Of a DNA stretch of 64,000 bases, positions 1 to 64,000 are shown in pieces. The notes under the pieces were generated by a model. That model did not search any database, was not told the DNA's origin, and saw only the letters and a program-made list of their open reading frames with translations. Both the position numbers and the translations under genes were made by a program. Location: assembly GCA_010093995.1 (NCBI GenBank), contig ML992501.1, positions 454,227 through 518,226 on the forward strand, read 5' to 3'. This stretch comes from Elsinoe ampelina. Its lineage: Eukaryota. The stretch's first letter is position 1; each line of letters starts with the position of its first letter.

Positions 1-3000
1 AATCGTGTCTAGATCGATATTAAATTTGCTATAATCTAGATTATAAAGGTTATTAAAGTAGATACTATTCTATATCTAACATTAAGAAAGAATATCTATA
101 TCTACGACTTAAGAAAGCCTAGTACTAGCAAGGACAAGAATTATTATATTAATTACTACATTAGTAAGCTTAGGTAGATCCTTAACATTAGAGGTAATTA
201 CCTCTAACTCTACTAGCTTGACGTATATAACTCTATATAAGTCTTTACTATTAAAGACTCTTTTAATCTAGACGCTACTATTACTAAGCATGTTATAACT
301 CTTATCTCTAGTGCCTATAAGATCTTTCTCTATCTTACTCCTTCTATAGTATCTATTAAAGATCTTCTTAACTTTATATAAAGTAAGTTTACCTCTTTCT
401 TATTTATCTATATATACTAATACTTATAGACAACTCTTATTAATATTATAGTAGCTAGTAACTATTTTCTATAGCCGAGGCTACTATAGAAGAGGACTTA
501 GAAGTGTTTCTTACTCCTAAGAAGCTTCGCTTTATAGACATTAATACTAATAAGAAGTATAAAGGAGATTAGTAGAAAGAGAATATTATAATATAGAACA
601 TTTAATACCTATAATAGCGACTAAACTACTAAAGGCAAGAGTAGTAATACTACTATATTTTATTTACTATTATATTATTTATAAAACTATTTAGTTCTTA
701 ACTAATAAAGTTTTATTTAGCTTATTCTACCTTTAAGAGGCTATAGCCTCTATAAATCCTACGATTTCTATTATTATTATTAGAAGTAAACTTGCTTAAT
801 AGTCCTATAACTATAGCTAGACGGATTTTAACTAACCTAGCGACTTAGTTTAGAGTATAGTTTTACTTTATATAGTTTTAGGAGAATGTAGCTCCTTCTC
901 TCCTACTAGAAGAACATAGCCTATTTAGACTATAGTATATACTACCGAGGCGCTATCTATATTTCTACTACTTTAATAGCTTAAAGAATATTATATAAGC
1001 TACTATACACCTAAGGCTAGCTATCTATCTAGATAAATATAATCTCTCGGAGCTCTCTAATATCTCTCCTAAGTTCTACTTTATTACTAGTAACTTTCTA
1101 TAGCTTACCTAGCACGCTATAATATATTAGAGCAAAGAGAGTAAGTCTAAGAAAATAACAACTTACTTCTACTAATATAAGATTAATATCGGCATTAAAA
1201 AAGTAATATATTCTTAATATTATTAACAATAGAAACAAAGTAATACTACTATAGATATAATAGACTAGGGCGTTTAATAATAAGTAAAATAAGTTAGTAG
1301 AATAGAATCTTATTCCCTATTATAGTAGAAGTAATAGTATAAGTTTTAGTTCTATACTAAACTTAGAGTTAACTAAATTAAATAAGAATAGTATAGTACT
1401 ATAAAGAAGCGTATAGGCATTACTACTAATATAGTTATTTGGCTTTACTCTTATATACTAGCGAGGTTTATACGTAGTATACTTAGAAGTTAATAAAGAA
1501 TTCCTACTAACTATTATTAGTTCTAGCTACTACCTCCTAATAAATAGTAGAGACGCTTTAGGTTAGGTTACGCCTCCTAACTAAGTATAAACTTAAGTTA
1601 GTTTAGTTAGTCTAAAACTAGAGACAAACTTATTTTATATTAGGGTAGATAAGTCCTTTAAGGGAATACTATAACGCCTAGCTATCTTATACCCCTCCTT
1701 GTTAAGTAATTACTACTCGGCATTAGCATAGCTCTACTAACTATATATATAGGTTTAGTATTAAGCTTAATATTTAATATAAGGTTAATTACACTAAGAG
1801 AAAGGAATTAGATATCTACTACTTAACGAAGGTAGCTTTAATATAGTAGAGCTAGTCTCTATCTATAGGCAGTAAAGACGTATCTATTATAAAGAATAAG
1901 AGAGGATAAACTAGACACAATTTAACTCGATATTACTATATAATATAATAAGAGATAGCTCTCTACCTATATAAAGGTAATATAAGAATAGTTAAAGCCT
2001 ATTATAGCCTCCTTTTCGTAAATATAATAGTCACTTCTTATTTCTAGTTCGAAATCTTCGTATTAGTCTCTATATAGATAGCTAGACTTCTATTTATTCC
2101 TCTTAATATATATCTTAACCTAATTATAAAACATCTAGTAGCTATATCTACTTTTATATCTTATTAGGTTCGAGATATTCCTAACTAGAACTCTAAAGTT
2201 TTAATTAAGAATAGATATCTTATTTCTTTAGTAGCACTATATATATAAATTACTTTACGTATAGGGGAGTATACCTTAACTACGATTATAGAGACGCTAT
2301 ATAGGAGAGAGTAGCACGGAATAATATTTATATTTAACAAGTAAAAGAAACCTAGAGGTAATTATACTAGATATTGTTACAAGCTTACTTTATTTACTCC
2401 GCTACCTTACTAGTATAGGAAGAGTAATAACATTAACTAATATTATAGTAGGAGCTATAGACACTCCTTAGACTTTGTACCTTAAGCTAAAGCAGTAGAT
2501 AAGTATATAGCTAGCGCTATACTAGATTAGGAATATAGAGCCTTCGTGTTATTATTCTTAAGATTATAGAATAGAAAGCTTATAGTTAGAAGACTAAGAG
2601 GCAGTAAGGGATTATTCGTATATATAACTCTATAGCGCTAGCGGTAGCTATAGTAGTTAGTTCGACTTAGTTAGTCTAGTTTAGTCGTCACTAATAAGAG
2701 AGCTATATCTATAATAACTTAAGAGAATTCTAAATAGCTAAGCTATTAGAATCGGTAAGAGCACTAAAGTTGTTATTGTTAATTATAGAGAGAAGTCTAT
2801 AGTAAGCTACGTAGGCATTATTAGAGTAGCTATATTAAAGTAAACTTACTTCGAGAAGGCTACGCTAGTTAGTTCGTAACTAGGAATAGTATATAGTTCT
2901 ATAATAAGTAAAGTACTAGTGCTTCTACCTTAATAGTATAACTTTGCTTAATACAAAGTTAGTATATAGATCTAATTATTATAGTAAGCTTCCGATAGTG

Positions 3001-3660
3001 CCTTAGAGAATATAACATTCGCTAGTATAGATATAATAATAGCGTTTATACTTAAGCCGACTATACTATTCTATCGGCTAAAGAAGTAAGTTAACTATAG
3101 CTATAATACACCGACGATAATATAGAAGGTTATATAAGACAATATAGCAAAGTAAACAAACTAAAAGTATAGTTGTTTAAACTAATAGAGGAGTAATAGT
3201 AAATTATTAGTTTATCCTTATTAAGATTAGTTAAGGGAACGCCTATAATTTTTACCTAAAAAGTACTAGTTTTAGTTTAGTAAACTAATTAACTACCCCT
3301 AATAGATTAACTATAGGCATAAACGACCTAACGTTATATAGCTAAAGTATCTTTATATACTACTATTGCTATTTTTTATAGAGGCTATTTATAACTAACT
3401 TATTATAATACTAGCGACAAGTTAAGATATAAGATAGCAAGAGCTATAAATCGTTTACTAGCTAAAATTATTATACCTACGCGGTACTCTCTATTTTATA
3501 ATTACTATAAAAGCCTCTACTAAGGATAATAGCGTAATAATAGCTAATTAAGTATAGTATTTAACATTGTCCTTAAGTAAGAGACAGCTAATAAACTCTA
3601 TTACCTAGATATATTAGAGTAAACTCTATCTTAATATATCTAGTACTATAGCGTAGATAC
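1..3660. pseudogene. RIP-destroyed intron-containing genes of unknown function (one + strand fragment, at least two - strand fragments)
   Basis: Fungal intron signatures survive: + strand GTAAGT(383)...ACTAAT...TAG(429); - strand donor/branch/acceptor sets at 1166-1117 and ~2849-2807. No family motif recognised. Confidence 0.45.
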
Positions 3661-3786
3661 AATTTTAGCTTTAGTTTATTAACGCTATATAATAGCTTAG
3701 TTCTATTAGCTCTACTACGAATTATAGTAAATAAGAACTAAACTAAGTAACGAGGTAGAAATAATAGCCTATAGCTAGTATAGAGT

Positions 3787-3978
3787 TAATTACGACTAGT
3801 AAGACAAGAGGTTAATTACGTCTATTTATTAAGATATCGAGACTTAGAAGAAGAAGAAGAAAAGCTAGTATACAAAGCACGCGTAATATCGAGAGCGAAG
3901 CGGCCGGAAGCCTAGGCTACGATGCCGAGATTACGTAATTAATCTAAACTGTATCTAGTTCGTATTTATCTCGTATTA
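3787..3978 (-). repeat. 3' LTR of element A
   Basis: TAATTACGACTAGT...TCGTATTA (RIPed TG...CA), matches 16833-17024 with transition differences. Confidence 0.95.
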
Positions 3979-3999
3979 CTACTCTCTCTCTTAAGTATA

Positions 4000-6900
4000 T
4001 TTACCCTTAAACGCTATTATACATTATTTATTAATCTATTTCGGCCTTAGCTTATCCGTATAAGAGTCTAGATAGTTACGTAGTACGTCGGCTACTCCTT
4101 TAAGATTGTTAATTAGCTACTAGGTAAGATTCTCCGGATAGCTCTTCTAGCTTATATAAGTAACTAACTTCCCTTATAGTAAGCGTATATTAATTACATT
4201 GTCTACTTTATACTTCTCTTTACTATCGACCTCTATCGGAGGTAGTTCTTTAAAGGCTTAGCCTAGTAAGAGGTTATTTAGATGTTTAGTAAGTAGGTCG
4301 GCGTAAAACACTAGGTAAATTCTTTATAGAGAGGCTAGCAAATCGAGCTTATATACTAGCGGTAATTGTTTCTTAAGGATCTTATAGGGACCTATATGCT
4401 TTAGTAGTAGCTTTAGATTGCCCTATAGCCGGAGGTTCTTCGTTAATAACTACACTAAATCGCTAGCTTTGAACTCTATTAGCTAGCGGTGTTTATTAGC
4501 TTATTCTACTATTCGTAACTAAGCAATAGCAAGGTTAGCTTTAGTAATAGCTAGTGCTTCTTCTAGTTGCTTAGCAAGTGCGCAGATGTCGACCTTATTT
4601 AGCTTAGCTCTTGTTAACGGTGCGTTAGAAGGAGGCTAGAAGCTTAGCCTTAGCTTGTATTCTCTAGTGACTTTAAATAGCGACAGTTTAGTACTCTCTA
4701 ATAGGTTAACGTTAGCGGAGAATTCTGCGACTAGTAGAATAAGTGTCTAATTACTAAAGCGTATAGCGTACGAACGGATAACTCGCTCGAACTTGCGATT
4801 TATGACCTCTAATTAGCTATCTATTTATAGATGCCCTATAGTAGACAGTTTAGTAGTAATCTTTAGGATTTAGTAGAGCCTTTTCTACACGTCGCTAACG
4901 AACTAAGAGCTATAATCCGAGGTGATACTATCCGGTAGACTATATAGTTTCTACATGTAGAAGAATAATAGCTTAGTAGTCTCGAACGCTAAAGTGCTAC
5001 CTTCTCTAGCGAAGTATAGAATTAAGTGCCGTTCCTTAGATAGATAGTCGACGACATAGAGTACTACATTGTAACTATCTACTAAGGGTAGACTAGTAAC
5101 AAAGTCTATAGTAATGTATTACTATAGTCTTACCGGAATAGGCAATAGCGATAGAAGGCCGGCTAGCAAGCTATAGTAAGCCTTTAAGCGCTTATAGTTA
5201 TAACAGTTAGCGACGAATCTCTTAACGTTAGGATTGTACCTAGGGATATAGAAAGTAGACTTAATTATAGTAGCTGTCTTAGTAGCTCCTCCGTGTGCGT
5301 AATTCTTCGATATATAGACTCCTTAGATAACTTTTGCAGCTATAGAGAAAGGCACGATTAATCGGCTAGTAGCGTATAGTATCTCCTTCTCGATTGTAAC
5401 ATCGGTCGACAGCAGCTATTTCCTCTTTAGGAAGGCCCCTATTATACAGTAGATGCCGCGAACTATTTCGAAGTCGAGGTCTTATAAGTTGGCTTTAGCT
5501 ACTTCGTCGAATAATAGTGAAGTTTGCTCTCCTAAGGTCGAAATAGGTGCTATATAGGTGCCTAGCTTACGAGCCGAAATAGGCGGCGAAATAGGTAGTA
5601 AAACAGGTAACGAACTAGACGGCGAACTAGTTCGCGAACTAGATACTAAAGTAGATCTTAGTTCGGCTTAGATTAGTAATCCAGTTCGGATGCGACCTAG
5701 ATTTAGTTCGTCGATAATGCGCTAATCTAGCACCTTATATAGTAGTAGCGTCTAGCGTAGATTAGAGTCTTCTTTCGAACGTAGTACGTCTCTATTCCTC
5801 CTCGTAAGTACGTCGGCCTTACCGTTAGCGGCGCTAGGCCTATATATAATCTTAAAGTTAAACTACGCGAGGTAGAGAGCCTAGCGCGCTTAGCGGCGCA
5901 ATAGCTTCTAAGTCTTTATAAAGTGTATTAAGGATTAGTAGTTAGTAAGAACGTAGATAGCTTTATCGGATTAAGTGCTTATAAGCTCGAGAGCCTACTC
6001 CTCGAAGGCTTAGACGATAGCTAATAGTTCCTTGTCGTAGATAGTATAGTTACGTTCGGCTTTACTTATAGATTTACTAAAGAAGGTAACAGGCCGGAGA
6101 ACGTTAGACTCGTTATATTATAATAGAATCCTAGTAGTAGTTGTGTCGGAGGCATCGGTCTCGATAACTACTTACTTCGAGCGATCGAAGTACGCTAAGA
6201 TAGAGACACTTATAATAGTATACTTTATATAGTTAAACGCGGTAGTACACTTATTATTCTATAGCGTAGTGTCCTTCTTAAGTAGGTTATTTAACAGCTT
6301 AGCGATAGTGCTAAATCCCTTAATAAAGCAGCAATAGTAGCTATAGAAACTAATAAAGCTTCTTACCTAAGTAGTATTACTAGAGGCTAGTTGTTTCTAG
6401 GCTTGTATAGCTTCGACCTTCTTTAGATCTATCTTAACTCTATCTCGACTAATAATAATACTAAGATACTTTACTTCTGTTAGGTAGAACTTACTCTTCT
6501 TAATGTTAGCGTTTAGGCCTAATTTATAGAGCTATTAGAGTACTAGCTTAATATGCTTAGCGTGCTCTTAGCAAGAGCTATCGATGTAAATAAGAATATT
6601 ATCGAGGTAGATTAATATAAAGCGCTCTAGCATGTCGACAAAGTTATAATTTATAAACCTCTACTACACTATAGAGGCGTTAGTAAGGCCGAATAGTATT
6701 ACTAGCTACTTAAAGTTACCTATGTGTATAGAGAACATAGTAAGGTCTTCGCTATTAATAGAGTTATAGAGGTAGTAGAAGGCTTAGTAGATGTTAATCT
6801 TGCTAAACTATTTAGCTTTACTTACGCGCGTAAGTGTCTCTTTAATAAGGGGTAGTAGGTAGACGTCTCGTTTAGTTACCTTATTAAGGCCGTAGTAGTC

Positions 6901-8130
6901 GACGTAGAGATAGAGTCTTCTACCTAGCTTGCGAATAAAGAGAATAGGCAAGAAATAGCTAGCTAAGCTTAGCGTAATAAAACCCTTATTAAGGTACTTA
7001 TAGATAAATAGCTCTACTATATTAAGCTTCTCTAGTGACAGGCAGCGAAGGGGTTTAGTGCGCGGCAGTTTAGCGCCGTCTTTAAGTGTAATACAGTTAT
7101 CAAAATCTAGCTAATGCTAAGGGAGCGTATTAGATTATTCTTTAGAGAAGATATTAGTAAACTCTCGTAGTTCCTTAGGTAGGACTACTATAGGGTCTAG
7201 CTCTAGTTTAGAGGCTAGCTAGCAGTAATCCTTAATGTCCTTTACTAAGATAGTAAAAACCTTATTCTCTTAGTATTTAGCTACCGATATAAAGGCAGTA
7301 GCGCCGATAAAAGTAATAGTCGGTCCTTCTTATTTAGCGTTACTTACGTAGGTAAGTACGTAGAAGAACTTATATATTAACTAAGTGCTATAGGAGATTA
7401 GCTTAAACTCTCCCTAATTTAGCTTAAAGTTCGACCTAAGAGCTAGTAGCTAATATAGTCTAGTTCGTCCTAACTTAGTAGCTAAGCTAGAACTTAGTTT
7501 ACAAGTTAGACTAGAACCGAACTAGTCCTAAACTAGAGTAGTAGCTTTACCGAGCTAGATTTCTAGATCTAAGCCGGGCTTAGATCTAGATTCTAGCCTT
7601 TTAATTAGCTACGGCAGCTTCTACTTAACAACCGTTAGTAAAAACTCTTCTTTGTATATGACTCGGCTATGCTTATAGTCGATAGTAGCCCTATTAGCCT
7701 TAAGCTATCCGAGGCTAAGGATAATATCGAATCGGCCGATATCTATAATATAGAAGGTAGTAAGGTTATTTAGCTTGCTAGAAATAGTAGTAGTAAGAGG
7801 GACGCTATAAGTGACTTGTTCTATTAGGACACTATTATAAGCCTAAAGCTAAATAGAGCTAGCTAGTACTACGGGGCAGCTAAAGCTCTTTAGCTTGTCG
7901 AGAACGTTATAATTAACTACGGCGCTAATAAGCGCGCTAGTGTTAATAAAGGCTTAAAGTGTAATAGTGCGCGAGCAGTTATAAGGGTCGTAAATAGTAA
8001 TAGGAGTTATAATAGCAGGGATATAGTAGCTAACAATGCTATTTAATAACTATATACCTCCGGATCTATCTTAAATTACTCTTGTTCTACTAGAGAATAG
8101 GACTTATCCTCCGGCTACTCGTTTCTCTAG
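4000..8130 (-). pseudogene. pol of element A (protease, RT, RNase H, integrase, chromodomain)
   Basis: De-RIPed minus-strand motifs: IYLD(N/D)ILIY ~6612-6586, ETDASD ~6165-6147, DFVTGLP ~5106-5086, GPYKIL ~4392, chromodomain EEYEVDNVI..SWKSYPENLTW ~4220-4120. Ends approximate. Confidence 0.9.
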
Positions 8131-9480
8131 CCGGATAGGTCGGTAGACTTATAATCTATTTCGGGGTCGAACTAAGGCTAAACTAGATCTAGTTCGTAAG
8201 CCGAACTAGTATCGACTTAGTTACTTAATTCGGCTAAGCGTTCCTAGAGCTATTATATCTCTTCTACGGCGCTAATACGTATAGGGCATATAGTAGCGTA
8301 AGTAGCCTTCTCTAAGGCGCTAGCTATATACTTAGTAGAGATATAGCTAGGCTTACTACATGCGTAACAGGTAAGTGCCTAAGTTAGACAGAAGAGCTAT
8401 AGGGCTCCTCTAGTAATAGAGTAGAAGGTAGCTAGAGTAGTAGGTATAGAGGTAGAATAAGGTACGCGAATTAGTGCCGTAGTAGTATAGCTTATAACCG
8501 GCCTAGTATATAGGGCTTAAGTACGCTTAGTAATAAGGTTGCTCTACTAAATGTTATAGTCGGTAGTATAAGCCTTTATAATAAAGATAGAGAGGTCGTT
8601 AGTATCGAAGTTAATAAGAGCAATACGTAGCTTGTTAGATATCTTCTAGCGTAGCTAGTAGAGCTATTTATCCTTAGCAATCTTAGTGTAGAGGGCGTAC
8701 TTGTTAAATTCGCTAATAAAGGAGTCGAAAGAGGCGTTATACTAGAAGAGGCTAGCGAACTAAGCGCGCGTAGTAGCCTTACAGTTTAGATCCTCGAAGC
8801 GCTAGGCTAAGAGGCTAAGAGTAGCTTTAGCGTTAAGAGTGTCGTTACCGGCGGAGTCTATAATAAGAGTATATACTTCGCTAGAGAGATGCGAATAGAG
8901 ATAGGTAAACTAAGTAGCCTCGGTAGAGAAATAGTTAGCGTTAGCGCGTATCTTATTCTTTATCTAGTGCTTAAAAACCTTAAACTGTTCTAGAGTTGCC
9001 GCTAGAGAAGATAGTAGAGTCTAGTATCTTCTCTAACAATATAACGCTACGTGTAGAAGAGGCTAGTATAGCGCGTCCTATCTTAGCTCTTAGCTAGGCT
9101 AGTTCGGTTTTAAGTTTGCTAATATTAGCAAGGTAGCGCGCGGCCTAGGTAGTAAGATTGTTAGCGGTACTATTAGCTATATCTAGTTTAATAAGGACGT
9201 TATCTAACTAGTTATATAGGTTAAGAGTATCGGTATATACTAAGTTATATACGGTAACCTATTTGTTATAGGTAGACTCGACGAAGGCAAAGGCCTTATA
9301 TAGAGTAGTTATACCGTCTATCTCTTATAGCCTCTTCTTAAGGTTAGTGTCGCTAAGGCGAATAAGGTCGTAATAGGCTAATTAGACCGGTTTATTATTA
9401 TTGTTAGCGGAGAGTAGAGGAATCTTACTTACGTAGCGATTGTCTTTGCTATAGTTAGAACGAGCTATACTTAGCGTAGT
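8115..9480 (-). pseudogene. gag of element A
   Basis: Zinc knuckle C-Y-A-C-(G)-K-P-(G)-(H)-I-S-T-K-(C) at ~8369-8328; lies upstream of pol. Start approximate. Confidence 0.8.
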
Positions 9481-9623
9481 TAGTCGTAAATAAATAGTGT
9501 AAAAAGTCAACGCGTAACAAAGGGAATATTAAAAATTTTAGCCGGCAGCCTACTTCCTTTAAGAGTTATCTATAACTCGACTTATTACTCTCTTCTTATA
9601 TCTTTAGGGTTCGTAGTATTAAC

Positions 9624-10087
9624 TGTTATAAACTAGTAGGACAAGCTAGAGCGTAGGAACGTTAGGACTAATTAAACTACTAAGGTTATTACGTAATCTA
9701 GCCTAACGTTTACCTAGTTCTCTATCTTCTCTAGCAGCTCTACCCTAGAGACTATAGAGCGCGTAGGTTACTAGCGGATATGTACTTTGTCTTCTCTAGC
9801 GGCTCTACCACGGAGTATATAGAGTATATAAGGTATATAGTAAAGAATATATATATATAGGAATAGTCCTTACCTTATATAAGTACTATAGTTAACCTCG
9901 TCTAGATAGCGAACACTAGTATTACTAAGGCTAGCCTTTATAATACTATCTAATTATACTTTATTATCTATAAGACATACCTTCTCTAACTCTTACCTTA
10001 GTACTATACTACTATAGAAGTAGAACTACCTCGTTCTTAGCTTAGCTTAGACTACTAACGTAAGCTATATTTAGACAGTTCGTGACA
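9624..10087 (+). repeat. 5' LTR of element B
   Basis: TG...CA termini; near-identical to 16183-16646; internal duplicated TCTTCTCTAGC(A/G)GCTCTACC; TATATAAG at ~9876. Confidence 0.95.
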
Positions 10088-10203
10088 TTTTAACTACCCT
10101 TACTATAGTATAGCACGCTACGAGGTTAATAAGTAACTCTTGCTCTAAGTTACTATTAGCATCTTCGATTACTAGTAAGCTAGGAAAGCTTACTATTAAC
10201 GAC

Positions 10204-12192
10204 ATATCTACTACTAGTTTAACCTCGGGCAAGTATAGAAGGTCTCTTAGTATAAGAGAGAGACGGAGTAGGCCTAAGTTAGAGGTAGAACTCTTCTATA
10301 GGGACCGCGCCTACTTAAGGCGCTTCCTTATTTAACTTAAAGCCTTCTTTGCTCTAGAGAGAGATAAGTACGCTAACGACGTAGCAAAGGTCCTCTATAC
10401 CGGGATACACCTTAAAGGCGCCGCCTTTAGGTAGTTCGAGCCTTATATAAGTAGCTACCTAGATAGATAACTAGGCCTAGATATAAAGGCTATCTTTAAG
10501 AGCTTTAGCATCTTCTAGGCAAAGATTAAGCAAGTCTTTAATGTATCTAATAAGGAACGCGTCGCTATAACAAAGATCTAACAACTATAACAACGTAGGT
10601 CTATAGCCTAGTACTACTCCTAGTTCTAATAACTTGTAATATACCTAGACTAGGATAATAGTGCTAAACATTTAGTATTCTACTAAGGACTAAGCAACTT
10701 AGTTAAGAACTAAATAATACCTAAGCCGCCTAATAGCCTCTAAGAACTAGTAGATACTATAATTACTATTAATAACTAACTTTATAAACGACGTATAGAA
10801 CGTTATAGAGGATATAAGGTAAACACTAGATACACGCGTTCCTCTCGAAACTATAGAGACTCTATAGAACTTAACGCTATACGTAAAGGTTGCCTCTTAT
10901 AAGTATAAGGCTAAAGTTGTAAAGGAAAGTTCCTTAGTAGAAAAGAGAGAGAGAAGTATAGACGAGACAATCTATATTTTAAGTGTAAAAGACCTAGGTA
11001 TCGAGCTAGGGACTACTAATAAGGGGCGCTAGCCGATAGATTATATATAATAGTTGCCGGGCTAGTAGAGAAAAAGGCTAACACTACTATAGAAGACTTA
11101 ATAACCTTTAGCGTAGGTAAGGAAATATAGAAGAAGTCTATAACGACTTAAGAGGTAATAGAATTCTCTCTAGATATTATACTTAATATCTCTACGACTA
11201 ATAGCGAATAATAAAGCTAATACGTAACGCTATTATAGATAGTATATTATAATAACTCTTGTTATATTTACTTGTTAGACAAGTAGGGATCTAGTTAGTT
11301 TCTATATAAGCTATCTAAGTATAGGCAACTAACGAAATAGCTAGACTAGGAACCTAACCTAGAAGAGCTCTCTATAATTAGTAGTAACATTAACTAACCT
11401 TAGAAGGTAGTTAGCGACAATTACTAATATACAATTATTAAGATAAAGTATTAGGACGCGAGTATTATATAACAACATAGTAGTCTTACCTTTAGCTCTT
11501 ATAGTAAACTATAAGGAAAGGTATATTATATGTCGCTCTAGAAATGCACAAATCTAGATTATAAACAGTACTATACTATTTACTTACACGATGTACTTAG
11601 AGAAGAAGCTATTAGTCTTAAATATACTATAGACTTCTTAGTAATTAAAATAGGTAGTACTATTCCCTATAGCTAAGTACGGGAATATACTTAGTATAGC
11701 CTTACTAACTATAACTATGCTAGGGGTAGTAGCGACGAAGAGAAATACAACAAAGAATACACTAAATAACTATAATATAATAACATAGATAAAGACTTAT
11801 CTAACAATAAAGACAATAATATACTACTACTAGGCGGACGACTTAAGGCATACCTTATAGGGATATAGAGAAACTATATAATAATATACACCTACTACTA
11901 GAATAGAATATAATAAGATAAATCTACTTAACTTGCGTTTGTCTTTAACGCTAATACCTAGCTACACCCGGAGGGAATAGTTATACTAGTATAGGTATAT
12001 AACACTACTCGGTGTAACTAGTAGAGAATTATTAGACTTTATAGTTATTAAGGAACGTAAGTACCGGAAGTTTACCTCGCTATATTAAACAACGACAAAA
12101 CACAACTTACCTAATAGATATAGTACTAATAGTAGATACATATAGGAAGGGATTAGCTACTTATCTAAGGAGCTATAATAACAAAAAACTAG
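10204..12192 (+). pseudogene. long gag ORF of element B
   Basis: One frame from RIPed ATG (ATA, 10204) through zinc knuckle (C)FKCxRP(G)(H)RARD(C) at 10975-11016 to AAA AAC TAG at 12184-12192; AAAAAAC slippery site at 12183-12189. Confidence 0.85.
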
Positions 12193-15100
12193 CTAGTTAT
12201 CGCCTAATAAGGTAAGACAATAATACTAGCTAAAGCCTTAATATAATAAAGATCTACACGTTAAATTACTTTATACTAGAAGCCTAGATATAAGAAAATA
12301 AGGTAAGAGCAATAATAGATTTAGGAGCTAACTATAGCTACGTCTCTATAATAGTTACTAAATAGCTTAAACCTTATTAACATTAGAAGGAGTTACCTTA
12401 CCTACTTACTATAGCGAATAGAACCCCTATAGGGAAGAATAGAAAAGTTACTTAGGAACTATAAAATGTTATAATTAAAATCGAGACATATATAGAAAAA
12501 CGATTAATCGATATAGTTAACATGTAGTATAATATAGTACTTAGCATAGACTAGCTTTAATAACATAATCTAGACGTAGACTAGATTAAAGAAACACTTA
12601 AATTCTCTAAGTGTAATTATAGAATGTAGAAAGTATAATTAGCTCCGCGGATACTAACTATAAGAATAGTATAGGTACGACTAATAGTTAGAGCTATCGC
12701 TAGCGTAAGTGATTAAGTACTTCCGCTAGAATATAAAGACTTTAAGGACTTATTTATAGAAAGGGAAGGCATTATAGCCTTACTCTAATATAAACTATAG
12801 AATTACAAAATACCTTTTAAAGAAGGTAAATCCCCGATACACTATTAAGGTCTAATACTACTATCGAAACAAGAAGAGAATATTCTTAAGAACTACATCG
12901 ACAAGTACTTACTTAAAGGATTTATACGACTATTAAAATTACCTATTACACACGGAGTGCTTTTCGTACCTAAGAAGGATAGAACGTTATAAATATATAT
13001 TAATTACTAGAAACTTAATATACTTACCCGGAAGAATTGCTATCCTCTACCTAGGATCGACAAACTCTAAGACTAACTACTTAGAGCTAAATAGTTCACC
13101 GTAATTAACATTAGGGACGCCTATTATCGAGTATAAATAAAGGAGAGCAAGGAGTAAAAAACAGCTTTTAAGATATAATAGAGTCTATATAAATACCTCG
13201 TTATGCCCTTTAGGTTAACTAACGCTCCTATAACCTTCTAAGAGTTAATTAATAACACTCTATAAGAATACCTTAATAACTTTATCTTAGTATATTTAGA
13301 CAATATTATTATTTTCTTAAAGACGTATAACAAACATATAGAACATATTTATAAAGTACTATAGAAACTAAAAGAGAAAGACCTACTAGTAAAACTCTCT
13401 AAGTGTAAGTTCTATAAGTATAAGATATAATTTCTAAGCTATGTTATATCTACTAATAGTATTAGACCCGATCCGAAGAAGATTAAGTTAGTAAACAACT
13501 AGCCGGAACCTACGATAGTTAAGGAGGTTTAAGCGCTACTAGGGTTCTTTAACTACTACTATAAGTTTGTTAAAGAATTCTTTAAGGTAGCTATACTAAT
13601 ATCTAACCTTACGAAAAAGGAAACTAGCTTTGTCTTTAATAAGAGATATAGGTAGGCCTTTAAGGAGCTAAAGCTTAGACTTATAATAGTACCTATCCTA
13701 GCACTCTTCGACCTAGACTAATAAGTACTACTAGAAATAGATGCCTCGGACTTTGCGATAGAAGCGTATCTAGCGTAGAAAGACGTATAGGGACGACGCT
13801 ACCTAATTATATACTACTTACGAAAAATGACTAGGCCTAAACTTAACTACGACATATACGACAAAGAATTACTTACGATTATAGAAGTATTCTACGAATA
13901 GCGTGTATACCTAGAAGGAATAACCTTACCTATGTAAGTCTATACCGACTATAAGAACCTATTATATTAGACAATAACTAAGGTTCTTAATAGACAACAG
14001 GTTCGATAGTTAGAAACACTTATAAGCTATAACTTTTAGATCTACTATGTTAAGGGATTAGAGAACGGCGGAGTAGACGCTCTTAGCTAATAACTAGACT
14101 ACTTAAAGAATATAACAATAATAGAGGCCTCTATACTAAAGTAGTAAGACAGCGCTTTAGTCTATAAGCACCCGAAGGTAAAGCAATTATATAGCCTTAC
14201 CTAGGAGCTTATATAAGAACAGAAAAAAGAAGTTATTTAAATATACTATAATAACCTAACTACGGGACATAGTAGGATCGATAAGACTATTAAACTTATT
14301 ACATAAAACTACCTATAGAAAGGACTCCGAAACAATATTAAGATATATATCGCTATATACGATATATGCTATAAGTCTAAGCACTTACAATATAAGCTAT
14401 ATAGCCTACTATAACTCTTACTACCACTAGATAAGCTATAGTAATTAGTTATAATAGACTTTATAGGACCTCTACTGCTATTAGAAGAACCTCTTATAGG
14501 TGTAAAGTACAATAGTATTCTAGTTCTAGTAGATAGGTTTATAAAGTATTACTACTTTGTACTATATAAGACAATAGTAACTACCGAGGATATAGCCTTT
14601 GTCTTTCTCCGAATAATCGTTTTATAACATAGAGTACTACGAGACTTAATAACTAACAGAGATAAGCTATTTACGTTATAATTCTAGCAATTATTTATAG
14701 ACCTACTAGGAGTTAAATATAAGCTATTAACCTTCTTTTATCTATAAACGGATAGACAAACCAAATAGGTAAATTAAGTACTAGAGTAGTACCTGCGATA
14801 CTACCTAAACTATAAGTAAGACTTATAGGCAACGCTATTACTACTCGCGGAGCTCGCTATTAATAATAGAAAGTCCGTAAATAGAGTTTTACTATTCTAC
14901 GTAAACTATAGGATACACTCGGATCTATACTATAACACACTTAGAATTAAGCTAGTATCTAAGGATACTAATATACTAGTTACTAACATTAAGAAACTAC
15001 ACGACTAGCTATACTATAATATAGTATTTATATTATAAAGAATAGTAGAATTTGCTAACTAGAAGAGAATTGTAGGACTAATTCTAAAGGAGAGAGAGAA

Positions 15101-15563
15101 AGTTTACCTCCTTAGTAAAAACATTAAAACGAAACAACTAAGTAAGAAACTTAACTACACTAAACTAGGACTCTTTAGGATCCTAGAAAAGAAAAACAAG
15201 AACGTATATAAACTAGAACTACTAAGACATATAAGGATCTATCTAGTCTTTTATATATTACTACTAGAGAAAGCACTATAGAACGCTATACCTAGACCTA
15301 TTAAACTAGATAAAGAAACATAAGAGCTATAGTATAAGATAGAAAGAGTTTTATGTTATAAACTTATAAAAGAAAAACGCTACTATCTTATCCACTAGAA
15401 AGGACATTAGTATAGTAAGGCAATATAGGAACTAGAGGAATACCTTACCTCGTAAGTAATTCTAAATTACTAAACCGAAAACCTATTCTAAGTAAATCGA
15501 CTAGGTAGACCTAACGCTACTAACACTAAACAAAAACAAGAACGCTTAAGGAAGACTACTTAG
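12189..15563 (+). pseudogene. pol of element B (-1 frame; protease, RT, RNase H, integrase, chromodomain)
   Basis: VMPF(G)LTNAP ~13200, VYLD(N/D)III at 13290, E(T)DASDFA ~13734, NYDI(H)DKELL ~13845, integrase core ~14450-14800, chromodomain YYLIH(W)KG...T(W)E(P)EE ~15381-15440; frame is -1 relative to gag. Confidence 0.92.
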
Positions 15564-15577
15564 CCGATAGAAGCACC

Positions 15578-16108
15578 CTAATTGTCGCCGAATAAGGAAC
15601 CCTAGTCGAAGTTAGGCATAAATAATTACTAGTCCTATAGTAGGATAGGATCTACCGATAATAGCATTTCCTTCTACTCTAAGACTTAAATATAGGTCTT
15701 CTCTAGAGAGATTACTTTCTTCGCCTTGTTCTTTAACTTTTATATCTCTTTACATAGGTAAAGCTTATTGCCTATAGCTCTTTAATAAGCCTCTTTTACC
15801 TTTTTATAAGCTTCTTTAGCTTCCTTTCTAGTAGCCTTAGCTATAACTAATTCCTTTTACAAATAAATACACTTAGAATAGAGATGCTACTATTCCGATT
15901 TTGTTACCTAAATATTATAACTAGAGTAGTTACTTACGACATACTAGCTATAGATACCCGACCGAATATAGACCTTATAGTCTAGCCCCTTCGATTTGTA
16001 ACAAGAATAAGCCTATAGCATATTAGTTCTAAATAGTTTAATAAACTTTAAGAGATTCTTTCGTACAAATATGCTAGATTTACTATGCCTTTAACGACTA
16101 GGAGGCAT
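15578..16108 (-). pseudogene. antisense extra ORF of element B: Cys-rich (Zn-cluster-like) domain plus coiled coil
   Basis: Intact ATG at 16108 in frame with TAG at 15580-15578 (176 codons); internal stops are RIP-type; de-RIPed MPQACSxCKSKGLDCKVHIRSGICGQCVVSNHSGCNIQVTKSEW followed by an E/K/A-rich helix. Confidence 0.7.
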
Positions 16109-16182
16109 GTTTAGTATATAGCGCATAAAGATAGAGAAGAATACTTACTTGTTAGAACAACTTAATTAAAGAAGGAAAGTAA

Positions 16183-16646
16183 TATTATAAACTAGTAGGA
16201 CAAGCTAGAGCGTAGGGACGTTAGGACTAATTAAACTACTAAGGTTATTACGCGACCTAGCCCGACGTTTACTTAGTTCTCTATCTTCTCTAGCGGCTCT
16301 ACTCTAGAGACTATAGAGCATATAGGTTACTAGCGAACGTATACTCTGTCTTCTCTAGCGGCTCTACTACGAAGCATATAGAGTATATAGGGTACGTAGT
16401 AAAGAACATATGTATATAGGAATAGTCCTTACCTTATATAAGTACTATAGTTAACCTTGTCTAGATAGCGAACGCTAGTATTGCTAAGGCTAGCCTTTAT
16501 AATACTATCTAATTGTACTTTATTATCTATAAGATATATCTTCTCTAACTCTTACCTTAGTGCTATACTACTATAGAAGTAGAACTACCTTATTCTTAGC
16601 TTAGCTTAGACTACTAACGTAGGCTATATTTAGACAGTTCGTAACA
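16183..16646 (+). repeat. 3' LTR of element B
   Basis: Matches 9624-10087; followed by TSD TTAAC. Confidence 0.95.
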
Positions 16647-16832
16647 TTAACCTACATAGCGGTAGCAAGGATCTATTATAGTATACGCGGGAACTACGGT
16701 CGTAATAGCTTCTTCTTTAATTCTTTAATTCTTTATAAGTGGTAGTTATTAGTAGTTACGTAAGTAGTAGAATAACTAGATAATTTAATAGCTCTGTCGC
16801 TTAGTTATAGTTGTTTCGAAGTCTCGATATAG

Positions 16833-17024
16833 TAATTACAACTAGTAAGACAAGAGGTTAATTACGTCTATTTATTAAAATATCGAGACTTAGAAGAAGA
16901 AGAAGAAAAGCTAGTATACAAAGCACGCGTAATATCGAGAGCGAAGTAGCCGGAAGCCTAAGCTATAATACTAAGATTATGTAATTAATCTAAACTATAT
17001 CTAGTTTATATCTATCTCGCATTA
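16833..17024 (-). repeat. 5' LTR of element A
   Basis: Matches 3787-3978; followed by TSD AGAGT. Confidence 0.95.
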
Positions 17025-17424
17025 AGAGTGTCCTTTCTCCTTTACCTACTATATAGTATAGTATAGTAGATAATTCTCTTAGTCTCTTTACTAACTTTAA
17101 CTTTTAACCTCTAGCACGTAGAACAGATAGTAATAGTAATAGTAGGCTTAATAGTAACATATATAAGAAAGAGAAGGGTATAGACGAGGTTATAATAGGA
17201 AGTATATATAAGAAAGAGTAAGTAATTATAGTAAGTATAACTAGTAGTATATCTATAGAGCGGAGTACTAGAAGGTTATTCTTATTTAGTAGAGCTATAT
17301 CTAATTATACTATGTTCGAGATAGTAACTAGTATACTAGCTAGTAGCGAGGAGTTAGTAATAGACATAGTTTATTCTTAGTTTATATTAACTAATCTTAT
17401 CTAGATCTCCCTAAGTCTATAATA
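17025..17424 (+). repeat. Dispersed repeat (continues 3670-3786 across element A) matching ~24365-24875
   Basis: AGAGTGTCCTT...CTAAGTCTATAATA aligns base-for-base with 24476-24875; similarity continues left of element A at ~3670-3786. Confidence 0.9.
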
Positions 17425-17800
17425 TATTCTTTACCCCGAGCAATTAATAAGATATAGCTTAGCTAGGGACTCTTAGCTTAGCGCTCTAATGTTTAATAAA
17501 AGGCAAGCTACTAACTTAGATAGATAATTTTAATTCGAGTTAGGTCGTTATAGTAGAAGTACCTTCTAGTAGAATACACTTACTATAGACTACTAGCCTC
17601 TATATAATGTTCTAACAAATCTACTTCTACCTACGTAAGAGTACTAAAGATATATCTAAGTTACATACGCGAAGGCTATAGTAGTCTAACTAATAGCAAA
17701 ATAGTGTTTACTAGTAGAAAGCTTACTTAGCTTAAATTTAGTAGTGTAAATTATTACTTTACTCTATCTCTAGTATATTATATATAGTAATAGTAGAGAG

Positions 17801-18100
17801 TAGCTAGTAGAGGACAGCTAGTAGTTTATTACGTTAAACTAACAATTTCTTAGTTCTCTCTCTTAAAGTTTAAAGATAATTTAAAATTTTAACTTAACTA
17901 TAGCCGGCAGGGGATAGCTAGTAGTTTATCGCGTCGAACTAATAATGTTTTAGTTCTCTCTCTCGAAGTTTAAGAATAATCTAAAATTTCGACCTAACTA
18001 TAGCTAGTAGGGGATAGCTAGTAGTTTATTACGTCGAACTAATAATGTCTTAGTCCTCTCTCTCGAAGTTTAAGAATAATTTAAAATTTTAACCTAACTA
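17801..18100 (+). repeat. Tandem repeat, 3 x 100 bp
   Basis: Units start at 17801, 17901 and 18001 (TAGCYRGYAG...AACYTAACTA); differences mostly transitions. Confidence 0.95.
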
Positions 18101-20099
18101 GATTAAGTACTCCTCGGAACTTAATTATATAATACTATCTAATTATATTCTTCTCTAAAGTTAAGTATTATATATTTAGAGACTTATAATCTTTATAGTA
18201 TTATAAATATGTTATAAACCCTATTTGTAGCAATATAACTATATTATAGATACGATTTACTATAACACTTTAGTTTGTGCCCTTTACTTACACCGACCTA
18301 AATATAGGCGTTAGTATCTCTATTATAACCTTTTCTCTCCTCTCTATCTAACCTTAATAATAGCTAGCTATCTATTATAGTAGATCCCCTACCTAGTATA
18401 CTATAATTATCTATTGCTATATATACGATAGTAACTCTAATATTTACTCCTACCTTGCTATTGCTACTACTTCTAATAGTATTCTCTATACTAGCTATAT
18501 CGTGTTTATAGAATTAACTACTACTAGTACCTAGTAGTTACGCCGGAGTAAATCTATTATAGTATACCTCTCTATCTTACCTACTACGCCGCTATAGGCT
18601 TAAGGGTATATAAGGAGACTCTAATATCTCTTTCCCTCTCCCTACTACTACTGCCCTTTATAGCTTCCTTTATACTAGCTACGTATTATTAGTAGAATTA
18701 GCTACTATCTCTACCTAGTAGCTACGACTAAGTAAATCTATCGCGGAGTATCTCCCGATCTTATAGATAGTACTACTAGGGGTTCTAGCGTACGTAAAGA
18801 GAGTAGAGAAGCTAGTATCTACTAGGGATTATCTACCTTATAGTATAAAGATATTAAGGGGAGAATTATAGAGGAATAACTAGTATAACAAAGAGAAAGA
18901 GATAGAGGAATATCGTAGGTAAAGATATATCTACTACCTTCTACTAGATAGTAGCTTACTATAGAGAGCGTTATAGGCGAAGCTATACTAGTAGTATTCT
19001 CTCTCGCTATTACCTTCCTAGTAGAGCTAGGCGAGGAATAAAGCGTATTTATAATTATGTAGAATATACTATTAACTGCCTATTCTATAGAATATATAGT
19101 CTTTACTCTACCTTACTACTTAATTCTACATATAGTAATTATAAAGTCTAGATAATTAGATAGTAGTATATTACTTTCTTTGTTTCTTTACTAGTATCTA
19201 TAAGCTATACTATATACTATATATACTATGCCCTTTATTCCGCTATAGGCTACTAACTACCTTCTATTTATGTTCTATTACTATTGTCCTTTACATATAA
19301 ATACTAGTTTTACTATTAAAATATTGTTTAATTATTTTACGTTAACTACTACTATATTCTCTCTATTTATTAGACTATTATCCCTTAAGATCTACCCTAA
19401 ACACGACAATAGTATCCTTAGTATATATAGCATATAAAATAAAAGGTAACTAAGTATATAGACTATAGTTACTCTTAGTTTAGTATCTAAACTAAGTAAT
19501 TTACTATTATATATATGCTATATCTAGTATACTACTACGTACTTAGTTCGGGGCCTGACCTAAGTTAACTAAATTTAAGTTACTTCTCTCCTTAATTACT
19601 TTAGTTTACTTTTATTTATACTCTCTTATATATAAATAAATAACTTATATAGCTCTCTAGTATTTCTTTAACCTCTTTAATCTCTCTTTTAAGCGCTCTT
19701 TACTTAAATATCTCCTCTTTAGTTAAGTCTTAGTTAGGTATATATTATAAAGTATATAGACCTACTATGTTAATAAATTCTCTCCTTAATTCTTTTAAAC
19801 TTATAAATATATAATACCTTTACGGAATCTCTTCTTTAATATCTACTATATCTACTTAATCTATTTACTAAATATTATTCTAAGCTTTATTTATAGTATA
19901 TACTAAGCTTATAGACGTATATAATATATCTAAGAATTAGCCTAATAGCGCTAGTATAGCTACTAATAATATTCCGCTCTATAAAAGACCTCCTATAGAA
20001 ATTTAAGTATAGCTTAATAAAAACCTTAAGATTAAGAGATTCTTCCTTAAATTCTTTAACTAGAACAACAACTAGTACACCACTACACATATAAGAGCG

Positions 20100-23000
20100 T
20101 AGGAAGAATATAAGAATACCTATATAGTTCTAGGACTTAAATATAAAGAACCTTAGGATAGTAACGTTAATATAACTATAATTATAAATAACATTAAAAC
20201 TTCCCTATAATACTCTTAGGATAACTATACGAAGATCTTCTTTTAAAGACTATACTATTAAGACTAAGACTAGTTTAAGAGAAATATTAGAAACTATAAT
20301 AATATATCTAGTTATAATATTATTAAAGATTTTGTCCTTACTATTAAGGTATAAGAGCTTAGGAATAAGAAGAATTAGACTAAAGTAAATAAGAAGGCTT
20401 ATCTTAAGAAGTATATTAGAAAGCGCCCCTCTACTACCTAGTCTAATAGTAGACTCTCCGAAAGATTAGAGACTTCTATACTTAGTAGCGGACTTATAGG
20501 TATAGATATTAATTACTATACTAGTTAGCCTATATATTAGTAGTAAATGCTAAAGGACATGTCTTATCTAGTCTAGAGCATTATTAACAAAACTATATTA
20601 ACTTTATAATTGTTAAGTAATTAGATATTAGCCTAGGCATAATTATAAAGAGAGGATGTTTATATTATCTATAGGTATTTAGTCTAAGAATTTTAAAGTT
20701 ACATCCGGGGGATTATAATTTAAACGTATATAGCCTTAATAATATTAGGCTATTCCTAAAGGAGAAGAAGTTAGTTAGTAATAATATTATCCTTATATAG
20801 ATAGATTATATAGAGCTATATAACATCCTACCTATCTTAGATAACTACGACCTATATACTACTATAATTAACTATATTAACTCCCTAGTTAAAGGTAGTA
20901 ATATAATCTTTATCTATCTTATGCCTAGTATAGATCTAGTTAAGAAGCTCCCTAAAGAAGTACTTTATAAGTTTAATACTTAGTTCGACTTAGGTATATA
21001 CTAATATACTTAGTTAACTCTCTTTAGTATTGTAATAGTTAAAAGCTATTAACTCTAGTCTAGGAGAAAGAGGAAGAGGAACTTCTAGCCCCTCTATCTC
21101 TAGCTAAGCGCCTACTACTACGTAAACTTACCTCTAAGAAGTAACTTAGCTCTCTACTACCTAACAAGAATAATACTACTATTAACTATCGTCCTACTCA
21201 GGTAATAGAAGACAAATACTATAAGTAATACTAAGATAGCAATTAGTATCTCTTTATAATTATGCCTAGTAAGGAGCGAGTAAGGTACTATATTCTATTA
21301 GTCTCTAAGATACTATCTATACCTATTCTAGCGCTTATAACTTATATATTTAATAAGACTCTTAGTAGCTCGGACTTTGTTAAACTTTATACTATAAACA
21401 ATAACAATAACAAGTAAACTAGTAATAATCTAGCTAACTAAAGCTTTATCCCTATAGGCACTAGAATTAATTACTAGTCTAAAGAGTTCTAGGAGAGAGT
21501 CTATAACTTTATAAGCTTTAAGAAAGATATCTACTTACCGAACGCTAGTATATAGTATTTTAGTTAGAACAAGAAGTATCTAGTTAAGGTAGTATAGATA
21601 TACTTAGCACTTATTATACTTAAGAAATACCTCGAAGGCTACCTAGTATTTATATTTATATATAAGATAGAATTTAGAAAGACTCTAATAGAACTCTTCT
21701 TTCTCTTACTAATTTAGAACTTAAATAAAAAGGTTATCTAGGATACTAACTATACTACTATACCTAAGGATAAGTAGAGTAAGTACCGAAAGGCAAAGAT
21801 ACTAGTTAACGAGCTATAGCTAGATATCGCTTCTATAGATACTATTAGCTATAATCTAATTGTTAGCGGATTAAATATAATAAAATAGTAAGCGTAGGAG
21901 ATATAGAAGTTTATACCTAATATAAAGGTTATTCTATGCTAGGGAAGAATATTCTAAGCTATATAAGAAGACAAGTATAGTAACATATATAACATAGATA
22001 CTTTAATTTATAAAGAGGATCTACCTATAGGCTACTACTAATAGGAGTCTTAGCTAATAGATAAGTCTAGTAAGCCTATTAATACTATTATAGTCTTATA
22101 ACTAGTTAATATATATAAGTAACACTCTTAGACCTTATAGATAAATAATTAGTTCTTCTTTACTACTTATAACACTATAATCTACTACTTCCTTAGTAAG
22201 AACAATATAAATACTAAGGATTAGAACTTTGTTTCTAAGAGATAAAAGAGAAAGCTAGGGTCTACGCCTATAAACTAGGCCGCTGTTATCTTTAATAAGT
22301 TCTATTAGGTTACTAGCTAGAAGACGTAGACCTAGTATTATCTAGGAATACTACTAGAGAGGCTTTTTATACTAGGTATAAGTAGGACACTATTTGTTAA
22401 GTGCTTAAACGTAGTAGTGTTCTTAATAGCGGCTATATATAAGAACTTTAGATTAGAAAAGCTTAATATAAATAGAAGTAAAATAGGAGAATTAAATAAG
22501 AATTATATCTATAAATCTAAGTAGAAGCTAACTAAAACTAAGAATAATAAATGTTAAGTAACACTAAAGACAACACTAGATAAGACTTAATAAGCTATTA
22601 CTAATAAGCTTAACTTCTAAATAGTATTAGACTATACCTTCGTAATTGACAAATAGTATAAGGCAAATAATAACCCTAGTAAGTTTAATAAAAAGGAAAG
22701 TATATAGTTTATAGAAGAGATTATAGTAATAGTTAGTAAATAAGGTACTATCCTTATAAACATTCTTATTAAGATAAATATAGACTATATCTAGAAACCT
22801 TTTAATATTACTTCTAGTCTACTAGCTATTAGAGTTCTACTATATTCTACCTTCGACCTAGAAATTGCTATCGAGAATAAGTATCTTTATAGTCTTATAA
22901 ATATATAGAAGAAGATTAAATAGAATATAGATAAGAGTATATAAGAGGCAATTAACAGGTAAAAGGACAAATCTAATAAGCCTAAAGTAACATTAGAGGT

Positions 23001-23905
23001 AATCCTTAATAAGAAGACTAAGGAGTAAATACTAAGCTTAGTTATACTACTACTACTTTTCTCTATATTTCTTGCTCTTATAGATATATTCTAGAATAAT
23101 CCTATAGTTATAGAAGAGTTTAGCAACTTTACTATTAAGTTTACTTATAAAATTATATATAACTTCTTAGAGATAGTACTATAGTAGTATATAGATAAGA
23201 TCTATACTAGTCCTTAGATAAAGGTCCTTTATAGTGTTATTTCTAAGATTATTAAGTAGAACGTCTCCTATTTAAAGGAGCTAAAGAGGTAAGTAATTGT
23301 CTATATATTTACACTATTAGTGCTAGTAGTCGCTATAATAGTTAGTTCGGTCTATTTAGTCTATTTAGGTTATTACTAACAAGGGTATAGTATCTAAAAT
23401 AGCTCGAGAAGCACCTAGATAGTAAAGTAATTAGGATTAATAAGAATACTAATGTAGTTATTATCTACTATAGAATAATATCTATACCTGCCTATATAGA
23501 CATCGTTAATATAGCTATATCTAATAATACATTTATTAAACCTAATAGGCTAGAAGGCTTAAGAATCTTAATTGCCTAGGGTAGAGCTATTAAGACTAGT
23601 CTTAATCTAAACCGCTTCGATACTATAATCTTACTCGATATAGTATTAGTATTACGATCCGTCCTTTAGTATCTAGCTTAGGTCTATAGAAATATTAAGT
23701 CTTAGAAAGCTAACTATATAGAGGCGTTTATAATAAAGCTAATAGCTCTATTCTATAGGCCTCTAGAATAGCTTAATAGTAGATAGAGTAGGCTATTAAT
23801 AATATAGAAGATTATCTACGAGGAAATAGAGAAGTAGAGGGCAGAGATCTAGAAACTTTAATGAGCTATAGCGAAGAAGAACATAATTGTTATAGATAAT
23901 AATTA
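20100..23905 (+). pseudogene. RIP-destroyed SNF2-family helicase/ATPase
   Basis: De-RIPed motifs in order: Walker A (H)(E)(M)(G)F(G)KT at 21661, Walker B AAVIF(D)(E)F(H) at 22279-22305, motif III G(M)S(G)T(P)F at 22375-22395 (same frame); after a probable intron (~23384-23457), motif V T(G)LNL at 23595 and motif VI (Q)YLA(R)V(H)R at ~23667-23690. 5' end approximate. Confidence 0.8.
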
Positions 23906-24721
23906 AGATTACTAAATAATAGTTTAACTATATTACTTAAAAATATAATTCTTTAGTTTAGTAGACTAATTTAGTTCCCTATATATATTAAACTATCTTT
24001 TAGGTTACCTAATATAATATAGTATCTAAACGTTTCTTACTTTCTACTATTGCTAAAATTTAGCTAGCTAACTCTAACTACAAATTTAGATCTTAAGTAA
24101 TAAACACAAATATACTAAGGCGAATTAGTAAATGCTCGGCCTATAGGAAGATTATATAATCTAGTAGAGGCCTTGTCTAATATCTACTATATTACTAGAG
24201 AAAAGAGCTACTAATAAGTAACATAGTATAAGTCTTACTAGAGTAACATAGCAATAGACATCTACGTAGAGATAACGCTAGTAATAATCCTTACTTATTT
24301 AATAAGGGAGAGTACTTACTATCTAATAAAGGCTAATAAGGTAGTATTACTAGTAATACACGATATAGTTCGCTAATGCTAAATAACCTACTAGTCTACT
24401 TTACTCCGCTACGAATAACAGTAACTAAGAATTAAACTAAACACTAGAGTAGAAACGAAAGTCTATAGCTAGCGGAGAGTGTCCTTCTCCCTTTGCCTAC
24501 TATATAGTATAGCATAGCGGATAATTCTCTTAGTCTCTTTACTAACCTTAACTCTCGACCTCTAGTACGTAGAATAGATAGTAATAGTAATAGTATACTC
24601 GATAGTAACGTATATAAGAAAGAGAAGAGCATAGACAAGGTTATAATAGGAGATATATACGAGGAAGAGTAAGTAATTATAGTAAGTATAACTAGTAGTA
24701 TATCTATAGGGCGGAGTACTA

Positions 24722-27649
24722 GGAGGTTATTCTTATCTAGTAGAGCTATATACGATTATACTACGTTCGAGATAGCTACTAGTATACCGGCTAGTAGCGA
24801 AGAGTTAGTTATAGATATAGTTTATCCTTAGTTTATGTCGACTAATCTTATCTAGATCTCTCTAAGTCTACGATATATATACTAACACTAACGATAAACT
24901 AAATTATAATTAGTTAAGCGAGACTTAACTAAAGTAAGCCTTTATTAGCGGTATAGACATAGGTCTTACCTAATAGCTTATAAAGGAGAAACTTAGTAGA
25001 GCTATAATTACGTAATTACTTAAAGACCTACGTATATAACCTTTAGTAGAGAGCCTTAGTTAGTAAACTACGAATAAACTAATAAAGAAGATAGAGAATT
25101 TAGATACGGGCGAGAGTATTAATAGCTAGTAGACCTCGAGCTTTATACTAAACACTAATTATAGGCCTAAAAGACACATGTTCTAGTATCTAGATATTCT
25201 TATAGTAATATACTTCTTGCTTAGCTATTATAGTTTCGTAGTAGACATAGACTATAGCCTATATAGAGTCTTTATAGAAGCTATCGAGAGTAAGCTACTA
25301 CAATAAGTATATACTAAAATAGTAAGCGGTAACTAGTAGTAGAATATACAAAAGCGACTTAGGATACTAGGGGCTACTATTATCCTATTAATTGTCGTAA
25401 GTAATTAGACCTAGGTAATAAACTATTAAGGAGATCTTATAGCACATACTATCTATCTATTATTAGGCAACCTAAAGGTAGAAGCATATAATAGTAACTA
25501 CTAGCCGGGGTAGTTACTAATTAGCTTACTTTCTATTATTAAAGATAGTAGTAATATTGTTAAGGAGAAGACCTACTATACTTATATAAAGAAAATCTTT
25601 AATGCTATTATTAATTGCTACTTAAGAGAGGGCGAAATAATCTCCTATATAGATAGAAAGAGGTAGAGGTGCTTCTCTATACTTACTACTATACCTATAG
25701 ATTACGCCGAATAGGTTACTATAACTAGTATAAAGTTACTATATTATTATATAAGTTGCCTAATTGGTAAGGACAAAAGAGAGAACCTAGTAGTTACTAT
25801 ACTATTCTAAACTTACTACTCTACGTAGTAATAATAGCGCTTATAGAGAGAAGTACATAAGAGTTAGTAGTAGGGCAAGAAGATAGATATAAGCTCTTAA
25901 GTTTATATAGTTAGTTACTTTACGTAGGATCTTCTATATACTAATATTTACTATGTAATAGTGCTAGATATTCTATACTAACTTCTTAAAGGCGTTTTAA
26001 TATATATCTTACACTAGACTTAAAAATTGCTCTAGGATTTAATACCTATATAGAGATTACTACGGTATATAAAGGCTAGAGAGACTATATAGCAAATAGG
26101 CTACTAGCGCTCGGCAAAGAAGATTATACTTAATATTATTAATAAGTGTTTTAATAGTATACTAGTGTTTCCTAGCATTTAACACTTCTTATACTACTTA
26201 GCTATTAAGCAATAGACAGGTTAAGAGTAGAAGAGTATTGTACACTAGATACTTCTAGTATTTATACTACTACTTAAGGAAGTTAAGGCGCCTTAAGCTA
26301 TTAAGTTTATACGCGTACTAGTCGACTTTATATTACTAGTAAACTATAAGACCTACAACGACGATATACTCTAGTATATTAACCTTGCGCTCTTTAGAAT
26401 AAATAAGTATAAAGAAATCTTCTAGGCCTATTATAGTAATAGGAAAGAAAAGAGCAACTTTAACTTTCTAAAATAGCACTTAATAACATATTTTTTAAAG
26501 GCTATTTATAATTTTAGAGTAGTTACTAGCCTTAATTCTAATCATTTAGAGTATAATTATATATACTTTATTAAGGACGCCTTTAAACTTATAAATAAGA
26601 AGGCTAGATAGAAAGACTAAGTTACTACTTATAACACTAAACTAGTAAATATGTTAGTAGTATTCGATAACCCCTCGAAGTTAGTTAGGCTATTAGCTAC
26701 TAAACTAATTAAGATCTAGAGTACGCTAGTTAGCGTAAGTAATATAGTAAATATTACTTCTTAGTTCGGCTAGCCTAGCGCTAAGAGAGGAGCTATATAG
26801 CATATAGTAAAAGAACTAGAGGCGCTTATTAATATACTACCTAGGCTATTACTATAGTAAGTAATAGCAGTATTTATCTACGAGGCTTATTAAGGTATAG
26901 CCGATATAGGCTCTAACTCGAGAACTAAATACTTTAATTAGTTTAATGCTAAACTAGATCCCGATAGACTCGAACTAGATTCTTTCTAGGTAAGTAACCT
27001 CTACGTTAAGTTCTACTATTCTTTAAAGTGTAGAAAACTATCTAACTATAATTCTAATAATCCTAATATAGACAAATAAGACTTTATCTAGTATATAACT
27101 AAATAGCAAAGAATATATAGCAATAAGAGGCAAGACTAGCTCTAGGTATAAGAATAGACAATAAATAACAAAGGCACTAATAGAGTATTACCTAATAGCC
27201 TATAAGGTAAGTTACTAGCTTATATTATATTTATAATAACTATAGAGAATAGCTTCTAGTCTAGTAGATTAGGCCGGCGTTAACGCCTATACTACATAGA
27301 AGCGCTAGTAGATCTATATTAGCTTACTCGGCCGGATAGAGTAGCTAATCGAGAGTATAGTATAACACTAATTAAGCCTTAGACAAATCGACACGCGTAA
27401 GCTAGATAGAACACTCTTACTAGTAGGTATATCTACTTTACCTCGTAAATCTACTATAGTATCTACGTTATACTAGTAGATAAAATAAGACTATATAGCT
27501 AGATATATATTAATAACATAGCTAACTTTAACATATATAATATACTATAGAATAAGTTATAGGAGTCTAAATAGCTCTACCTAGCTAAGGCTTTAAAATA
27601 AGAGAGGTTAAGATCCCTAGGTATAGTTAGTAAGCGTAGTAGGCATTAA
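24722..27649 (+). pseudogene. RIP-destroyed Plavaka-family transposase (CACTA/EnSpm-related)
   Basis: One frame with de-RIPed YTEMASGDWWWNIQ (TAG TAG TAG at 25334-25342), GATIIPLIVASDQTQV..GD..A..IYL.LGN, VPDILHQLLKGV ~25961, ID..F..MP.FPGI.HF, QWTG.EQK, FNFPKWH ~26459, SEH.HI.FIKDAF..TNKK. An acidic N-terminal part probably extends to ~24370. Confidence 0.88.
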
Positions 27650-28079
27650 TAAAGCTAGAGTACTTCTTTTGTAGCTAGAACAATTATCTCTTACATTAAT
27701 AGCCTAACACTTAGGTATACTTAGGTTAACTACTAGACTATATTAAGTAAGTAAGTTATAATAACTTCCGTAGGTATTACTCTAACTAGTTAGTTTATAC
27801 CTATATATTATTAGGTTAGTCCCTAAACTATATAGGGTTTATAGCCTAAGGTGCCTTATATAGTTTTTACACTAAAGAGTTAGTCTATTTCTTTACTAAT
27901 TATAATAGCTTAGAAAATTATAGTAAGGCGTTATAGAAGTTAGTCTTTAAGATACTTAAGATATACTCTAAGTATTTAGTAATAGTAGTAAAAGGCTTAG
28001 GTTAGTAAGTTATCTTTAGGTTAGTTTCACTAACAGAGTTAGCGGTCTAAGAGGAAAGTTTATTCTCTATAATAAGTTT

Positions 28080-29850
28080 ACTAATAAGACTCTAATATAG
28101 ACGATAGTACTTTACTCTATTTACTATTATATTATAGAGATCTACTCGATACTACTAGAGTAGTTACTAAGGACTTATTCCTTTCTATCTAATAGATAAG
28201 ATCTATAATAATACTAGCTTAAAAGACCTACTAGAGAATATTCTTGTTAATCTCTATATATATACTATACATAGGAAACAAGTTAAGGAAGAAGCTACTC
28301 TTTAGTATAGTAAGTAGCCTCTTCCTTGTCCTCTAAAGTCTCCTCTATATCTATATAGGTTATAAGTATTTCCTTATAAGATTATTAGTACATAATATGT
28401 ATATAATAAATCCTATCTATAAGATTATATACTAGATTATTCTACACGCGCTATTACTATAATTACTACTTAGTAGTAGTAATAGTAGAGTAGTAGGATA
28501 TAGTAGGAAAAAGTATTATTATACTTACCTCCGAGAGAGAAATATTTTCTTTCTCTCCTATACCTTTCTCCTTGCTCTCTACTATAGTAAGGTATACTAT
28601 AACCGAAGCTACTACTACTACTTCCTCCGTAACTACTATTACTTATATATAGCTATAACTACGAGTTATTACTAGAAGCTTAGTATATATCGAGGTAATC
28701 TTATCTTTAATATATAGTAATAAAGTGCTACGATCTTAACCCGAATACTGCCTCTATTACCTCTCCGACAACTACTATAACTAGTGCCGAGAGCTAGTAA
28801 AGTAAGAAGCGTACTACCTCTACCTTCGCTAGTGTCTATAGCTATGCTAGTATTAAGCTTAGTAAGGTAGAGGAGAAGAGTAAGAAGCGGAAGAAGCTTC
28901 TTATTATTACTAATTACCTCCTTACTAATAACCTTATAGATAGGTAGTTAGAGTAGATCTTAAACTTTCTAGAAAGAGTATTTACTTCTTTACTATAACT
29001 ACCTTCGAGCTATTATTTAGACTACTATATCCTTAGTACTATCTCCGGAGCTACTTAGATACTATACTAATGTCTATTGGACTTTACTTTTCTAGGTAGT
29101 CTTTTATAGCTCTAGAATTATTCTTCTAGTAGATATACTATTCCGTGTTAGTAGATAAGGAATTAGCTTAGCCTAAACTAAATGTCTATTACATTTCTCG
29201 TACCTATCTATGTTAGTGTTAATCTTCTTAGAATAGGCTATAGCCTTACTACTATAGCTACTATTAACATAGTATATTTAGCTTCTATTATTATTCTCTT
29301 TCTACGTTACTAATAACTTCTAAGTACTAGAACAGGTCTATAGGTATTTATACTCGATGTTATAACTATACTTAGCTATAATAATTAAGTCCTTCTTAGG
29401 AAAAGCTTTCTTATATCTATAAGCCTAAGTTATAAATGCTCCTTTATAAGCTTATTTTACATTATTAATAATATAGGCTACTAGATAGCAGAACTTATAG
29501 GCTATAGAGCAATAGAGGTGCTTTTCGTTAGTGTTAATCTTTGTTACTAGCTATATAGTTACGCGAAAGTGCTTGTCTTTAGAGACATCTAATACCTTAA
29601 TAGACAACTAAGTAGAGATAATAAAATAGAGTTAGAATAAGTATATATTAGTTTAGGGTTTTATGTTATAAGCTAGAGAATAAGGCGTATAATATCTACT
29701 TTCCTATTATAGTAAAAGCACTTCTATACTAAGCTCTAATAATATAGAGTATATGCTTCTCCTTTATCTAGTAGATAAGATCTATAATAATACTAGCTTA
29801 GAGAGCTCTCTCTAGAAGATGCTTATTAATTTCTATATCTATTCTAGTTA
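28080..29850 (-). pseudogene. RIP-destroyed unknown gene(s) sharing a duplicated segment
   Basis: 28181-28262 and 29760-29841 share GATAAGATCTATAATAATACTAGCTTA; minus-strand de-RIP reads EIDxxxLxxxxQAGIIxDLIHQM in both. Confidence 0.45.
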
Positions 29851-31023
29851 TAGCAAGTAGAGCGTTTATCTAATCTAAGGCACGTATAGTACGTTTAACT
29901 AAAATTAGGTAGGTGCGGTGCGTTTATAGTAACCTAACATAGTTAAACTTAGTTTAATATAGAGAAACCTAATATTTTAACTTTCTATGCTTAGGACTTT
30001 TATAACATATTTATTATATTATACTTATTTCTCCTTATATATCTAGAAAAGTACTAAGAAGTTAACATTTACTACTTCTAGTCTCTAAGGCTTAGGGAGC
30101 CTCTCTAGTTTAATAGTCTTCTAAGGATTAATAAGGTTCTATATCTTAGTGTTTAATACTCTTATCTTAATAATATATAGCTAGCTAGCCTATTTAGCTA
30201 ATATAGCAAGAATAATAGGTGTTCTAGCTATTAAGGTGTTAGTATCTATAGTTGTTTATCCCTTTATTAACACCTAAATCCTATAGTAATAGTTAAGGTA
30301 GTTCTTAATAGATTCTAATACTTAAAAAGCAAGATAGTAGAGAATTAACTAATAAATAGAGTAGGAAAGCAACTAAGTAATATACTTGTATAGGGGTAGT
30401 TATACCGGGCTTATAACTATTAACTTATATATAGGGAGGAAAAAGGATTAATTACTACCTAAACTACTAAAATAAGGTAGATTATAACTACATAAATACT
30501 TAACCTAGTGTACTAAAAGATAGCTAAATCAAAAGAACTCCTTAATAGTAGCAGATTAAGACAATAATTATCTAATTTAATCATGGATTAGTAAAATGGT
30601 AAGATAGTGTTCAGTTTAACCTTGGGATGAACTGAATCAGGGTCTTCTTGGCGCTCCAGCTTATGCCTCGGTTGACATTGCTCGGGATCATCCTTCCCCC
30701 GAAGATATTAAAAGCTACTTCTCTCCTCATTCTCCCAACGGGAGACCCCTCCCGGACCTGCCTTTGGATTTCTCGAAATGGCAGAACTACAGATATCGCG
30801 TGCATGATGCTTTCACTTTCCGTAAGTCTTGCTCGCTTGGAAACCTTGCCGTCGTCGGCGGAAAATTGTGGACCAAACATGTCACTTTTGCCCATGCCCT
30901 GATCTTCGTCCGTGACCTACGCTATGCCCTGACGCGGTGATATAGTTGCCAGCCCTCCCTGTAAGTTGATTCTGTTCACCCCCGCTGTCAGTCCACTGGA
31001 GAGAATCGAGGCTGGAAAGTACC

Positions 31024-32637
31024 ATGGCACACCTACTCAGCTTTGGCATTGCTGCGCTTGCGGCCCAGGCTTCTGCCATACCGCAGGTCCAAGCCCGCTC
31101 CGCTCCCGCCGTCCTCCCTTTGGCGTCTTCCACAGGGGCGTCCATCCCTCATAGCCCCAGCTTCAATTCATTCTCCTTTGAGCCCGCCTTTTGGGTCGAA
31201 TTCTTCGGGAACCTTACCTCTCCTAATCCCTTGGTCTTTCGTCTTCTCGACACGATCCATGCTCATGGCGGTCGTCCAATCATCAGACCTGGCGGCATCA
31301 CGATGGACAGCATGATCTTCTCTCCTTCGGCTGGATCCCCAGTGCGTACTACCAATGCAAATGGAGGAGTGTACCGCACTACCGTGGGACCTGCTTACTA
31401 CCAATCCTGGGCCAATTTCCCCAAAGGTACTCAGTTTGTCTCCACGCTCAACTTTGGCAACAACTCCCTGGACATCGCACGAGATCTAGCCGTAGCAAGC
31501 GTCAAGTACAGCGACTCCGTCCCCCTCTTCGAGCTCGGCAACGAACCCACCAACTACGCCCGCGCACGCTGGAACGCCAACACCACCAACTACGTCAACC
31601 AATGGCTCGACTGGACCCGCCAGATCGACAGCGCAGTCAACACCACCCTCCTCTCCAAACCCAACCACACCCTCCCGTCCACCCGCTGGTTCGCCTCCTC
31701 GGCCACGACGGACAAAACCGCCCTCAACGTCCGCCCCATCGACCTCATCCCCGCCGGCATCGACCGCTTCCACCAAGTCGCCGACTACAGCATCCACTCG
31801 TACCCCTTCAGCACATGCGACCCGACGCGCGCCCGCCGCGCCACCATCAGCAACATCCTCAACCACACCGAACTCACCACCTACGCAGACACAGAGATCT
31901 ACCCGTCCGCGCGCGCCGCCCTGGCCGCCGGATCGCGGTGGATCATCGGCGAATTCAACAGCATATCATGCAGCGGCGCGCCCAACGTGACGGACACGTT
32001 CGCGCAGGCCCTGTGGGTCATCGACACGTACCTCATCTACGCGGCGCGCAACGCGTCGGCCGTGTACCTGCACCAGGGCGCCACGTTGGTGTTCCAGAGC
32101 AGTAGCCAGGTCAACGTGCCCAGTCCCGACGGGAAGCCCGGGTTCAGTACGTACAGCATGGTGTTCCCCGTCGATACGGCGTTGAGGGGCAAGGCGAGGG
32201 CGTTGCCTAGTTTCCTCGGGCAGCTTTTCATGGCCGAGGCGTTGGGGGTGGAGGGGACGAGGGTGCTGGAGGTCAAGGGGGGGGAGACGGGGGAGAGGTT
32301 TGCTGTTTATGCGTTGTTTAGGCCCGGCGGGGGGGTGGGGAAGTTGGTGTTGGTGAATTCGACGCCGTGGTATGGGAATACGACGCAGGATGGGACGAGG
32401 GAGGTGGGGTTGGGGGAGTATACCCTGGGGGCCAAGGCGTGGGTGAAGAGGTTGACGGCGCCCAAGGTGGATGAGAAGGATGGTGCGAAGACGACGTGGG
32501 CTGGGCAGGCGTTTCCGTTGGGTGAGGCGGTGGGGGAGGCGGTGGTGGAGGAGGTGGAGGGGGGTGTGGTGAGGGTTAGGGGGAGTGAGGCTGTGTTGGT
32601 GTTCTTTGATGAGGACGAGGCGAGGAGGGTGAAGTGA
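31024..32637 (+). CDS. Secreted glycoside hydrolase family 79 (beta-glucuronidase-like)
   Basis: 537-aa intronless ORF; signal peptide; IRPGG, FELGNEP (acid/base), IGEFNS (nucleophile), DTFAQALW, TWAGQ C-terminal motif. Confidence 0.9.
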   Translation: MAHLLSFGIAALAAQASAIPQVQARSAPAVLPLASSTGASIPHSPSFNSFSFEPAFWVEFFGNLTSPNPLVFRLLDTIHAHGGRPIIRPGGITMDSMIFSPSAGSPVRTTNANGGVYRTTVGPAYYQSWANFPKGTQFVSTLNFGNNSLDIARDLAVASVKYSDSVPLFELGNEPTNYARARWNANTTNYVNQWLDWTRQIDSAVNTTLLSKPNHTLPSTRWFASSATTDKTALNVRPIDLIPAGIDRFHQVADYSIHSYPFSTCDPTRARRATISNILNHTELTTYADTEIYPSARAALAAGSRWIIGEFNSISCSGAPNVTDTFAQALWVIDTYLIYAARNASAVYLHQGATLVFQSSSQVNVPSPDGKPGFSTYSMVFPVDTALRGKARALPSFLGQLFMAEALGVEGTRVLEVKGGETGERFAVYALFRPGGGVGKLVLVNSTPWYGNTTQDGTREVGLGEYTLGAKAWVKRLTAPKVDEKDGAKTTWAGQAFPLGEAVGEAVVEEVEGGVVRVRGSEAVLVFFDEDEARRVK

Positions 32638-33362
32638 ATGGTAGTGATGCGATCGGTGGTGAACATGACTTGCCTTGCTCGCTTAGCATCAACAAGAATA
32701 TTCACGAGTCACGGAGTTTCCATGTGAAAGTATCGCCGCGTTAAAGTTTCTGTGTGTGGATAGGGGGTCTGGGGCAGAAGGCTCTTGGCCGGAGTTTACT
32801 CCACGGTGTGAGAGACCAGGACATGGCGGAGACTGAGACATACGACATGTCTAACGGCACGTGAGCACTCCTCGTATTTTCGCCAATGAACCCCTAGCTG
32901 TAAGTTACCGTCCATCTGGTTCAGGCCAACGACATTTGGTCTTTGGGACCAGCCTCAGGGGGTGTTTTGAGTTCAGACAAGCTTTTATGGTATACATCTG
33001 GGGGTGTGGAGAATCTCCAGAATGCATCATTTGCCGAACGAATGCACGGTCTGGACTCATTTTCAGGTAGACATTTCCCGTCTCAGCGCTGGGCGAGCTG
33101 GGTATTGTGACTATTGTCTGGTACGCTTGGAATGCTCGCCAGAAGAAGCCCCGTGTGAAGGTGGCACGGTACCCACTGGATGCGCTAGCCATGCAGCATT
33201 TGACGAGAGGCGTTATCCCTACCAGACTATTGCTATCCGATAATCAGCTGGAGAAGAGCCGCAGCAGCTACTGCCCATGGCGGCGGTGTCAGCCAGGAGA
33301 AAGGACGACGCGTCACAACATGAACACGCGCGAGAGTAGTCGGAATTGTGCCGCTGTGTCGT

Positions 33363-33543
33363 GCTGAGAGCTGAGAGCTGAGAGCTGAGAGCTGAGAGCT
33401 GAGAGCTGAGAGCTGAGAGCTGAGAGCTGAGAGCTNNNNNNNNNNNNNNNNNNNNNNNNNNNNNNNNNNNGCTGAGAGCTGAGAGCTGAGAGCTGAGAGC
33501 TGAGAGCTGAGAGCTGAGAGCTGAGAGCTGAGAGCTGAGAGCT
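33363..33543 (+). repeat. (GCTGAGA)n heptanucleotide tandem repeat containing an assembly gap
   Basis: Perfect 7-mer units on both sides of an N-run at 33436-33470. Confidence 0.97.
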
Positions 33544-34543
33544 TTTGTCAAGTCCTTGGAGCTGTGCAGATCGATGCTGAGATGTTGCTGCGCCTTGTGT
33601 CGATGCGTGCTGGACTGTCTAGAGCTTCATCACTGGTCTGGGTGTCCTTGTCATCACTTGGTACCGTTTTCATGGTCATCAAGTGCCTCTATCGCTCATG
33701 CTTAGCCGCAGTGATAGACGAGGGCCGAGGGTAGCTCCACACGCTGTGGACGGACGAATGCCGCTCTCGTCTGCCGAAGTGTCTCAGAATCAAGCTTCTT
33801 TTACCACGCGACGCCTGCAACACTCCATCGATCGAAGGACGAATGACAGGCTCCAGTGGCAGTTTCAACTTCCTTCCTACTGGTCCGTTCCTTGCCCATT
33901 TCCCCAGTTTCGGCGGGGAGATTCTCGATGTGCCTTTCGATCGCGCATTCAATGGCTCACGTCCTTGAGCTACCAGATCCAGACGAGTCTCTCCCCGTGG
34001 AGTCTCCAGGAAGGGCAGACGATGGCTGACTCTTCGAGTATCCACACCTATCGCTCGCGACTTCTGCTCATTCACAAACCACCGGCTCTAGGCAACTCCG
34101 TCACCCAGCCTAGCTACCAGTGGCGTGGCCCGTTCAGGCCTAGCAGTCTTGAGCAGACTCCTCGTCTGGAAGTTTGATCTTGTCTCTGGCGCAAACGATG
34201 GGCAGCTGAGCTCTCCCAGCGCAACCGCTACGGCTGCTGGTGCGGATCATCTACCGCGTTCGCCATGCATCGACCCCATACATGAACCGTTGGCCTGACT
34301 GAATCCTGGATCTGGCTGTTAGCTTCCCAAACTCTGTTCCATCTTTACTTCACCTTTCTTACCTGCCGCACCCGTTTGCCGTTTGCTATTTCTCTTGCAA
34401 TCTCTTGACACTTTGTCTCTGCTTGACCACACGCTCCCTTGGCTGGTCGAATACATAAGTGCATCTGGAAACGCCTTCTGGTAGAGCATCTCGTTTCGAC
34501 ACACCCCTCGACCCCGAACTTCCCCAGACCTCCCCCCACAGCC

Positions 34544-36427
34544 ATGCAGACCGCACACGATGAAGCTGTAAGTGAAGCATGACCATGCGCATTGAAGTAC
34601 AGGTCACTGACTACTGGTCCAGGAGCTTCATGCCATTGAGCAGGAGCTCAATATCGAGATCTTACCCGGCACTGAGATCATGACGGATGTCGGCACTCAC
34701 CACTTCCTCAAGAGCAGTGCTGGCGTCCTCGTCCCTCAGCCATCTGCCGACCCTCACGATCCCTTGAACTGGTCCAAGAAGTGGAAGATGCTCGCCATCA
34801 CTGCTGTCACCTCCGTCACATTCGTTCAGGGTTTCGGTCCTCTCGCCCTTGCCCCTGCCTTCCCAGCATACATGGCAGAGTGGAACCGACCTCTTCCTGA
34901 TGTTGTCCGCTTTACTGGTGTCAGTATCCTGGTACTCGGTTTCTCCAACTTCATCTGGGTTCCTCTTTCTTCGTCCTTCGGCCGCCGTCACGTCCTGATT
35001 GCCTCCAACTTGATCTGCTTGGCTTCCATGATCTGGCGTGCGCGCGCCATGTCTTACGGCTCATTCATGGGCGCTTGCGTGTAAGTGCGATGAAATAACT
35101 ACCAAGAGACCACGAGCTGACTTTGTCACAGTCTGAACGGTATTGGTGCTGGTCCCGCCGAGACAATCCAGCCAGCCGTCGTCGCAGACATCTTCTTCCT
35201 TCACGAGCGTGGTTTCTGGAACACTCTATACTGGGTAGCCTACATGGGCTCCCTGATGGTTGCACCCATCATTTCCGGCGCAATGACCCAGGCTCTCGGA
35301 TGGCGTCCATTCTGGTGGCTCAACGTTGCCATTGTCGCTGCTTCAACCCTCCTCGTCGTCTTCGCCTACCCAGAGACCAAGTATGAGCGAGCCCACAGTG
35401 CCGAGATGACCCCGAGCGACAAGCAGATCTCTCCTGCAGCATCTCAAGAGAAGGACCTGGCCAACATTGAAAAGACCGAAACTGCACATTCCAATGCTCC
35501 TCAGGATCTTTCCCTCTCTGCGACTGCCGCCCGCGATCCCCATCTCGGAAAGGGAACCCCCAGCAAGTCCCAATGGAAGATCTTCCAGCCAAACCGCAAC
35601 CCTGGCAAGACCATCCTCCTCAACATTTGGGTCCCATGGAAGCTGTTCGCATACCCAATCGTCGAATTCGCAGCTTTCGTCGTCTCCTGGTCCTGCTCGT
35701 CTTTCCTCACCCTCAACCTTACTCAGTCTCAAGCATTCGCCGCTCCTCCATACCTCATCGATCCCCAAAACATCGGTTTCATGAACTTTGCCATTCTTGT
35801 CGGCGCCATGATCGGTCTGGCCACCGCTGGTCCTTTCTCCGATTGGGTCTCCAAGCGTCTGACGCTCCGCAACAATGGTATCCGTGAGCCAGAGATGAGG
35901 TAGGCGATTTCCGTCCGTACGTGCTGACAAGCATGCTGACAACTTCCAGACTCGTCGCCATGATCCCCTACGTGATCATCATGTACGTCGGCAACATCAT
36001 CGTCGCGGTCGGCTACGAGAAGAAGTGGCACTGGGCCATCATCGTTGTCCTCGGCTACACCGCCGCAGGTATCCAGGTCGCCGCTCTCCCCGCCATCGCA
36101 TCGACCTACGCCGTGGACTCATACAAGCCCGTCGCCGGCCCACTTTTCGTCGCCATCACCGTGAACAAGAACCTGTGGGGATACGGAGTAAGTTGAACGC
36201 CCATACAATTTCTTTCCTCGGCGGCGACAAGCATGCTAACAAACGTCCAGTTCGCCGAATTCGTCAACAAGTGGATCGCCGAGGTCGGCTTCATCCCCCC
36301 TATCATGACCAACGCCTCCCTCATCCTCTTCTTCTGCCTGTGCGGTATCCCCTTCTACTTCTTCGGCAAGACATTCCGCCGGTGGAGCAAGAACAGCAGC
36401 GTGCACAAGATGGAAGAGATGAACTAG
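34544..36427 (+). CDS. MFS transporter (HOL1-like), 5 exons
   Basis: Exons 34544-34567, 34623-35080, 35132-35899, 35950-36187, 36251-36427 with GT..AG introns; LVPQPSADPHDPLNWS, FGRR, ADIFFLHERG, REPEMRL motifs; multiple TM segments. Confidence 0.9.
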
Positions 36428-36559
36428 ATTGTGTATATCCGCGGTATGATGCGCAGTACGAGATGGCACTTGTTTCAGAGTGTCAATGTAATAATTCCCA
36501 CCTTCCGCCTCTCTCCCAAGTCACATCCCGTCGTCTCCCAGCAAGTCCCACCTCCCACC

Positions 36560-36925
36560 TCTAACTCTGCATCAAATCCCCCAAATCCCCATCCTCCACC
36601 TGCCTCGGCCCCTCGACACACCCCACCCACGCCACCCTATCCTTCACGACCCCCTTCCCCCCTCAGCCTCAGTCTCCCCTCGTCCCACCCCCTTTCTATG
36701 AGACTAAAATCATCCACTGTCCCCGTCCTCACGACCGTGGTGTCCGGATATCCCTCCGAAGACCGCCACATCAACGCCCTGCAGTCCCCGCAGAAATGGT
36801 CCGTCATGGTGTTTCCGCTCGCAACGAGGGCGGGAGGTGGCGTAGGTGCGCAGGGAGGTGGAGCCGCGCGGGATATGCACCGAGGAGAGAGGGGGGAGGA
36901 AGAGGGCGCCGGACATGGATGAGCA
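36560..36925 (-). pseudogene. Decayed, inverted copy of the neighbouring GFA/Mss4-like gene
   Basis: Minus strand gives SSMSGALF...RGSTSLRTYATS then, in another frame, NTMTDHFCGDCRALMWRSSEGYP..VRTGTVDDFSLIER, colinear with the intact gene; frameshifted and lacking the N-terminal CxC/CHCxxC. Confidence 0.8.
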
Positions 36926-37531
36926 ATAAGACAGGGCGCTGGTGTTCCGCTTGAGATTGAGATTAGGCGTGAAGGCTGCAATGTGCTTGTGATTACGGGG
37001 TGGTAGGGAAGAAAGAGAGGCTGCTGATACAATACCTCGGGTTGATAATACCACGACGGCAGTTCGTCTGTCATGGCATCTCGGGGGCGGTATCAATCCA
37101 TTGCGATGAACTGAGATTGGGAAGAGACGGCACCGGACGCATTCATGTGCAAATGTGCATCGGAGTATATTTGTAGATGTTCTGGAGGTAAACGGAAGAC
37201 GACTCCGAGTCCCCGTGCTTTTCCGGATGGAGCACGCCGGAGTTTGACGGACAAGACCTGCCCCTCCTTCCCCCGCCTCTACCGTCCCCTTGGTCCTTGC
37301 CTCTGCAACACTATGACATGACATGACAAAAAGCAGCTTACACATCGAGATATTTGTAATTGCTCAGCTGCAACTTCAAAGGTGAGTGGAACAAGGTATA
37401 AAGCTCAGCAGCTCCGATCCCAAATTTGCCACCACCTCCATCCAAACCACCATCAAACGCAATCCATCTCCAACACTACCAATCCCACCCCAATCCCATC
37501 ATCTAGCAGCAAAGGCCCATCCATCACAACA

Positions 37532-38044
37532 ATGTCAGTCCGCGACGCCGACAAGTCCGCGCCCTACATCCCACTCTCGGGCGCGACCTCAGATGGCACC
37601 TCGGACGGCACCCACGCCACAGCCACCTGCTTCTGCGGCTCGGTGCAATACCGCTTCCCCCTGGCCGGGATCAAAGACGTCTTTGTGTGCCACTGCACAG
37701 ATTGCCACAAGCTACACAGTGCGATGTTCGGGACCAACTTCATCCTCTCGGCCTCGGACACGGTGGTCACGCGCGGCCAAGACAAGCTCAAGACGTACGC
37801 GACGAAAAAGTCCATCGCGGCGCACAGGACCATGACGAATCATTTCTGCGAGGAGTGTGGGACGTTGATGTGGCGGACGGGAGAGGGGTTTCCGGGCGTC
37901 ACGATCCCGAGGGCGGGCACGGTGGATGACTTTAATTTGATGGAGAGGGAGTTGAGGCCGAGGGTGGAGATGTTCGTCAAGGATAGGGCGGCGTGGATTA
38001 AGGAGGTGGATGGGGTGGTGAGAGCGGATGCGAGCCATTATTGA
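37532..38044 (+). CDS. GFA / Mss4-like (CENP-V) zinc-binding protein
   Basis: ATG at 37532; CFCG, CHCTDCHK, FCEECGTLM motifs; TATAAA at ~37398. Confidence 0.9.
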   Translation: MSVRDADKSAPYIPLSGATSDGTSDGTHATATCFCGSVQYRFPLAGIKDVFVCHCTDCHKLHSAMFGTNFILSASDTVVTRGQDKLKTYATKKSIAAHRTMTNHFCEECGTLMWRTGEGFPGVTIPRAGTVDDFNLMERELRPRVEMFVKDRAAWIKEVDGVVRADASHY

Positions 38045-38449
38045 CTGGCGAGGGGAAAGCGGAGGGGAAGACAGAGGATGTGAGTGGGAGTTTCTTTGGG
38101 CGAGGTGATGGATGTCAGTAGTGTCGTCGTAGCTATAGCTCAAGGGCATTGCTGGTAATGAACTCGTCTTTCATCTTATCACATGAGGTCCTGGACAATA
38201 CAGTAGAGGGATGAACTTCTGTCAAGCAAAGTGGAATGCCGTGTGCCAATGTCCAAACTTCCATGGCCCTGAGAGAAGGGAGACTTCAGTGCTCGATATG
38301 AGAAGGCAGTAGCAGGCGTTCAAGCGGACAACACTGTGGAGCAGATTCTTGTCGAGAATGATTGGCATTGAGTATGAGATCTACAGTATCGTGACCAAAG
38401 CCAGTGGCAATGGCAGTGACAACCTCCATCGTCTCCACTGCAACTCACT

Positions 38450-40224
38450 CTAGAACAACCAAGCAACAAACGTCTTGTAAAACCACCGTCCACCCTTTGC
38501 GTTAAGCTGAGCATCCTTCTCCGCCTTGGCAGCGAGGAACTCCTCCTCTTCCCTATCAATAATCTCCTTGCCGGTGTAAAGATCGCACTCCTCGGGACGA
38601 ACACCCTTGCTCTTAGTCCAGAACTTGTGGCCGAAGATGAGCATGAGGTAGACGGGGATACCGATGTAGCCGGTGACAAAAGTCTTGTAGTCGAAGGCGC
38701 CGTACTCGGGCTTGCGGATGAAGGCGCTGTAGTTCTTGGTCAAGCAGACGAGGACGCACACGAAGAGAGCGCCGTAGGAGCCCCAGATGCCGAGGGGAGC
38801 GGTGTATGGCATGTCTTTGTCCTCGAGACCTTGGGCCCGGCGGGCGCGCACGAACCAGATGTGGGTGATGAGGATGGAGATCCAGGTCAGAAGACCGAGG
38901 ACGGTGACGACGTTGACGAAGTACAGGAAGACGGTGCGGGAGTCATTACTGACGTTCATGAAGGCGATGAGGGCGACGAATGTGGCGATGCCGGTGGAGT
39001 AGTATGGGACACCGAGCTTGTTGGTCCGGGTGAAGATGCGGGGAGCGTTTTCGTCGCAGGCGAGACCGTAGAGGGTACGGGAGGCGATGTAGAGATCCGA
39101 GTTGGAGGCGGAGAAGACGAAGACCAGGATACAGGCGTTGATGACGTGGTCGAGACCACCAATGCCGGCCAGCTTGACGGCGACGACGAAAGGAGATGCA
39201 TTGGCGCCGGTGGTGGCCTTGGTAGCGAAAGCAAGGTCGGGGCTGTTGTATGGGACGAGCATACCGACCAGGAAGACGGAGAGGACGTAGAAGAAGAGGA
39301 TTCGGTAGAAGGTGAGCTTGATGGCACGGGGTACAGTCTTGCGTGGGTTCTGGGCTTCGGCGACAGTCACACCGACCAGCTCGGTACCCAAATAGGCGAA
39401 GGTGGCGTTGACCATAACGGACCAGAAACCGAGAAATTGACCTGCGCTGCCTGTCGTATGTTGCGGTTTGAAAGCGCCTGGGTTCCTCCAGTACCTGAAA
39501 CCCTTGCGATCGCCATCTGGACCACCTCCGAGAGCCAGAATGAGAGACAAGAGGATAATACCGACAATGGTGACGACCTTGAACGAGGAGAGCCAGAATT
39601 CAAATTCACCAAAGAACTTGATGCCGAAGAAATTGATAATGACAATCAAGACCAGGAAGATGGCAATCCATGCACCTGGGTTGACACGAGTGCGTGGTAC
39701 CCAATATTGCATGACCAGCGCACCTGCCGTCAGCTGATTCGGTGTTACGATGATATATTTCAGCCAGTACCTATCATGCTGTCAGTCGTGTTGTCCCCGC
39801 ACAAGCTCTTTCTGGGCAATGCTTACGTCCAGCCAAGGGCAAACCCGAGAGATGGGTCGCAGAAACGGGAAGCATAACCAGTGAACCCAGCGGACATTGG
39901 GAACCATGCGGCCATCTCACCAAGAGCAGCCATGACCAGGAAGACGACGAAACCGAGGAAGAGGTAACCGATGAAGAGGGAGCCGGGGCCGGAGTTGGCG
40001 AGAGCAGAGCCAGTTCCGATAATCAGACCAGTACCAATAGCACCACCAATGGCAATCATAGTAATGTGACGAGCCTTGAGACCACGGTGGAGGGCGCTGC
40101 CATCGTCAAAGGCCATACCACGGATGTGGCCATTGTTCTCGGTGTCGTAGGACTTTTCATTGAAACCCTTCTCACCCTCGGGCGAGGAGGTCGAGTTGGC
40201 CGGACTGAAGTCGCGAGTAGCCAT
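38450..40224 (-). CDS. Amino acid permease (YAT/APC family, Dip5-like)
   Basis: Two exons (40224-39827, 39770-38450); LKARHITMIAIGGAIGTGL, FGEFEFWLS, FAYLGTELVG, about 12 TM segments. Confidence 0.93.
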
Positions 40225-41785
40225 GGTGGGGAGGAACGTCAAAAGAGCCTTGTGAGAACAGAAGGTCTGCAACACGGGGAAGGAAGGGAATAAATGGTCG
40301 CCCTAACACACGGCGATCATTCTCATGTCTGCACGGGCACCAACTCGCCAACCAGAGCGATAATCACGCCAAGGGAGGGACCAAGAGTGACCATGGGACG
40401 GAACAGGAAAGACGAAGCAGACGTGCAGCGGGAACGATGATAGGCGGCGGCGGAGGGACTGGTGGGTAGGTCGATAAGAGACTTGGTACTTCCGGGCGGC
40501 CAAGCAATTGAGGCATATCCAGCGACACGATGGATGCGCTGATCGCCTGATGATCTGGCTGGTGAGCAGTCAGTTGGTCAAGATGTGCTTTGCCATTCGA
40601 CGATCCAGAAGCGATATCTTCTCCACGCAGTCGTGGACTGCGCAGTTCTCGAGGCCGGCCAGCTCTCGAGGCATATTCCGCGCATCTGGGTGACGCTATC
40701 GCAGCGGTCGATTCAGACAAACAAAAGCCTCCCTCAGGGCTAGCTAGGAGAAAATCTTGTCCCCGCTTTCCCGCGGGAGAAACATGAACCGTGAGGCAGG
40801 GTTGCAGCGCTAAGCTGCATCAAGAAAGGTTGTTGAGCTGTCTTGTTCGACTTGTCCCGCTTTGAAGCGATTCCAGAAGAGTTTTCGAATACAAGGGTAA
40901 ATGTCGCCATAATAAGCCGTATCCACAGTTTGTCATGTCTATCCCAGCTATTTGCGATAGAGACAAAGCCAGTAGTGACAGCATTTCGTCGTCTCGAATC
41001 TCGTGTCGACTCGCCCTCTGTATCGAGTCCCTACACGAGTTCTTTGACAGATGGGATTCCATGCAAGCCATCACGCCATCAGCAGCCATCGACCGTGCCT
41101 CTCATGCTCTTCTTCAACCGAGGGTTCGCGCAGCAGCGCTATTGGCCAACACCCAAGCCAACGCCAATGCGGCGTGCCCGTCTGCGGGACCAGAGCTGTA
41201 GCCCGCATATTATTCTCGCCAGGCCTGGCATCCGACGTCGTCTCGTGACAGGAGGCCGAAAAGGTGTCTTGAAAAGACCATTGATAAGTCGCTCTTCTCG
41301 TCAACATGTCGCCGGCTGTGCAGCATGGATGCAGTATGAAGTCTGCTTTTTCCCGTCCTGTGCCGCGTCCAAGTCATTCAAGAGATGATCCGGATGCTTG
41401 TCAACGTGTCTAGGCGCGGCGCATCATTCCAAGGCTGCTCTCCCTGTCGTGACTGTCGTCTGGTCTTGACCTCCTTCCGAATCTTTCATGCTGGTCGTTG
41501 ACGATATCCGGTGGTCGCTCTGCGTGCAGCACCTGGAGTCTCACAAATTATCGTTGAAGCTCCACTCCTACCAGCAGCCACTTTTACACGGTTTACACTT
41601 TCGTGTCAGTATTACATCACCGTTCAGTTACATCCCCGTGCCATCATTGCTGCGTTGGCCAAGTAGCAATTGCGGTAAGAAAATGAGAAGACTTTGGACA
41701 AGCTCCAATCATAGCTTTGACTGCTGCTGCCCGTGATCCTGAGAAGAACCTCATTCATTCCTCTACAATTTACGATCAAGCAAAA

Positions 41786-42747
41786 ATGAGTAACGAAGCC
41801 CAGAAGAAGGACAAGCCGTTCGAGGTTGGTGCGTATAAGAGACTGAAGATCCACGAATCAGCACTGACAGTCTACGAGGCCACAAGCCTGGCGTCCAATT
41901 CGACAATGTTCCCGGCCTTCAGTCGAAACTGGACCCTCATCCAGTAGATGCATACCTCCCTACGCCAGAGGGTGGGAAGCAGCTCTACAAGGCTGCCGGC
42001 AAGCTTAAGGGTAGGACAGCTTTGATCACAGGTGGCGACAGTGGTATCGGGAGAGCGACAGCTATTCTCTATGCCATGGAGGGTGCCTCGCATATATTGA
42101 TCGCCCATCTGCCCGGCGAGGAATCCGACGCCGAGGATACCAAGAAACAGATCGAGCACTATGGCGCCAAAGTGACCACTTTCGCTGCCGATCTCCGGCC
42201 CAAGGAGAAGTGTAAGGAACTCGTCGACACTGCTCTCAAGGAGCTTGGCAAGGTCAATATCCTTGTCCTTAACCATGCCTACCAGATGGTCCAAAACAGC
42301 ATCGAGGAGCTGTCCGAAGATCAATGGGAGCGGACGTTCGACACCAACATCCATCCCTTCTTCTACATCTCAAAGTACCTCGTTCCACACATGACCCGGG
42401 GTGATGTGATCCTCACTTGCGCCTCCATTAACGCCTACGTCGGCCGACCTGATCTCCTCGATTACACCTCCACAAAGGGCGCCATCGTGTCCTTCACCCG
42501 CGGTCTGGCCAACATGTACGTCGAACAGGGCATCAGGGTTAACGCCGTTGCTCCCGGCCCCGTCTGGACGCCTCTCATTGTTACTACCATGGGTGAGCCG
42601 CAGCAGCAGGCCTTCAAGGGACCCATGGGCAGACCAAGTCAGCCATCTGAGATAGCTACGTGCTTTGTCTTCCTCGCTGGTCCGGATAGTTCGAGTCTTA
42701 CTGGGCAGGTTCTGCACCCGAATGCTGGTACCGTGCTGAACGTATGA
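41786..42747 (+). CDS. Short-chain dehydrogenase/reductase (YhdF/general stress protein 39-like)
   Basis: ITGGDSGIG, YTSTK, IRVNAVAPGPVWTP; short first exon from ATG 41786 and one intron at ~41825-41880 (exact splice sites uncertain). Confidence 0.9.
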
Positions 42748-43190
42748 GCTTGGTAGCTGGACATGGCCTATGGAGAGTGTACGTGGAAACAACACAGCTA
42801 GTCGACAACTACGAAGCATACGTATAATATCAAACAACGATCTCTACGAAGAACAACTTTTCGTAAATTTCGTGACTGCCAGCTCGTTATTGAATATACC
42901 AGACTCTAATTCCGCAATTGACTTTAGTGACAAGATGTGGATGAGTGATCTTCATCTGCTTCCCCAAATCTATCTTGATACGCGATTAAACCTCCGAACA
43001 GGCCCGCCTTGAACTTTACCATGCTAGACTAGCCTGGACGCAAGCCACTCTTGTCCCTCTCCATGCTCTCAGTACTGGTCCCATATTCTTTGTGCCCATG
43101 ACGATGCGCTGTGGTGAACAGCGCGACAGCTCCTCCACCCACACTGGGAGCTTCATGCTTATCAGCTCGCGATAACGCTTTCAGAAAATC

Positions 43191-46153
43191 ATGGACGACC
43201 ACGAGCCACAGCAAGAAGTGTTCAAGAAACCATTAAAGAGGAAGAGGTCGTCTCAAGGATCTATACATTCAGGTGAAGCCGGTCTTCATGCTTCAGATTC
43301 GCAAGACGGAGGGAAGAACTCGGGCGTGACAGCCTTCAGGACGGTCAGCGCCTGCAATCGTTGTAGGTCGCGAAAGAACCGCTGTGACCAGGTGAGAGGA
43401 GGCGTGACCAGTCCTTGAGAGCTTCTGCTGATACTGTCCAGGCATTGCCAGCATGTGGCAACTGTGAAAAGGCTGGCACGCCATGTGTCGGCTATGATGC
43501 CAACCTGAATCGCTCTGTCCCCCGAAATTATGTCCTATACCTTGAGAACCGCGTGGGGAAACTCGAGGCGATCCTGCAAGAGCATGGCATACCATATCCG
43601 CCAGCCACAGAGCTTGCAATCGACACCAAGCCCAACGGATCGGTCGCAAAGGGCAATGGGTCCAAACCTCAAGCCCAGCAGGGCACGCCAATGACAGGCA
43701 CAGGATTGGGTATAGATGTGCGGAGAAACAGTTTGGCAGGCCAGGACGACTTGAACAAGAAAGAGCGCTCCTTCACCGGACCAGACCGCCGGGTCTCAAT
43801 GTCAGCTATCTCGTTTGCGAGTGTGGTTCGTGAAGCAGTGAAGAAGTACATCGCTCATGGCGCAAGAGCTGCTCTGAGAGGTACGAGAGACGGGCGGGAG
43901 GATGGTCCACAGCACGACTCCTTCTTCGGTCTTTACTCGCCCCCAATCACGAGACCAGCACGGTTTCCGGAGCCGGACCTGGCACGGGATCTTGCCCATC
44001 TGTACTTCGAACACGCTAATCCTCAAATACCCATCCTACATCGTGGCGAGTTTGCAAAGTTCCTCGAAAGAGTGTACAACACCCCTGCAGAGGAGCGGAC
44101 TGCGAGGACCGTCTTCTTCGTAAACATCACTTGTGCGATTGGTGCTGGCATCATCATGGACAAGAGCGGCGAGCTGGATCAACAAGCTAGCGATGATGAG
44201 ATCAAGACGGAGCAGGGAACGAGCAGTCTCATCAAACGTGCAGAACCCGAGCAGTACTTTGCCGCAGCGATGACATGTCTTGAGACATTCATGAGCGCAC
44301 CCAAAGCAATGGAATCGACCCCACCTGGTTTGGAAGAGCTTCAAGCTGTCTTGCTCGTGGCAAATTTCTCGTTGCTGCGACCTGTCACGCCCGGTTTGTG
44401 GTATATCGCTGGCATAGCGATGCGACTCGCCAAGAATCTGGGCTTGTACCATGAAGGTGTGGAAGATATCGATTCGAGCAGACCTATATCTGTGGATCAG
44501 TCAGAAGCGGATGCCAAAAAGCATCACCAGCATGTCGGTCGACTGTGGTGGTCTCGAGATATGCGGCGAAGATTGTGGTACTGTGCTTACTCTATCGATC
44601 GACTTGTATCCGTGTGTGTCGGTAGGCCCACGAGCATTGACGAGACCGTCATTACAACCCCATTCCCCTCTGGACTGGATGATCGATATATCGGACCTAC
44701 TGGAATCGACTATCCCCCAGTATCTCCAGGTGCAGTACTGCCGAGCTACAAGCGCGTCTCTTACCACTACTTCCGACTCAGATTACTGCAATCTGAAGTG
44801 CTGCAGGTGTTGGAGTCGCGGCGAGCACAGCTGATTCGAGCGACTGGACTATCACACCTCGACAACCATTACATCCCGACAGATCTGAAAGAGCCTTACC
44901 TCGCACGGTTCAATGGCGATTTCCGCAACTGGCGGCTTGATATCGATGCGCGACTATCACAATGGCAACGCGAAGGCCCACGTCGAGAAGACACAGGTGT
45001 CAAATTCGATCCTCTCTTCCTGGATCTCAACTACTGGCAGACGATGGTCATGTTGTACCGTCATTCACTGTCAATACCTGAACAGCTTGCTGGAGAGCTT
45101 GACGAATCCACCCTCGAGGAGTCCAGAAACACAACATATGCTGATGCCGAGGACAGGGAAGACGAACAAATGGTCTTCTACAAAGCAGGCGTTGCAGGTC
45201 AGCAAGTCCTCCGTATCTACCGGCAGCTTCACTTGAAGCGTCTTGTTAACTACACGTATCTGGCAACCCATCACATCTTCATCTGTGGCGTTACCTTCCT
45301 GTACTCCATCTGGCAGTCTCCACTCGTTCGCCAGAGCATCAAACGAGAAGACATCGATCTCACCGTCCTGGCCGCCACCACTGTCCTCACAGCCTTGATC
45401 CCCAAATGCCCGCCAGCTCAAAACGCCCGCGACGCTTTCAAACGGATGAGCAAAGTGACCATGGCATTCTACCTTGCCAACCTCCCCTCCGACGTCCCCT
45501 CCCAATTCAGCGACTACCCACTCCGCTCCCCCATCCAAAACCGCCACGCCCACCTCCAGCAACAACCCTCCCACTCCTCACACAACCCCAACCCTCGCCG
45601 ACCCTCACCCCAGTTCGACACGGGTTTCAAATCCCTCTTCTCCGAAGAAGACCTCGCCCTCAACTCCCCCGACTTTCCCCTCCCGCGCAAGTTCCTCCCC
45701 GTCTTCGACCGCTCCAACCCCCGCCCCACCAGCAACCCCACCTCCCACGGCCCCGTCGGCGCCGGCGGCATGGAGATCCTCCTCGACCCCTCCCTTCGCG
45801 ACACCAACTCCAACAACAACAACCCCAGCGGTGGCTCAGGCGCGGGTCAGACGCCCTTCTCGCACTCCCATCCCGGTAACCGCACGCCGAACTCGGCCCA
45901 TCCTAGTGATGCTTCGGTCGGCGGGGACGGGTCCTACTTTGACGATAGTTTTTGGGAGTATTTCCAGGGTGACACCACGGGGGGCCAGATGGCGGGCACG
46001 GAGGGGCTGGGGGCAGCGGGGATGGGGTTCGAGTTGGGGTTTGGTGCGGGAGGGCTGGTGGGTGGGGAAGGGACGGCGGCGGGGGCGGATTGGCCGGAAC
46101 GAGGGTTTGAGATGTTGGATGGGTGGTTGTTGGGGGGTACTAGTGGGGGGTGA
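43191..46153 (+). CDS. uaY: Zn(II)2Cys6 transcription factor, UaY/Ppr1-like
   Basis: VSACNRCRSRKNRCDQ|ALPACGNCEKAGTPCVGYD split by intron 43392-43441; fungal TF middle domain (PILHRGEF, RRRLWYCAYSIDR, RLRLLQSE, VNYTYLATH). Confidence 0.85.
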
Positions 46154-46566
46154 ACAACTTACTTGAGAGACGCGAAGGAGCTCAGTAAGGGTACTGATAG
46201 GTAGGAGGACGAGGTGGGGCCTACTTGACGAGGAATAGAAGGGGAGGAGAAGGGGCGGTGGAAAAGGGCAAAGGCGTAATGATGTTCATGATTGTGATTA
46301 GCGGATACCATGTCTTGATATAGCAGGTGGGAGGAAGATGAGTACATGGCGATGAACGACAGTCCTCTCATCAAAATCACTTCCCAGCACATCCCATCAC
46401 GTCAAGTATGCAAGCATGTGAAGTGTAAGAATAGCTCATTAGAAGTGATTACGCATTAAGCCTCCCCGCCAAGTACAAGCAGAGGCATTCCACCCCTCAT
46501 CCATCATTAAAAACCACCCGATCCAAAAGCCCTCCCCCAATCCCCCACCTCCCTTCCATCACCACT

Positions 46567-47560
46567 CTACGACGTCTTCGCAGCCTTCTTCTTCGCCGCC
46601 TTCTCCACACTCACAATCGCCGGCCCAGCAAGCGTATTATCATCAGTATACGTAGCATTACTCGTCGTGAGAATAGCATAAACCTGGCCCTGCGGCCCAT
46701 AGACATCAATCTTCGGCACCGTGCTCGAGACAGTCTTGTTCGCGGCACTGTACTTTGCCTCCTGGAAGGCACTCCCGCCGATGGTGGGCCACGCGACGTA
46801 AATCGGGCCATCGGGCGTCTTGAAGTCCTTTGGGACGGAGAAGACGATTTTCTGGTTCGGCTTGAAGGTCGCGGCGCTCTTTGCGCTCAGGGCGGGGAAG
46901 GCTTTCACCGGTAGCGCCGGGTTGGTGGTCGGGCACGAGGTGATGAAGCCTGCTGCTAGGGTGTAGACGCTGTTGAAGCCGAGCGGGGTGTCGAAGGCTT
47001 GTGGGAAGGGGGACTTGTCCTGCTTGTTGCGGATGAAGGCGTTGTGGCGGGCTTCGACGGTGAGGATGCTGCCGGCTGCGGTGAGGATGTTTTTGTTGGT
47101 GATGCTGGAGGCGGCGCCGAGGTAGGCCGAGACGCCGACGCCTTCGAGGATCGAGGCGGTCGCGATGAAGGCTTTGGGGGAGGTGATGCCGAAGTTGTAC
47201 GTGCAGGCGGCGGTGCTGCTGTAGTTGAGGGATTTTTGGGTCGCTTTGATGACGGTCACGTGGTTGGCTTCGTCTTGGCCGATTTTTTTGAGGTTGGCGT
47301 AGAAGTTCTTCTCTGTGAAGCCGGCTTTGGTGAAGTCGGCGGCTTTGTACTTGGCGAGACCTTCTTTGTAGAAGGCGGCTTCGAGGTGCTCGAGGGTGAG
47401 GGCGTAGTTGAGGATGACCCTTGGAGATGTTAGGGATGATGGGGGCAAGATTGGATATGTGGACTTACTCGTCGATGTTGTCGGCACGCTTCTCGATAGG
47501 AGCAGGTGCTGCGGCTGCCAAAGCCGCGAAGAGGGCGGCGCTGTAGATCTCGGTCTTCAT
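46567..47560 (-). CDS. Secreted ferritin-like domain protein (Rds1-like)
   Basis: MKTEIYSAALFAALAAAAPAPIEKR signal/pro-peptide, intron ~47468-47421, ILNYALTLEHLE, LEGVGVSAYLGA, ILTVEARH. Confidence 0.88.
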
Positions 47561-48804
47561 CTTGAGATTGCGTGGGCGGAGCAGGTGATGCTGTGGTTAG
47601 GTGGTCTGGTAGTAGGATGAAGCTGTGGTATTCGAAACAATACGTCAAGGGAATCTTGTTTACTTATAGAGATCATCTCTCACCTACGCCAACAGACATT
47701 GTTGTACAGAGTTAGAGCTCGTGAAGTGTAAGTTGATGGACAATCACAAACACTGCAACGACTCTCAACGGCCGTGGATATTGCCGGACTGAAATAGCAT
47801 GATCAAGAACGCCAGGACGGACAAGTACCAGTCCGGTTCTAGGTTCGTGAGGAGAGCAAGTGCTCCGATAGGTCTGCCATGGCCATGTTCCAAATCACTG
47901 ACCATGGCCGTTGGTGAGCCAGTAGTAAAAGCAGTGAAGGACGCTGTCAGGTCTCCAGATGGCCGTTTCGGAAGTAAAGCTCTCCGCATTGCAAGATTGC
48001 TATTTGATCAACGGTGGACAGTGACCAGTCAACTTAAAAGAAGCCGCTGATGTTCTCATCTCTTGTGATGACACAGATCGAGTCGTTGGTGGAAAAAAGA
48101 GCGGAGATACACATACCCGGTTCTGACGCCGGTGAGCACCGGTCATCACAACCTGCGATGGACACTCTGGAGCACTCTATTTGGCTTTGAAGGAGATTGG
48201 CCGCATCCGTCCGAGGTCAGGGCTGTCTGTCGGTATGGGAAGAGCCGGTGTCAGGATAGTCATGGGTGAATGAGATGGAGTAGGGAAGTTGACTCGGCGT
48301 TTCGACGTAAGGCTCACGTGGTGGGGTATTGCTTGCACACATCAACAAAGCCATATGAAAAGTAAGGCAGCACAACTCCTCAAGTGATGAAGGAAGCATG
48401 TTTGGATCTGGTTGGATCACAGAAAGTACCAACAGCATAGTCAAGAAGAAAAATTCCAAGTCATTATCATGCTATCCAATCAATCGATATGATACATCTA
48501 AATATGTGCCCGGCACGTATAGTACAGTCTCCTCAGCGATCCACTTTGTCATCAACGTTTGTCGTGGATCGAGCTTGTCGGATCAACGGGTATAGAGCGC
48601 CAGAGTACGATGCCGTAAAAGAGTTAACAGATACCACCCAACAGAATGTGAAGAATAACTCCTGCCCGTAGACGCCAATCAATAAGAAAACAAAAACAAA
48701 GACCCTCACGCCCTGGTAGTTCCAGGCCCAGATCCTAAGGGAAAGTGACGGACGAAACGGGTTCACCAGTCCCTCACACCGGCAGAATCCGAGCCGTAGA
48801 CGGA

Positions 48805-50698
48805 TCATCGAGATTCCGGAGAGAGGGGCCTGATCTCAACGTCCATATCCTTGAACTCATTTACAACGGGCAATGCTCCTTGGCTGTGTTGCTCGGCCTC
48901 AAAGGTTGCCGGGGTTGGGGACGTCTTGCGTCCGTCCGTGAGAGCAAGACTGAGTATGGCTGCGATGATTGCAACGACACTGCTCGACCACCAGGGGAGT
49001 CCGAGGCATCCTATCGACAGACCAGCGGATTGGATGAGACCAGAAAGAGTTGGGCCGATAGCTCTGCACAAGCTTGCTGAAGAGGCGGCACTTCCGTTCA
49101 GAGTCCCCAGGACTTTCTTCGATGGTGCAGAATTGGCCAGCAAGATCTGCAGTGGTGGGAAAGCGAATGCTTGAGCAGTGACCTTCCAGACGATCACCAC
49201 GTAGAGAAGTGGACGCTGGAGGTTCTCAGGCATGACCGTGAGGTAAGGAACCAGAAGGTACAGGAACGGGTATGATAGTACAGAGAGGCGGAAAGTTGCG
49301 AGGCTACCAAGCCTCTGGCTGATGAACGGGAAGACAATCAGAGTCGCGACTGTCTGGATAATGCCCTGCATTGACAAGATAGGGCCAATCGTCTTTGTGG
49401 GTAATTCGAAGCCTCCGGTGAAGAAGAAGGGGAGGCGAGGCTTCTCAGTCGTATGCGGCATGCTCAACAAGACGGGCAAAAGCTGCTCGGCCGAAATGGT
49501 GTGGCTGTGACACAGTCAGCAAAGTATCGTTCGTCAGCCAGTTGTTACCCACAATGCCAATAGCCCGTAGCTGATGATGATCATGAGGACTTGACGTGTA
49601 AAAGTCCCCGTGGTCACTACAGCTTTGCCTTGGGAATTGCCCGCCTCCAACGCTGCTGGACCTCCAGAGGAGAGATCCGCGGTGCTGATGGTCAAGGGCA
49701 GGAGAGCGGGCGAAGAATCCATCGAGGAGTAATCGCACGAGCTGCGGCTGTCGGAGTCTCTCAGTAAGCGGTATTCCTCCTCAATCATCCGTGCCTTCTC
49801 GTTGAAGATGACTGGACGTCTGAGCCGATGCATCAACCAGTCACCAACTTCCAGTCCAATATCTCGCCTGTCCTTTTTGTCTTCATGCGTCTCTTCAAGG
49901 AACAATAGCCCGACGATCATGCAAAAGATGACCACAGCACAGCAGATGAGGTTCGGGAGGAGGTACGGGTATCGAGCGAAGATGCCGTGCGGCGAGAAGT
50001 ATTCGGGGTAGTTGCGGACTGGATCTGCGAGTGTCCCGCCAATTGCTGCTCCTACGATGCTGCCTAGGCACCAAATCGAAGGCATAATCGAAAACGCTCT
50101 TGCTGTTCCCCGGTTAGCTCACGGCGTGGAAAGACGGGCAGCTCCCGACGTACATTGATGTGCTTCCTGGGTGACCACTTCAGCGACTGTGGTGTTAATG
50201 ACTCCAATATTGCTGCGAACATATCAGTCCTTGTTGCCTCTCTTGCTTGGTCCTCACCTACCCATTCAAAAGACCTCCCATTGCTCTTGCGAATAGTGCT
50301 ACCCACATGTTTGGAGCAAAGCCAAACATCAGCATGCTGACTCCTGTACCGGCCAGTCCGGTCAGAAGAACGGGCTTCCTCCCGAATCGATCACTGATGC
50401 GTCCCCAGATGACACCCGTGGAGAACTCTGCGAGAGCGAAGGCAGAAGTGACCATTCCGGCGTACATGGCCACGCTCTTTTCGTCGCTAGCAATGTGGAA
50501 GGATGTGACCATGTAGTAGACGTAGGGAAAGATGGACATGAAAGCGATTGGTTCGCAAATTCGACATATTGCTGGCATCAGGTTAGCACATCTCTGAGCA
50601 AGTCCACTACGTTACATACCCAGAACAAAAAGTTGTTGTGTAGGAAAAGCCGTAGAGTCTATTGTGACCCGCCTGTTGCGAGTACTGCTGTTCCTCAT
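48805..50698 (-). CDS. MFS transporter (multi-exon)
   Basis: FPTQQLFVL|AICRICEPIAFMSIFPY, WGRISDRFGRKP, GGLLNG|NIGV, FLEETH, APSKKVLGTLNG; several GT..AG introns; start codon inferred. Confidence 0.88.
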
Positions 50699-53558
50699 CG
50701 GTGGAATATGTGTACCACTACCAGTGGTAGTGAAGTCGAAGGGAGGGGTAGGGTAAGGGCTCCTTGGGTCGTGGCGGTGATCTCCTCTCCTGGGTATGAC
50801 AGACGTCCAGTATTTATCATCCGATCTGGTGGTAGCACAAACAAGCGGTCTAACTAAAGGTGGTCCCAATTGGCCGGGCAAGGCCCAATATGATCACGCG
50901 GCTTGGATAATCGGAAGAGTGGAGTGTGGTTACACAGGGTGATGAGGAAGTCTCGGAGGGGGAAAGCAACAGGAATTGAGACGGGTTATGAGGGTGAAGG
51001 AGAAGAAGAAGTATCCGGGATGATCTTACAAACGCCATGACGGGGATCAGCAAGGTAATAGCTGATGCACCGCGGGTACAGGCCCAGGGCGAGGTTGAAT
51101 AGTGGTACCGTGTGGGATGATGGAACTACCAGGGCGCCGACGGGAAAGGCCATGTCAGAGACCACGCAACGGTGCGACAAGAACTCAATTCGGCTTCCCC
51201 CTGTAAAAAGCATCGTTGGTACATTCGCAAGAGCAGGCGCTTGCGAAGACCCGGCCGGAAAGGAGTGGCCTGTGTGTTCACGATTAACGATGTAGGAAAT
51301 TCCTAGGAACGCAAAGTCCTGCTGGAATGACGGTCCTTTGCACAAAAGTTAATTTGGTCGGCTTGGCCTCCCCGACAGTGACTTTTTTTGGTGCGGCTGA
51401 CTCTGCGGGCGACCTACAGTACCAGACAAGGGACCAAAGGCACCAAGGCGCGCTAGATCACGGCTCCTTGTTTCCGCGGGCTCGTGGCTCAGAGATCCGA
51501 TACCTCTTGATTGGTTCGCGGGACTGCGGCCCTGTCCAGTGGAACACGTCAGGAAGGCCCGGCAAGGTCTCTAGCATGGCCTTTATCAGAGTGACAGATC
51601 TGCTGTGGGACGTGACGGGTGCGCCCCGGCGTGAAGCCACGCGCCGTCTAGACGGCTGAGAGTCTGAAGGAGACTGGCGTCTGGTGGACATTATGTGGTC
51701 CGATGGGCTGTAAGTTGCAGGGACATGCGTTTTGCGCCGCTTCGCTCGAGCCGGTCTGATCTTCATTAAAACGGCCTCGTGGTACGACGTGTGTCAGAAG
51801 CATTCCTCGGCAAATGCCAGGTTGGCGGTCAAGGCTGCCGTATCGAATGGCGGTGAGGGAATCGGCTTGCCTGCGATCTCGCGGAGTGCAATCGACACAC
51901 CAAACGCCCGGCAGAGAATAGCAACGGTGAAGCTTCGATGTGGGCGGAAAAATCTTTGCACAGCTCCCAAGCTGCATCGCAGCAGTTCCACTCGTGCATG
52001 CATTTACCCACGCTGCCGGGTGCAAAGCAAATCGCGACCAGTCTTGCGGGCCGACGGTTGCAGCGATGGATTGATGGTCCTCCTGCAGGACGGAGGCGTC
52101 CACAAAAGGCTACTGAGCTTTACGAGTGCTCTGCATGGGAGCGTAGCCGGACTGGGCCTACGCTGGTACTCCCAGCAGTTCCTTCAGAACCTTGACAGAA
52201 GCCCATGTCTGCAACGGAATATGCAGTCCCGTTTTTCGCAAGTTTCTTTTGCTCACTGCGCGGTCATGGACAAAAGACGCCGGACTGTCGGCGACCTACA
52301 TATGGTAACTACTTCCGGGTTGGCAATCAAAAGGCCACGATTTGATCAACGACTAGCCGCGGGTCAAGTCGTGGGCTTTTTGACGGTCGATTCGTGGCTT
52401 TCCTCGTGACAGGCGCTGAGTCGAGTGCCACTGGCGCGGATTCCTCGGGACTTGACCCTAGTTGCGGTTCCCAGATATTACAATCGGCGCCTCGCTTCGT
52501 GTCAGGTCTGGTAGTTTACCAGTCTCGGGATCCAGTCACGACTAGTATTATTATTGCCCTGTCACGAATCGGATCGTAAAATTAGTCCAAGGTTTGGCCA
52601 GGAGCCTGGTTAGACTAGACTAGGGGTTGTCCCAGAAGCTTCTGACCATCTCCCATCGTGCTCTCGTTTGCGGGACTCCCACGTTTTTGGGGGGCGAGGT
52701 GAGCCGCATCGTCATTGCCATCGGTTGCAAAATTCTTGTTTGCTCGCTTTGGCGGTCAAGCTGTACGAACAACGACAGTGCATTGCACATTGATCATGCT
52801 GTCACCTAGCCATGGTTCCAGATCAAAGATGACCCGTTTGCTGTCATGCCGACTCGCCCCGCTCGGCGTCGAATTGGGCTGCCAAAGGTCATCAAAAGAT
52901 CAAGGAGCCAGCAGATGACAGGACCATGCTCGCAGAACGCAATGACTCGTTGCCCGGAGTGAGCGCGCCACAAAGGCAAGATGTTGGTTTTCCACTCCCG
53001 GCGAATGCCTGGTCAGCCAGGTCAGCTAAGAGTTGCCAGCCCTGGCATGTGCTTTGAGTGGCGGCAGATCTGATAGTTCTGACAGACGCAGTCGAGATGA
53101 GATGATGACAGATCTATCGGCCTGCAGCAAAGGACGGTAGCGTACGGCGAACCCCTATTAGACACGCTAGTGGACTATGCATACTGTAGCCCATCTAGGG
53201 TATACCGTCCATGCTTCTCAATAGCACGATAGCGGGGGAGGGGTACACAGCAAATTCTTCTTACGGGCGACCTGCATGAATTCTCAGCAAACATTCCAAA
53301 TGCCAGGCCGTGCAGGCGATCAGCAAGGTTCATTCTCGCGTGAAGCTAATGGCCACTTCCCCTGCGAAAATGAGAAAAAGCCCAGGGTCCTTTGTTGATG
53401 ATCCAAAATCGGATCGCGCGTCGTCGATCACTCCAAACTACGCCAAGCTTTTGTTGCTCACCACCTAGCTTGACACCTGTGCTTGCTCACGTCCTCCGTG
53501 CCTGCCCCACGCAATCATTACCGCAAAGTGCAGGTCGACACGCATCGACGCGAGCGAG

Positions 53559-54666
53559 ATGGGCGCCACTGTCGAAGACCATGCTTTTGGGAGCACAGAT
53601 GTCGCCGAATATCAAGCCAATAACCGTCTCCTAGACTTGTAAGCTACCACGTCTCCTATACAGCATTAGTATTGATCTTCGCAATGACAGTCTCGCCATT
53701 CGCAATACTTGTCCAAAAGGGCTGTACATCACACCACTGCCTGAAGACTCGAACCAGTGGGAAGGTGTGCTTTTCAATCGTAAAGGTAAGGGACCCCCAA
53801 AGCATGGGTTGTCAGTGGCTTCATGAGAACCAGGACCCTATCTGCCTGGCATATTCCGCTTCAACATTATCTTTCCCCTTCAGTATCCAAGTAGACCTCC
53901 TACCATCTCATTCCTGAGTGACGTGTTCCATCCTTTGGTATCGCCCTTGACAACCTATCTATTCAGCAATCAGGATACTGGAGCCGACACCGTGAGTGCC
54001 ACAGACCATGACCGCCTGTCGCCAGGGTCATTCAGCTTACGACATGGCTTTCCTGAATGGTTCAGGCGTACTCCGCAGCGATCTAGTGGCGACTTGGATG
54101 AAGGCATGAGCGACATCACCGACATGGGAGCCAGTCCCAACGACACATCCGCTCCAATCCCCGCCAGAGATATGCAAACTCGACCCTGGGAACCCCCACA
54201 CATCGTTGAAGTGCTATTCTACTTGAGAGCTGCATTCGCATCTGCAGAGCTTTTGGACGCCATCCCCCAGGATGCTGCAGCAAATCCAAGTGCGTGGCAC
54301 GCATGGCACACGTTCAGCTCAAAAGATGTCAATCGTAGCAGCTCCCTTAGATCCAAGTCAGACGCCGGCATGACCCCAGTCTCTGCACTTAAGCAGCAAC
54401 CCGGCGGCGCAAGAAGTCCCGGGGAGTGGAACTGGGACGGTGTTTGGGAGGACAGACTACGAAAGTGCGTGCAGGCCTCGCTCGCGGAACAGGCTGTCTT
54501 CAAGAAAAGTGGAAATACGGACGAGCTCGTGAGTCCTGCGATTGTTTTGCTGTCCATGGAAGGAGCTGACAGTAGCAAGATACAATTCTGTGACCTCGAT
54601 CAAGAGACAATGAGGGATGTGGTACCGTGGACATCAGGTTCTTCGCCGGATCTCGGGGGAGCATGA
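53559..54666 (+). CDS. Ubiquitin-conjugating (E2)-fold variant, AKTIP/crossbronx-like
   Basis: Spliced reading CPKGLYITP...WEGVLFNRK|GPYLPGIFRFNIIFPLQYPSRPPTISFLSDVFHPLV; introns ~53639-53690, 53786-53833, 54529-54579; no catalytic Cys after HP. Confidence 0.8.
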
Positions 54667-54872
54667 GTCTAGTCGGATTGCGCCTGCCGAATGTGAATGT
54701 TCACGAGGCATGGTACCACCAATCGCACCTTCTGAATTTGCATCACAAGTCAGAGTCCGCTTCGACATTTCCAGTCTAAACTCTGAGCCATTTCATCATT
54801 CAGCAGTGCTATCAGTAAGCACAACGTTCAGTACTATCAATCCGCTAGTCTGGAGACTACCAGCAATTGGGC

Positions 54873-56459
54873 ATGCCACGCTCGGAGCTATTCAGGCCGC
54901 GCTCGAGGCAGGGTGGTGGTCAATCTGCCGATACTCTGCGCAATCATAGCAATCAAGGCGCCACAGCTGTATCTCCATCCCAGTGCAGACTTGCAGGAGG
55001 AAGCAGTCCGCTTTCTCACTCGCAGCGACCAAGGATTGTACGGCACGACCCACGCATTTCTGAAATCCCGATGACTAGCGTGGCTACGCATCAAGCTTTC
55101 GGCGGCAAGGAGAATCTCAAGATCATTACGTCAAATTTGTGTCTCGATGGTTTGCGTCCCAGGAAGACATCATTAATTACCACATTATCTTCAGTGACAT
55201 GCAGTGCGGATCCTATAACCAAGCCACCTGGTAGGACCAAATCTATTCGCAAGAGAGTCTTCTCAAAGGTCAAGGAAGGTGTACGTCTTCGGTCTCTAAG
55301 CTCTGCAGAGCCCAGTGGGCCGTCGGAAGAATCGACCAGTACCCTGTATCAAGCAGTCGATCAGCAACGCTGCAGCACTAGCGACTCTTCCTGCCGCTCG
55401 AGCAGGTCCGGCATGGAGCATACCTGCCGGGTGGGTTCAAGTACTTCGATCCGGCCGCGCTACGTCGGCAGCGACCTGTGCCGTCTCCAGGCCACCATGA
55501 CATTGCACCACGATGAGGACTCATACGAGTCGCCCGTAATGGCTATGGTCATAATTCATGCAACAGCTGCACAAGATCGACCATCGAAGGACTCGTTCAC
55601 AAATGTCTGCGTAAAATTACGACCGGTCTCGAACTACGAGGTGATAGATATTGATGGGCCTATGTTTGTCAAAGTGCTCGGTCCAGAAGACAGGATCACA
55701 TTACGAGTCCGGCTATCCAAGATCGCCAAGCCAATTGATCAGGATCAATTTGAAGAGCTTTGCAGCGAAATAGAGTCAATGCTTGATTGCGACAGGCACG
55801 AAGTCTTCACGCTCAAGGTCACCTATCATCACCCATTGTTTCCTGTTGATACGGCTTTGGTGCTTCAACGAAGCTGCACCATGGATGATCACGGCGTCCT
55901 ACCGGGGGTTTCCTCCGCAACATCTTCGGCCATCGCATTGCCACAGATGAACGATACTGATATGGTGTCGGGAAACTCTGACCATGCCGCATCTCCGATC
56001 AATGGTGGCGGTGAACGTACGAGATTCCGTCGTCCTGGATATGGAATCTTTGACCCAGGTCATGGGACAAAGGATATTTCCGAGACGGTGGCACCATCGA
56101 CGCAGCAGGCCGGTCGCGTCCTACCAGCCGACGGTGCACTACCAGCCGACGGTGCACTACCAGCCGACGCTGCAAGGGAAGTATGGAGGCTTATCCGACG
56201 GGACAGCAAGACTGCAAGCATGATCACGGGTACAAAGGCGGTGAAGCACGATCGACCACTGGTAGTGCGACACGACACAGGAGTGGCGATCGCCGCCATG
56301 AGGAATACGGCCTTGTCGAACAAACGGAGTGTCGATGAAGAGACGATACGCGAGTGGCAGGAGAATCTATTCTTGACCCCGAAGAACAGCAACGTGTCAA
56401 TCCCAGGCGTGGCTGGATCCAACCTGCAGAGTGGATATGCAAATGTTCCGTGGCTGTGA
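54873..56459 (+). CDS. Uncharacterised fungal protein (~530 aa)
   Basis: Long ORF; C-terminal AREVWRLIRR...ALSNKRSV...PWL; start uncertain. Confidence 0.7.
   Translation: MPRSELFRPRSRQGGGQSADTLRNHSNQGATAVSPSQCRLAGGSSPLSHSQRPRIVRHDPRISEIPMTSVATHQAFGGKENLKIITSNLCLDGLRPRKTSLITTLSSVTCSADPITKPPGRTKSIRKRVFSKVKEGVRLRSLSSAEPSGPSEESTSTLYQAVDQQRCSTSDSSCRSSRSGMEHTCRVGSSTSIRPRYVGSDLCRLQATMTLHHDEDSYESPVMAMVIIHATAAQDRPSKDSFTNVCVKLRPVSNYEVIDIDGPMFVKVLGPEDRITLRVRLSKIAKPIDQDQFEELCSEIESMLDCDRHEVFTLKVTYHHPLFPVDTALVLQRSCTMDDHGVLPGVSSATSSAIALPQMNDTDMVSGNSDHAASPINGGGERTRFRRPGYGIFDPGHGTKDISETVAPSTQQAGRVLPADGALPADGALPADAAREVWRLIRRDSKTASMITGTKAVKHDRPLVVRHDTGVAIAAMRNTALSNKRSVDEETIREWQENLFLTPKNSNVSIPGVAGSNLQSGYANVPWL
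56121..56174 (+). repeat. In-frame 18-bp tandem repeat x3
   Basis: CTACCAGCCGACG(G/C)TGCA x3 encoding LPADGA LPADGA LPADAA. Confidence 0.9.
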
Positions 56460-57978
56460 AGGGAGCACGGCAGTAGTACTTGGGCTTGTACCACGAGTAC
56501 TTGTCGTCAAGTCACCTCACTAGCGGCCCATCATCCTTGTGACGGCGGAACCCGCTTCGGAGCAATGTGAATGGTTACCAACACGCTCTCCCCTGTCCTT
56601 CCTGCCGTCTTGCATGGCGATCTAGTGATTCCCGAGCGTCTGTCACGCTACTGCGGGCCCGAAGGGTCCCGTTCGGCGAAGTGTCGAGCAAACATCATCC
56701 TTGTCACTTTGTAAGCGCCCACTTTGCCTACACTACCAGAAGATCATCACTTTAGCAGTGAGCTCCACCAGCGCAATCCTCAAGCACCAATACCTTACGC
56801 ATGTCACTGCCCCATATGTTCTGCACAGCCCTGCACCAAAATCTCAGTCAGCACGACATCGCCTTGCCTACCCACCAATATGAGCAAAAAATCCCCGTCA
56901 GCTCGCCCCTCACCTAACCCCAATCCTCCCGCCGCCATGAACCAGATAACCCTCCCTCCCGATCCATCAGATCGGTCGTTCCCCATCGCCCGCCCAACCA
57001 GACTACCCCCGACAGCCGGGCCTATCCTCACCGTTCGTTACGGTAAGCACCTGCATGACATCCTTCCCGTACCTCTGCACCCGTGTCGTCGTAAGCCAGC
57101 CCCAAGCCCGCGAGGATCGATCTTCTGCCCAGGCCCTCACGCAGAGCAGACATGTTTGCTGTACCGCACGCAACGTGCAGTCGCCCCCGTACTGCATCCT
57201 ACAGGGCAGAAAATCCAACGTCCGCACCGCCGACGAAGACCGGAGTGGCACCACAGTATATCTCTCGGGGCCAGTGGCATAGACCGATCCGGCGATTCGC
57301 GACTTCGCCTCCTGCACCTCATCTCACGGTTCTCACCCCTCGTGCTCTCACTCCCTATCTACCGTGAACCGTACCTTCGTAGTCATGTGTCCTCCGTGAT
57401 CCCTGCCCCCTCTTCCGCCCCCCGGCTGCCCTGCCGTGCGGTGTGAACGTCCACACAAATTGTTGCAAAGCCGTCCTCTGATCCATCCCACGGCCTTTGC
57501 CGGGTCGTCGTGAGGACATCGTCCCGCGTGTTGTGGTTGTGGACTGTTTGCGCGTGGCACGAGCCACTTCTCGCCTCGGCCCTTGGGGACAGGGACAGGG
57601 ACGTGTCAATGGGGAAGTTGTTCGTGCACTGCCGTTCGAGGCGTGGTGCGTTTGTTGGCCCCCCACGGTGGGGGGGGGGAGGGGGTAAAGATAGCCGAGG
57701 ACGTGCAGGTGAGGATTTTGGGGGCGGGAGAAGGGCCGATGGGGACTGGGGGCGATGGGCTGCGATGGGCTGCGAGGTCTGGGATTGGGGATGGGGAGGC
57801 TGGAGGGTTGTGCTGAGTTGGGAAAGGGAAGGTTGGAGCGGAGTTGGAAGGTTGGCACAGTACGCTGAGGGATTGGCATGGGAGAGGGACGAGTCACTTC
57901 ATGATGAGAGCGGATAGTTGTGCTGTGGTATACCGCACGTGGGATCACTTGAGACTTCAGGGGAGAGTCGTGCTACGT

Positions 57979-59499
57979 CTACTTCTTCTTCTCGATGACT
58001 TCTACTCCATTCATCCATGGCCGAAGTACCTCCGGTACAACCAATGCCTGCCTCTCCTCATCCCATCCTGCTTCCATGATAGCGGCGAGGACTCGAGGCA
58101 CGGCCATTGCCGTACCATTGACAGTAAAGGGCCACTCGAGCTTGCCGCTGCCTTTACCTGCTCGCCGCATTCGTGTCGCCAGTCGTCGGGTCTGGTAGTC
58201 ACCGCACATGCTGAGGCTAGTGACTTCACCCCATCCTTGGTCTCGATCTCGGCGACTGGGGAAGAAAACTTCGACGTCGATCTTGCGTTGCGCAGAGGCA
58301 CCGAGGTCGGTGGCGGGCATCTCGAGGATGCGGCCGTGGAGTCCAAGGGATGTGATGATTTCTTTCTGGATGCTGAGCATTTCATCGAAGACGATTTCCT
58401 GAGGTGTCTTATCGGACTTTGTATCCAGCGTCTCGTCTTCATCGAAGAATTTGCCTTCTTCACTTGTGTTCCTGTCTGGCTTGGTCCAGGCGAACATCTC
58501 AACTTTGGTAAACTCGTGAACTCTGTAAAGTCCCTTTGTGTCTACTCCTCTCGCACCAGCTTCGGCTCTGTAGCACCTGCTGGCTCCAACCACCTTCATT
58601 GGCAGATTCCCTTCTTCCAGCGTTTGATTGGCATTCATGCCAGCGAACGGGATCTCTGCAGTTCCCGCAAGTACTAAGCCTGCTTTGTCCTTGCCTTGCT
58701 CACCCTGCAACGCGTAGATCTGGGTCTCTCCGTTGGTGTCCCGAGGCATGAACCCGCATGCTGAAGCAATGTGCGAGTAGACTATGCTAGGAGGCGAGAC
58801 AACACGCCACCCGTGACGTCGGGCCACACTGAGTGCGTACTGGATCAAGGCATTTTCAAGAAGTACTGCCTCATTGAGCAGATAGTACCAACCCCATCCG
58901 GAAACTGTAGCCGATGAAGTGAAGTCCAGAAGGTCGAGGGAAGTGCCGATGTCAACGTGTGAGCGGGACAGGGACCTGGTAGATGATGATGGATGCGTTT
59001 TGATGTATCCCAAGACCTTCGGCTCGGATCCTGGGGGAGTGTAGTGCGATGAGAGATTGGGGAGTTGAAGTGCAAGAGTCTCGATCCGTTGTTCGATGTC
59101 GGACTCTTTCGTCGAGACGACATCAAGTTGTGTCTTGTAGTCCTTTGCTTCTGCTAGGAGAGCAGCCTTTGATGACGAATCTGGCGATGAAGCGGCATTG
59201 GCAAGCTGCCGGCGCACTGCGTTGTTCTTCTCGCGGAGTTGGCGAGCATCCCGCTGTAGTTGTGTCCATTCTTGGTGGAGGGACAAGATGTCCCAAGAGT
59301 GGCGAGATTGTGCCTTGTAGTTTCTGTCTTCACAATTCTGTTCGTACAGGCCTGGGGCGGAGCGGATATGCTTGATGTCGAGCACCGGCTTGGGAGCGAA
59401 TGCTGGCCGAGCGAAGCATCTCTGCTCCTTACGAACGAGTTTTGGAACTGTAGTAGAATCGATGAGGACCCTACCGGTCCTATGGATGGCCGGCCTCAT
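57979..59499 (-). CDS. DIA4: Seryl-tRNA synthetase, mitochondrial type
   Basis: 506-aa ORF; Arg-rich presequence, coiled-coil arm, LAGTAEIP, YRAEAGARG..GLYRVHEFTKVEMF, TVNGTAMAVPR. Confidence 0.93.
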   Translation of the reverse strand: MRPAIHRTGRVLIDSTTVPKLVRKEQRCFARPAFAPKPVLDIKHIRSAPGLYEQNCEDRNYKAQSRHSWDILSLHQEWTQLQRDARQLREKNNAVRRQLANAASSPDSSSKAALLAEAKDYKTQLDVVSTKESDIEQRIETLALQLPNLSSHYTPPGSEPKVLGYIKTHPSSSTRSLSRSHVDIGTSLDLLDFTSSATVSGWGWYYLLNEAVLLENALIQYALSVARRHGWRVVSPPSIVYSHIASACGFMPRDTNGETQIYALQGEQGKDKAGLVLAGTAEIPFAGMNANQTLEEGNLPMKVVGASRCYRAEAGARGVDTKGLYRVHEFTKVEMFAWTKPDRNTSEEGKFFDEDETLDTKSDKTPQEIVFDEMLSIQKEIITSLGLHGRILEMPATDLGASAQRKIDVEVFFPSRRDRDQGWGEVTSLSMCGDYQTRRLATRMRRAGKGSGKLEWPFTVNGTAMAVPRVLAAIMEAGWDEERQALVVPEVLRPWMNGVEVIEKKK

Positions 59500-60066
59500 G
59501 TCAACATGGTATTTCTCGTTCCAGAGATGGAAATGTCTCGGTCTCGCATGGAATAGACGAGCCGGTGTTTCGTACAGCCAATACCAATGGTCTTTTGCTC
59601 GTCAAACCTGTGCTGCAGAAGCCGTTCAACCAAGTTGAGCGAATGAATTTAGAAACACTGGAAAAGCTTCAAGCCCGGAACACCAATCCTGAGGTATAGT
59701 ACAATGCCAAATGCGAAGAGATATCAAAACACCTTCACCTCCCTCGATATAGCACAGAGCATGTTGATGGAAGAAATATATAGCTCTTTCCGCAAATGGC
59801 AGGTTTCTTGGGAATCTGACTGCTGATTGGTTGCCACCAACTTCGCCGCGTGACAGACCAGAGCATCTCGACCAATGCTTCTCTGCTCCTCCTTTCTTGC
59901 TTTCAAATTTGCTGAAAGATTGAAACACTCCATGGTCGCGTTCATGGTCAGCATAGAACGCGATCCAGCAACCGCCAGGCATAATATGTCAAGGTGTCGA
60001 GGTCCTTCTTCGCCGCCGTTATAGCGGGGTGACACACTCAATCCACCGCAAGCGCCGACACCCCTC

Positions 60067-61743
60067 ATGGTTACCAACCTCGACAATTCTCGACAATTGG
60101 TCGCACATCGACCTGCGTCTGTATCCTCCCGTGCCTCCAGCTCACGCCGCCATCGCCAGTCGAGAAGCCACCATGGATCTTCGCCCTCTACCACACAGAA
60201 CGAGTTCCCCTTCTTTGCTCAGACTGGAGACGTCGAGATATGTTTGACCACGGCGAATGGTCGGAAAGAGCAACGATATCTCTTGCACAGATTGATACTA
60301 GCTCAGAACGGTGGCGTCTTCGAAGATGATCTCAGAGAAGACCAAGCAAGATTACCTGGCAGTACACCGGGATCGGAGCTGCACCAACCTCGGCCACTGC
60401 ATGCCCCCTCTACGTTGGTGAATGGGCCGCCCTTGGATGCGCGCTCGATTAGCGCCGTAGCTAGACTGCCCGCTGCAGACAGAAAAAGGAGATGGAGATA
60501 CGTCCTCGACTGGGCTAACACGGATGACTCTGCTGTTCCATTGCTCGTTCAGCGAGCCCCAACCTTTATGGAAGAGGCCGCTCCTCCTCCAATATCGAGA
60601 AACAAGCCTCCAGTCTCGAATGGTGCTTTCTTCAGGAGCATGGCCAATCTCTCTGCACTGAACATCAACACCGGGAGTCAAAATGCAGAAAGCACCGATC
60701 CAGATGAGGAAGTGCTTCGCGATTACGACAACTTGTTCCGTATTTTCTACAATTATAGGCCGGCACTTGACGATGTCAACATCGCGAACGCTTACACTGA
60801 ATGCAAAGCCCTGCTGCACCTGGCGGAGATGTACGATGCTCTGGAGGTGGTAGGACCCCGGATAGACTACCATCTTCTGCGATTCGGGAATCGCCTGTTC
60901 AAACAGATTGCAAAATACCCTCCCAGCTACCTCAAGCTTGGCTTTCTCGCGAGAAGCAAGACTATTTTCGCCGAAGCACTCATTCATGTGGTGGGGCAGT
61001 GGCCAATGGGTCGACCCATGCTCGAGAATCAGACTGACCAAGCTGTCATGGATCTCGTCGAGGATAAGGTTGACGTACTTGAGGAAACAAAAGCCAAGGT
61101 AGAGGGGAAGCTCTTCCGTCTAAGCTTGACAAACAATCGGGGAGAGCGATTGAGTCCTGCAAATGGTTTTGTAGAGTGGCTTGCCGTGAGTCTCTTCCGC
61201 CAGTGGCTGGCAGAGAATACTGCACCAACACCGAAGCCGCCCACGCCGTCGATCGCTGGAACCAATGAAGTGGTTCGCACTACCAGACCGTCATCCTCTA
61301 CCAATGCTGGCAGCAGAACGCAATCAGCGTCGCGACCACCAAGCAGTAGTTCCCGTGCATTGGTACCCGTGAGCAATCGTACAACAGCTCAAATCGCGCC
61401 CAGCGGTCCTGTACAAGCGGGTCGGATATACCGTCTTCTAGGATCCAGCAATAAAGACGCCTATCTCCCTCACGACGAGATCAAGAGGTTTTTGAAATGT
61501 GCGCCTGAGGGTCTCTATACTCGGGACAACTTACGTCGACTCGAGAAGAAACTCGACGAGCTAAAAGTGCTTGCCAAAGACGTTGTCAAGCCACTTGTGC
61601 GGAACTGCCTAGAGCTGGACCTCGTGGCAGCAGGTCTTGTGACGAGCGATACACACACAAACACAAGAGATGCCGGTGCTGGAGTGCTCGGGTACTTGAC
61701 TTGTACTCGTGTGACGGATGGAGATTTTCCGTGGGAGGATTAG
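60067..61743 (+). CDS. Uncharacterised fungal protein with BTB/POZ-like N-terminal features
   Basis: 558-aa ORF; GDVEI...YLLHRLILAQ and LFRIFY...LAEMYD...FAEALIHVVGQW pattern; fold assignment is inference. Confidence 0.75.
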   Translation: MVTNLDNSRQLVAHRPASVSSRASSSRRHRQSRSHHGSSPSTTQNEFPFFAQTGDVEICLTTANGRKEQRYLLHRLILAQNGGVFEDDLREDQARLPGSTPGSELHQPRPLHAPSTLVNGPPLDARSISAVARLPAADRKRRWRYVLDWANTDDSAVPLLVQRAPTFMEEAAPPPISRNKPPVSNGAFFRSMANLSALNINTGSQNAESTDPDEEVLRDYDNLFRIFYNYRPALDDVNIANAYTECKALLHLAEMYDALEVVGPRIDYHLLRFGNRLFKQIAKYPPSYLKLGFLARSKTIFAEALIHVVGQWPMGRPMLENQTDQAVMDLVEDKVDVLEETKAKVEGKLFRLSLTNNRGERLSPANGFVEWLAVSLFRQWLAENTAPTPKPPTPSIAGTNEVVRTTRPSSSTNAGSRTQSASRPPSSSSRALVPVSNRTTAQIAPSGPVQAGRIYRLLGSSNKDAYLPHDEIKRFLKCAPEGLYTRDNLRRLEKKLDELKVLAKDVVKPLVRNCLELDLVAAGLVTSDTHTNTRDAGAGVLGYLTCTRVTDGDFPWED

Positions 61744-62346
61744 AGCAGGAAGGGAAGGGATCTTGGACTGGGCCTTTGTCACCGATTCGCTTCACCAGCA
61801 ACAGCAACGACACGACACGACAACAAGCATGGAATGGATTGACATTTGAGAGCCTGATACCCTTTGTGATTCGGTATGTAGTTCACAGCATTATATTATC
61901 CTTGGTTCATCTGTTCCGATTGTCTCACCACCTTTATTCTACCAGAATGTGCTTCGCGGAGGGACTCGAAGAGCTCGCGGATCCCGAGTGCCATGGAAAA
62001 CAAAATCTGATCGAAGGACTGGTTAGCATGCCTTTCGATGCGAGCTGACGTCTAGTGTCGCTATTGCAGTCACTTGTTGGTGTACAGCCGCGTGAGCACG
62101 TGGAAGGGCCAAGACAACGCCCTTGTCCGACCCGATCCCTCTGACGGTCAGGGGCAGACAAAGGCGAAGCATGTGAAAGCACCGCCACTAATAAGACACG
62201 ACATGTGGTAAGTGTTTCACGCGACTGCATCGGGGTTTGAGGAGCACCGCCACAGGGCTATATGATAACATGCTGCTGCTTCCTCTTCCCATCAAAATCT
62301 TCACACCTACTTCCACTGCAGAACTGATTCACAACACCTACTCACC

Positions 62347-63520
62347 ATGGACACCACTGCGCTGGATGCTATCTCCATCAGCATCTTCGCGATGCTCATG
62401 TTCCTCGGCGGGATCGTGGTTCAGCTTGGCCTCGCGCAGATCGCTGGCTATGGTTTCACCCCCGTTACTCTCTCATTCGGTAAGTATCCTTCGTCTTCGT
62501 CCATCAAAATTGAGCGCGTGCTAACTACTACCAGGTTACATCTCCTTCGCAATCAACAAGCTCAGCATCATTGGAAACTACCAGATTGTCCCCCGTGTGA
62601 CTGGCAAGGTCAAAGTCATCAACATGAACAACGGCTTCACCTTTGAGAACCGCAGCTTCATCCTCGACCGCCTTGTCCAGAATTACCCTGATTGGAGCGA
62701 ACGAGCCGTCAAGTCCAAGGTCGATCGCCTGATCAACGAAAACTTTGCGCAGCTCAAGGATGCTGGTAGTGACGAAGGGAAGCCTGACCGCGCCGGTCTT
62801 TGCGTCGCAGTCTACCGCGCCAAAGCTCCCGGCCCTTACAAGGATCCGGTCTTCTTCAGCGGTCTCTTCTTCACCTTCATCCAGCTCATTCTCGCTGCCA
62901 TCCCCTACGCGAAGTTTGGCGATGCCAACATTCTCATCGTCACTGTCACCGGCACCCTTCTCGCCTGGGCTACTGCGGCTCTTCCCCAGTGGAACGCAGC
63001 CAGGTCCACGTGCCGCACCAAGTCTACCAAGAACATTCTACTCACAGAGGGTAATGGCGCACAACACGCAATCCTGGTTCTAGGAGACGGACTCGGCATT
63101 GACCTCGAGGATCTGGCCAACGGAATCATCACGCCACCGACCAGACTCGTCCAAATCACTACCAACACCATCGCTTTTCTCTGGCTCGTCTTCCTTGTCT
63201 ATAGTGCTGGTGTCAAACATCACGTCGTCTATCTTCTGGTCAACGGTTTCCTCGGATTCATCCACACCATCTACCTCGTCGCCAACATTCGCGGCGCCAA
63301 GCACTTCGGTCTTCCCATGACCCTCGAGGCAGTGTACGGCGAGACCAAGGTCATGCAGACCCTATACGCGCTTGAGGCCGACTACAAAGGCGCCGGCGCA
63401 TCTCTGGTTCCGGTCTTCTTCCCGGGACGTCTGCGTAAGGATGACATTGAGAAATGGTACAAGCTGGGTCTCGAGATGGAGGGTGGAGTGGTATACAAGA
63501 GGCTCGATCACATGATCTGA
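62347..63520 (+). CDS. Uncharacterised multi-pass membrane protein
   Basis: Exon 1 from ATG 62347, GTAAGT..CTAAC..CAG intron ~62480-62534, then 307-aa ORF; GGIVVQLGLAQ..FTPVTLSFG, LPQW, GNGAQH, DLEDLA, LVPVFFPG motifs; several TM helices. Confidence 0.8.
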
Positions 63521-64000
63521 GCGGGGTGAGGCGAGGCGGTCGAGAGTGATAGGAAGTTGGTGCACGGGTGGTGGTAGGATCTTGCTGGATCGAAACGACA
63601 ATGGATACAGAGAAAGAAACTGCATGATATGAAGCATACTTAATTACTCTGCTGTGACAATATGTCCTTCAGCTTTCAGAAACTACAGGTAGCCTATTGA
63701 ATGGTGGCTCTTCAACACATACTGTACCTTGTGCTCATTCCCAATGATCGTGATGCTGTTCGATACTTACGAGGTGACCTTTCGTACTTCTATACCGTGC
63801 CCATCTCAGTTCAATGAGATTGACTACTGGATCAAGACTATCTTACGACAGGGACAAAGGATGCCAGATACACAAAGACCGAAGAGCCCCTTGTCGTCGC
63901 CGAGAAGCAGCCAATGACATCAGGGCGGGTGCAACCGCTACCCCAGATTTCGCTGGGTTGTGAGCTCCTCAGATTTTCGACAGATCTTCGAGCAAATTGG

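Follow-up and report, generated by a model that had tools for sequence, protein, structure and literature searches.

The stretch of Elsinoe ampelina DNA analysed here, 64,000 nucleotides of contig ML992501.1 (the window), opens with an AT-rich block that bears the signature of RIP and ends close to an intact host gene. GC content is 25-41% over 1-30.6 kb and 50-61% beyond, and 1-30.5 kb holds no ORF of at least 100 aa. The RIP signature was read directly from dinucleotide indices: across 1-30600, TpA/ApT ranges from 1.56 to 2.34 and (CpA+TpG)/(ApC+GpT) from 0.14 to 0.62. In 200-nt windows, 30401-30600 has a GC of 0.26 and a (CpA+TpG)/(ApC+GpT) index of 0.40, and 30601-30800 has a GC of 0.49, with the same index at 1.43 and TpA/ApT at 0.57. 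Judged by commonly used index cut-offs, these are the values of a RIP-affected repeat, and the nearly transition-only differences between the copies of a 455-bp block described below are of the same kind. The preliminary description of this DNA had reported that at least 17.3 kb of RIPed DNA remain once retrotransposons are removed and that RIP fades near 30510. Both statements agree with our data: the block minus its Gypsy part measures 3786 + 13481 = 17267 bp, with RIP indices throughout to ~30.5-30.6 kb, and the indices switch within about 100 bp. The features of the locus are, from left to right:

1-3786, + strand: copy A, left piece (SNF2-like region and spacer), RIP-degraded; corresponds to ~20585-24475 and runs off the left edge of the window
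3787-17024, - strand: outer Ty3/Gypsy LTR element; LTRs 3787-3978 and 16833-17024, 192 nt, 92% identical
9626-16648, + strand: inner Ty3/Gypsy LTR element, nested in the outer one; LTRs 9626-10089 and 16185-16648, 464 nt, 92% identical
17025-17427, + strand: copy A, right piece, high-identity block; continues 3730-3786 across the Gypsy insertion and matches 24476-24878
17428-21489, + strand: RIPed DNA between the end of copy A and the SNF2-like relic; tandem arrays, no Pfam match in six frames
21490-22434, + strand: putative relic of an SNF2-like ATPase N-lobe; 315 codons, 30 stops; aligns to residues 519-848 of related locus L003
23679-23807, + strand: putative relic of the end of the SNF2-like helicase C-terminal lobe; aligns to residues 135-173 of the upstream ORF of related locus L001
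24420-24878, + strand: copy B, high-identity block; counterpart of 3730-3786 plus 17030-17427, ends at the conserved transposase start
24872-27640, + strand: relic of a Plavaka transposase, all in a single frame; 81 stops among 923 codons
27641-30510, + strand: RIPed 3' region; direct repeat 28153-28287 / 29732-29866, no Pfam match
30520-30620, no strand: zone in which the RIP signature stops, from 200-nt windows and sequence reading
31024-32637, + strand: intact host flanking gene, 537 aa, with a GH79 C-terminal domain (Pfam Glyco_hydro_79C, 2.3e-15)

The retrotransposons that had been described at 3787-17029 are two nested Ty3/Gypsy elements within 3787-17024, followed by the second copy of a 5-bp target duplication (AGAGT at 3782-3786 and 17025-17029) that belongs to the outer element. 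RVT_1, RT_RNaseH and Integrase_H2C2 were detected by Pfam in the minus-strand frame of 4501-8997 for the outer element, and RVT_1 (1.6e-19), RT_RNaseH_2 and Integrase_H2C2 in 12003-14999 (+) for the inner one. The nesting is directly visible in LTRs, domains and target duplication, and the higher GC of the Gypsy DNA (31-41% vs 25-32% for the remaining block) is consistent with this nesting order.

A Plavaka transposase, also claimed before, is directly recognizable. Pfam Plavaka (PF18759) matches 25070-25999 (+) with an E value of 4.2e-21 and 75.9 bits (cutoff 26.3), spanning positions 4-317 of the 325 in the model. A phmmer search with the relic yielded 501 matches, the best at 1.5e-87, among them near full-length single-frame alignments to Plavaka proteins of 905 and 963 aa; the top matches contain the Plavaka domain alone. 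Residues 5-892 of protein P0003 align to the relic in one stretch, and residues 146-326 of the N-terminal transposase ORF of related locus L002 align from 24872 on in a RIP-tolerant alignment. By tblastn, 28 of 29 queries (P0002-P0030) matched and all matches fell within 24983-27640, which is the single transposase copy in the window by this search. A word-based protein search with a piece of the RIPed transposase gave no match. The closest named relatives of the transposase come from Pezizomycotina (Polychaeton citri, Aureobasidium pullulans, Chaenotheca, Sclerophora). The presence of a Plavaka-type DDE transposon at the locus is supported by these data. The locus is dead, with 81 stops in 923 transposase codons, and has no evident effect beyond placing an AT-rich block beside the GH79 gene.

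Intact genes were available from metagenomes, where a search built on an alignment of four sequences returned four related loci with transposases 41-48% identical to P0003. In all three related contigs that include upstream DNA, an SNF2-like gene precedes the transposase on the same strand, at a spacing of about 0.6-1.7 kb; this gene order was observed directly. The upstream ORF of L003 (1335 aa) matches Helicase_C above cutoff (3.3e-8) and, at 23.1 bits and thus below the Pfam cutoff of 24.9, SNF2-rel_dom (4.5e-5). Its counterpart in L001 matches Helicase_C above cutoff (1.6e-6), and that of L002 is homologous to the L003 ORF (tblastn, 8e-13). The nearest Atlas clusters to the SNF2-like ORF consist of fungal SNF2-rel_dom/Helicase_C proteins (top score 0.96), PDB matches are weak and Rad54-like, and a word-based search with the L003 ORF returned only itself. 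Tandem arrays lie directly upstream of this ORF in L003 (2704-3287). No non-coding similarity links the relatives to the window's 5' region, spacer or 3' region, and none of the metagenome contigs contains both element ends. The earlier association of the SNF2-like gene with the Plavaka transposase is borne out by the gene order of the three relatives, and the gene looks like a conserved partner rather than captured cargo.

In the window itself, the SNF2 ATPase of the preliminary description is supported only indirectly: no SNF2 Pfam match at E<=0.01 exists in the six frames of 1-3788 and 17025-30602 and the L003 SNF2-like ORF found no match in the window by plain tblastn, but a RIP-tolerant alignment to L003 gives a putative N-lobe relic with a score of 78, compared with a mean of about 52 and a maximum of 67 in 40 shuffles and a maximum of 56 in 48 reversed controls; this score is home-made, and for one low-complexity query the reversed-sequence controls rose to 70. 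The motifs GVGKT, DEFH and ISGT of L003 correspond to EFRKT, NKFY and ISRT in the window, and most, not all, of the motif changes are of RIP type. The C-lobe relic scores 51 (null mean 35.1, maximum 43 in 30 shuffles) and starts at 23679, close to ~23698 as predicted from the N-lobe match. Both RIP-tolerant matches are collinear with the gene of the relatives. Taken together, this lends indirect support to a RIP-dead SNF2-like gene relic upstream of the transposase and on the same strand. RIP-tolerant searches with L001 1552-2262, L003 8371-8901 and the L004 downstream and L003 upstream ORFs produced nothing above controls except N-terminal pieces of the transposase. The several further intron-bearing genes that had been proposed were not found by six-frame Pfam searches of 1-3788 and 17025-30602.

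The internal duplications and tandem repeats that had been noted are real, and both the duplication and its edges are direct observations. Positions 407 or earlier to 3786, together with 17030-17427, form a second, diverged copy (copy A) of 20991 or earlier to 24878 (copy B). Collinear matches connect 410-466 with 20994-21050, 2502-2836 with 23186-23521 and 3036-3156 with 23718-23838, and a purine/pyrimidine diagonal scan found 70 windows in the expected offset band vs 2.1 expected, at offsets of 20584, 20638/9, 20656 and then about 20684. Between 17025-17427 and 24476-24878, 403 nt align ungapped with 88.3% identity; over 17030-17389, 316 of 360 columns are identical and the remainder comprise 40 transitions and 4 transversions. 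The right edge is sharp, with the sequences diverging past 17427 and 24878. Divergence between the copies is uneven (40 transversions in 354 columns at 2502-2850 vs 4 in 360 in the high-identity block), which does not fit a simple history of two copies or of tandem duplication. The remainder of copy A does not follow copy B downstream, and this counts against copy B having inserted into copy A. The 455-bp block showed no signal of a coded transposase N-terminus, and RIP-tolerant searches gave no protein-level SNF2 signal in copy A. The extent of the duplication was judged by strict scoring, best-hit collinearity and diagonal scans; a spread of the duplication over 7 kb, suggested by a lenient transition-tolerant alignment, was dropped because such scoring was in its near-linear phase. 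This linked duplication, at least 3.85 kb long, is alone sufficient as a potential trigger for RIP of its duplicated parts. The tandem arrays occupy 17780-18127 (100-nt unit) and 18421-18813 (184-nt unit), in the region 17428-21489, a candidate for the 5' part of copy B.

A CACTA...TAGTG-type end had been placed at 30510. The sequence of 30501-30510 is indeed TAACCTAGTG, as claimed, yet ~30.7 kb holds 33 TAGTG and 36 CACTA, and a search for an inverted partner of 30100-30900 in 1-30000 gave a best score of 38.5 vs 37-43.5 for shuffles; the left end may lie outside the window or have been erased by RIP. With TAGTG at chance frequency and no inverted partner in the window, an end of this type is unsupported. 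Inverted repeats of at least 80 nt in purine/pyrimidine space were absent. Plavaka transposons are expected to have matched ends (TGT..ACA, CATCA..TGATG or CA..TG) or short TIRs, and a target duplication of 2-3 bp. Plavaka ends given in the available part of a published account are TGT..ACA or CATCA..TGATG (PMC12730594), and no matched pair of either motif was found in the window. CACTAG at 24442, the only CACTAG upstream of the transposase, was considered as a left end for 30510 and rejected: only six bases match, the motif lies inside the A/B homology, and the flanking triplets differ (AAA before 24442, TAC after 30510).

Our best reading, held with modest confidence, is a two-gene Plavaka transposon of ~10-13 kb accompanied by a partial second copy. 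A Plavaka sub-lineage, related to CACTA/EnSpm elements by its DDE transposase, would carry an upstream SNF2/Rad54-like helicase as a second conserved gene. Copy B would have held both genes complete, with the SNF2-like relic at ~21.5-23.9 kb, a spacer and the transposase at 24.87-27.64 kb, and would extend across the 3' region as far as about 30.5 kb. The 5' part of this copy probably falls inside 17.4-21.5 kb, where the tandem arrays are, and this span leads to the estimate of roughly 10-13 kb. We infer that the SNF2-like gene was within the mobile unit, and likewise where the element ends. Copy A, directly to the left, would be a diverged partial copy of the SNF2-like part and spacer only, breaking off at 17427, the point where the conserved transposase would begin. 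One Gypsy element would later have entered copy A and a second one would then have entered the first. RIP would have been provoked by the linked duplication and by further copies elsewhere in the genome. That the AT-rich block is the mutated remnant of such a two-gene transposon, split by two nested Gypsy elements, seems to us somewhat likelier to be right than wrong.

The preliminary description had instead read the block as a single giant element, at least 17.3 kb long, that starts left of position 1, reaches 30510 and excludes the Gypsy DNA, with CACTA-type ends, internal duplication and several cargo genes. Uniform RIP that stops within about 100 bp of 30510 would fit such an element, as would the pairing of SNF2-like and transposase genes in relatives, a left end that could be outside the window, and, as far as the available part of the report goes, giant Plavaka elements of red algae that measure 17.4-19.1 kb and carry accessory genes (bioRxiv 10.1101/2025.02.11.637652). 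Of the 17.3 kb, however, at least 3.85 kb repeat the SNF2-like part as a second copy; the block is made up of a complete and an incomplete copy of one module and not of a single multi-gene unit. Genes other than the SNF2-like one and the transposase were not found by six-frame Pfam searches, and the proposed end fares poorly for the reasons given above (chance-level TAGTG, a missing inverted partner, mismatched triplets and end motifs that differ from those in the available part of PMC12730594). We consider the giant element improbable. Of the large DDE element proposed, the presence of a Plavaka-type DDE transposon is supported; the SNF2-like gene is all the cargo that was seen.

Just as improbable is a pile-up of repeats in which a transposase-only Plavaka (~24879-30510) came to lie by chance beside two copies of an unrelated repeat with an SNF2-like pseudogene. 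In its favour, the A/B homology ends within 6 bp of the start of transposase homology, copy A is devoid of any transposase, and there is a CACTA at 24886. Against it, all three diverged relatives share the order, strand and spacing of the two genes, and a Plavaka insertion into copy B predicts that the sequence after 30510 resembles that from 17428 onward, which it does not. The edges of the 455-bp repeats could also suggest a third LTR retrotransposon just upstream of the transposase, with ~455-bp LTRs at 3730-17427 and 24420-24878 and a 7-kb internal region: the 403-nt repeats are 7451 bp apart, ungapped, sharply bounded on the right and 88% identical with nearly all differences being transitions, and as a pair they are similar to both Gypsy LTR pairs. 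Six frames of 17025-24878, however, contain no reverse transcriptase, RNase H, integrase or gag, while the same method detected the true Gypsy pair, and tblastx found no similarity to the two Gypsy elements. Moreover, homology reaches ~3.3 kb further left than the block, and the SNF2-like relic lies inside the supposed internal region, as far from the transposase as its counterparts in the relatives. We rejected this third LTR element, lacking gag/pol between its repeats and a tblastx match to Gypsy, as very unlikely.

Fungal Plavaka elements (PlavakaA and PlavakaB, of the CMCT clade with EnSpm/CACTA) are described in the available part of Kojima 2025 (PMC12730594), some with a TET/JBP gene. 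They share with the present locus the Pfam Plavaka transposase, an EnSpm-related DDE cut-and-paste type and an extra gene beside the transposase, but there the extra gene is TET/JBP and here it would be an SNF2/Rad54-like helicase; the families printed in that part are from Agaricomycotina, whereas the closest named transposase relatives here are Pezizomycotina. The red-algal giant Plavaka elements, according to the accessible portion of their description (bioRxiv 10.1101/2025.02.11.637652), are likewise large, with conserved accessory genes by the transposase (PAG1-3) and internal tandem arrays. Their accessory genes encode a DNA methylase/SET protein, a ParB-like/2OG oxygenase and one uncharacterised protein, none of them SNF2, and their 17.4-19.1 kb contrast with probably ~10-13 kb here. 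Starships, which have a DUF3435 tyrosine recombinase ('captain') at one end, are also large multi-gene mobile elements of Pezizomycotina that are often RIPed, but the present locus has a DDE transposase instead of DUF3435, and diverse cargo was not seen. In line with the earlier description, DUF3435 had no match at E<=0.01 in the six frames of 1-3788 and 17025-30602, the window's RIPed block outside the Gypsy DNA. CACTA/EnSpm elements resemble the locus in their related transposase clade and subterminal repeat arrays; they are marked by CACTA...TAGTG inverted ends and 3-bp target duplications, whereas the motif at 30506-30510 here occurs at chance frequency.

Whether a Pezizomycotina Plavaka lineage has an SNF2/Rad54-like ATPase of its own as a second, conserved gene is, in our estimation, an evenly balanced proposition. 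A literature search that ran without Iyer et al. 2014 and Repbase turned up no report of this pairing. Were the SNF2-like gene a permanent member of the lineage, DDE transposons would gain a new class of accessory gene. Enzymes that modify DNA or chromatin are already known from Plavaka elements of fungi and algae, so an ATP-dependent remodeller would match a pattern in which transposons manipulate host chromatin or silencing. By analogy with TET/JBP in fungal and the PAG genes in red-algal Plavaka, a Plavaka-borne SNF2-like ATPase might make target or donor chromatin accessible or work against host silencing, and the protein would then act as a chromatin or DNA-repair helper in transposition or anti-silencing. 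For annotation, the locus illustrates that a gene killed by RIP, and missed by both Pfam and BLAST, is recoverable through intact relatives of its neighbour combined with RIP-aware alignment.

The window splits sharply into an AT-rich part, with 25-41% GC from position 1 to about 30.6 kb, and a part with 50-61% GC beyond. Judged by the usual index thresholds, the signature of RIP runs throughout the AT-rich part (TpA/ApT 1.56-2.34; (CpA+TpG)/(ApC+GpT) 0.14-0.62), the same indices being 0.57 and 1.43 in 30601-30800, and no ORF of at least 100 aa is left in 1-30.5 kb. A preliminary description had read this block as a candidate single giant CACTA-like Plavaka cargo element ending at 30510. The simplest account is a dead copy of a two-gene element (copy B), a partial copy to its left (copy A) and two later Gypsy insertions. 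The features needed here are:

3787-17024: outer LTR retrotransposon; 192-nt LTRs, 92% identity; target duplication AGAGT
9626-16648: inner LTR retrotransposon; 464-nt LTRs, 92% identity
about 24872-27640, + strand: transposase relic; 923 codons, 81 stops

The two nested LTR retrotransposons were recognized correctly in the preliminary description, as the LTR pairs, the AGAGT duplication and matches to RVT_1, RNase H and Integrase_H2C2 in both elements (stops read as X) demonstrate. Taking out 3787-17029 leaves 17,267 bp. The inner Gypsy element is flanked by AACTG at 9621-9625 and AACCT at 16649-16653, which makes the 5-bp target duplication imperfect, whether through LTR edges placed a base or two off or through mutation of the site.

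The proposed Plavaka transposase is likewise present: in a six-frame Pfam scan of 1-3788 and 17025-30602 with stops as X, Plavaka (PF18759) at 25070-25999 (+) was the sole family outside the Gypsy block (E 4.2e-21). A full search with HMMER, covering 1.84 billion representatives, returned 501 matches at E<=0.001 (best 1.5e-87), and proteins of 905 and 963 aa align to the relic over nearly their whole length in one frame. When 29 homologues (P0002-P0030) were compared with the window by tblastn, 28 gave matches, all inside 24983-27640, and the window therefore holds a single transposase copy. The named proteins nearest to it are hypothetical ones from Pezizomycotina (Polychaeton citri, Aureobasidium pullulans, Chaenotheca, Sclerophora), Agaricomycete proteins being more distant. 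One A. pullulans gene model (P0157) combines Plavaka and Piwi domains and is probably two adjoining genes fused by annotation.

Four transposase homologues were aligned and used to scan metagenome contigs, which revealed four related loci (L001-L004; GC 51-54%) whose transposases are 41-48% identical to the homologue P0003. In all three loci that include upstream DNA, a homologous ORF lies upstream of the transposase on the same strand. In L003 it encodes 1335 aa with Helicase_C (3.3e-8) and SNF2-rel_dom (4.5e-5, slightly below the Pfam cutoff); in L001 the C-terminal part of a comparable ORF is present (Helicase_C 1.6e-6), and pieces of L002 match the L003 ORF by tblastn at 8e-13 and 6e-6. 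The L003 protein adjoins fungal clusters with SNF2-rel_dom and Helicase_C in the ESM Atlas (top score 0.96) and gives weak Rad54-like matches in the PDB. L001 4076-5787 and L004 1-1711 overlap with 99.2% identity across 1.7 kb. L004 also carries a 326-nt direct repeat downstream of its transposase (1377-1697 and 2551-2875), and a comparable one is found in the window at 28153-28287 and 29732-29866.

The claim of a SNF2 ATPase in the window itself found no Pfam match to SNF2 or Helicase_C (six frames, stops as X), and the L003 ORF gave no match by plain tblastn. We therefore wrote a RIP-tolerant Smith-Waterman alignment of protein to DNA, in which every window codon is allowed to stand for whatever codons can be obtained through TpA -> CpA or TpG, with scores lowered by 1. 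As positive control, the transposase reached 1170 and the reversed protein 46 (ordinary BLOSUM score 544). For L003 residues 519-848 the alignment falls at 21490-22434 (+) and scores 78, compared with a maximum of 67 and a mean near 52 in 40 shuffles over the whole search space and a maximum of 56 in 48 reversed controls, on a scale where a reversed control reached 70 for one low-complexity query. The L003 motifs GVGKT, DEFH and ISGT correspond to EFRKT, NKFY and ISRT in the window; RIP-type changes make up most, not all, of these differences. Independently, the L001 ORF aligns to 23679-23807 (score 51; null mean 35, maximum 43, 30 shuffles), and the two matches are collinear, since the first predicts about 23698 for the second. 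Together with the upstream ORF of the relatives, these alignments make a SNF2-like relic probable, albeit not proven.

This region is also what has been duplicated. By BLASTN, 17025-17427 matches 24476-24878 without gaps (403 nt, 88%), and the match extends left over the Gypsy insertion into 3730-3786. Further left, weaker collinear matches lie at 3036-3156, 2502-2836 and 410-466, and in 1-2500 a diagonal scan in purine/pyrimidine code yielded 70 windows of high identity within the predicted offset band, compared with an expectation of 2.1, with offsets climbing steadily (20584, 20638/9, 20656, then about 20684). The module covering the SNF2-like region and spacer is thus present at 20991 (or earlier) to 24878 and a second time at 407 (or earlier) to 3786 plus 17030-17427. 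Homology stops sharply at 17427 and 24878, at most 6 bp from the point at which the L002 transposase begins to match (24872), and the sequence right of 17427 bears no resemblance to that right of 24878. Divergence is uneven: in the last 455 bp of the module (3730-3786 plus 17030-17427, compared with 24420-24878) differences are almost all transitions (17030-17389, 360 columns: 316 identical, 40 transitions, 4 transversions), and the remainder has about 11% transversions (2502-2850, 354 columns: 223 identical, 84 transitions, 40 transversions, 7 gaps). Gene conversion or a history in two steps would be speculative explanations.

Copy B would accordingly be one dead Plavaka-type element of roughly 10-13 kb and copy A a diverged partial copy with the SNF2-like half only, into which two nested Gypsy elements would later have inserted. 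A linked direct duplication is sufficient to draw RIP onto the duplicated parts. The 5.6 kb to its right are RIPed just as deeply, which, depending on how far RIP reaches into flanking DNA, suggests that further copies once existed elsewhere in the genome.

As for the element's ends, 30501-30510 does read TAACCTAGTG, as described, but this is uninformative: about 30.7 kb contain 33 occurrences of TAGTG and 36 of CACTA, and by simple calculation a TAGTG would lie no more than 100 bp to the left or right of the RIP boundary in roughly one case out of five. For the 800 bp surrounding that boundary there is no inverted partner anywhere leftward (best score 38.5; shuffles 37-43.5), and no inverted repeat of at least 80 nt was found in purine/pyrimidine space. 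According to PMC12730594, fungal PlavakaA elements end in TGT..ACA and have 2-bp duplications, PlavakaB elements end in CATCA..TGATG and have duplications of 2-3 bp, and CAC..GTG with a 3-bp duplication is assigned to EnSpm families. There is a weak hint that the 5' part of copy B begins near 17428, because tandem arrays at 17.8-18.8 kb resemble those directly upstream of the SNF2-like ORF in L003.

Multi-gene, even giant, Plavaka elements have already been published. TET/JBP-carrying Plavaka have been described in Agaricales (PMC12730594), and Plavaka families of red algae measure 17.4-19.1 kb and carry three accessory genes (bioRxiv 10.1101/2025.02.11.637652); the accessible parts of these two reports mention no SNF2-like partner. 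Within our searches, no description of a Plavaka and SNF2-like pairing appeared in the accessible parts of PMC7473861, PMC12730594, PMC10799480 or the bioRxiv report (Bostrychia); that of PMC10799480, checked for SNF2, makes no mention of Plavaka. By analogy, the SNF2-like protein may act in chromatin remodelling at donor or target sites, post-excision repair or anti-silencing.

In the GC-rich flank, a 7-bp tandem repeat array at 33363-33543 is broken by 35 consecutive N (33436-33470), suggesting that the assembly has a gap within a microsatellite. The GC-rich gene region also contains a pair of inverted repeat arms, about 184 nt long and 71% identical (36627-36810 and 37829-37996).

What the first reader, a model, noticed from the sequence alone, without database searches (positions are those of the whole stretch)
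20100..27649. SNF2 chromatin-remodeller-type ATPase directly upstream of, and co-oriented with, a Plavaka transposase
Helicase motifs I, II, III, V and VI are recoverable in order, with divergent forms (HEMGFGKT, DEFH), and the gene ends under 1 kb from the transposase. Plavaka/KDZ elements are known to carry chromatin-related passengers (TET/JBP in basidiomycetes) and Academ/Kolobok elements carry RecQ-like helicases; I do not know of a described SNF2-Plavaka pairing. Inference: an element-encoded remodeller aiding transposition or escape from silencing.
Basis: partly seen in the sequence, partly recalled or inferred. Interest (0 to 1): 0.72.

Follow-up and report, generated by a model that had tools for sequence, protein, structure and literature searches.

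The report
Dead Plavaka transposon with SNF2-like passenger
A mutation-riddled fungal jumping gene of the Plavaka type seems to carry, inside the same pair of end repeats, a second gene that faintly resembles a chromatin-remodelling motor, a passenger type I did not find described for these elements.

Summary
The Plavaka transposase relic is real: Pfam PF18759, E 7e-21, 25070-25999, + strand.

The SNF2 claim is only partly recoverable.
- No literal motif exists in any frame.
- Pfam, PDB and a 1.84-billion-protein phmmer search found nothing.
- A RIP-aware profile alignment of my own recovers motif I plus the SNF2-typical Ia-Ib block at 21652-21945. It scores 25.8 bits, the top of 61 kb, and 0 of 36 shuffles reach it.
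- Motifs II, III and IV-VI are not above chance. "DEFH" cannot be obtained by reversing RIP.

On structure, the SNF2-like stretch is a repeat with an older second copy at 1-3786. Two nested Gypsy elements separate the two copies.

- A public-run contig joins 27218 to 18949 across 14 other bases.
- Those two positions carry an inverted repeat (TAGTAGCTTAC / TAGTAACTTAC; 2 of 3000 random pairs score as well).

Together they define a candidate 8.27-kb element that holds both genes. No target-site duplication was resolved. This copy is dead, and any function is inference.

The closest precedents are Plavaka elements with accessory genes and the X3X3R8 Rad5/SNF2-like repeat of Parastagonospora nodorum.

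Verdict: observation partly confirmed, interpretation partly supported, new variant of a known kind.

The parts
18949..27218 (+). Candidate complete element E2 (8,270 bp) holding the SNF2-like relic, segment C2 and the Plavaka transposase relic
   Evidence: A contig joint 27218 -> 14 nt -> 18949 appears in runs X1 and X2 (table 5c). There is an inverted repeat at both ends.
18949..18959 (+). 5' terminal inverted repeat core TAGTAGCTTAC
   Evidence: 10 of 11 bases equal the reverse complement of 27207-27217, and the one difference is a transition. The anchored 60-nt alignment scores 19.5. 2 of 3000 random pairs reach that.
27207..27217 (+). 3' terminal inverted repeat core (reverse complement TAGTAACTTAC)
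19860..24470 (+). Long RIP-broken coding stretch S copy 2. The frame changes several times: f1, f2, f1, f1, f0, f2, f1.
   Evidence: one frame has 2-7 stops per 90 codons where the other frames have 10-24. The known Plavaka frame behaves the same way, which serves as a control.
21652..21684 (+). SNF2 motif I (Walker A) relic. It reads IFIYKIEFRKT, which reverses to ..HEMGFGKT.
   Evidence: Block score 14.2, nominally the best of 61 kb (next 14.1).
21841..21945 (+). SNF2 motif Ia-Ib block relic. It reads TISYNLIVSGLNIIK**A*EI*KFIPNIKVILC*G.
   Evidence: 25.0 bits against 15.6 for the next best, and 0 of 298 null windows reach it; a second profile gives 17.3 at +21963 against 13.7.
22507..22808 (+). 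Weak match to the SNF2 linker block (profile positions 221-313)
   Evidence: 17.8 bits. 2.2% of null windows reach it.
23490..23871 (+). Helicase C-lobe look-alike (..SLNLNRFDTIILLD..). It is colinear but not above chance.
   Evidence: 15.4 bits. 36% of null windows reach it.
24475..24878 (+). Segment C2, a 404-bp young repeat that starts TGTCC. It is open in window frame 1 and leads into the Plavaka frame.
   Evidence: 99% RY identity to 17024-17427; 4 stops in 133 codons against 16 or more in the other frames.
25070..25999 (+). Plavaka transposase domain relic
   Evidence: PF18759, E 7e-21, 75.2 bits.
1..3786 (+). S copy 1, an older and diverged copy of 20555-24478. The window start cuts it off.
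   Evidence: RY-coded global score 1023 against about 515 in three controls. RY identity is 77%.
17024..17427 (+). Segment C1. It was contiguous with the end of S copy 1 before the Gypsy G1 insertion.
3787..17024 (-). Gypsy element G1 with 192-bp LTRs (3787-3978 and 16833-17024), target-site duplication AGAGT and pol on the - strand. A second Gypsy, G2, is nested in it at 9624-16645 (+, 466-bp LTRs, duplication TTAAC).

Best explanation
Window 18949-27218 is one RIP-killed copy of a high-copy DNA transposon of the Plavaka lineage (EnSpm/CACTA-like). It is bounded by short terminal inverted repeats. Upstream of its transposase gene, and in the same orientation, it carries a long second gene. 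The only recoverable homology of that gene is to the first half of the ATPase N-lobe of SNF2-family motors (motifs I, Ia, Ib).

SHOWN: the Plavaka domain, the RIP signature, the SNF2-like block at 21652-21945, the inverted repeat at both ends, and a junction of exactly these ends at another locus of the same organism.

INFERRED: the transposase cut at these ends and moved both genes together. The SNF2-like protein served the element as an accessory factor, for example by opening or resetting chromatin at the element or by helping repair of the excision or insertion site. This is by analogy with TET/JBP and other chromatin-related passengers of Plavaka elements. This copy itself is non-functional.
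For: 1. Plavaka domain: PF18759, E 7e-21.
2. RIP signature: RIP indices. Other genomic copies differ from this one almost only by transitions. In run X1 the counts are A>G 387, T>C 375, C>T 177, G>A 179, and 20 transversions in all. All 20 rows shown inside 19000-24478 are transitions.
3. SNF2 block, first profile: 25.8 bits at 21652-21945 against 19.4 for the next best in 61 kb. 0 of 36 shuffles reach it, Gumbel P about 0.004. Ia-Ib alone scores 25.0 against 15.6, and 0 of 298 null windows reach it.
4. SNF2 block, second profile: a bacterial SNF2 profile about 45% identical to the first again puts Ia-Ib on top, 17.3 at +21963 against 13.7.
5. Junction at another locus: a contig in both runs reads 27218 -> 14 nt -> 18949, at depth 99.5 and 215, near the single-copy depth of 122-131.
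6. Inverted repeat at exactly these places: 2 of 3000 random pairs reach its score.
7. Coding signal: the stop-poor frames run on the + strand from about 19860 through C2 into the Plavaka frame, with no clear non-coding gap.
8. Recurrent adjacency: both S copies abut the same 404-bp segment.
9. Weak hint only: summed contig depth is flat at 10-13 thousand in X1 from 19102 to 27373. It is higher just upstream (14-16 thousand over 18068-19101) and lower just downstream (about 7 thousand), although the bins at 17034-18067 read about 9-10 thousand, close to the inside. The tool warns that depth from contigs cannot rank parts.
Against: - Standard searches see no SNF2.
- Motifs II, III, IV and V-VI are at noise. 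The fraction of null windows reaching the observed score is 0.36-0.98.
- With the second profile, the whole I-Ib segment is only second: 19.5 against 20.5 at +26902.
- A RapA-only profile gives nothing.
- S copy 1 shows no SNF2 block.
- No target-site duplication fits ends at 18949/27218. CTA/TTA fits only if the ends are moved to 18947/27219 (my reading).
- The 11-mer core also occurs elsewhere, for example at 25300 on the - strand and in weaker form in three 100-bp tandem repeats at 17819, 17919 and 18019.
- The junction comes from one sample only.
- S copies 1 and 2 are old relatives while C1 and C2 are young. This needs an extra recombination or conversion event.
- In the same RIP block, Pfam still finds the Gypsy and Plavaka domains at 50-78 bits. 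The SNF2-like gene is therefore either very atypical or more decayed than they are.
Confidence: 0.5

Rival explanations
1. Two unrelated repeats lie side by side in a transposon graveyard. One is an older S-family repeat whose 3' boundary is at 24478. The other is a younger Plavaka element that begins with segment C (TGTCC...). On this reading the inverted repeat and the junction at 18949/27218 are coincidental, or they are ends of different elements.
For: - S copies 1 and 2 stop being alike exactly where C begins.
- S1/S2 RY identity is 77%, while C1/C2 is 99%.
- C starts TGT, like the PlavakaA termini TGT..ACA (PMC12730594, passages seen).
- The region demonstrably holds nested insertions.
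- Pfam detects Plavaka but not SNF2.
Against: - No inverted copy of the start of C was found downstream. The best match is 27 of 30 RY at 26432, inside the gene.
- Both C copies share the same left flank for about 22 bp. That speaks for copying by recombination rather than two independent insertions.
- The junction and the inverted repeat at 18949/27218 stand against it.
- The S copy 2 region has many young relatives in the genome that differ only by transitions, like the Plavaka part.
Confidence: 0.27
2. The upstream stretch is not an SNF2 relic. The I/Ia/Ib match is a chance product of lenient RIP-aware scoring, and the stretch is some other accessory gene or decayed non-coding DNA.
For: - All standard searches are negative.
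- Only one of four profile segments is clearly above noise.
- One of 36 shuffles reached 24.5.
- The second profile is weaker and the RapA profile gives nothing.
Against:
- Motif I lies 111 nt upstream in the same frame.
- A second profile gives the same top place.
- Colinear weak matches to the linker and C-lobe follow downstream on the same strand.
Confidence: 0.15
3. C1 and C2 are the long terminal repeats of an LTR-type element (17024-24878), and its internal part holds the SNF2-like stretch. The Plavaka relic is simply its downstream neighbour.
For: - There is a 404-bp direct repeat pair 7,451 bp apart with 99% RY identity.
- It starts TG.
- A purine run GCGGAGAG sits before the 3' copy.
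Against: - No gag, RT, RNase H or integrase was found in 19001-24878. 17428-19000 was not scanned. Both real Gypsy elements nearby are found easily.
- tblastx against those Gypsy elements found nothing. The best E is 0.036.
- The flanks do not form a target-site duplication and there is no TGG-type primer site (my reading).
- C is open in one frame.
- The end of S copy 1 also abuts C1, which an insertion would not produce.
Confidence: 0.06
4. The stretch is part of a segmentally amplified host gene cluster, as was proposed for the X3X3R8 repeat of Parastagonospora nodorum. It is not a transposon passenger.
For: - There are two tandem, diverged SNF2-like copies. After the Gypsy nest is removed they lie 7.45 kb apart.
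- This recalls the 'two tandem X3 repeats', the second 10-20% divergent, carrying Rad5/SNF2-like helicase genes (PMC3017866, passages seen).
Against: - No UBC/Rad6 domain or other host-type domain was found in 19-31 kb on either strand.
- A transposase lies inside the same candidate unit.
- The ends are inverted repeats.
- phmmer found no intact relative among 1.84 billion proteins.
Confidence: 0.08

Closest known systems
Plavaka DNA transposons (EnSpm/CACTA-related 'CMCT' clade), with TET/JBP passengers in Agaricomycetes (Kojima 2025, PMC12730594, passages seen. The original description by Iyer et al. 2014 is recalled, not seen.)
   Same: It has a Plavaka transposase domain. A second, chromatin-related gene lies in the same unit. 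The short termini are compatible, after RIP reversal, with the clade's 5'-CA..TG-3' rule. The paper describes Plavaka elements as carrying one accessory gene beside the transposase.
   Different: The passenger here looks SNF2-like, not like a TET/JBP dioxygenase. The host is a RIP-active ascomycete. The termini are neither TGT..ACA nor CATCA..TGATG as read. No 2-3 bp target-site duplication was shown. The word SNF2 does not occur in that paper.
Giant Plavaka elements of the red alga Bostrychia with accessory genes PAG1-3 (bioRxiv 10.1101/2025.02.11.637652, passages seen)
   Same: It is the Plavaka lineage with accessory genes predicted to act on DNA or chromatin. The copy number is very high.
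   Different: Those elements are 17-19 kb. They carry a DNA methylase/SET protein and a ParB-like 2OG-oxygenase protein. SNF2 is mentioned there only for host gene families.
X3X3R8 repeat family of Parastagonospora (Stagonospora) nodorum (Hane and Oliver 2010, PMC3017866, passages and a supplement search seen)
   Same: It is a RIP-degraded, multi-copy repeat of a filamentous ascomycete that holds tandem, diverged Rad5/SNF2-like helicase genes next to uncharacterised ORFs.
   Different: That family is 26 kb, includes a Rad6-type ubiquitin-conjugating enzyme, and was read as an endogenous gene cluster. No transposase is reported in what I saw (passages, one supplement search). I found no UBC domain here and could not compare sequences. 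The term X3X3R8 occurs in no other paper of the library.
SNF2-family ATPases (Pfam SNF2_N PF00176 with Helicase_C PF00271)
   Same: Motif I (GxGKT after RIP reversal) is followed about 50 codons later by the LIVxP...W..E..KF.P..KV....G block. That block is typical of the SNF2 N-lobe.
   Different: Motifs II (DExH), III and IV-VI are not recoverable above chance. There is no Pfam match. The subfamily is unknown.

Membership tests
Plavaka transposase (PF18759) | Match to the family profile above the curated cut-off | tested here: met
   75.2 bits against a cut-off of 26.3, E 7e-21, model positions 4-317 of 325, window 25070-25999.
Plavaka transposase (PF18759) | [quoted passage not shown] | not tested
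   No intact relatives could be fetched for an alignment (0 hits). RIP also obscures Cys and His codons.
Plavaka / CMCT-clade element | Terminal inverted repeats, 5'-CA..TG-3' in most cases (PlavakaA TGT..ACA, PlavakaB CATCA..TGATG) | tested here: inconclusive
   There is an inverted repeat TAGTAGCTTAC / TAGTAACTTAC at 18949 and 27217. TA..TA could be a RIPed CA..TG. It is neither of the two published Plavaka terminus types as read.
Plavaka / CMCT-clade element | Target-site duplication of 2-5 bp | tested here: inconclusive
   The flanks AGA and CTT do not match. CTA/TTA fits only with the ends shifted to 18947/27219.
SNF2 family ATPase | Pfam SNF2_N and Helicase_C above their cut-offs | tested here: not met
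   no such match at E<=10 in 36 pieces. Searches were also negative. RIP damage may be the cause.
SNF2 family ATPase | Motif I (Walker A) followed by the Ia-Ib block of the N-lobe | tested here: met
   RIP-aware alignment: 25.8 bits, the top of 61 kb, and 0 of 36 shuffles reach it. Ia-Ib scores 25.0 against 15.6. A second profile gives 17.3 against 13.7.
SNF2 family ATPase | Motif II DExH and motif III (TGTP..N) | tested here: inconclusive
   best scores 9.2-9.8. 53-98% of null windows reach them. The candidates seen by eye (LIDKSS, FVIDK*Y, LGSTPIN, LALIDIF*NN) disagree with one another.
SNF2 family ATPase | C-lobe motifs IV, V and VI (..GG.GLNL.., QA.DR.HRIGQ) | tested here: inconclusive
   There is a colinear alignment at 23490-23871 of 15.4 bits, but 36% of null windows reach it. 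The codon at the motif VI arginine is TAG, which is not a RIP product of an Arg codon.
LTR retrotransposon (for the C1..C2 pair) | Paired LTRs, target-site duplication, gag/pol | tested here: not met
   The repeat pair is present. There is no target-site duplication and no gag/pol domain in 19001-24878. 17428-19000 was not scanned.
X3X3R8-type repeat (P. nodorum) | Tandem diverged SNF2-like repeats plus a reversed unit with a Rad6-type UBC gene | tested here: inconclusive
   Tandem diverged copies are present. No UBC domain was found in 19-31 kb on either strand. Sequence comparison with X3 is not possible with these tools.

The most novel reading that the evidence does not exclude
High-copy 'helicase' repeat families of RIP-active ascomycetes, such as X3X3R8 of Parastagonospora nodorum and the family seen here at roughly a hundred copies, are not amplified host gene clusters. 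They are autonomous Plavaka/EnSpm-type transposons that carry their own SNF2-family motor, a transposon-borne chromatin or repair toolkit parallel to the TET/JBP passengers of basidiomycete Plavaka elements.
Probability: 0.2. Interest if true: 0.75.

Novelty: new variant of a known kind. Interest (0 to 1): 0.55.

Why it matters
Cut-and-paste transposons that carry chromatin-acting passengers are rare. Known cases are TET/JBP in fungal Plavaka and KDZ elements, and methylase/SET and ParB-oxygenase genes in red algal Plavaka. They bear on how mobile elements resist host silencing. An ATP-dependent remodeller-type passenger would add a new class of such cargo.

It would occur in a fungus whose main defence, RIP, acts on duplicated DNA. 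It would also offer a transposon explanation for 'helicase' repeat families that were read as amplified host genes.

The case is directly testable from the whole assembly, because the family appears to be present in many copies that differ almost only by RIP transitions. If the SNF2 reading or the shared ends fail, what remains is an ordinary RIP-killed Plavaka relic in a nest of retrotransposons.

Tried and rejected
SEARCHES THAT FOUND NOTHING
- Literal motif search in six frames: nothing.
- Pfam on long frames and on 36 pieces: Plavaka only.
- PDB phmmer on two pieces: 0 matches.
- phmmer of the frame-1 read-through 20941-24540 against 1.84 billion representatives: 0 matches.
- Word-indexed search with the Plavaka stretch against longer proteins: 0 matches. 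This is weak evidence, since RIP destroys the exact words the index needs.
- Earlier scan notes: nothing on this genome, on look-alike sequence, or on Plavaka.

TOOLS NOT AVAILABLE
- The whole genome is not held.
- The ESM Atlas look-up did not accept a read-through of stop codons. That route stays untried.

COPY 1 AGAINST COPY 2
- Codon periodicity of transversions between the two copies, as a test for coding constraint: none in 23 windows, all p>0.12. The divergence looks neutral.
- Using copy 1 to clean up the SNF2 block: the two copies align too poorly around 21.6-22.1 kb, and copy 1 has no block of its own.

PROFILE CONTROLS
- RapA-only profile: no signal.
- The first run with the second profile used wrong segment coordinates, because one sequence had an early GxGKT. 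It was repeated correctly.

STRUCTURE
- A search for an inverted copy of the start of C downstream gave only 27 of 30 RY at 26432, inside the gene.
- A general RY-coded inverted-repeat search gave 1002 noise-level hits.
- Homology of the stretch after C1 with the stretch after C2, or with 27.2-30.5 kb: none.
- tblastx of S against the two Gypsy elements: nothing.
- The LTR-element reading of C1/C2 was considered and ranked low.

READ DEPTH
- Depth from the laid contigs is no copy number by the tool's own warning. I use it only as a hint.

Full report
SETTING

The first 30.5 kb of the window are AT-rich (GC 25-41% per kb). The rest has 50-61% GC.

The AT-rich block has the dinucleotide signature of repeat-induced point mutation (RIP). 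TpA/ApT is 1.8-2.2 and (CpA+TpG)/(ApC+GpT) is 0.17-0.27 in all seven parts measured. The GC-rich flank gives 0.58 and 1.24.

Between 20100 and 27649 there is no open frame of 80 codons or more on the + strand. Whatever is there is a pseudogene. No whole genome is held for this window.

With stops read as X, one + frame matches Pfam PF18759 (Plavaka transposase). The match has E 7e-21 and 75.2 bits against a cut-off of 26.3, and covers model positions 4-317 of 325. That corresponds to 25070-25999. Nothing else was found in the three + frames of 19001-29001, in the three - frames, or in the six frames of 27501-31000.

THE SNF2 HALF IS NOT VISIBLE TO ORDINARY TOOLS

- The quoted strings and generic helicase patterns occur in none of the six frames between 15 and 30 kb.
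- 36 overlapping 300-residue pieces of the three + frames (19.5-25.3 kb, stops read as Q/Q/W) gave no SNF2_N or Helicase_C match at E<=10. They gave only scattered unrelated hits at E 0.02-8.
- Two pieces gave 0 matches against PDB sequences at E<=10.
- A 1200-residue read-through (20941-24540, the frame with the fewest stops) gave 0 matches at E<=0.001 against 1.84 billion proteins.

By contrast, the two Gypsy elements in the same RIP block are found at once, with RVT_1, RT_RNaseH, Integrase_H2C2, SH3_Tf2-1 and gag at 25-78 bits.

A RIP-AWARE TEST

Method. I built an SNF2 core profile of 477 positions from 30 bacterial SNF2 genes. They were picked by their SNF2_N score in a sample of 401 genomes. 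I aligned it to the DNA with a codon model in which each ancestral C may read T and each G may read A, with some further decay. Frame changes and insertions were allowed.

What is supported:
- The segment holding motifs I, Ia and Ib aligns at 21652-21945 on the + strand, in one frame, with 25.8 bits. The next best place in both strands of the 30.5-kb block scores 19.4.
- The alignment reads IFIYKIEFRKTLIELFFLLLI*NLNK, then 111 nt, then TISYNLIVSGLNIIK**A*EI*KFIPNIKVILC*G. The consensus reads [26 protein letters not shown] ... [35 protein letters not shown].
- 0 of 36 shuffles of the block reach 25.8. Their mean is 19.4 and their maximum 24.5. A Gumbel fit gives about 0.004.
- The SNF2-typical Ia-Ib block alone scores 25.0 against 15.6 for the next best. 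0 of 298 null windows reach it.
- Harsher RIP settings keep the site on top, 21.7 against 19.0.
- A second profile, from 19 genes of another bacterial SNF2 group about 45% identical to the first, again puts Ia-Ib on top at the same place, 17.3 against 13.7.

What is weaker or negative:
- With the second profile, the whole I-Ib segment is only second, 19.5 against 20.5 at +26902.
- A narrow RapA profile sees nothing.

What is not supported. Within the windows where they should lie, these fractions of null windows reach the observed score:
- motif II: 0.53
- motif III: 0.88
- motifs II and III together: 0.98
- motif IV: 0.48
- motifs V-VI: 0.53
- the whole C-lobe: 0.36

Only the linker block stands out a little, with 17.8 bits at 22507-22808 and a fraction of 0.022.

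The C-lobe look-alike that catches the eye (..GRAIKTSLNLNRFDTIILLD..*YLA*VYR, 23490-23871) is colinear but scores 15.4 bits, which is ordinary. TAG can come from CAG or TGG, not from a Phe codon. The codon at the motif VI arginine is also TAG.

So 'motifs I, II, III, V and VI recoverable in order' is too strong. Motif I with Ia-Ib is what the data carry. I put the odds that this is a true SNF2-family relic at about 0.7-0.75.

ANATOMY OF THE NEIGHBOURHOOD

Repeats were compared after coding bases as purine or pyrimidine (RY), which RIP cannot change.

1. A second copy of the SNF2-like stretch.
   - Window 1-3786 is colinear with 20555-24478. The global RY score is 1023, against 510-519 in three controls. 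RY identity is 77% and nucleotide identity 53%.
   - Homology is clear at both ends and weak in the middle.
   - The SNF2-like stretch is therefore a repeat, 'S', with an old second copy that the window start cuts off.

2. Two nested Gypsy elements.
   - 3787-17024 is a Gypsy element (G1). It has 192-bp LTRs that are 100% RY-identical, a perfect 5-bp target-site duplication AGAGT, and pol on the - strand.
   - Nested in it is a second Gypsy (G2, 9624-16645) with 466-bp LTRs and the duplication TTAAC.

3. A young 404-bp repeat after both S copies.
   - The segment 'C' occurs at 17024-17427 and at 24475-24878 with 99% RY identity.
   - With G1 removed, the end of S copy 1 runs straight into C1, exactly as S copy 2 runs into C2.
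   - The last roughly 22 bp before C differ only by transitions.
   - C has 4 stops in 133 codons in one frame, against 16 or more in the other frames. Stop-poor frames run on from S through C into the Plavaka frame.
   - The sequence after C1 is unrelated to the sequence after C2.

The contrast between old S copies and young C copies is unexplained by any simple history. A recombination or gap-repair chimera is my best guess.

EVIDENCE FOR ONE ELEMENT

Two public runs of one sample hold about half of the sampled words of this stretch. When their contigs were laid at 80% likeness, they cover all 30 bins of 16000-31500.

- Differences from the window are almost all transitions. In X1 they are A>G 387, T>C 375, C>T 177, G>A 179, with 20 transversions in all.
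- All 20 rows shown inside 19000-24478 are transitions.
- Summed depth is 7-16 thousand across 17-30 kb, against 122-131 in the unique flank. The tool warns that this is no copy number, so I say only that the family is highly repeated and that other copies often keep G or C where this one has A or T.
- One contig in each run joins 27218 to 18949 with the 14 letters ATATAATATAAACC between them. Its depth is near single-copy. These letters match neither flank in the window.

At exactly these places the window reads TAGTAGCTTAC (18949) and, in reverse complement, TAGTAACTTAC (27217). The anchored 60-nt alignment of the two ends scores 19.5. The null is 0.6 +/- 5.7, and 2 of 3000 random pairs of places in the same block reach 19.5.

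This defines a candidate element of 8,270 bp that contains both the SNF2-like relic and the Plavaka domain. After RIP reversal, the ends TA..TA could be the CA..TG common in this transposon clade (PMC12730594, passages seen).

Against this reading:
- No target-site duplication fits these ends. CTA/TTA fits if they are shifted by two and one bases.
- The 11-mer recurs at 25300 on the - strand, and in weaker form in three 100-bp tandem repeats at 17819, 17919 and 18019.
- All read evidence comes from one sample.

HOW IT MOST LIKELY WORKED

Shown: a Plavaka-type DDE transposase gene and an upstream co-oriented gene with an SNF2-like ATPase start lie between inverted repeats. The family is multi-copy. 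This copy has been destroyed by RIP.

Inferred: the transposase moved the whole unit. The second protein served the element, for example by remodelling chromatin at the element or by assisting repair at excision or insertion sites. Nothing here tests that function. The gene could equally be a captured and never-functional fragment.

COMPARISON WITH WHAT IS KNOWN

- Plavaka elements with one accessory gene (TET/JBP) are described in Agaricomycetes. Two terminus types with 2-3 bp target-site duplications are reported (PMC12730594, passages).
- Giant Plavaka elements of a red alga carry three accessory genes with methylase/SET and ParB-like oxygenase domains (bioRxiv 10.1101/2025.02.11.637652, passages).
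- A Zisupton-type KDZ transposase has a SWIM domain, which is not an SNF2 ATPase (PMC11343200, one passage).
- The nearest precedent for SNF2-like genes in RIPed ascomycete repeats is X3X3R8 of Parastagonospora nodorum. It consists of two tandem X3 units, the second 10-20% divergent, with Rad5/SNF2-like helicase genes, then a reversed unit with a Rad6-type enzyme and unknown ORFs. It was read as an endogenous gene cluster (PMC3017866, passages and a supplement search).
- I found no paper that reports an SNF2-family passenger in a Plavaka or KDZ element. The searches were made, with listings and the passages named above. The library lacks most subscription journals, and preprint supplements are closed.

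VERDICT

- The thing is best filed as a new variant of a known kind: a Plavaka element with an accessory gene.
- The decisive work is simple once the assembly is in hand: gather the copies, reverse RIP on a consensus, and check ends, target-site duplications and domains.

Noticed in passing
3787-17024 (nested element at 9624-16645): Two Gypsy retrotransposons lie one inside the other, and both have intact hallmarks despite RIP. The outer one has 192-bp LTRs, target-site duplication AGAGT and pol on the - strand. The inner one has 466-bp LTRs, TG..CA ends and target-site duplication TTAAC. Contigs of the LTR region reach about a thousand times the single-copy depth in the laid runs.
   Followed up: yes
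17800-18100: There are three tandem 100-bp units (85-88% identical, about 99% in RY code). Each holds a weak copy (9 of 11) of the candidate element's terminal 11-mer. They lie about 0.9-1.1 kb upstream of the candidate 5' end. They could be subterminal repeats of a neighbouring or larger element.
   Followed up: partly
1-3786 with 17024-17427: An old, diverged copy of the SNF2-like repeat is fused at the homologous point to a young 404-bp segment identical in RY code to the one before the Plavaka gene. This old-next-to-young junction suggests recombination or gap repair between subfamilies. It is not explained.
   Followed up: partly
18941-18954: The candidate 5' end sits in a small palindrome, CTACTA-GA-TAGTAG. 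It could be the last bases of an upstream element's 3' end lying two bases from the next element's 5' end. That would resemble the head-to-tail junction seen in the public contig.
   Followed up: no
29959-30992 and 16985/30439: The last 0.5-1 kb of the AT-rich block is a very high-copy repeat, with summed depth 27-79 thousand. One contig joins 16985 to 30439 on opposite strands, which suggests an inverted copy of the outer Gypsy LTR at the isochore border.
   Followed up: no
30500-31000: The switch from RIPed, gene-free DNA (GC about 30%) to GC-rich DNA (55-60%) is abrupt. The GC-rich side has long open frames, the first at 30970-32637 (555 codons). The genes of the GC-rich half were not examined.
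   Followed up: no
28178-28282 and 29757-29861: This is a short direct repeat (82% identity, 90% in RY code) downstream of the candidate element. Its origin is unknown.
   Followed up: no
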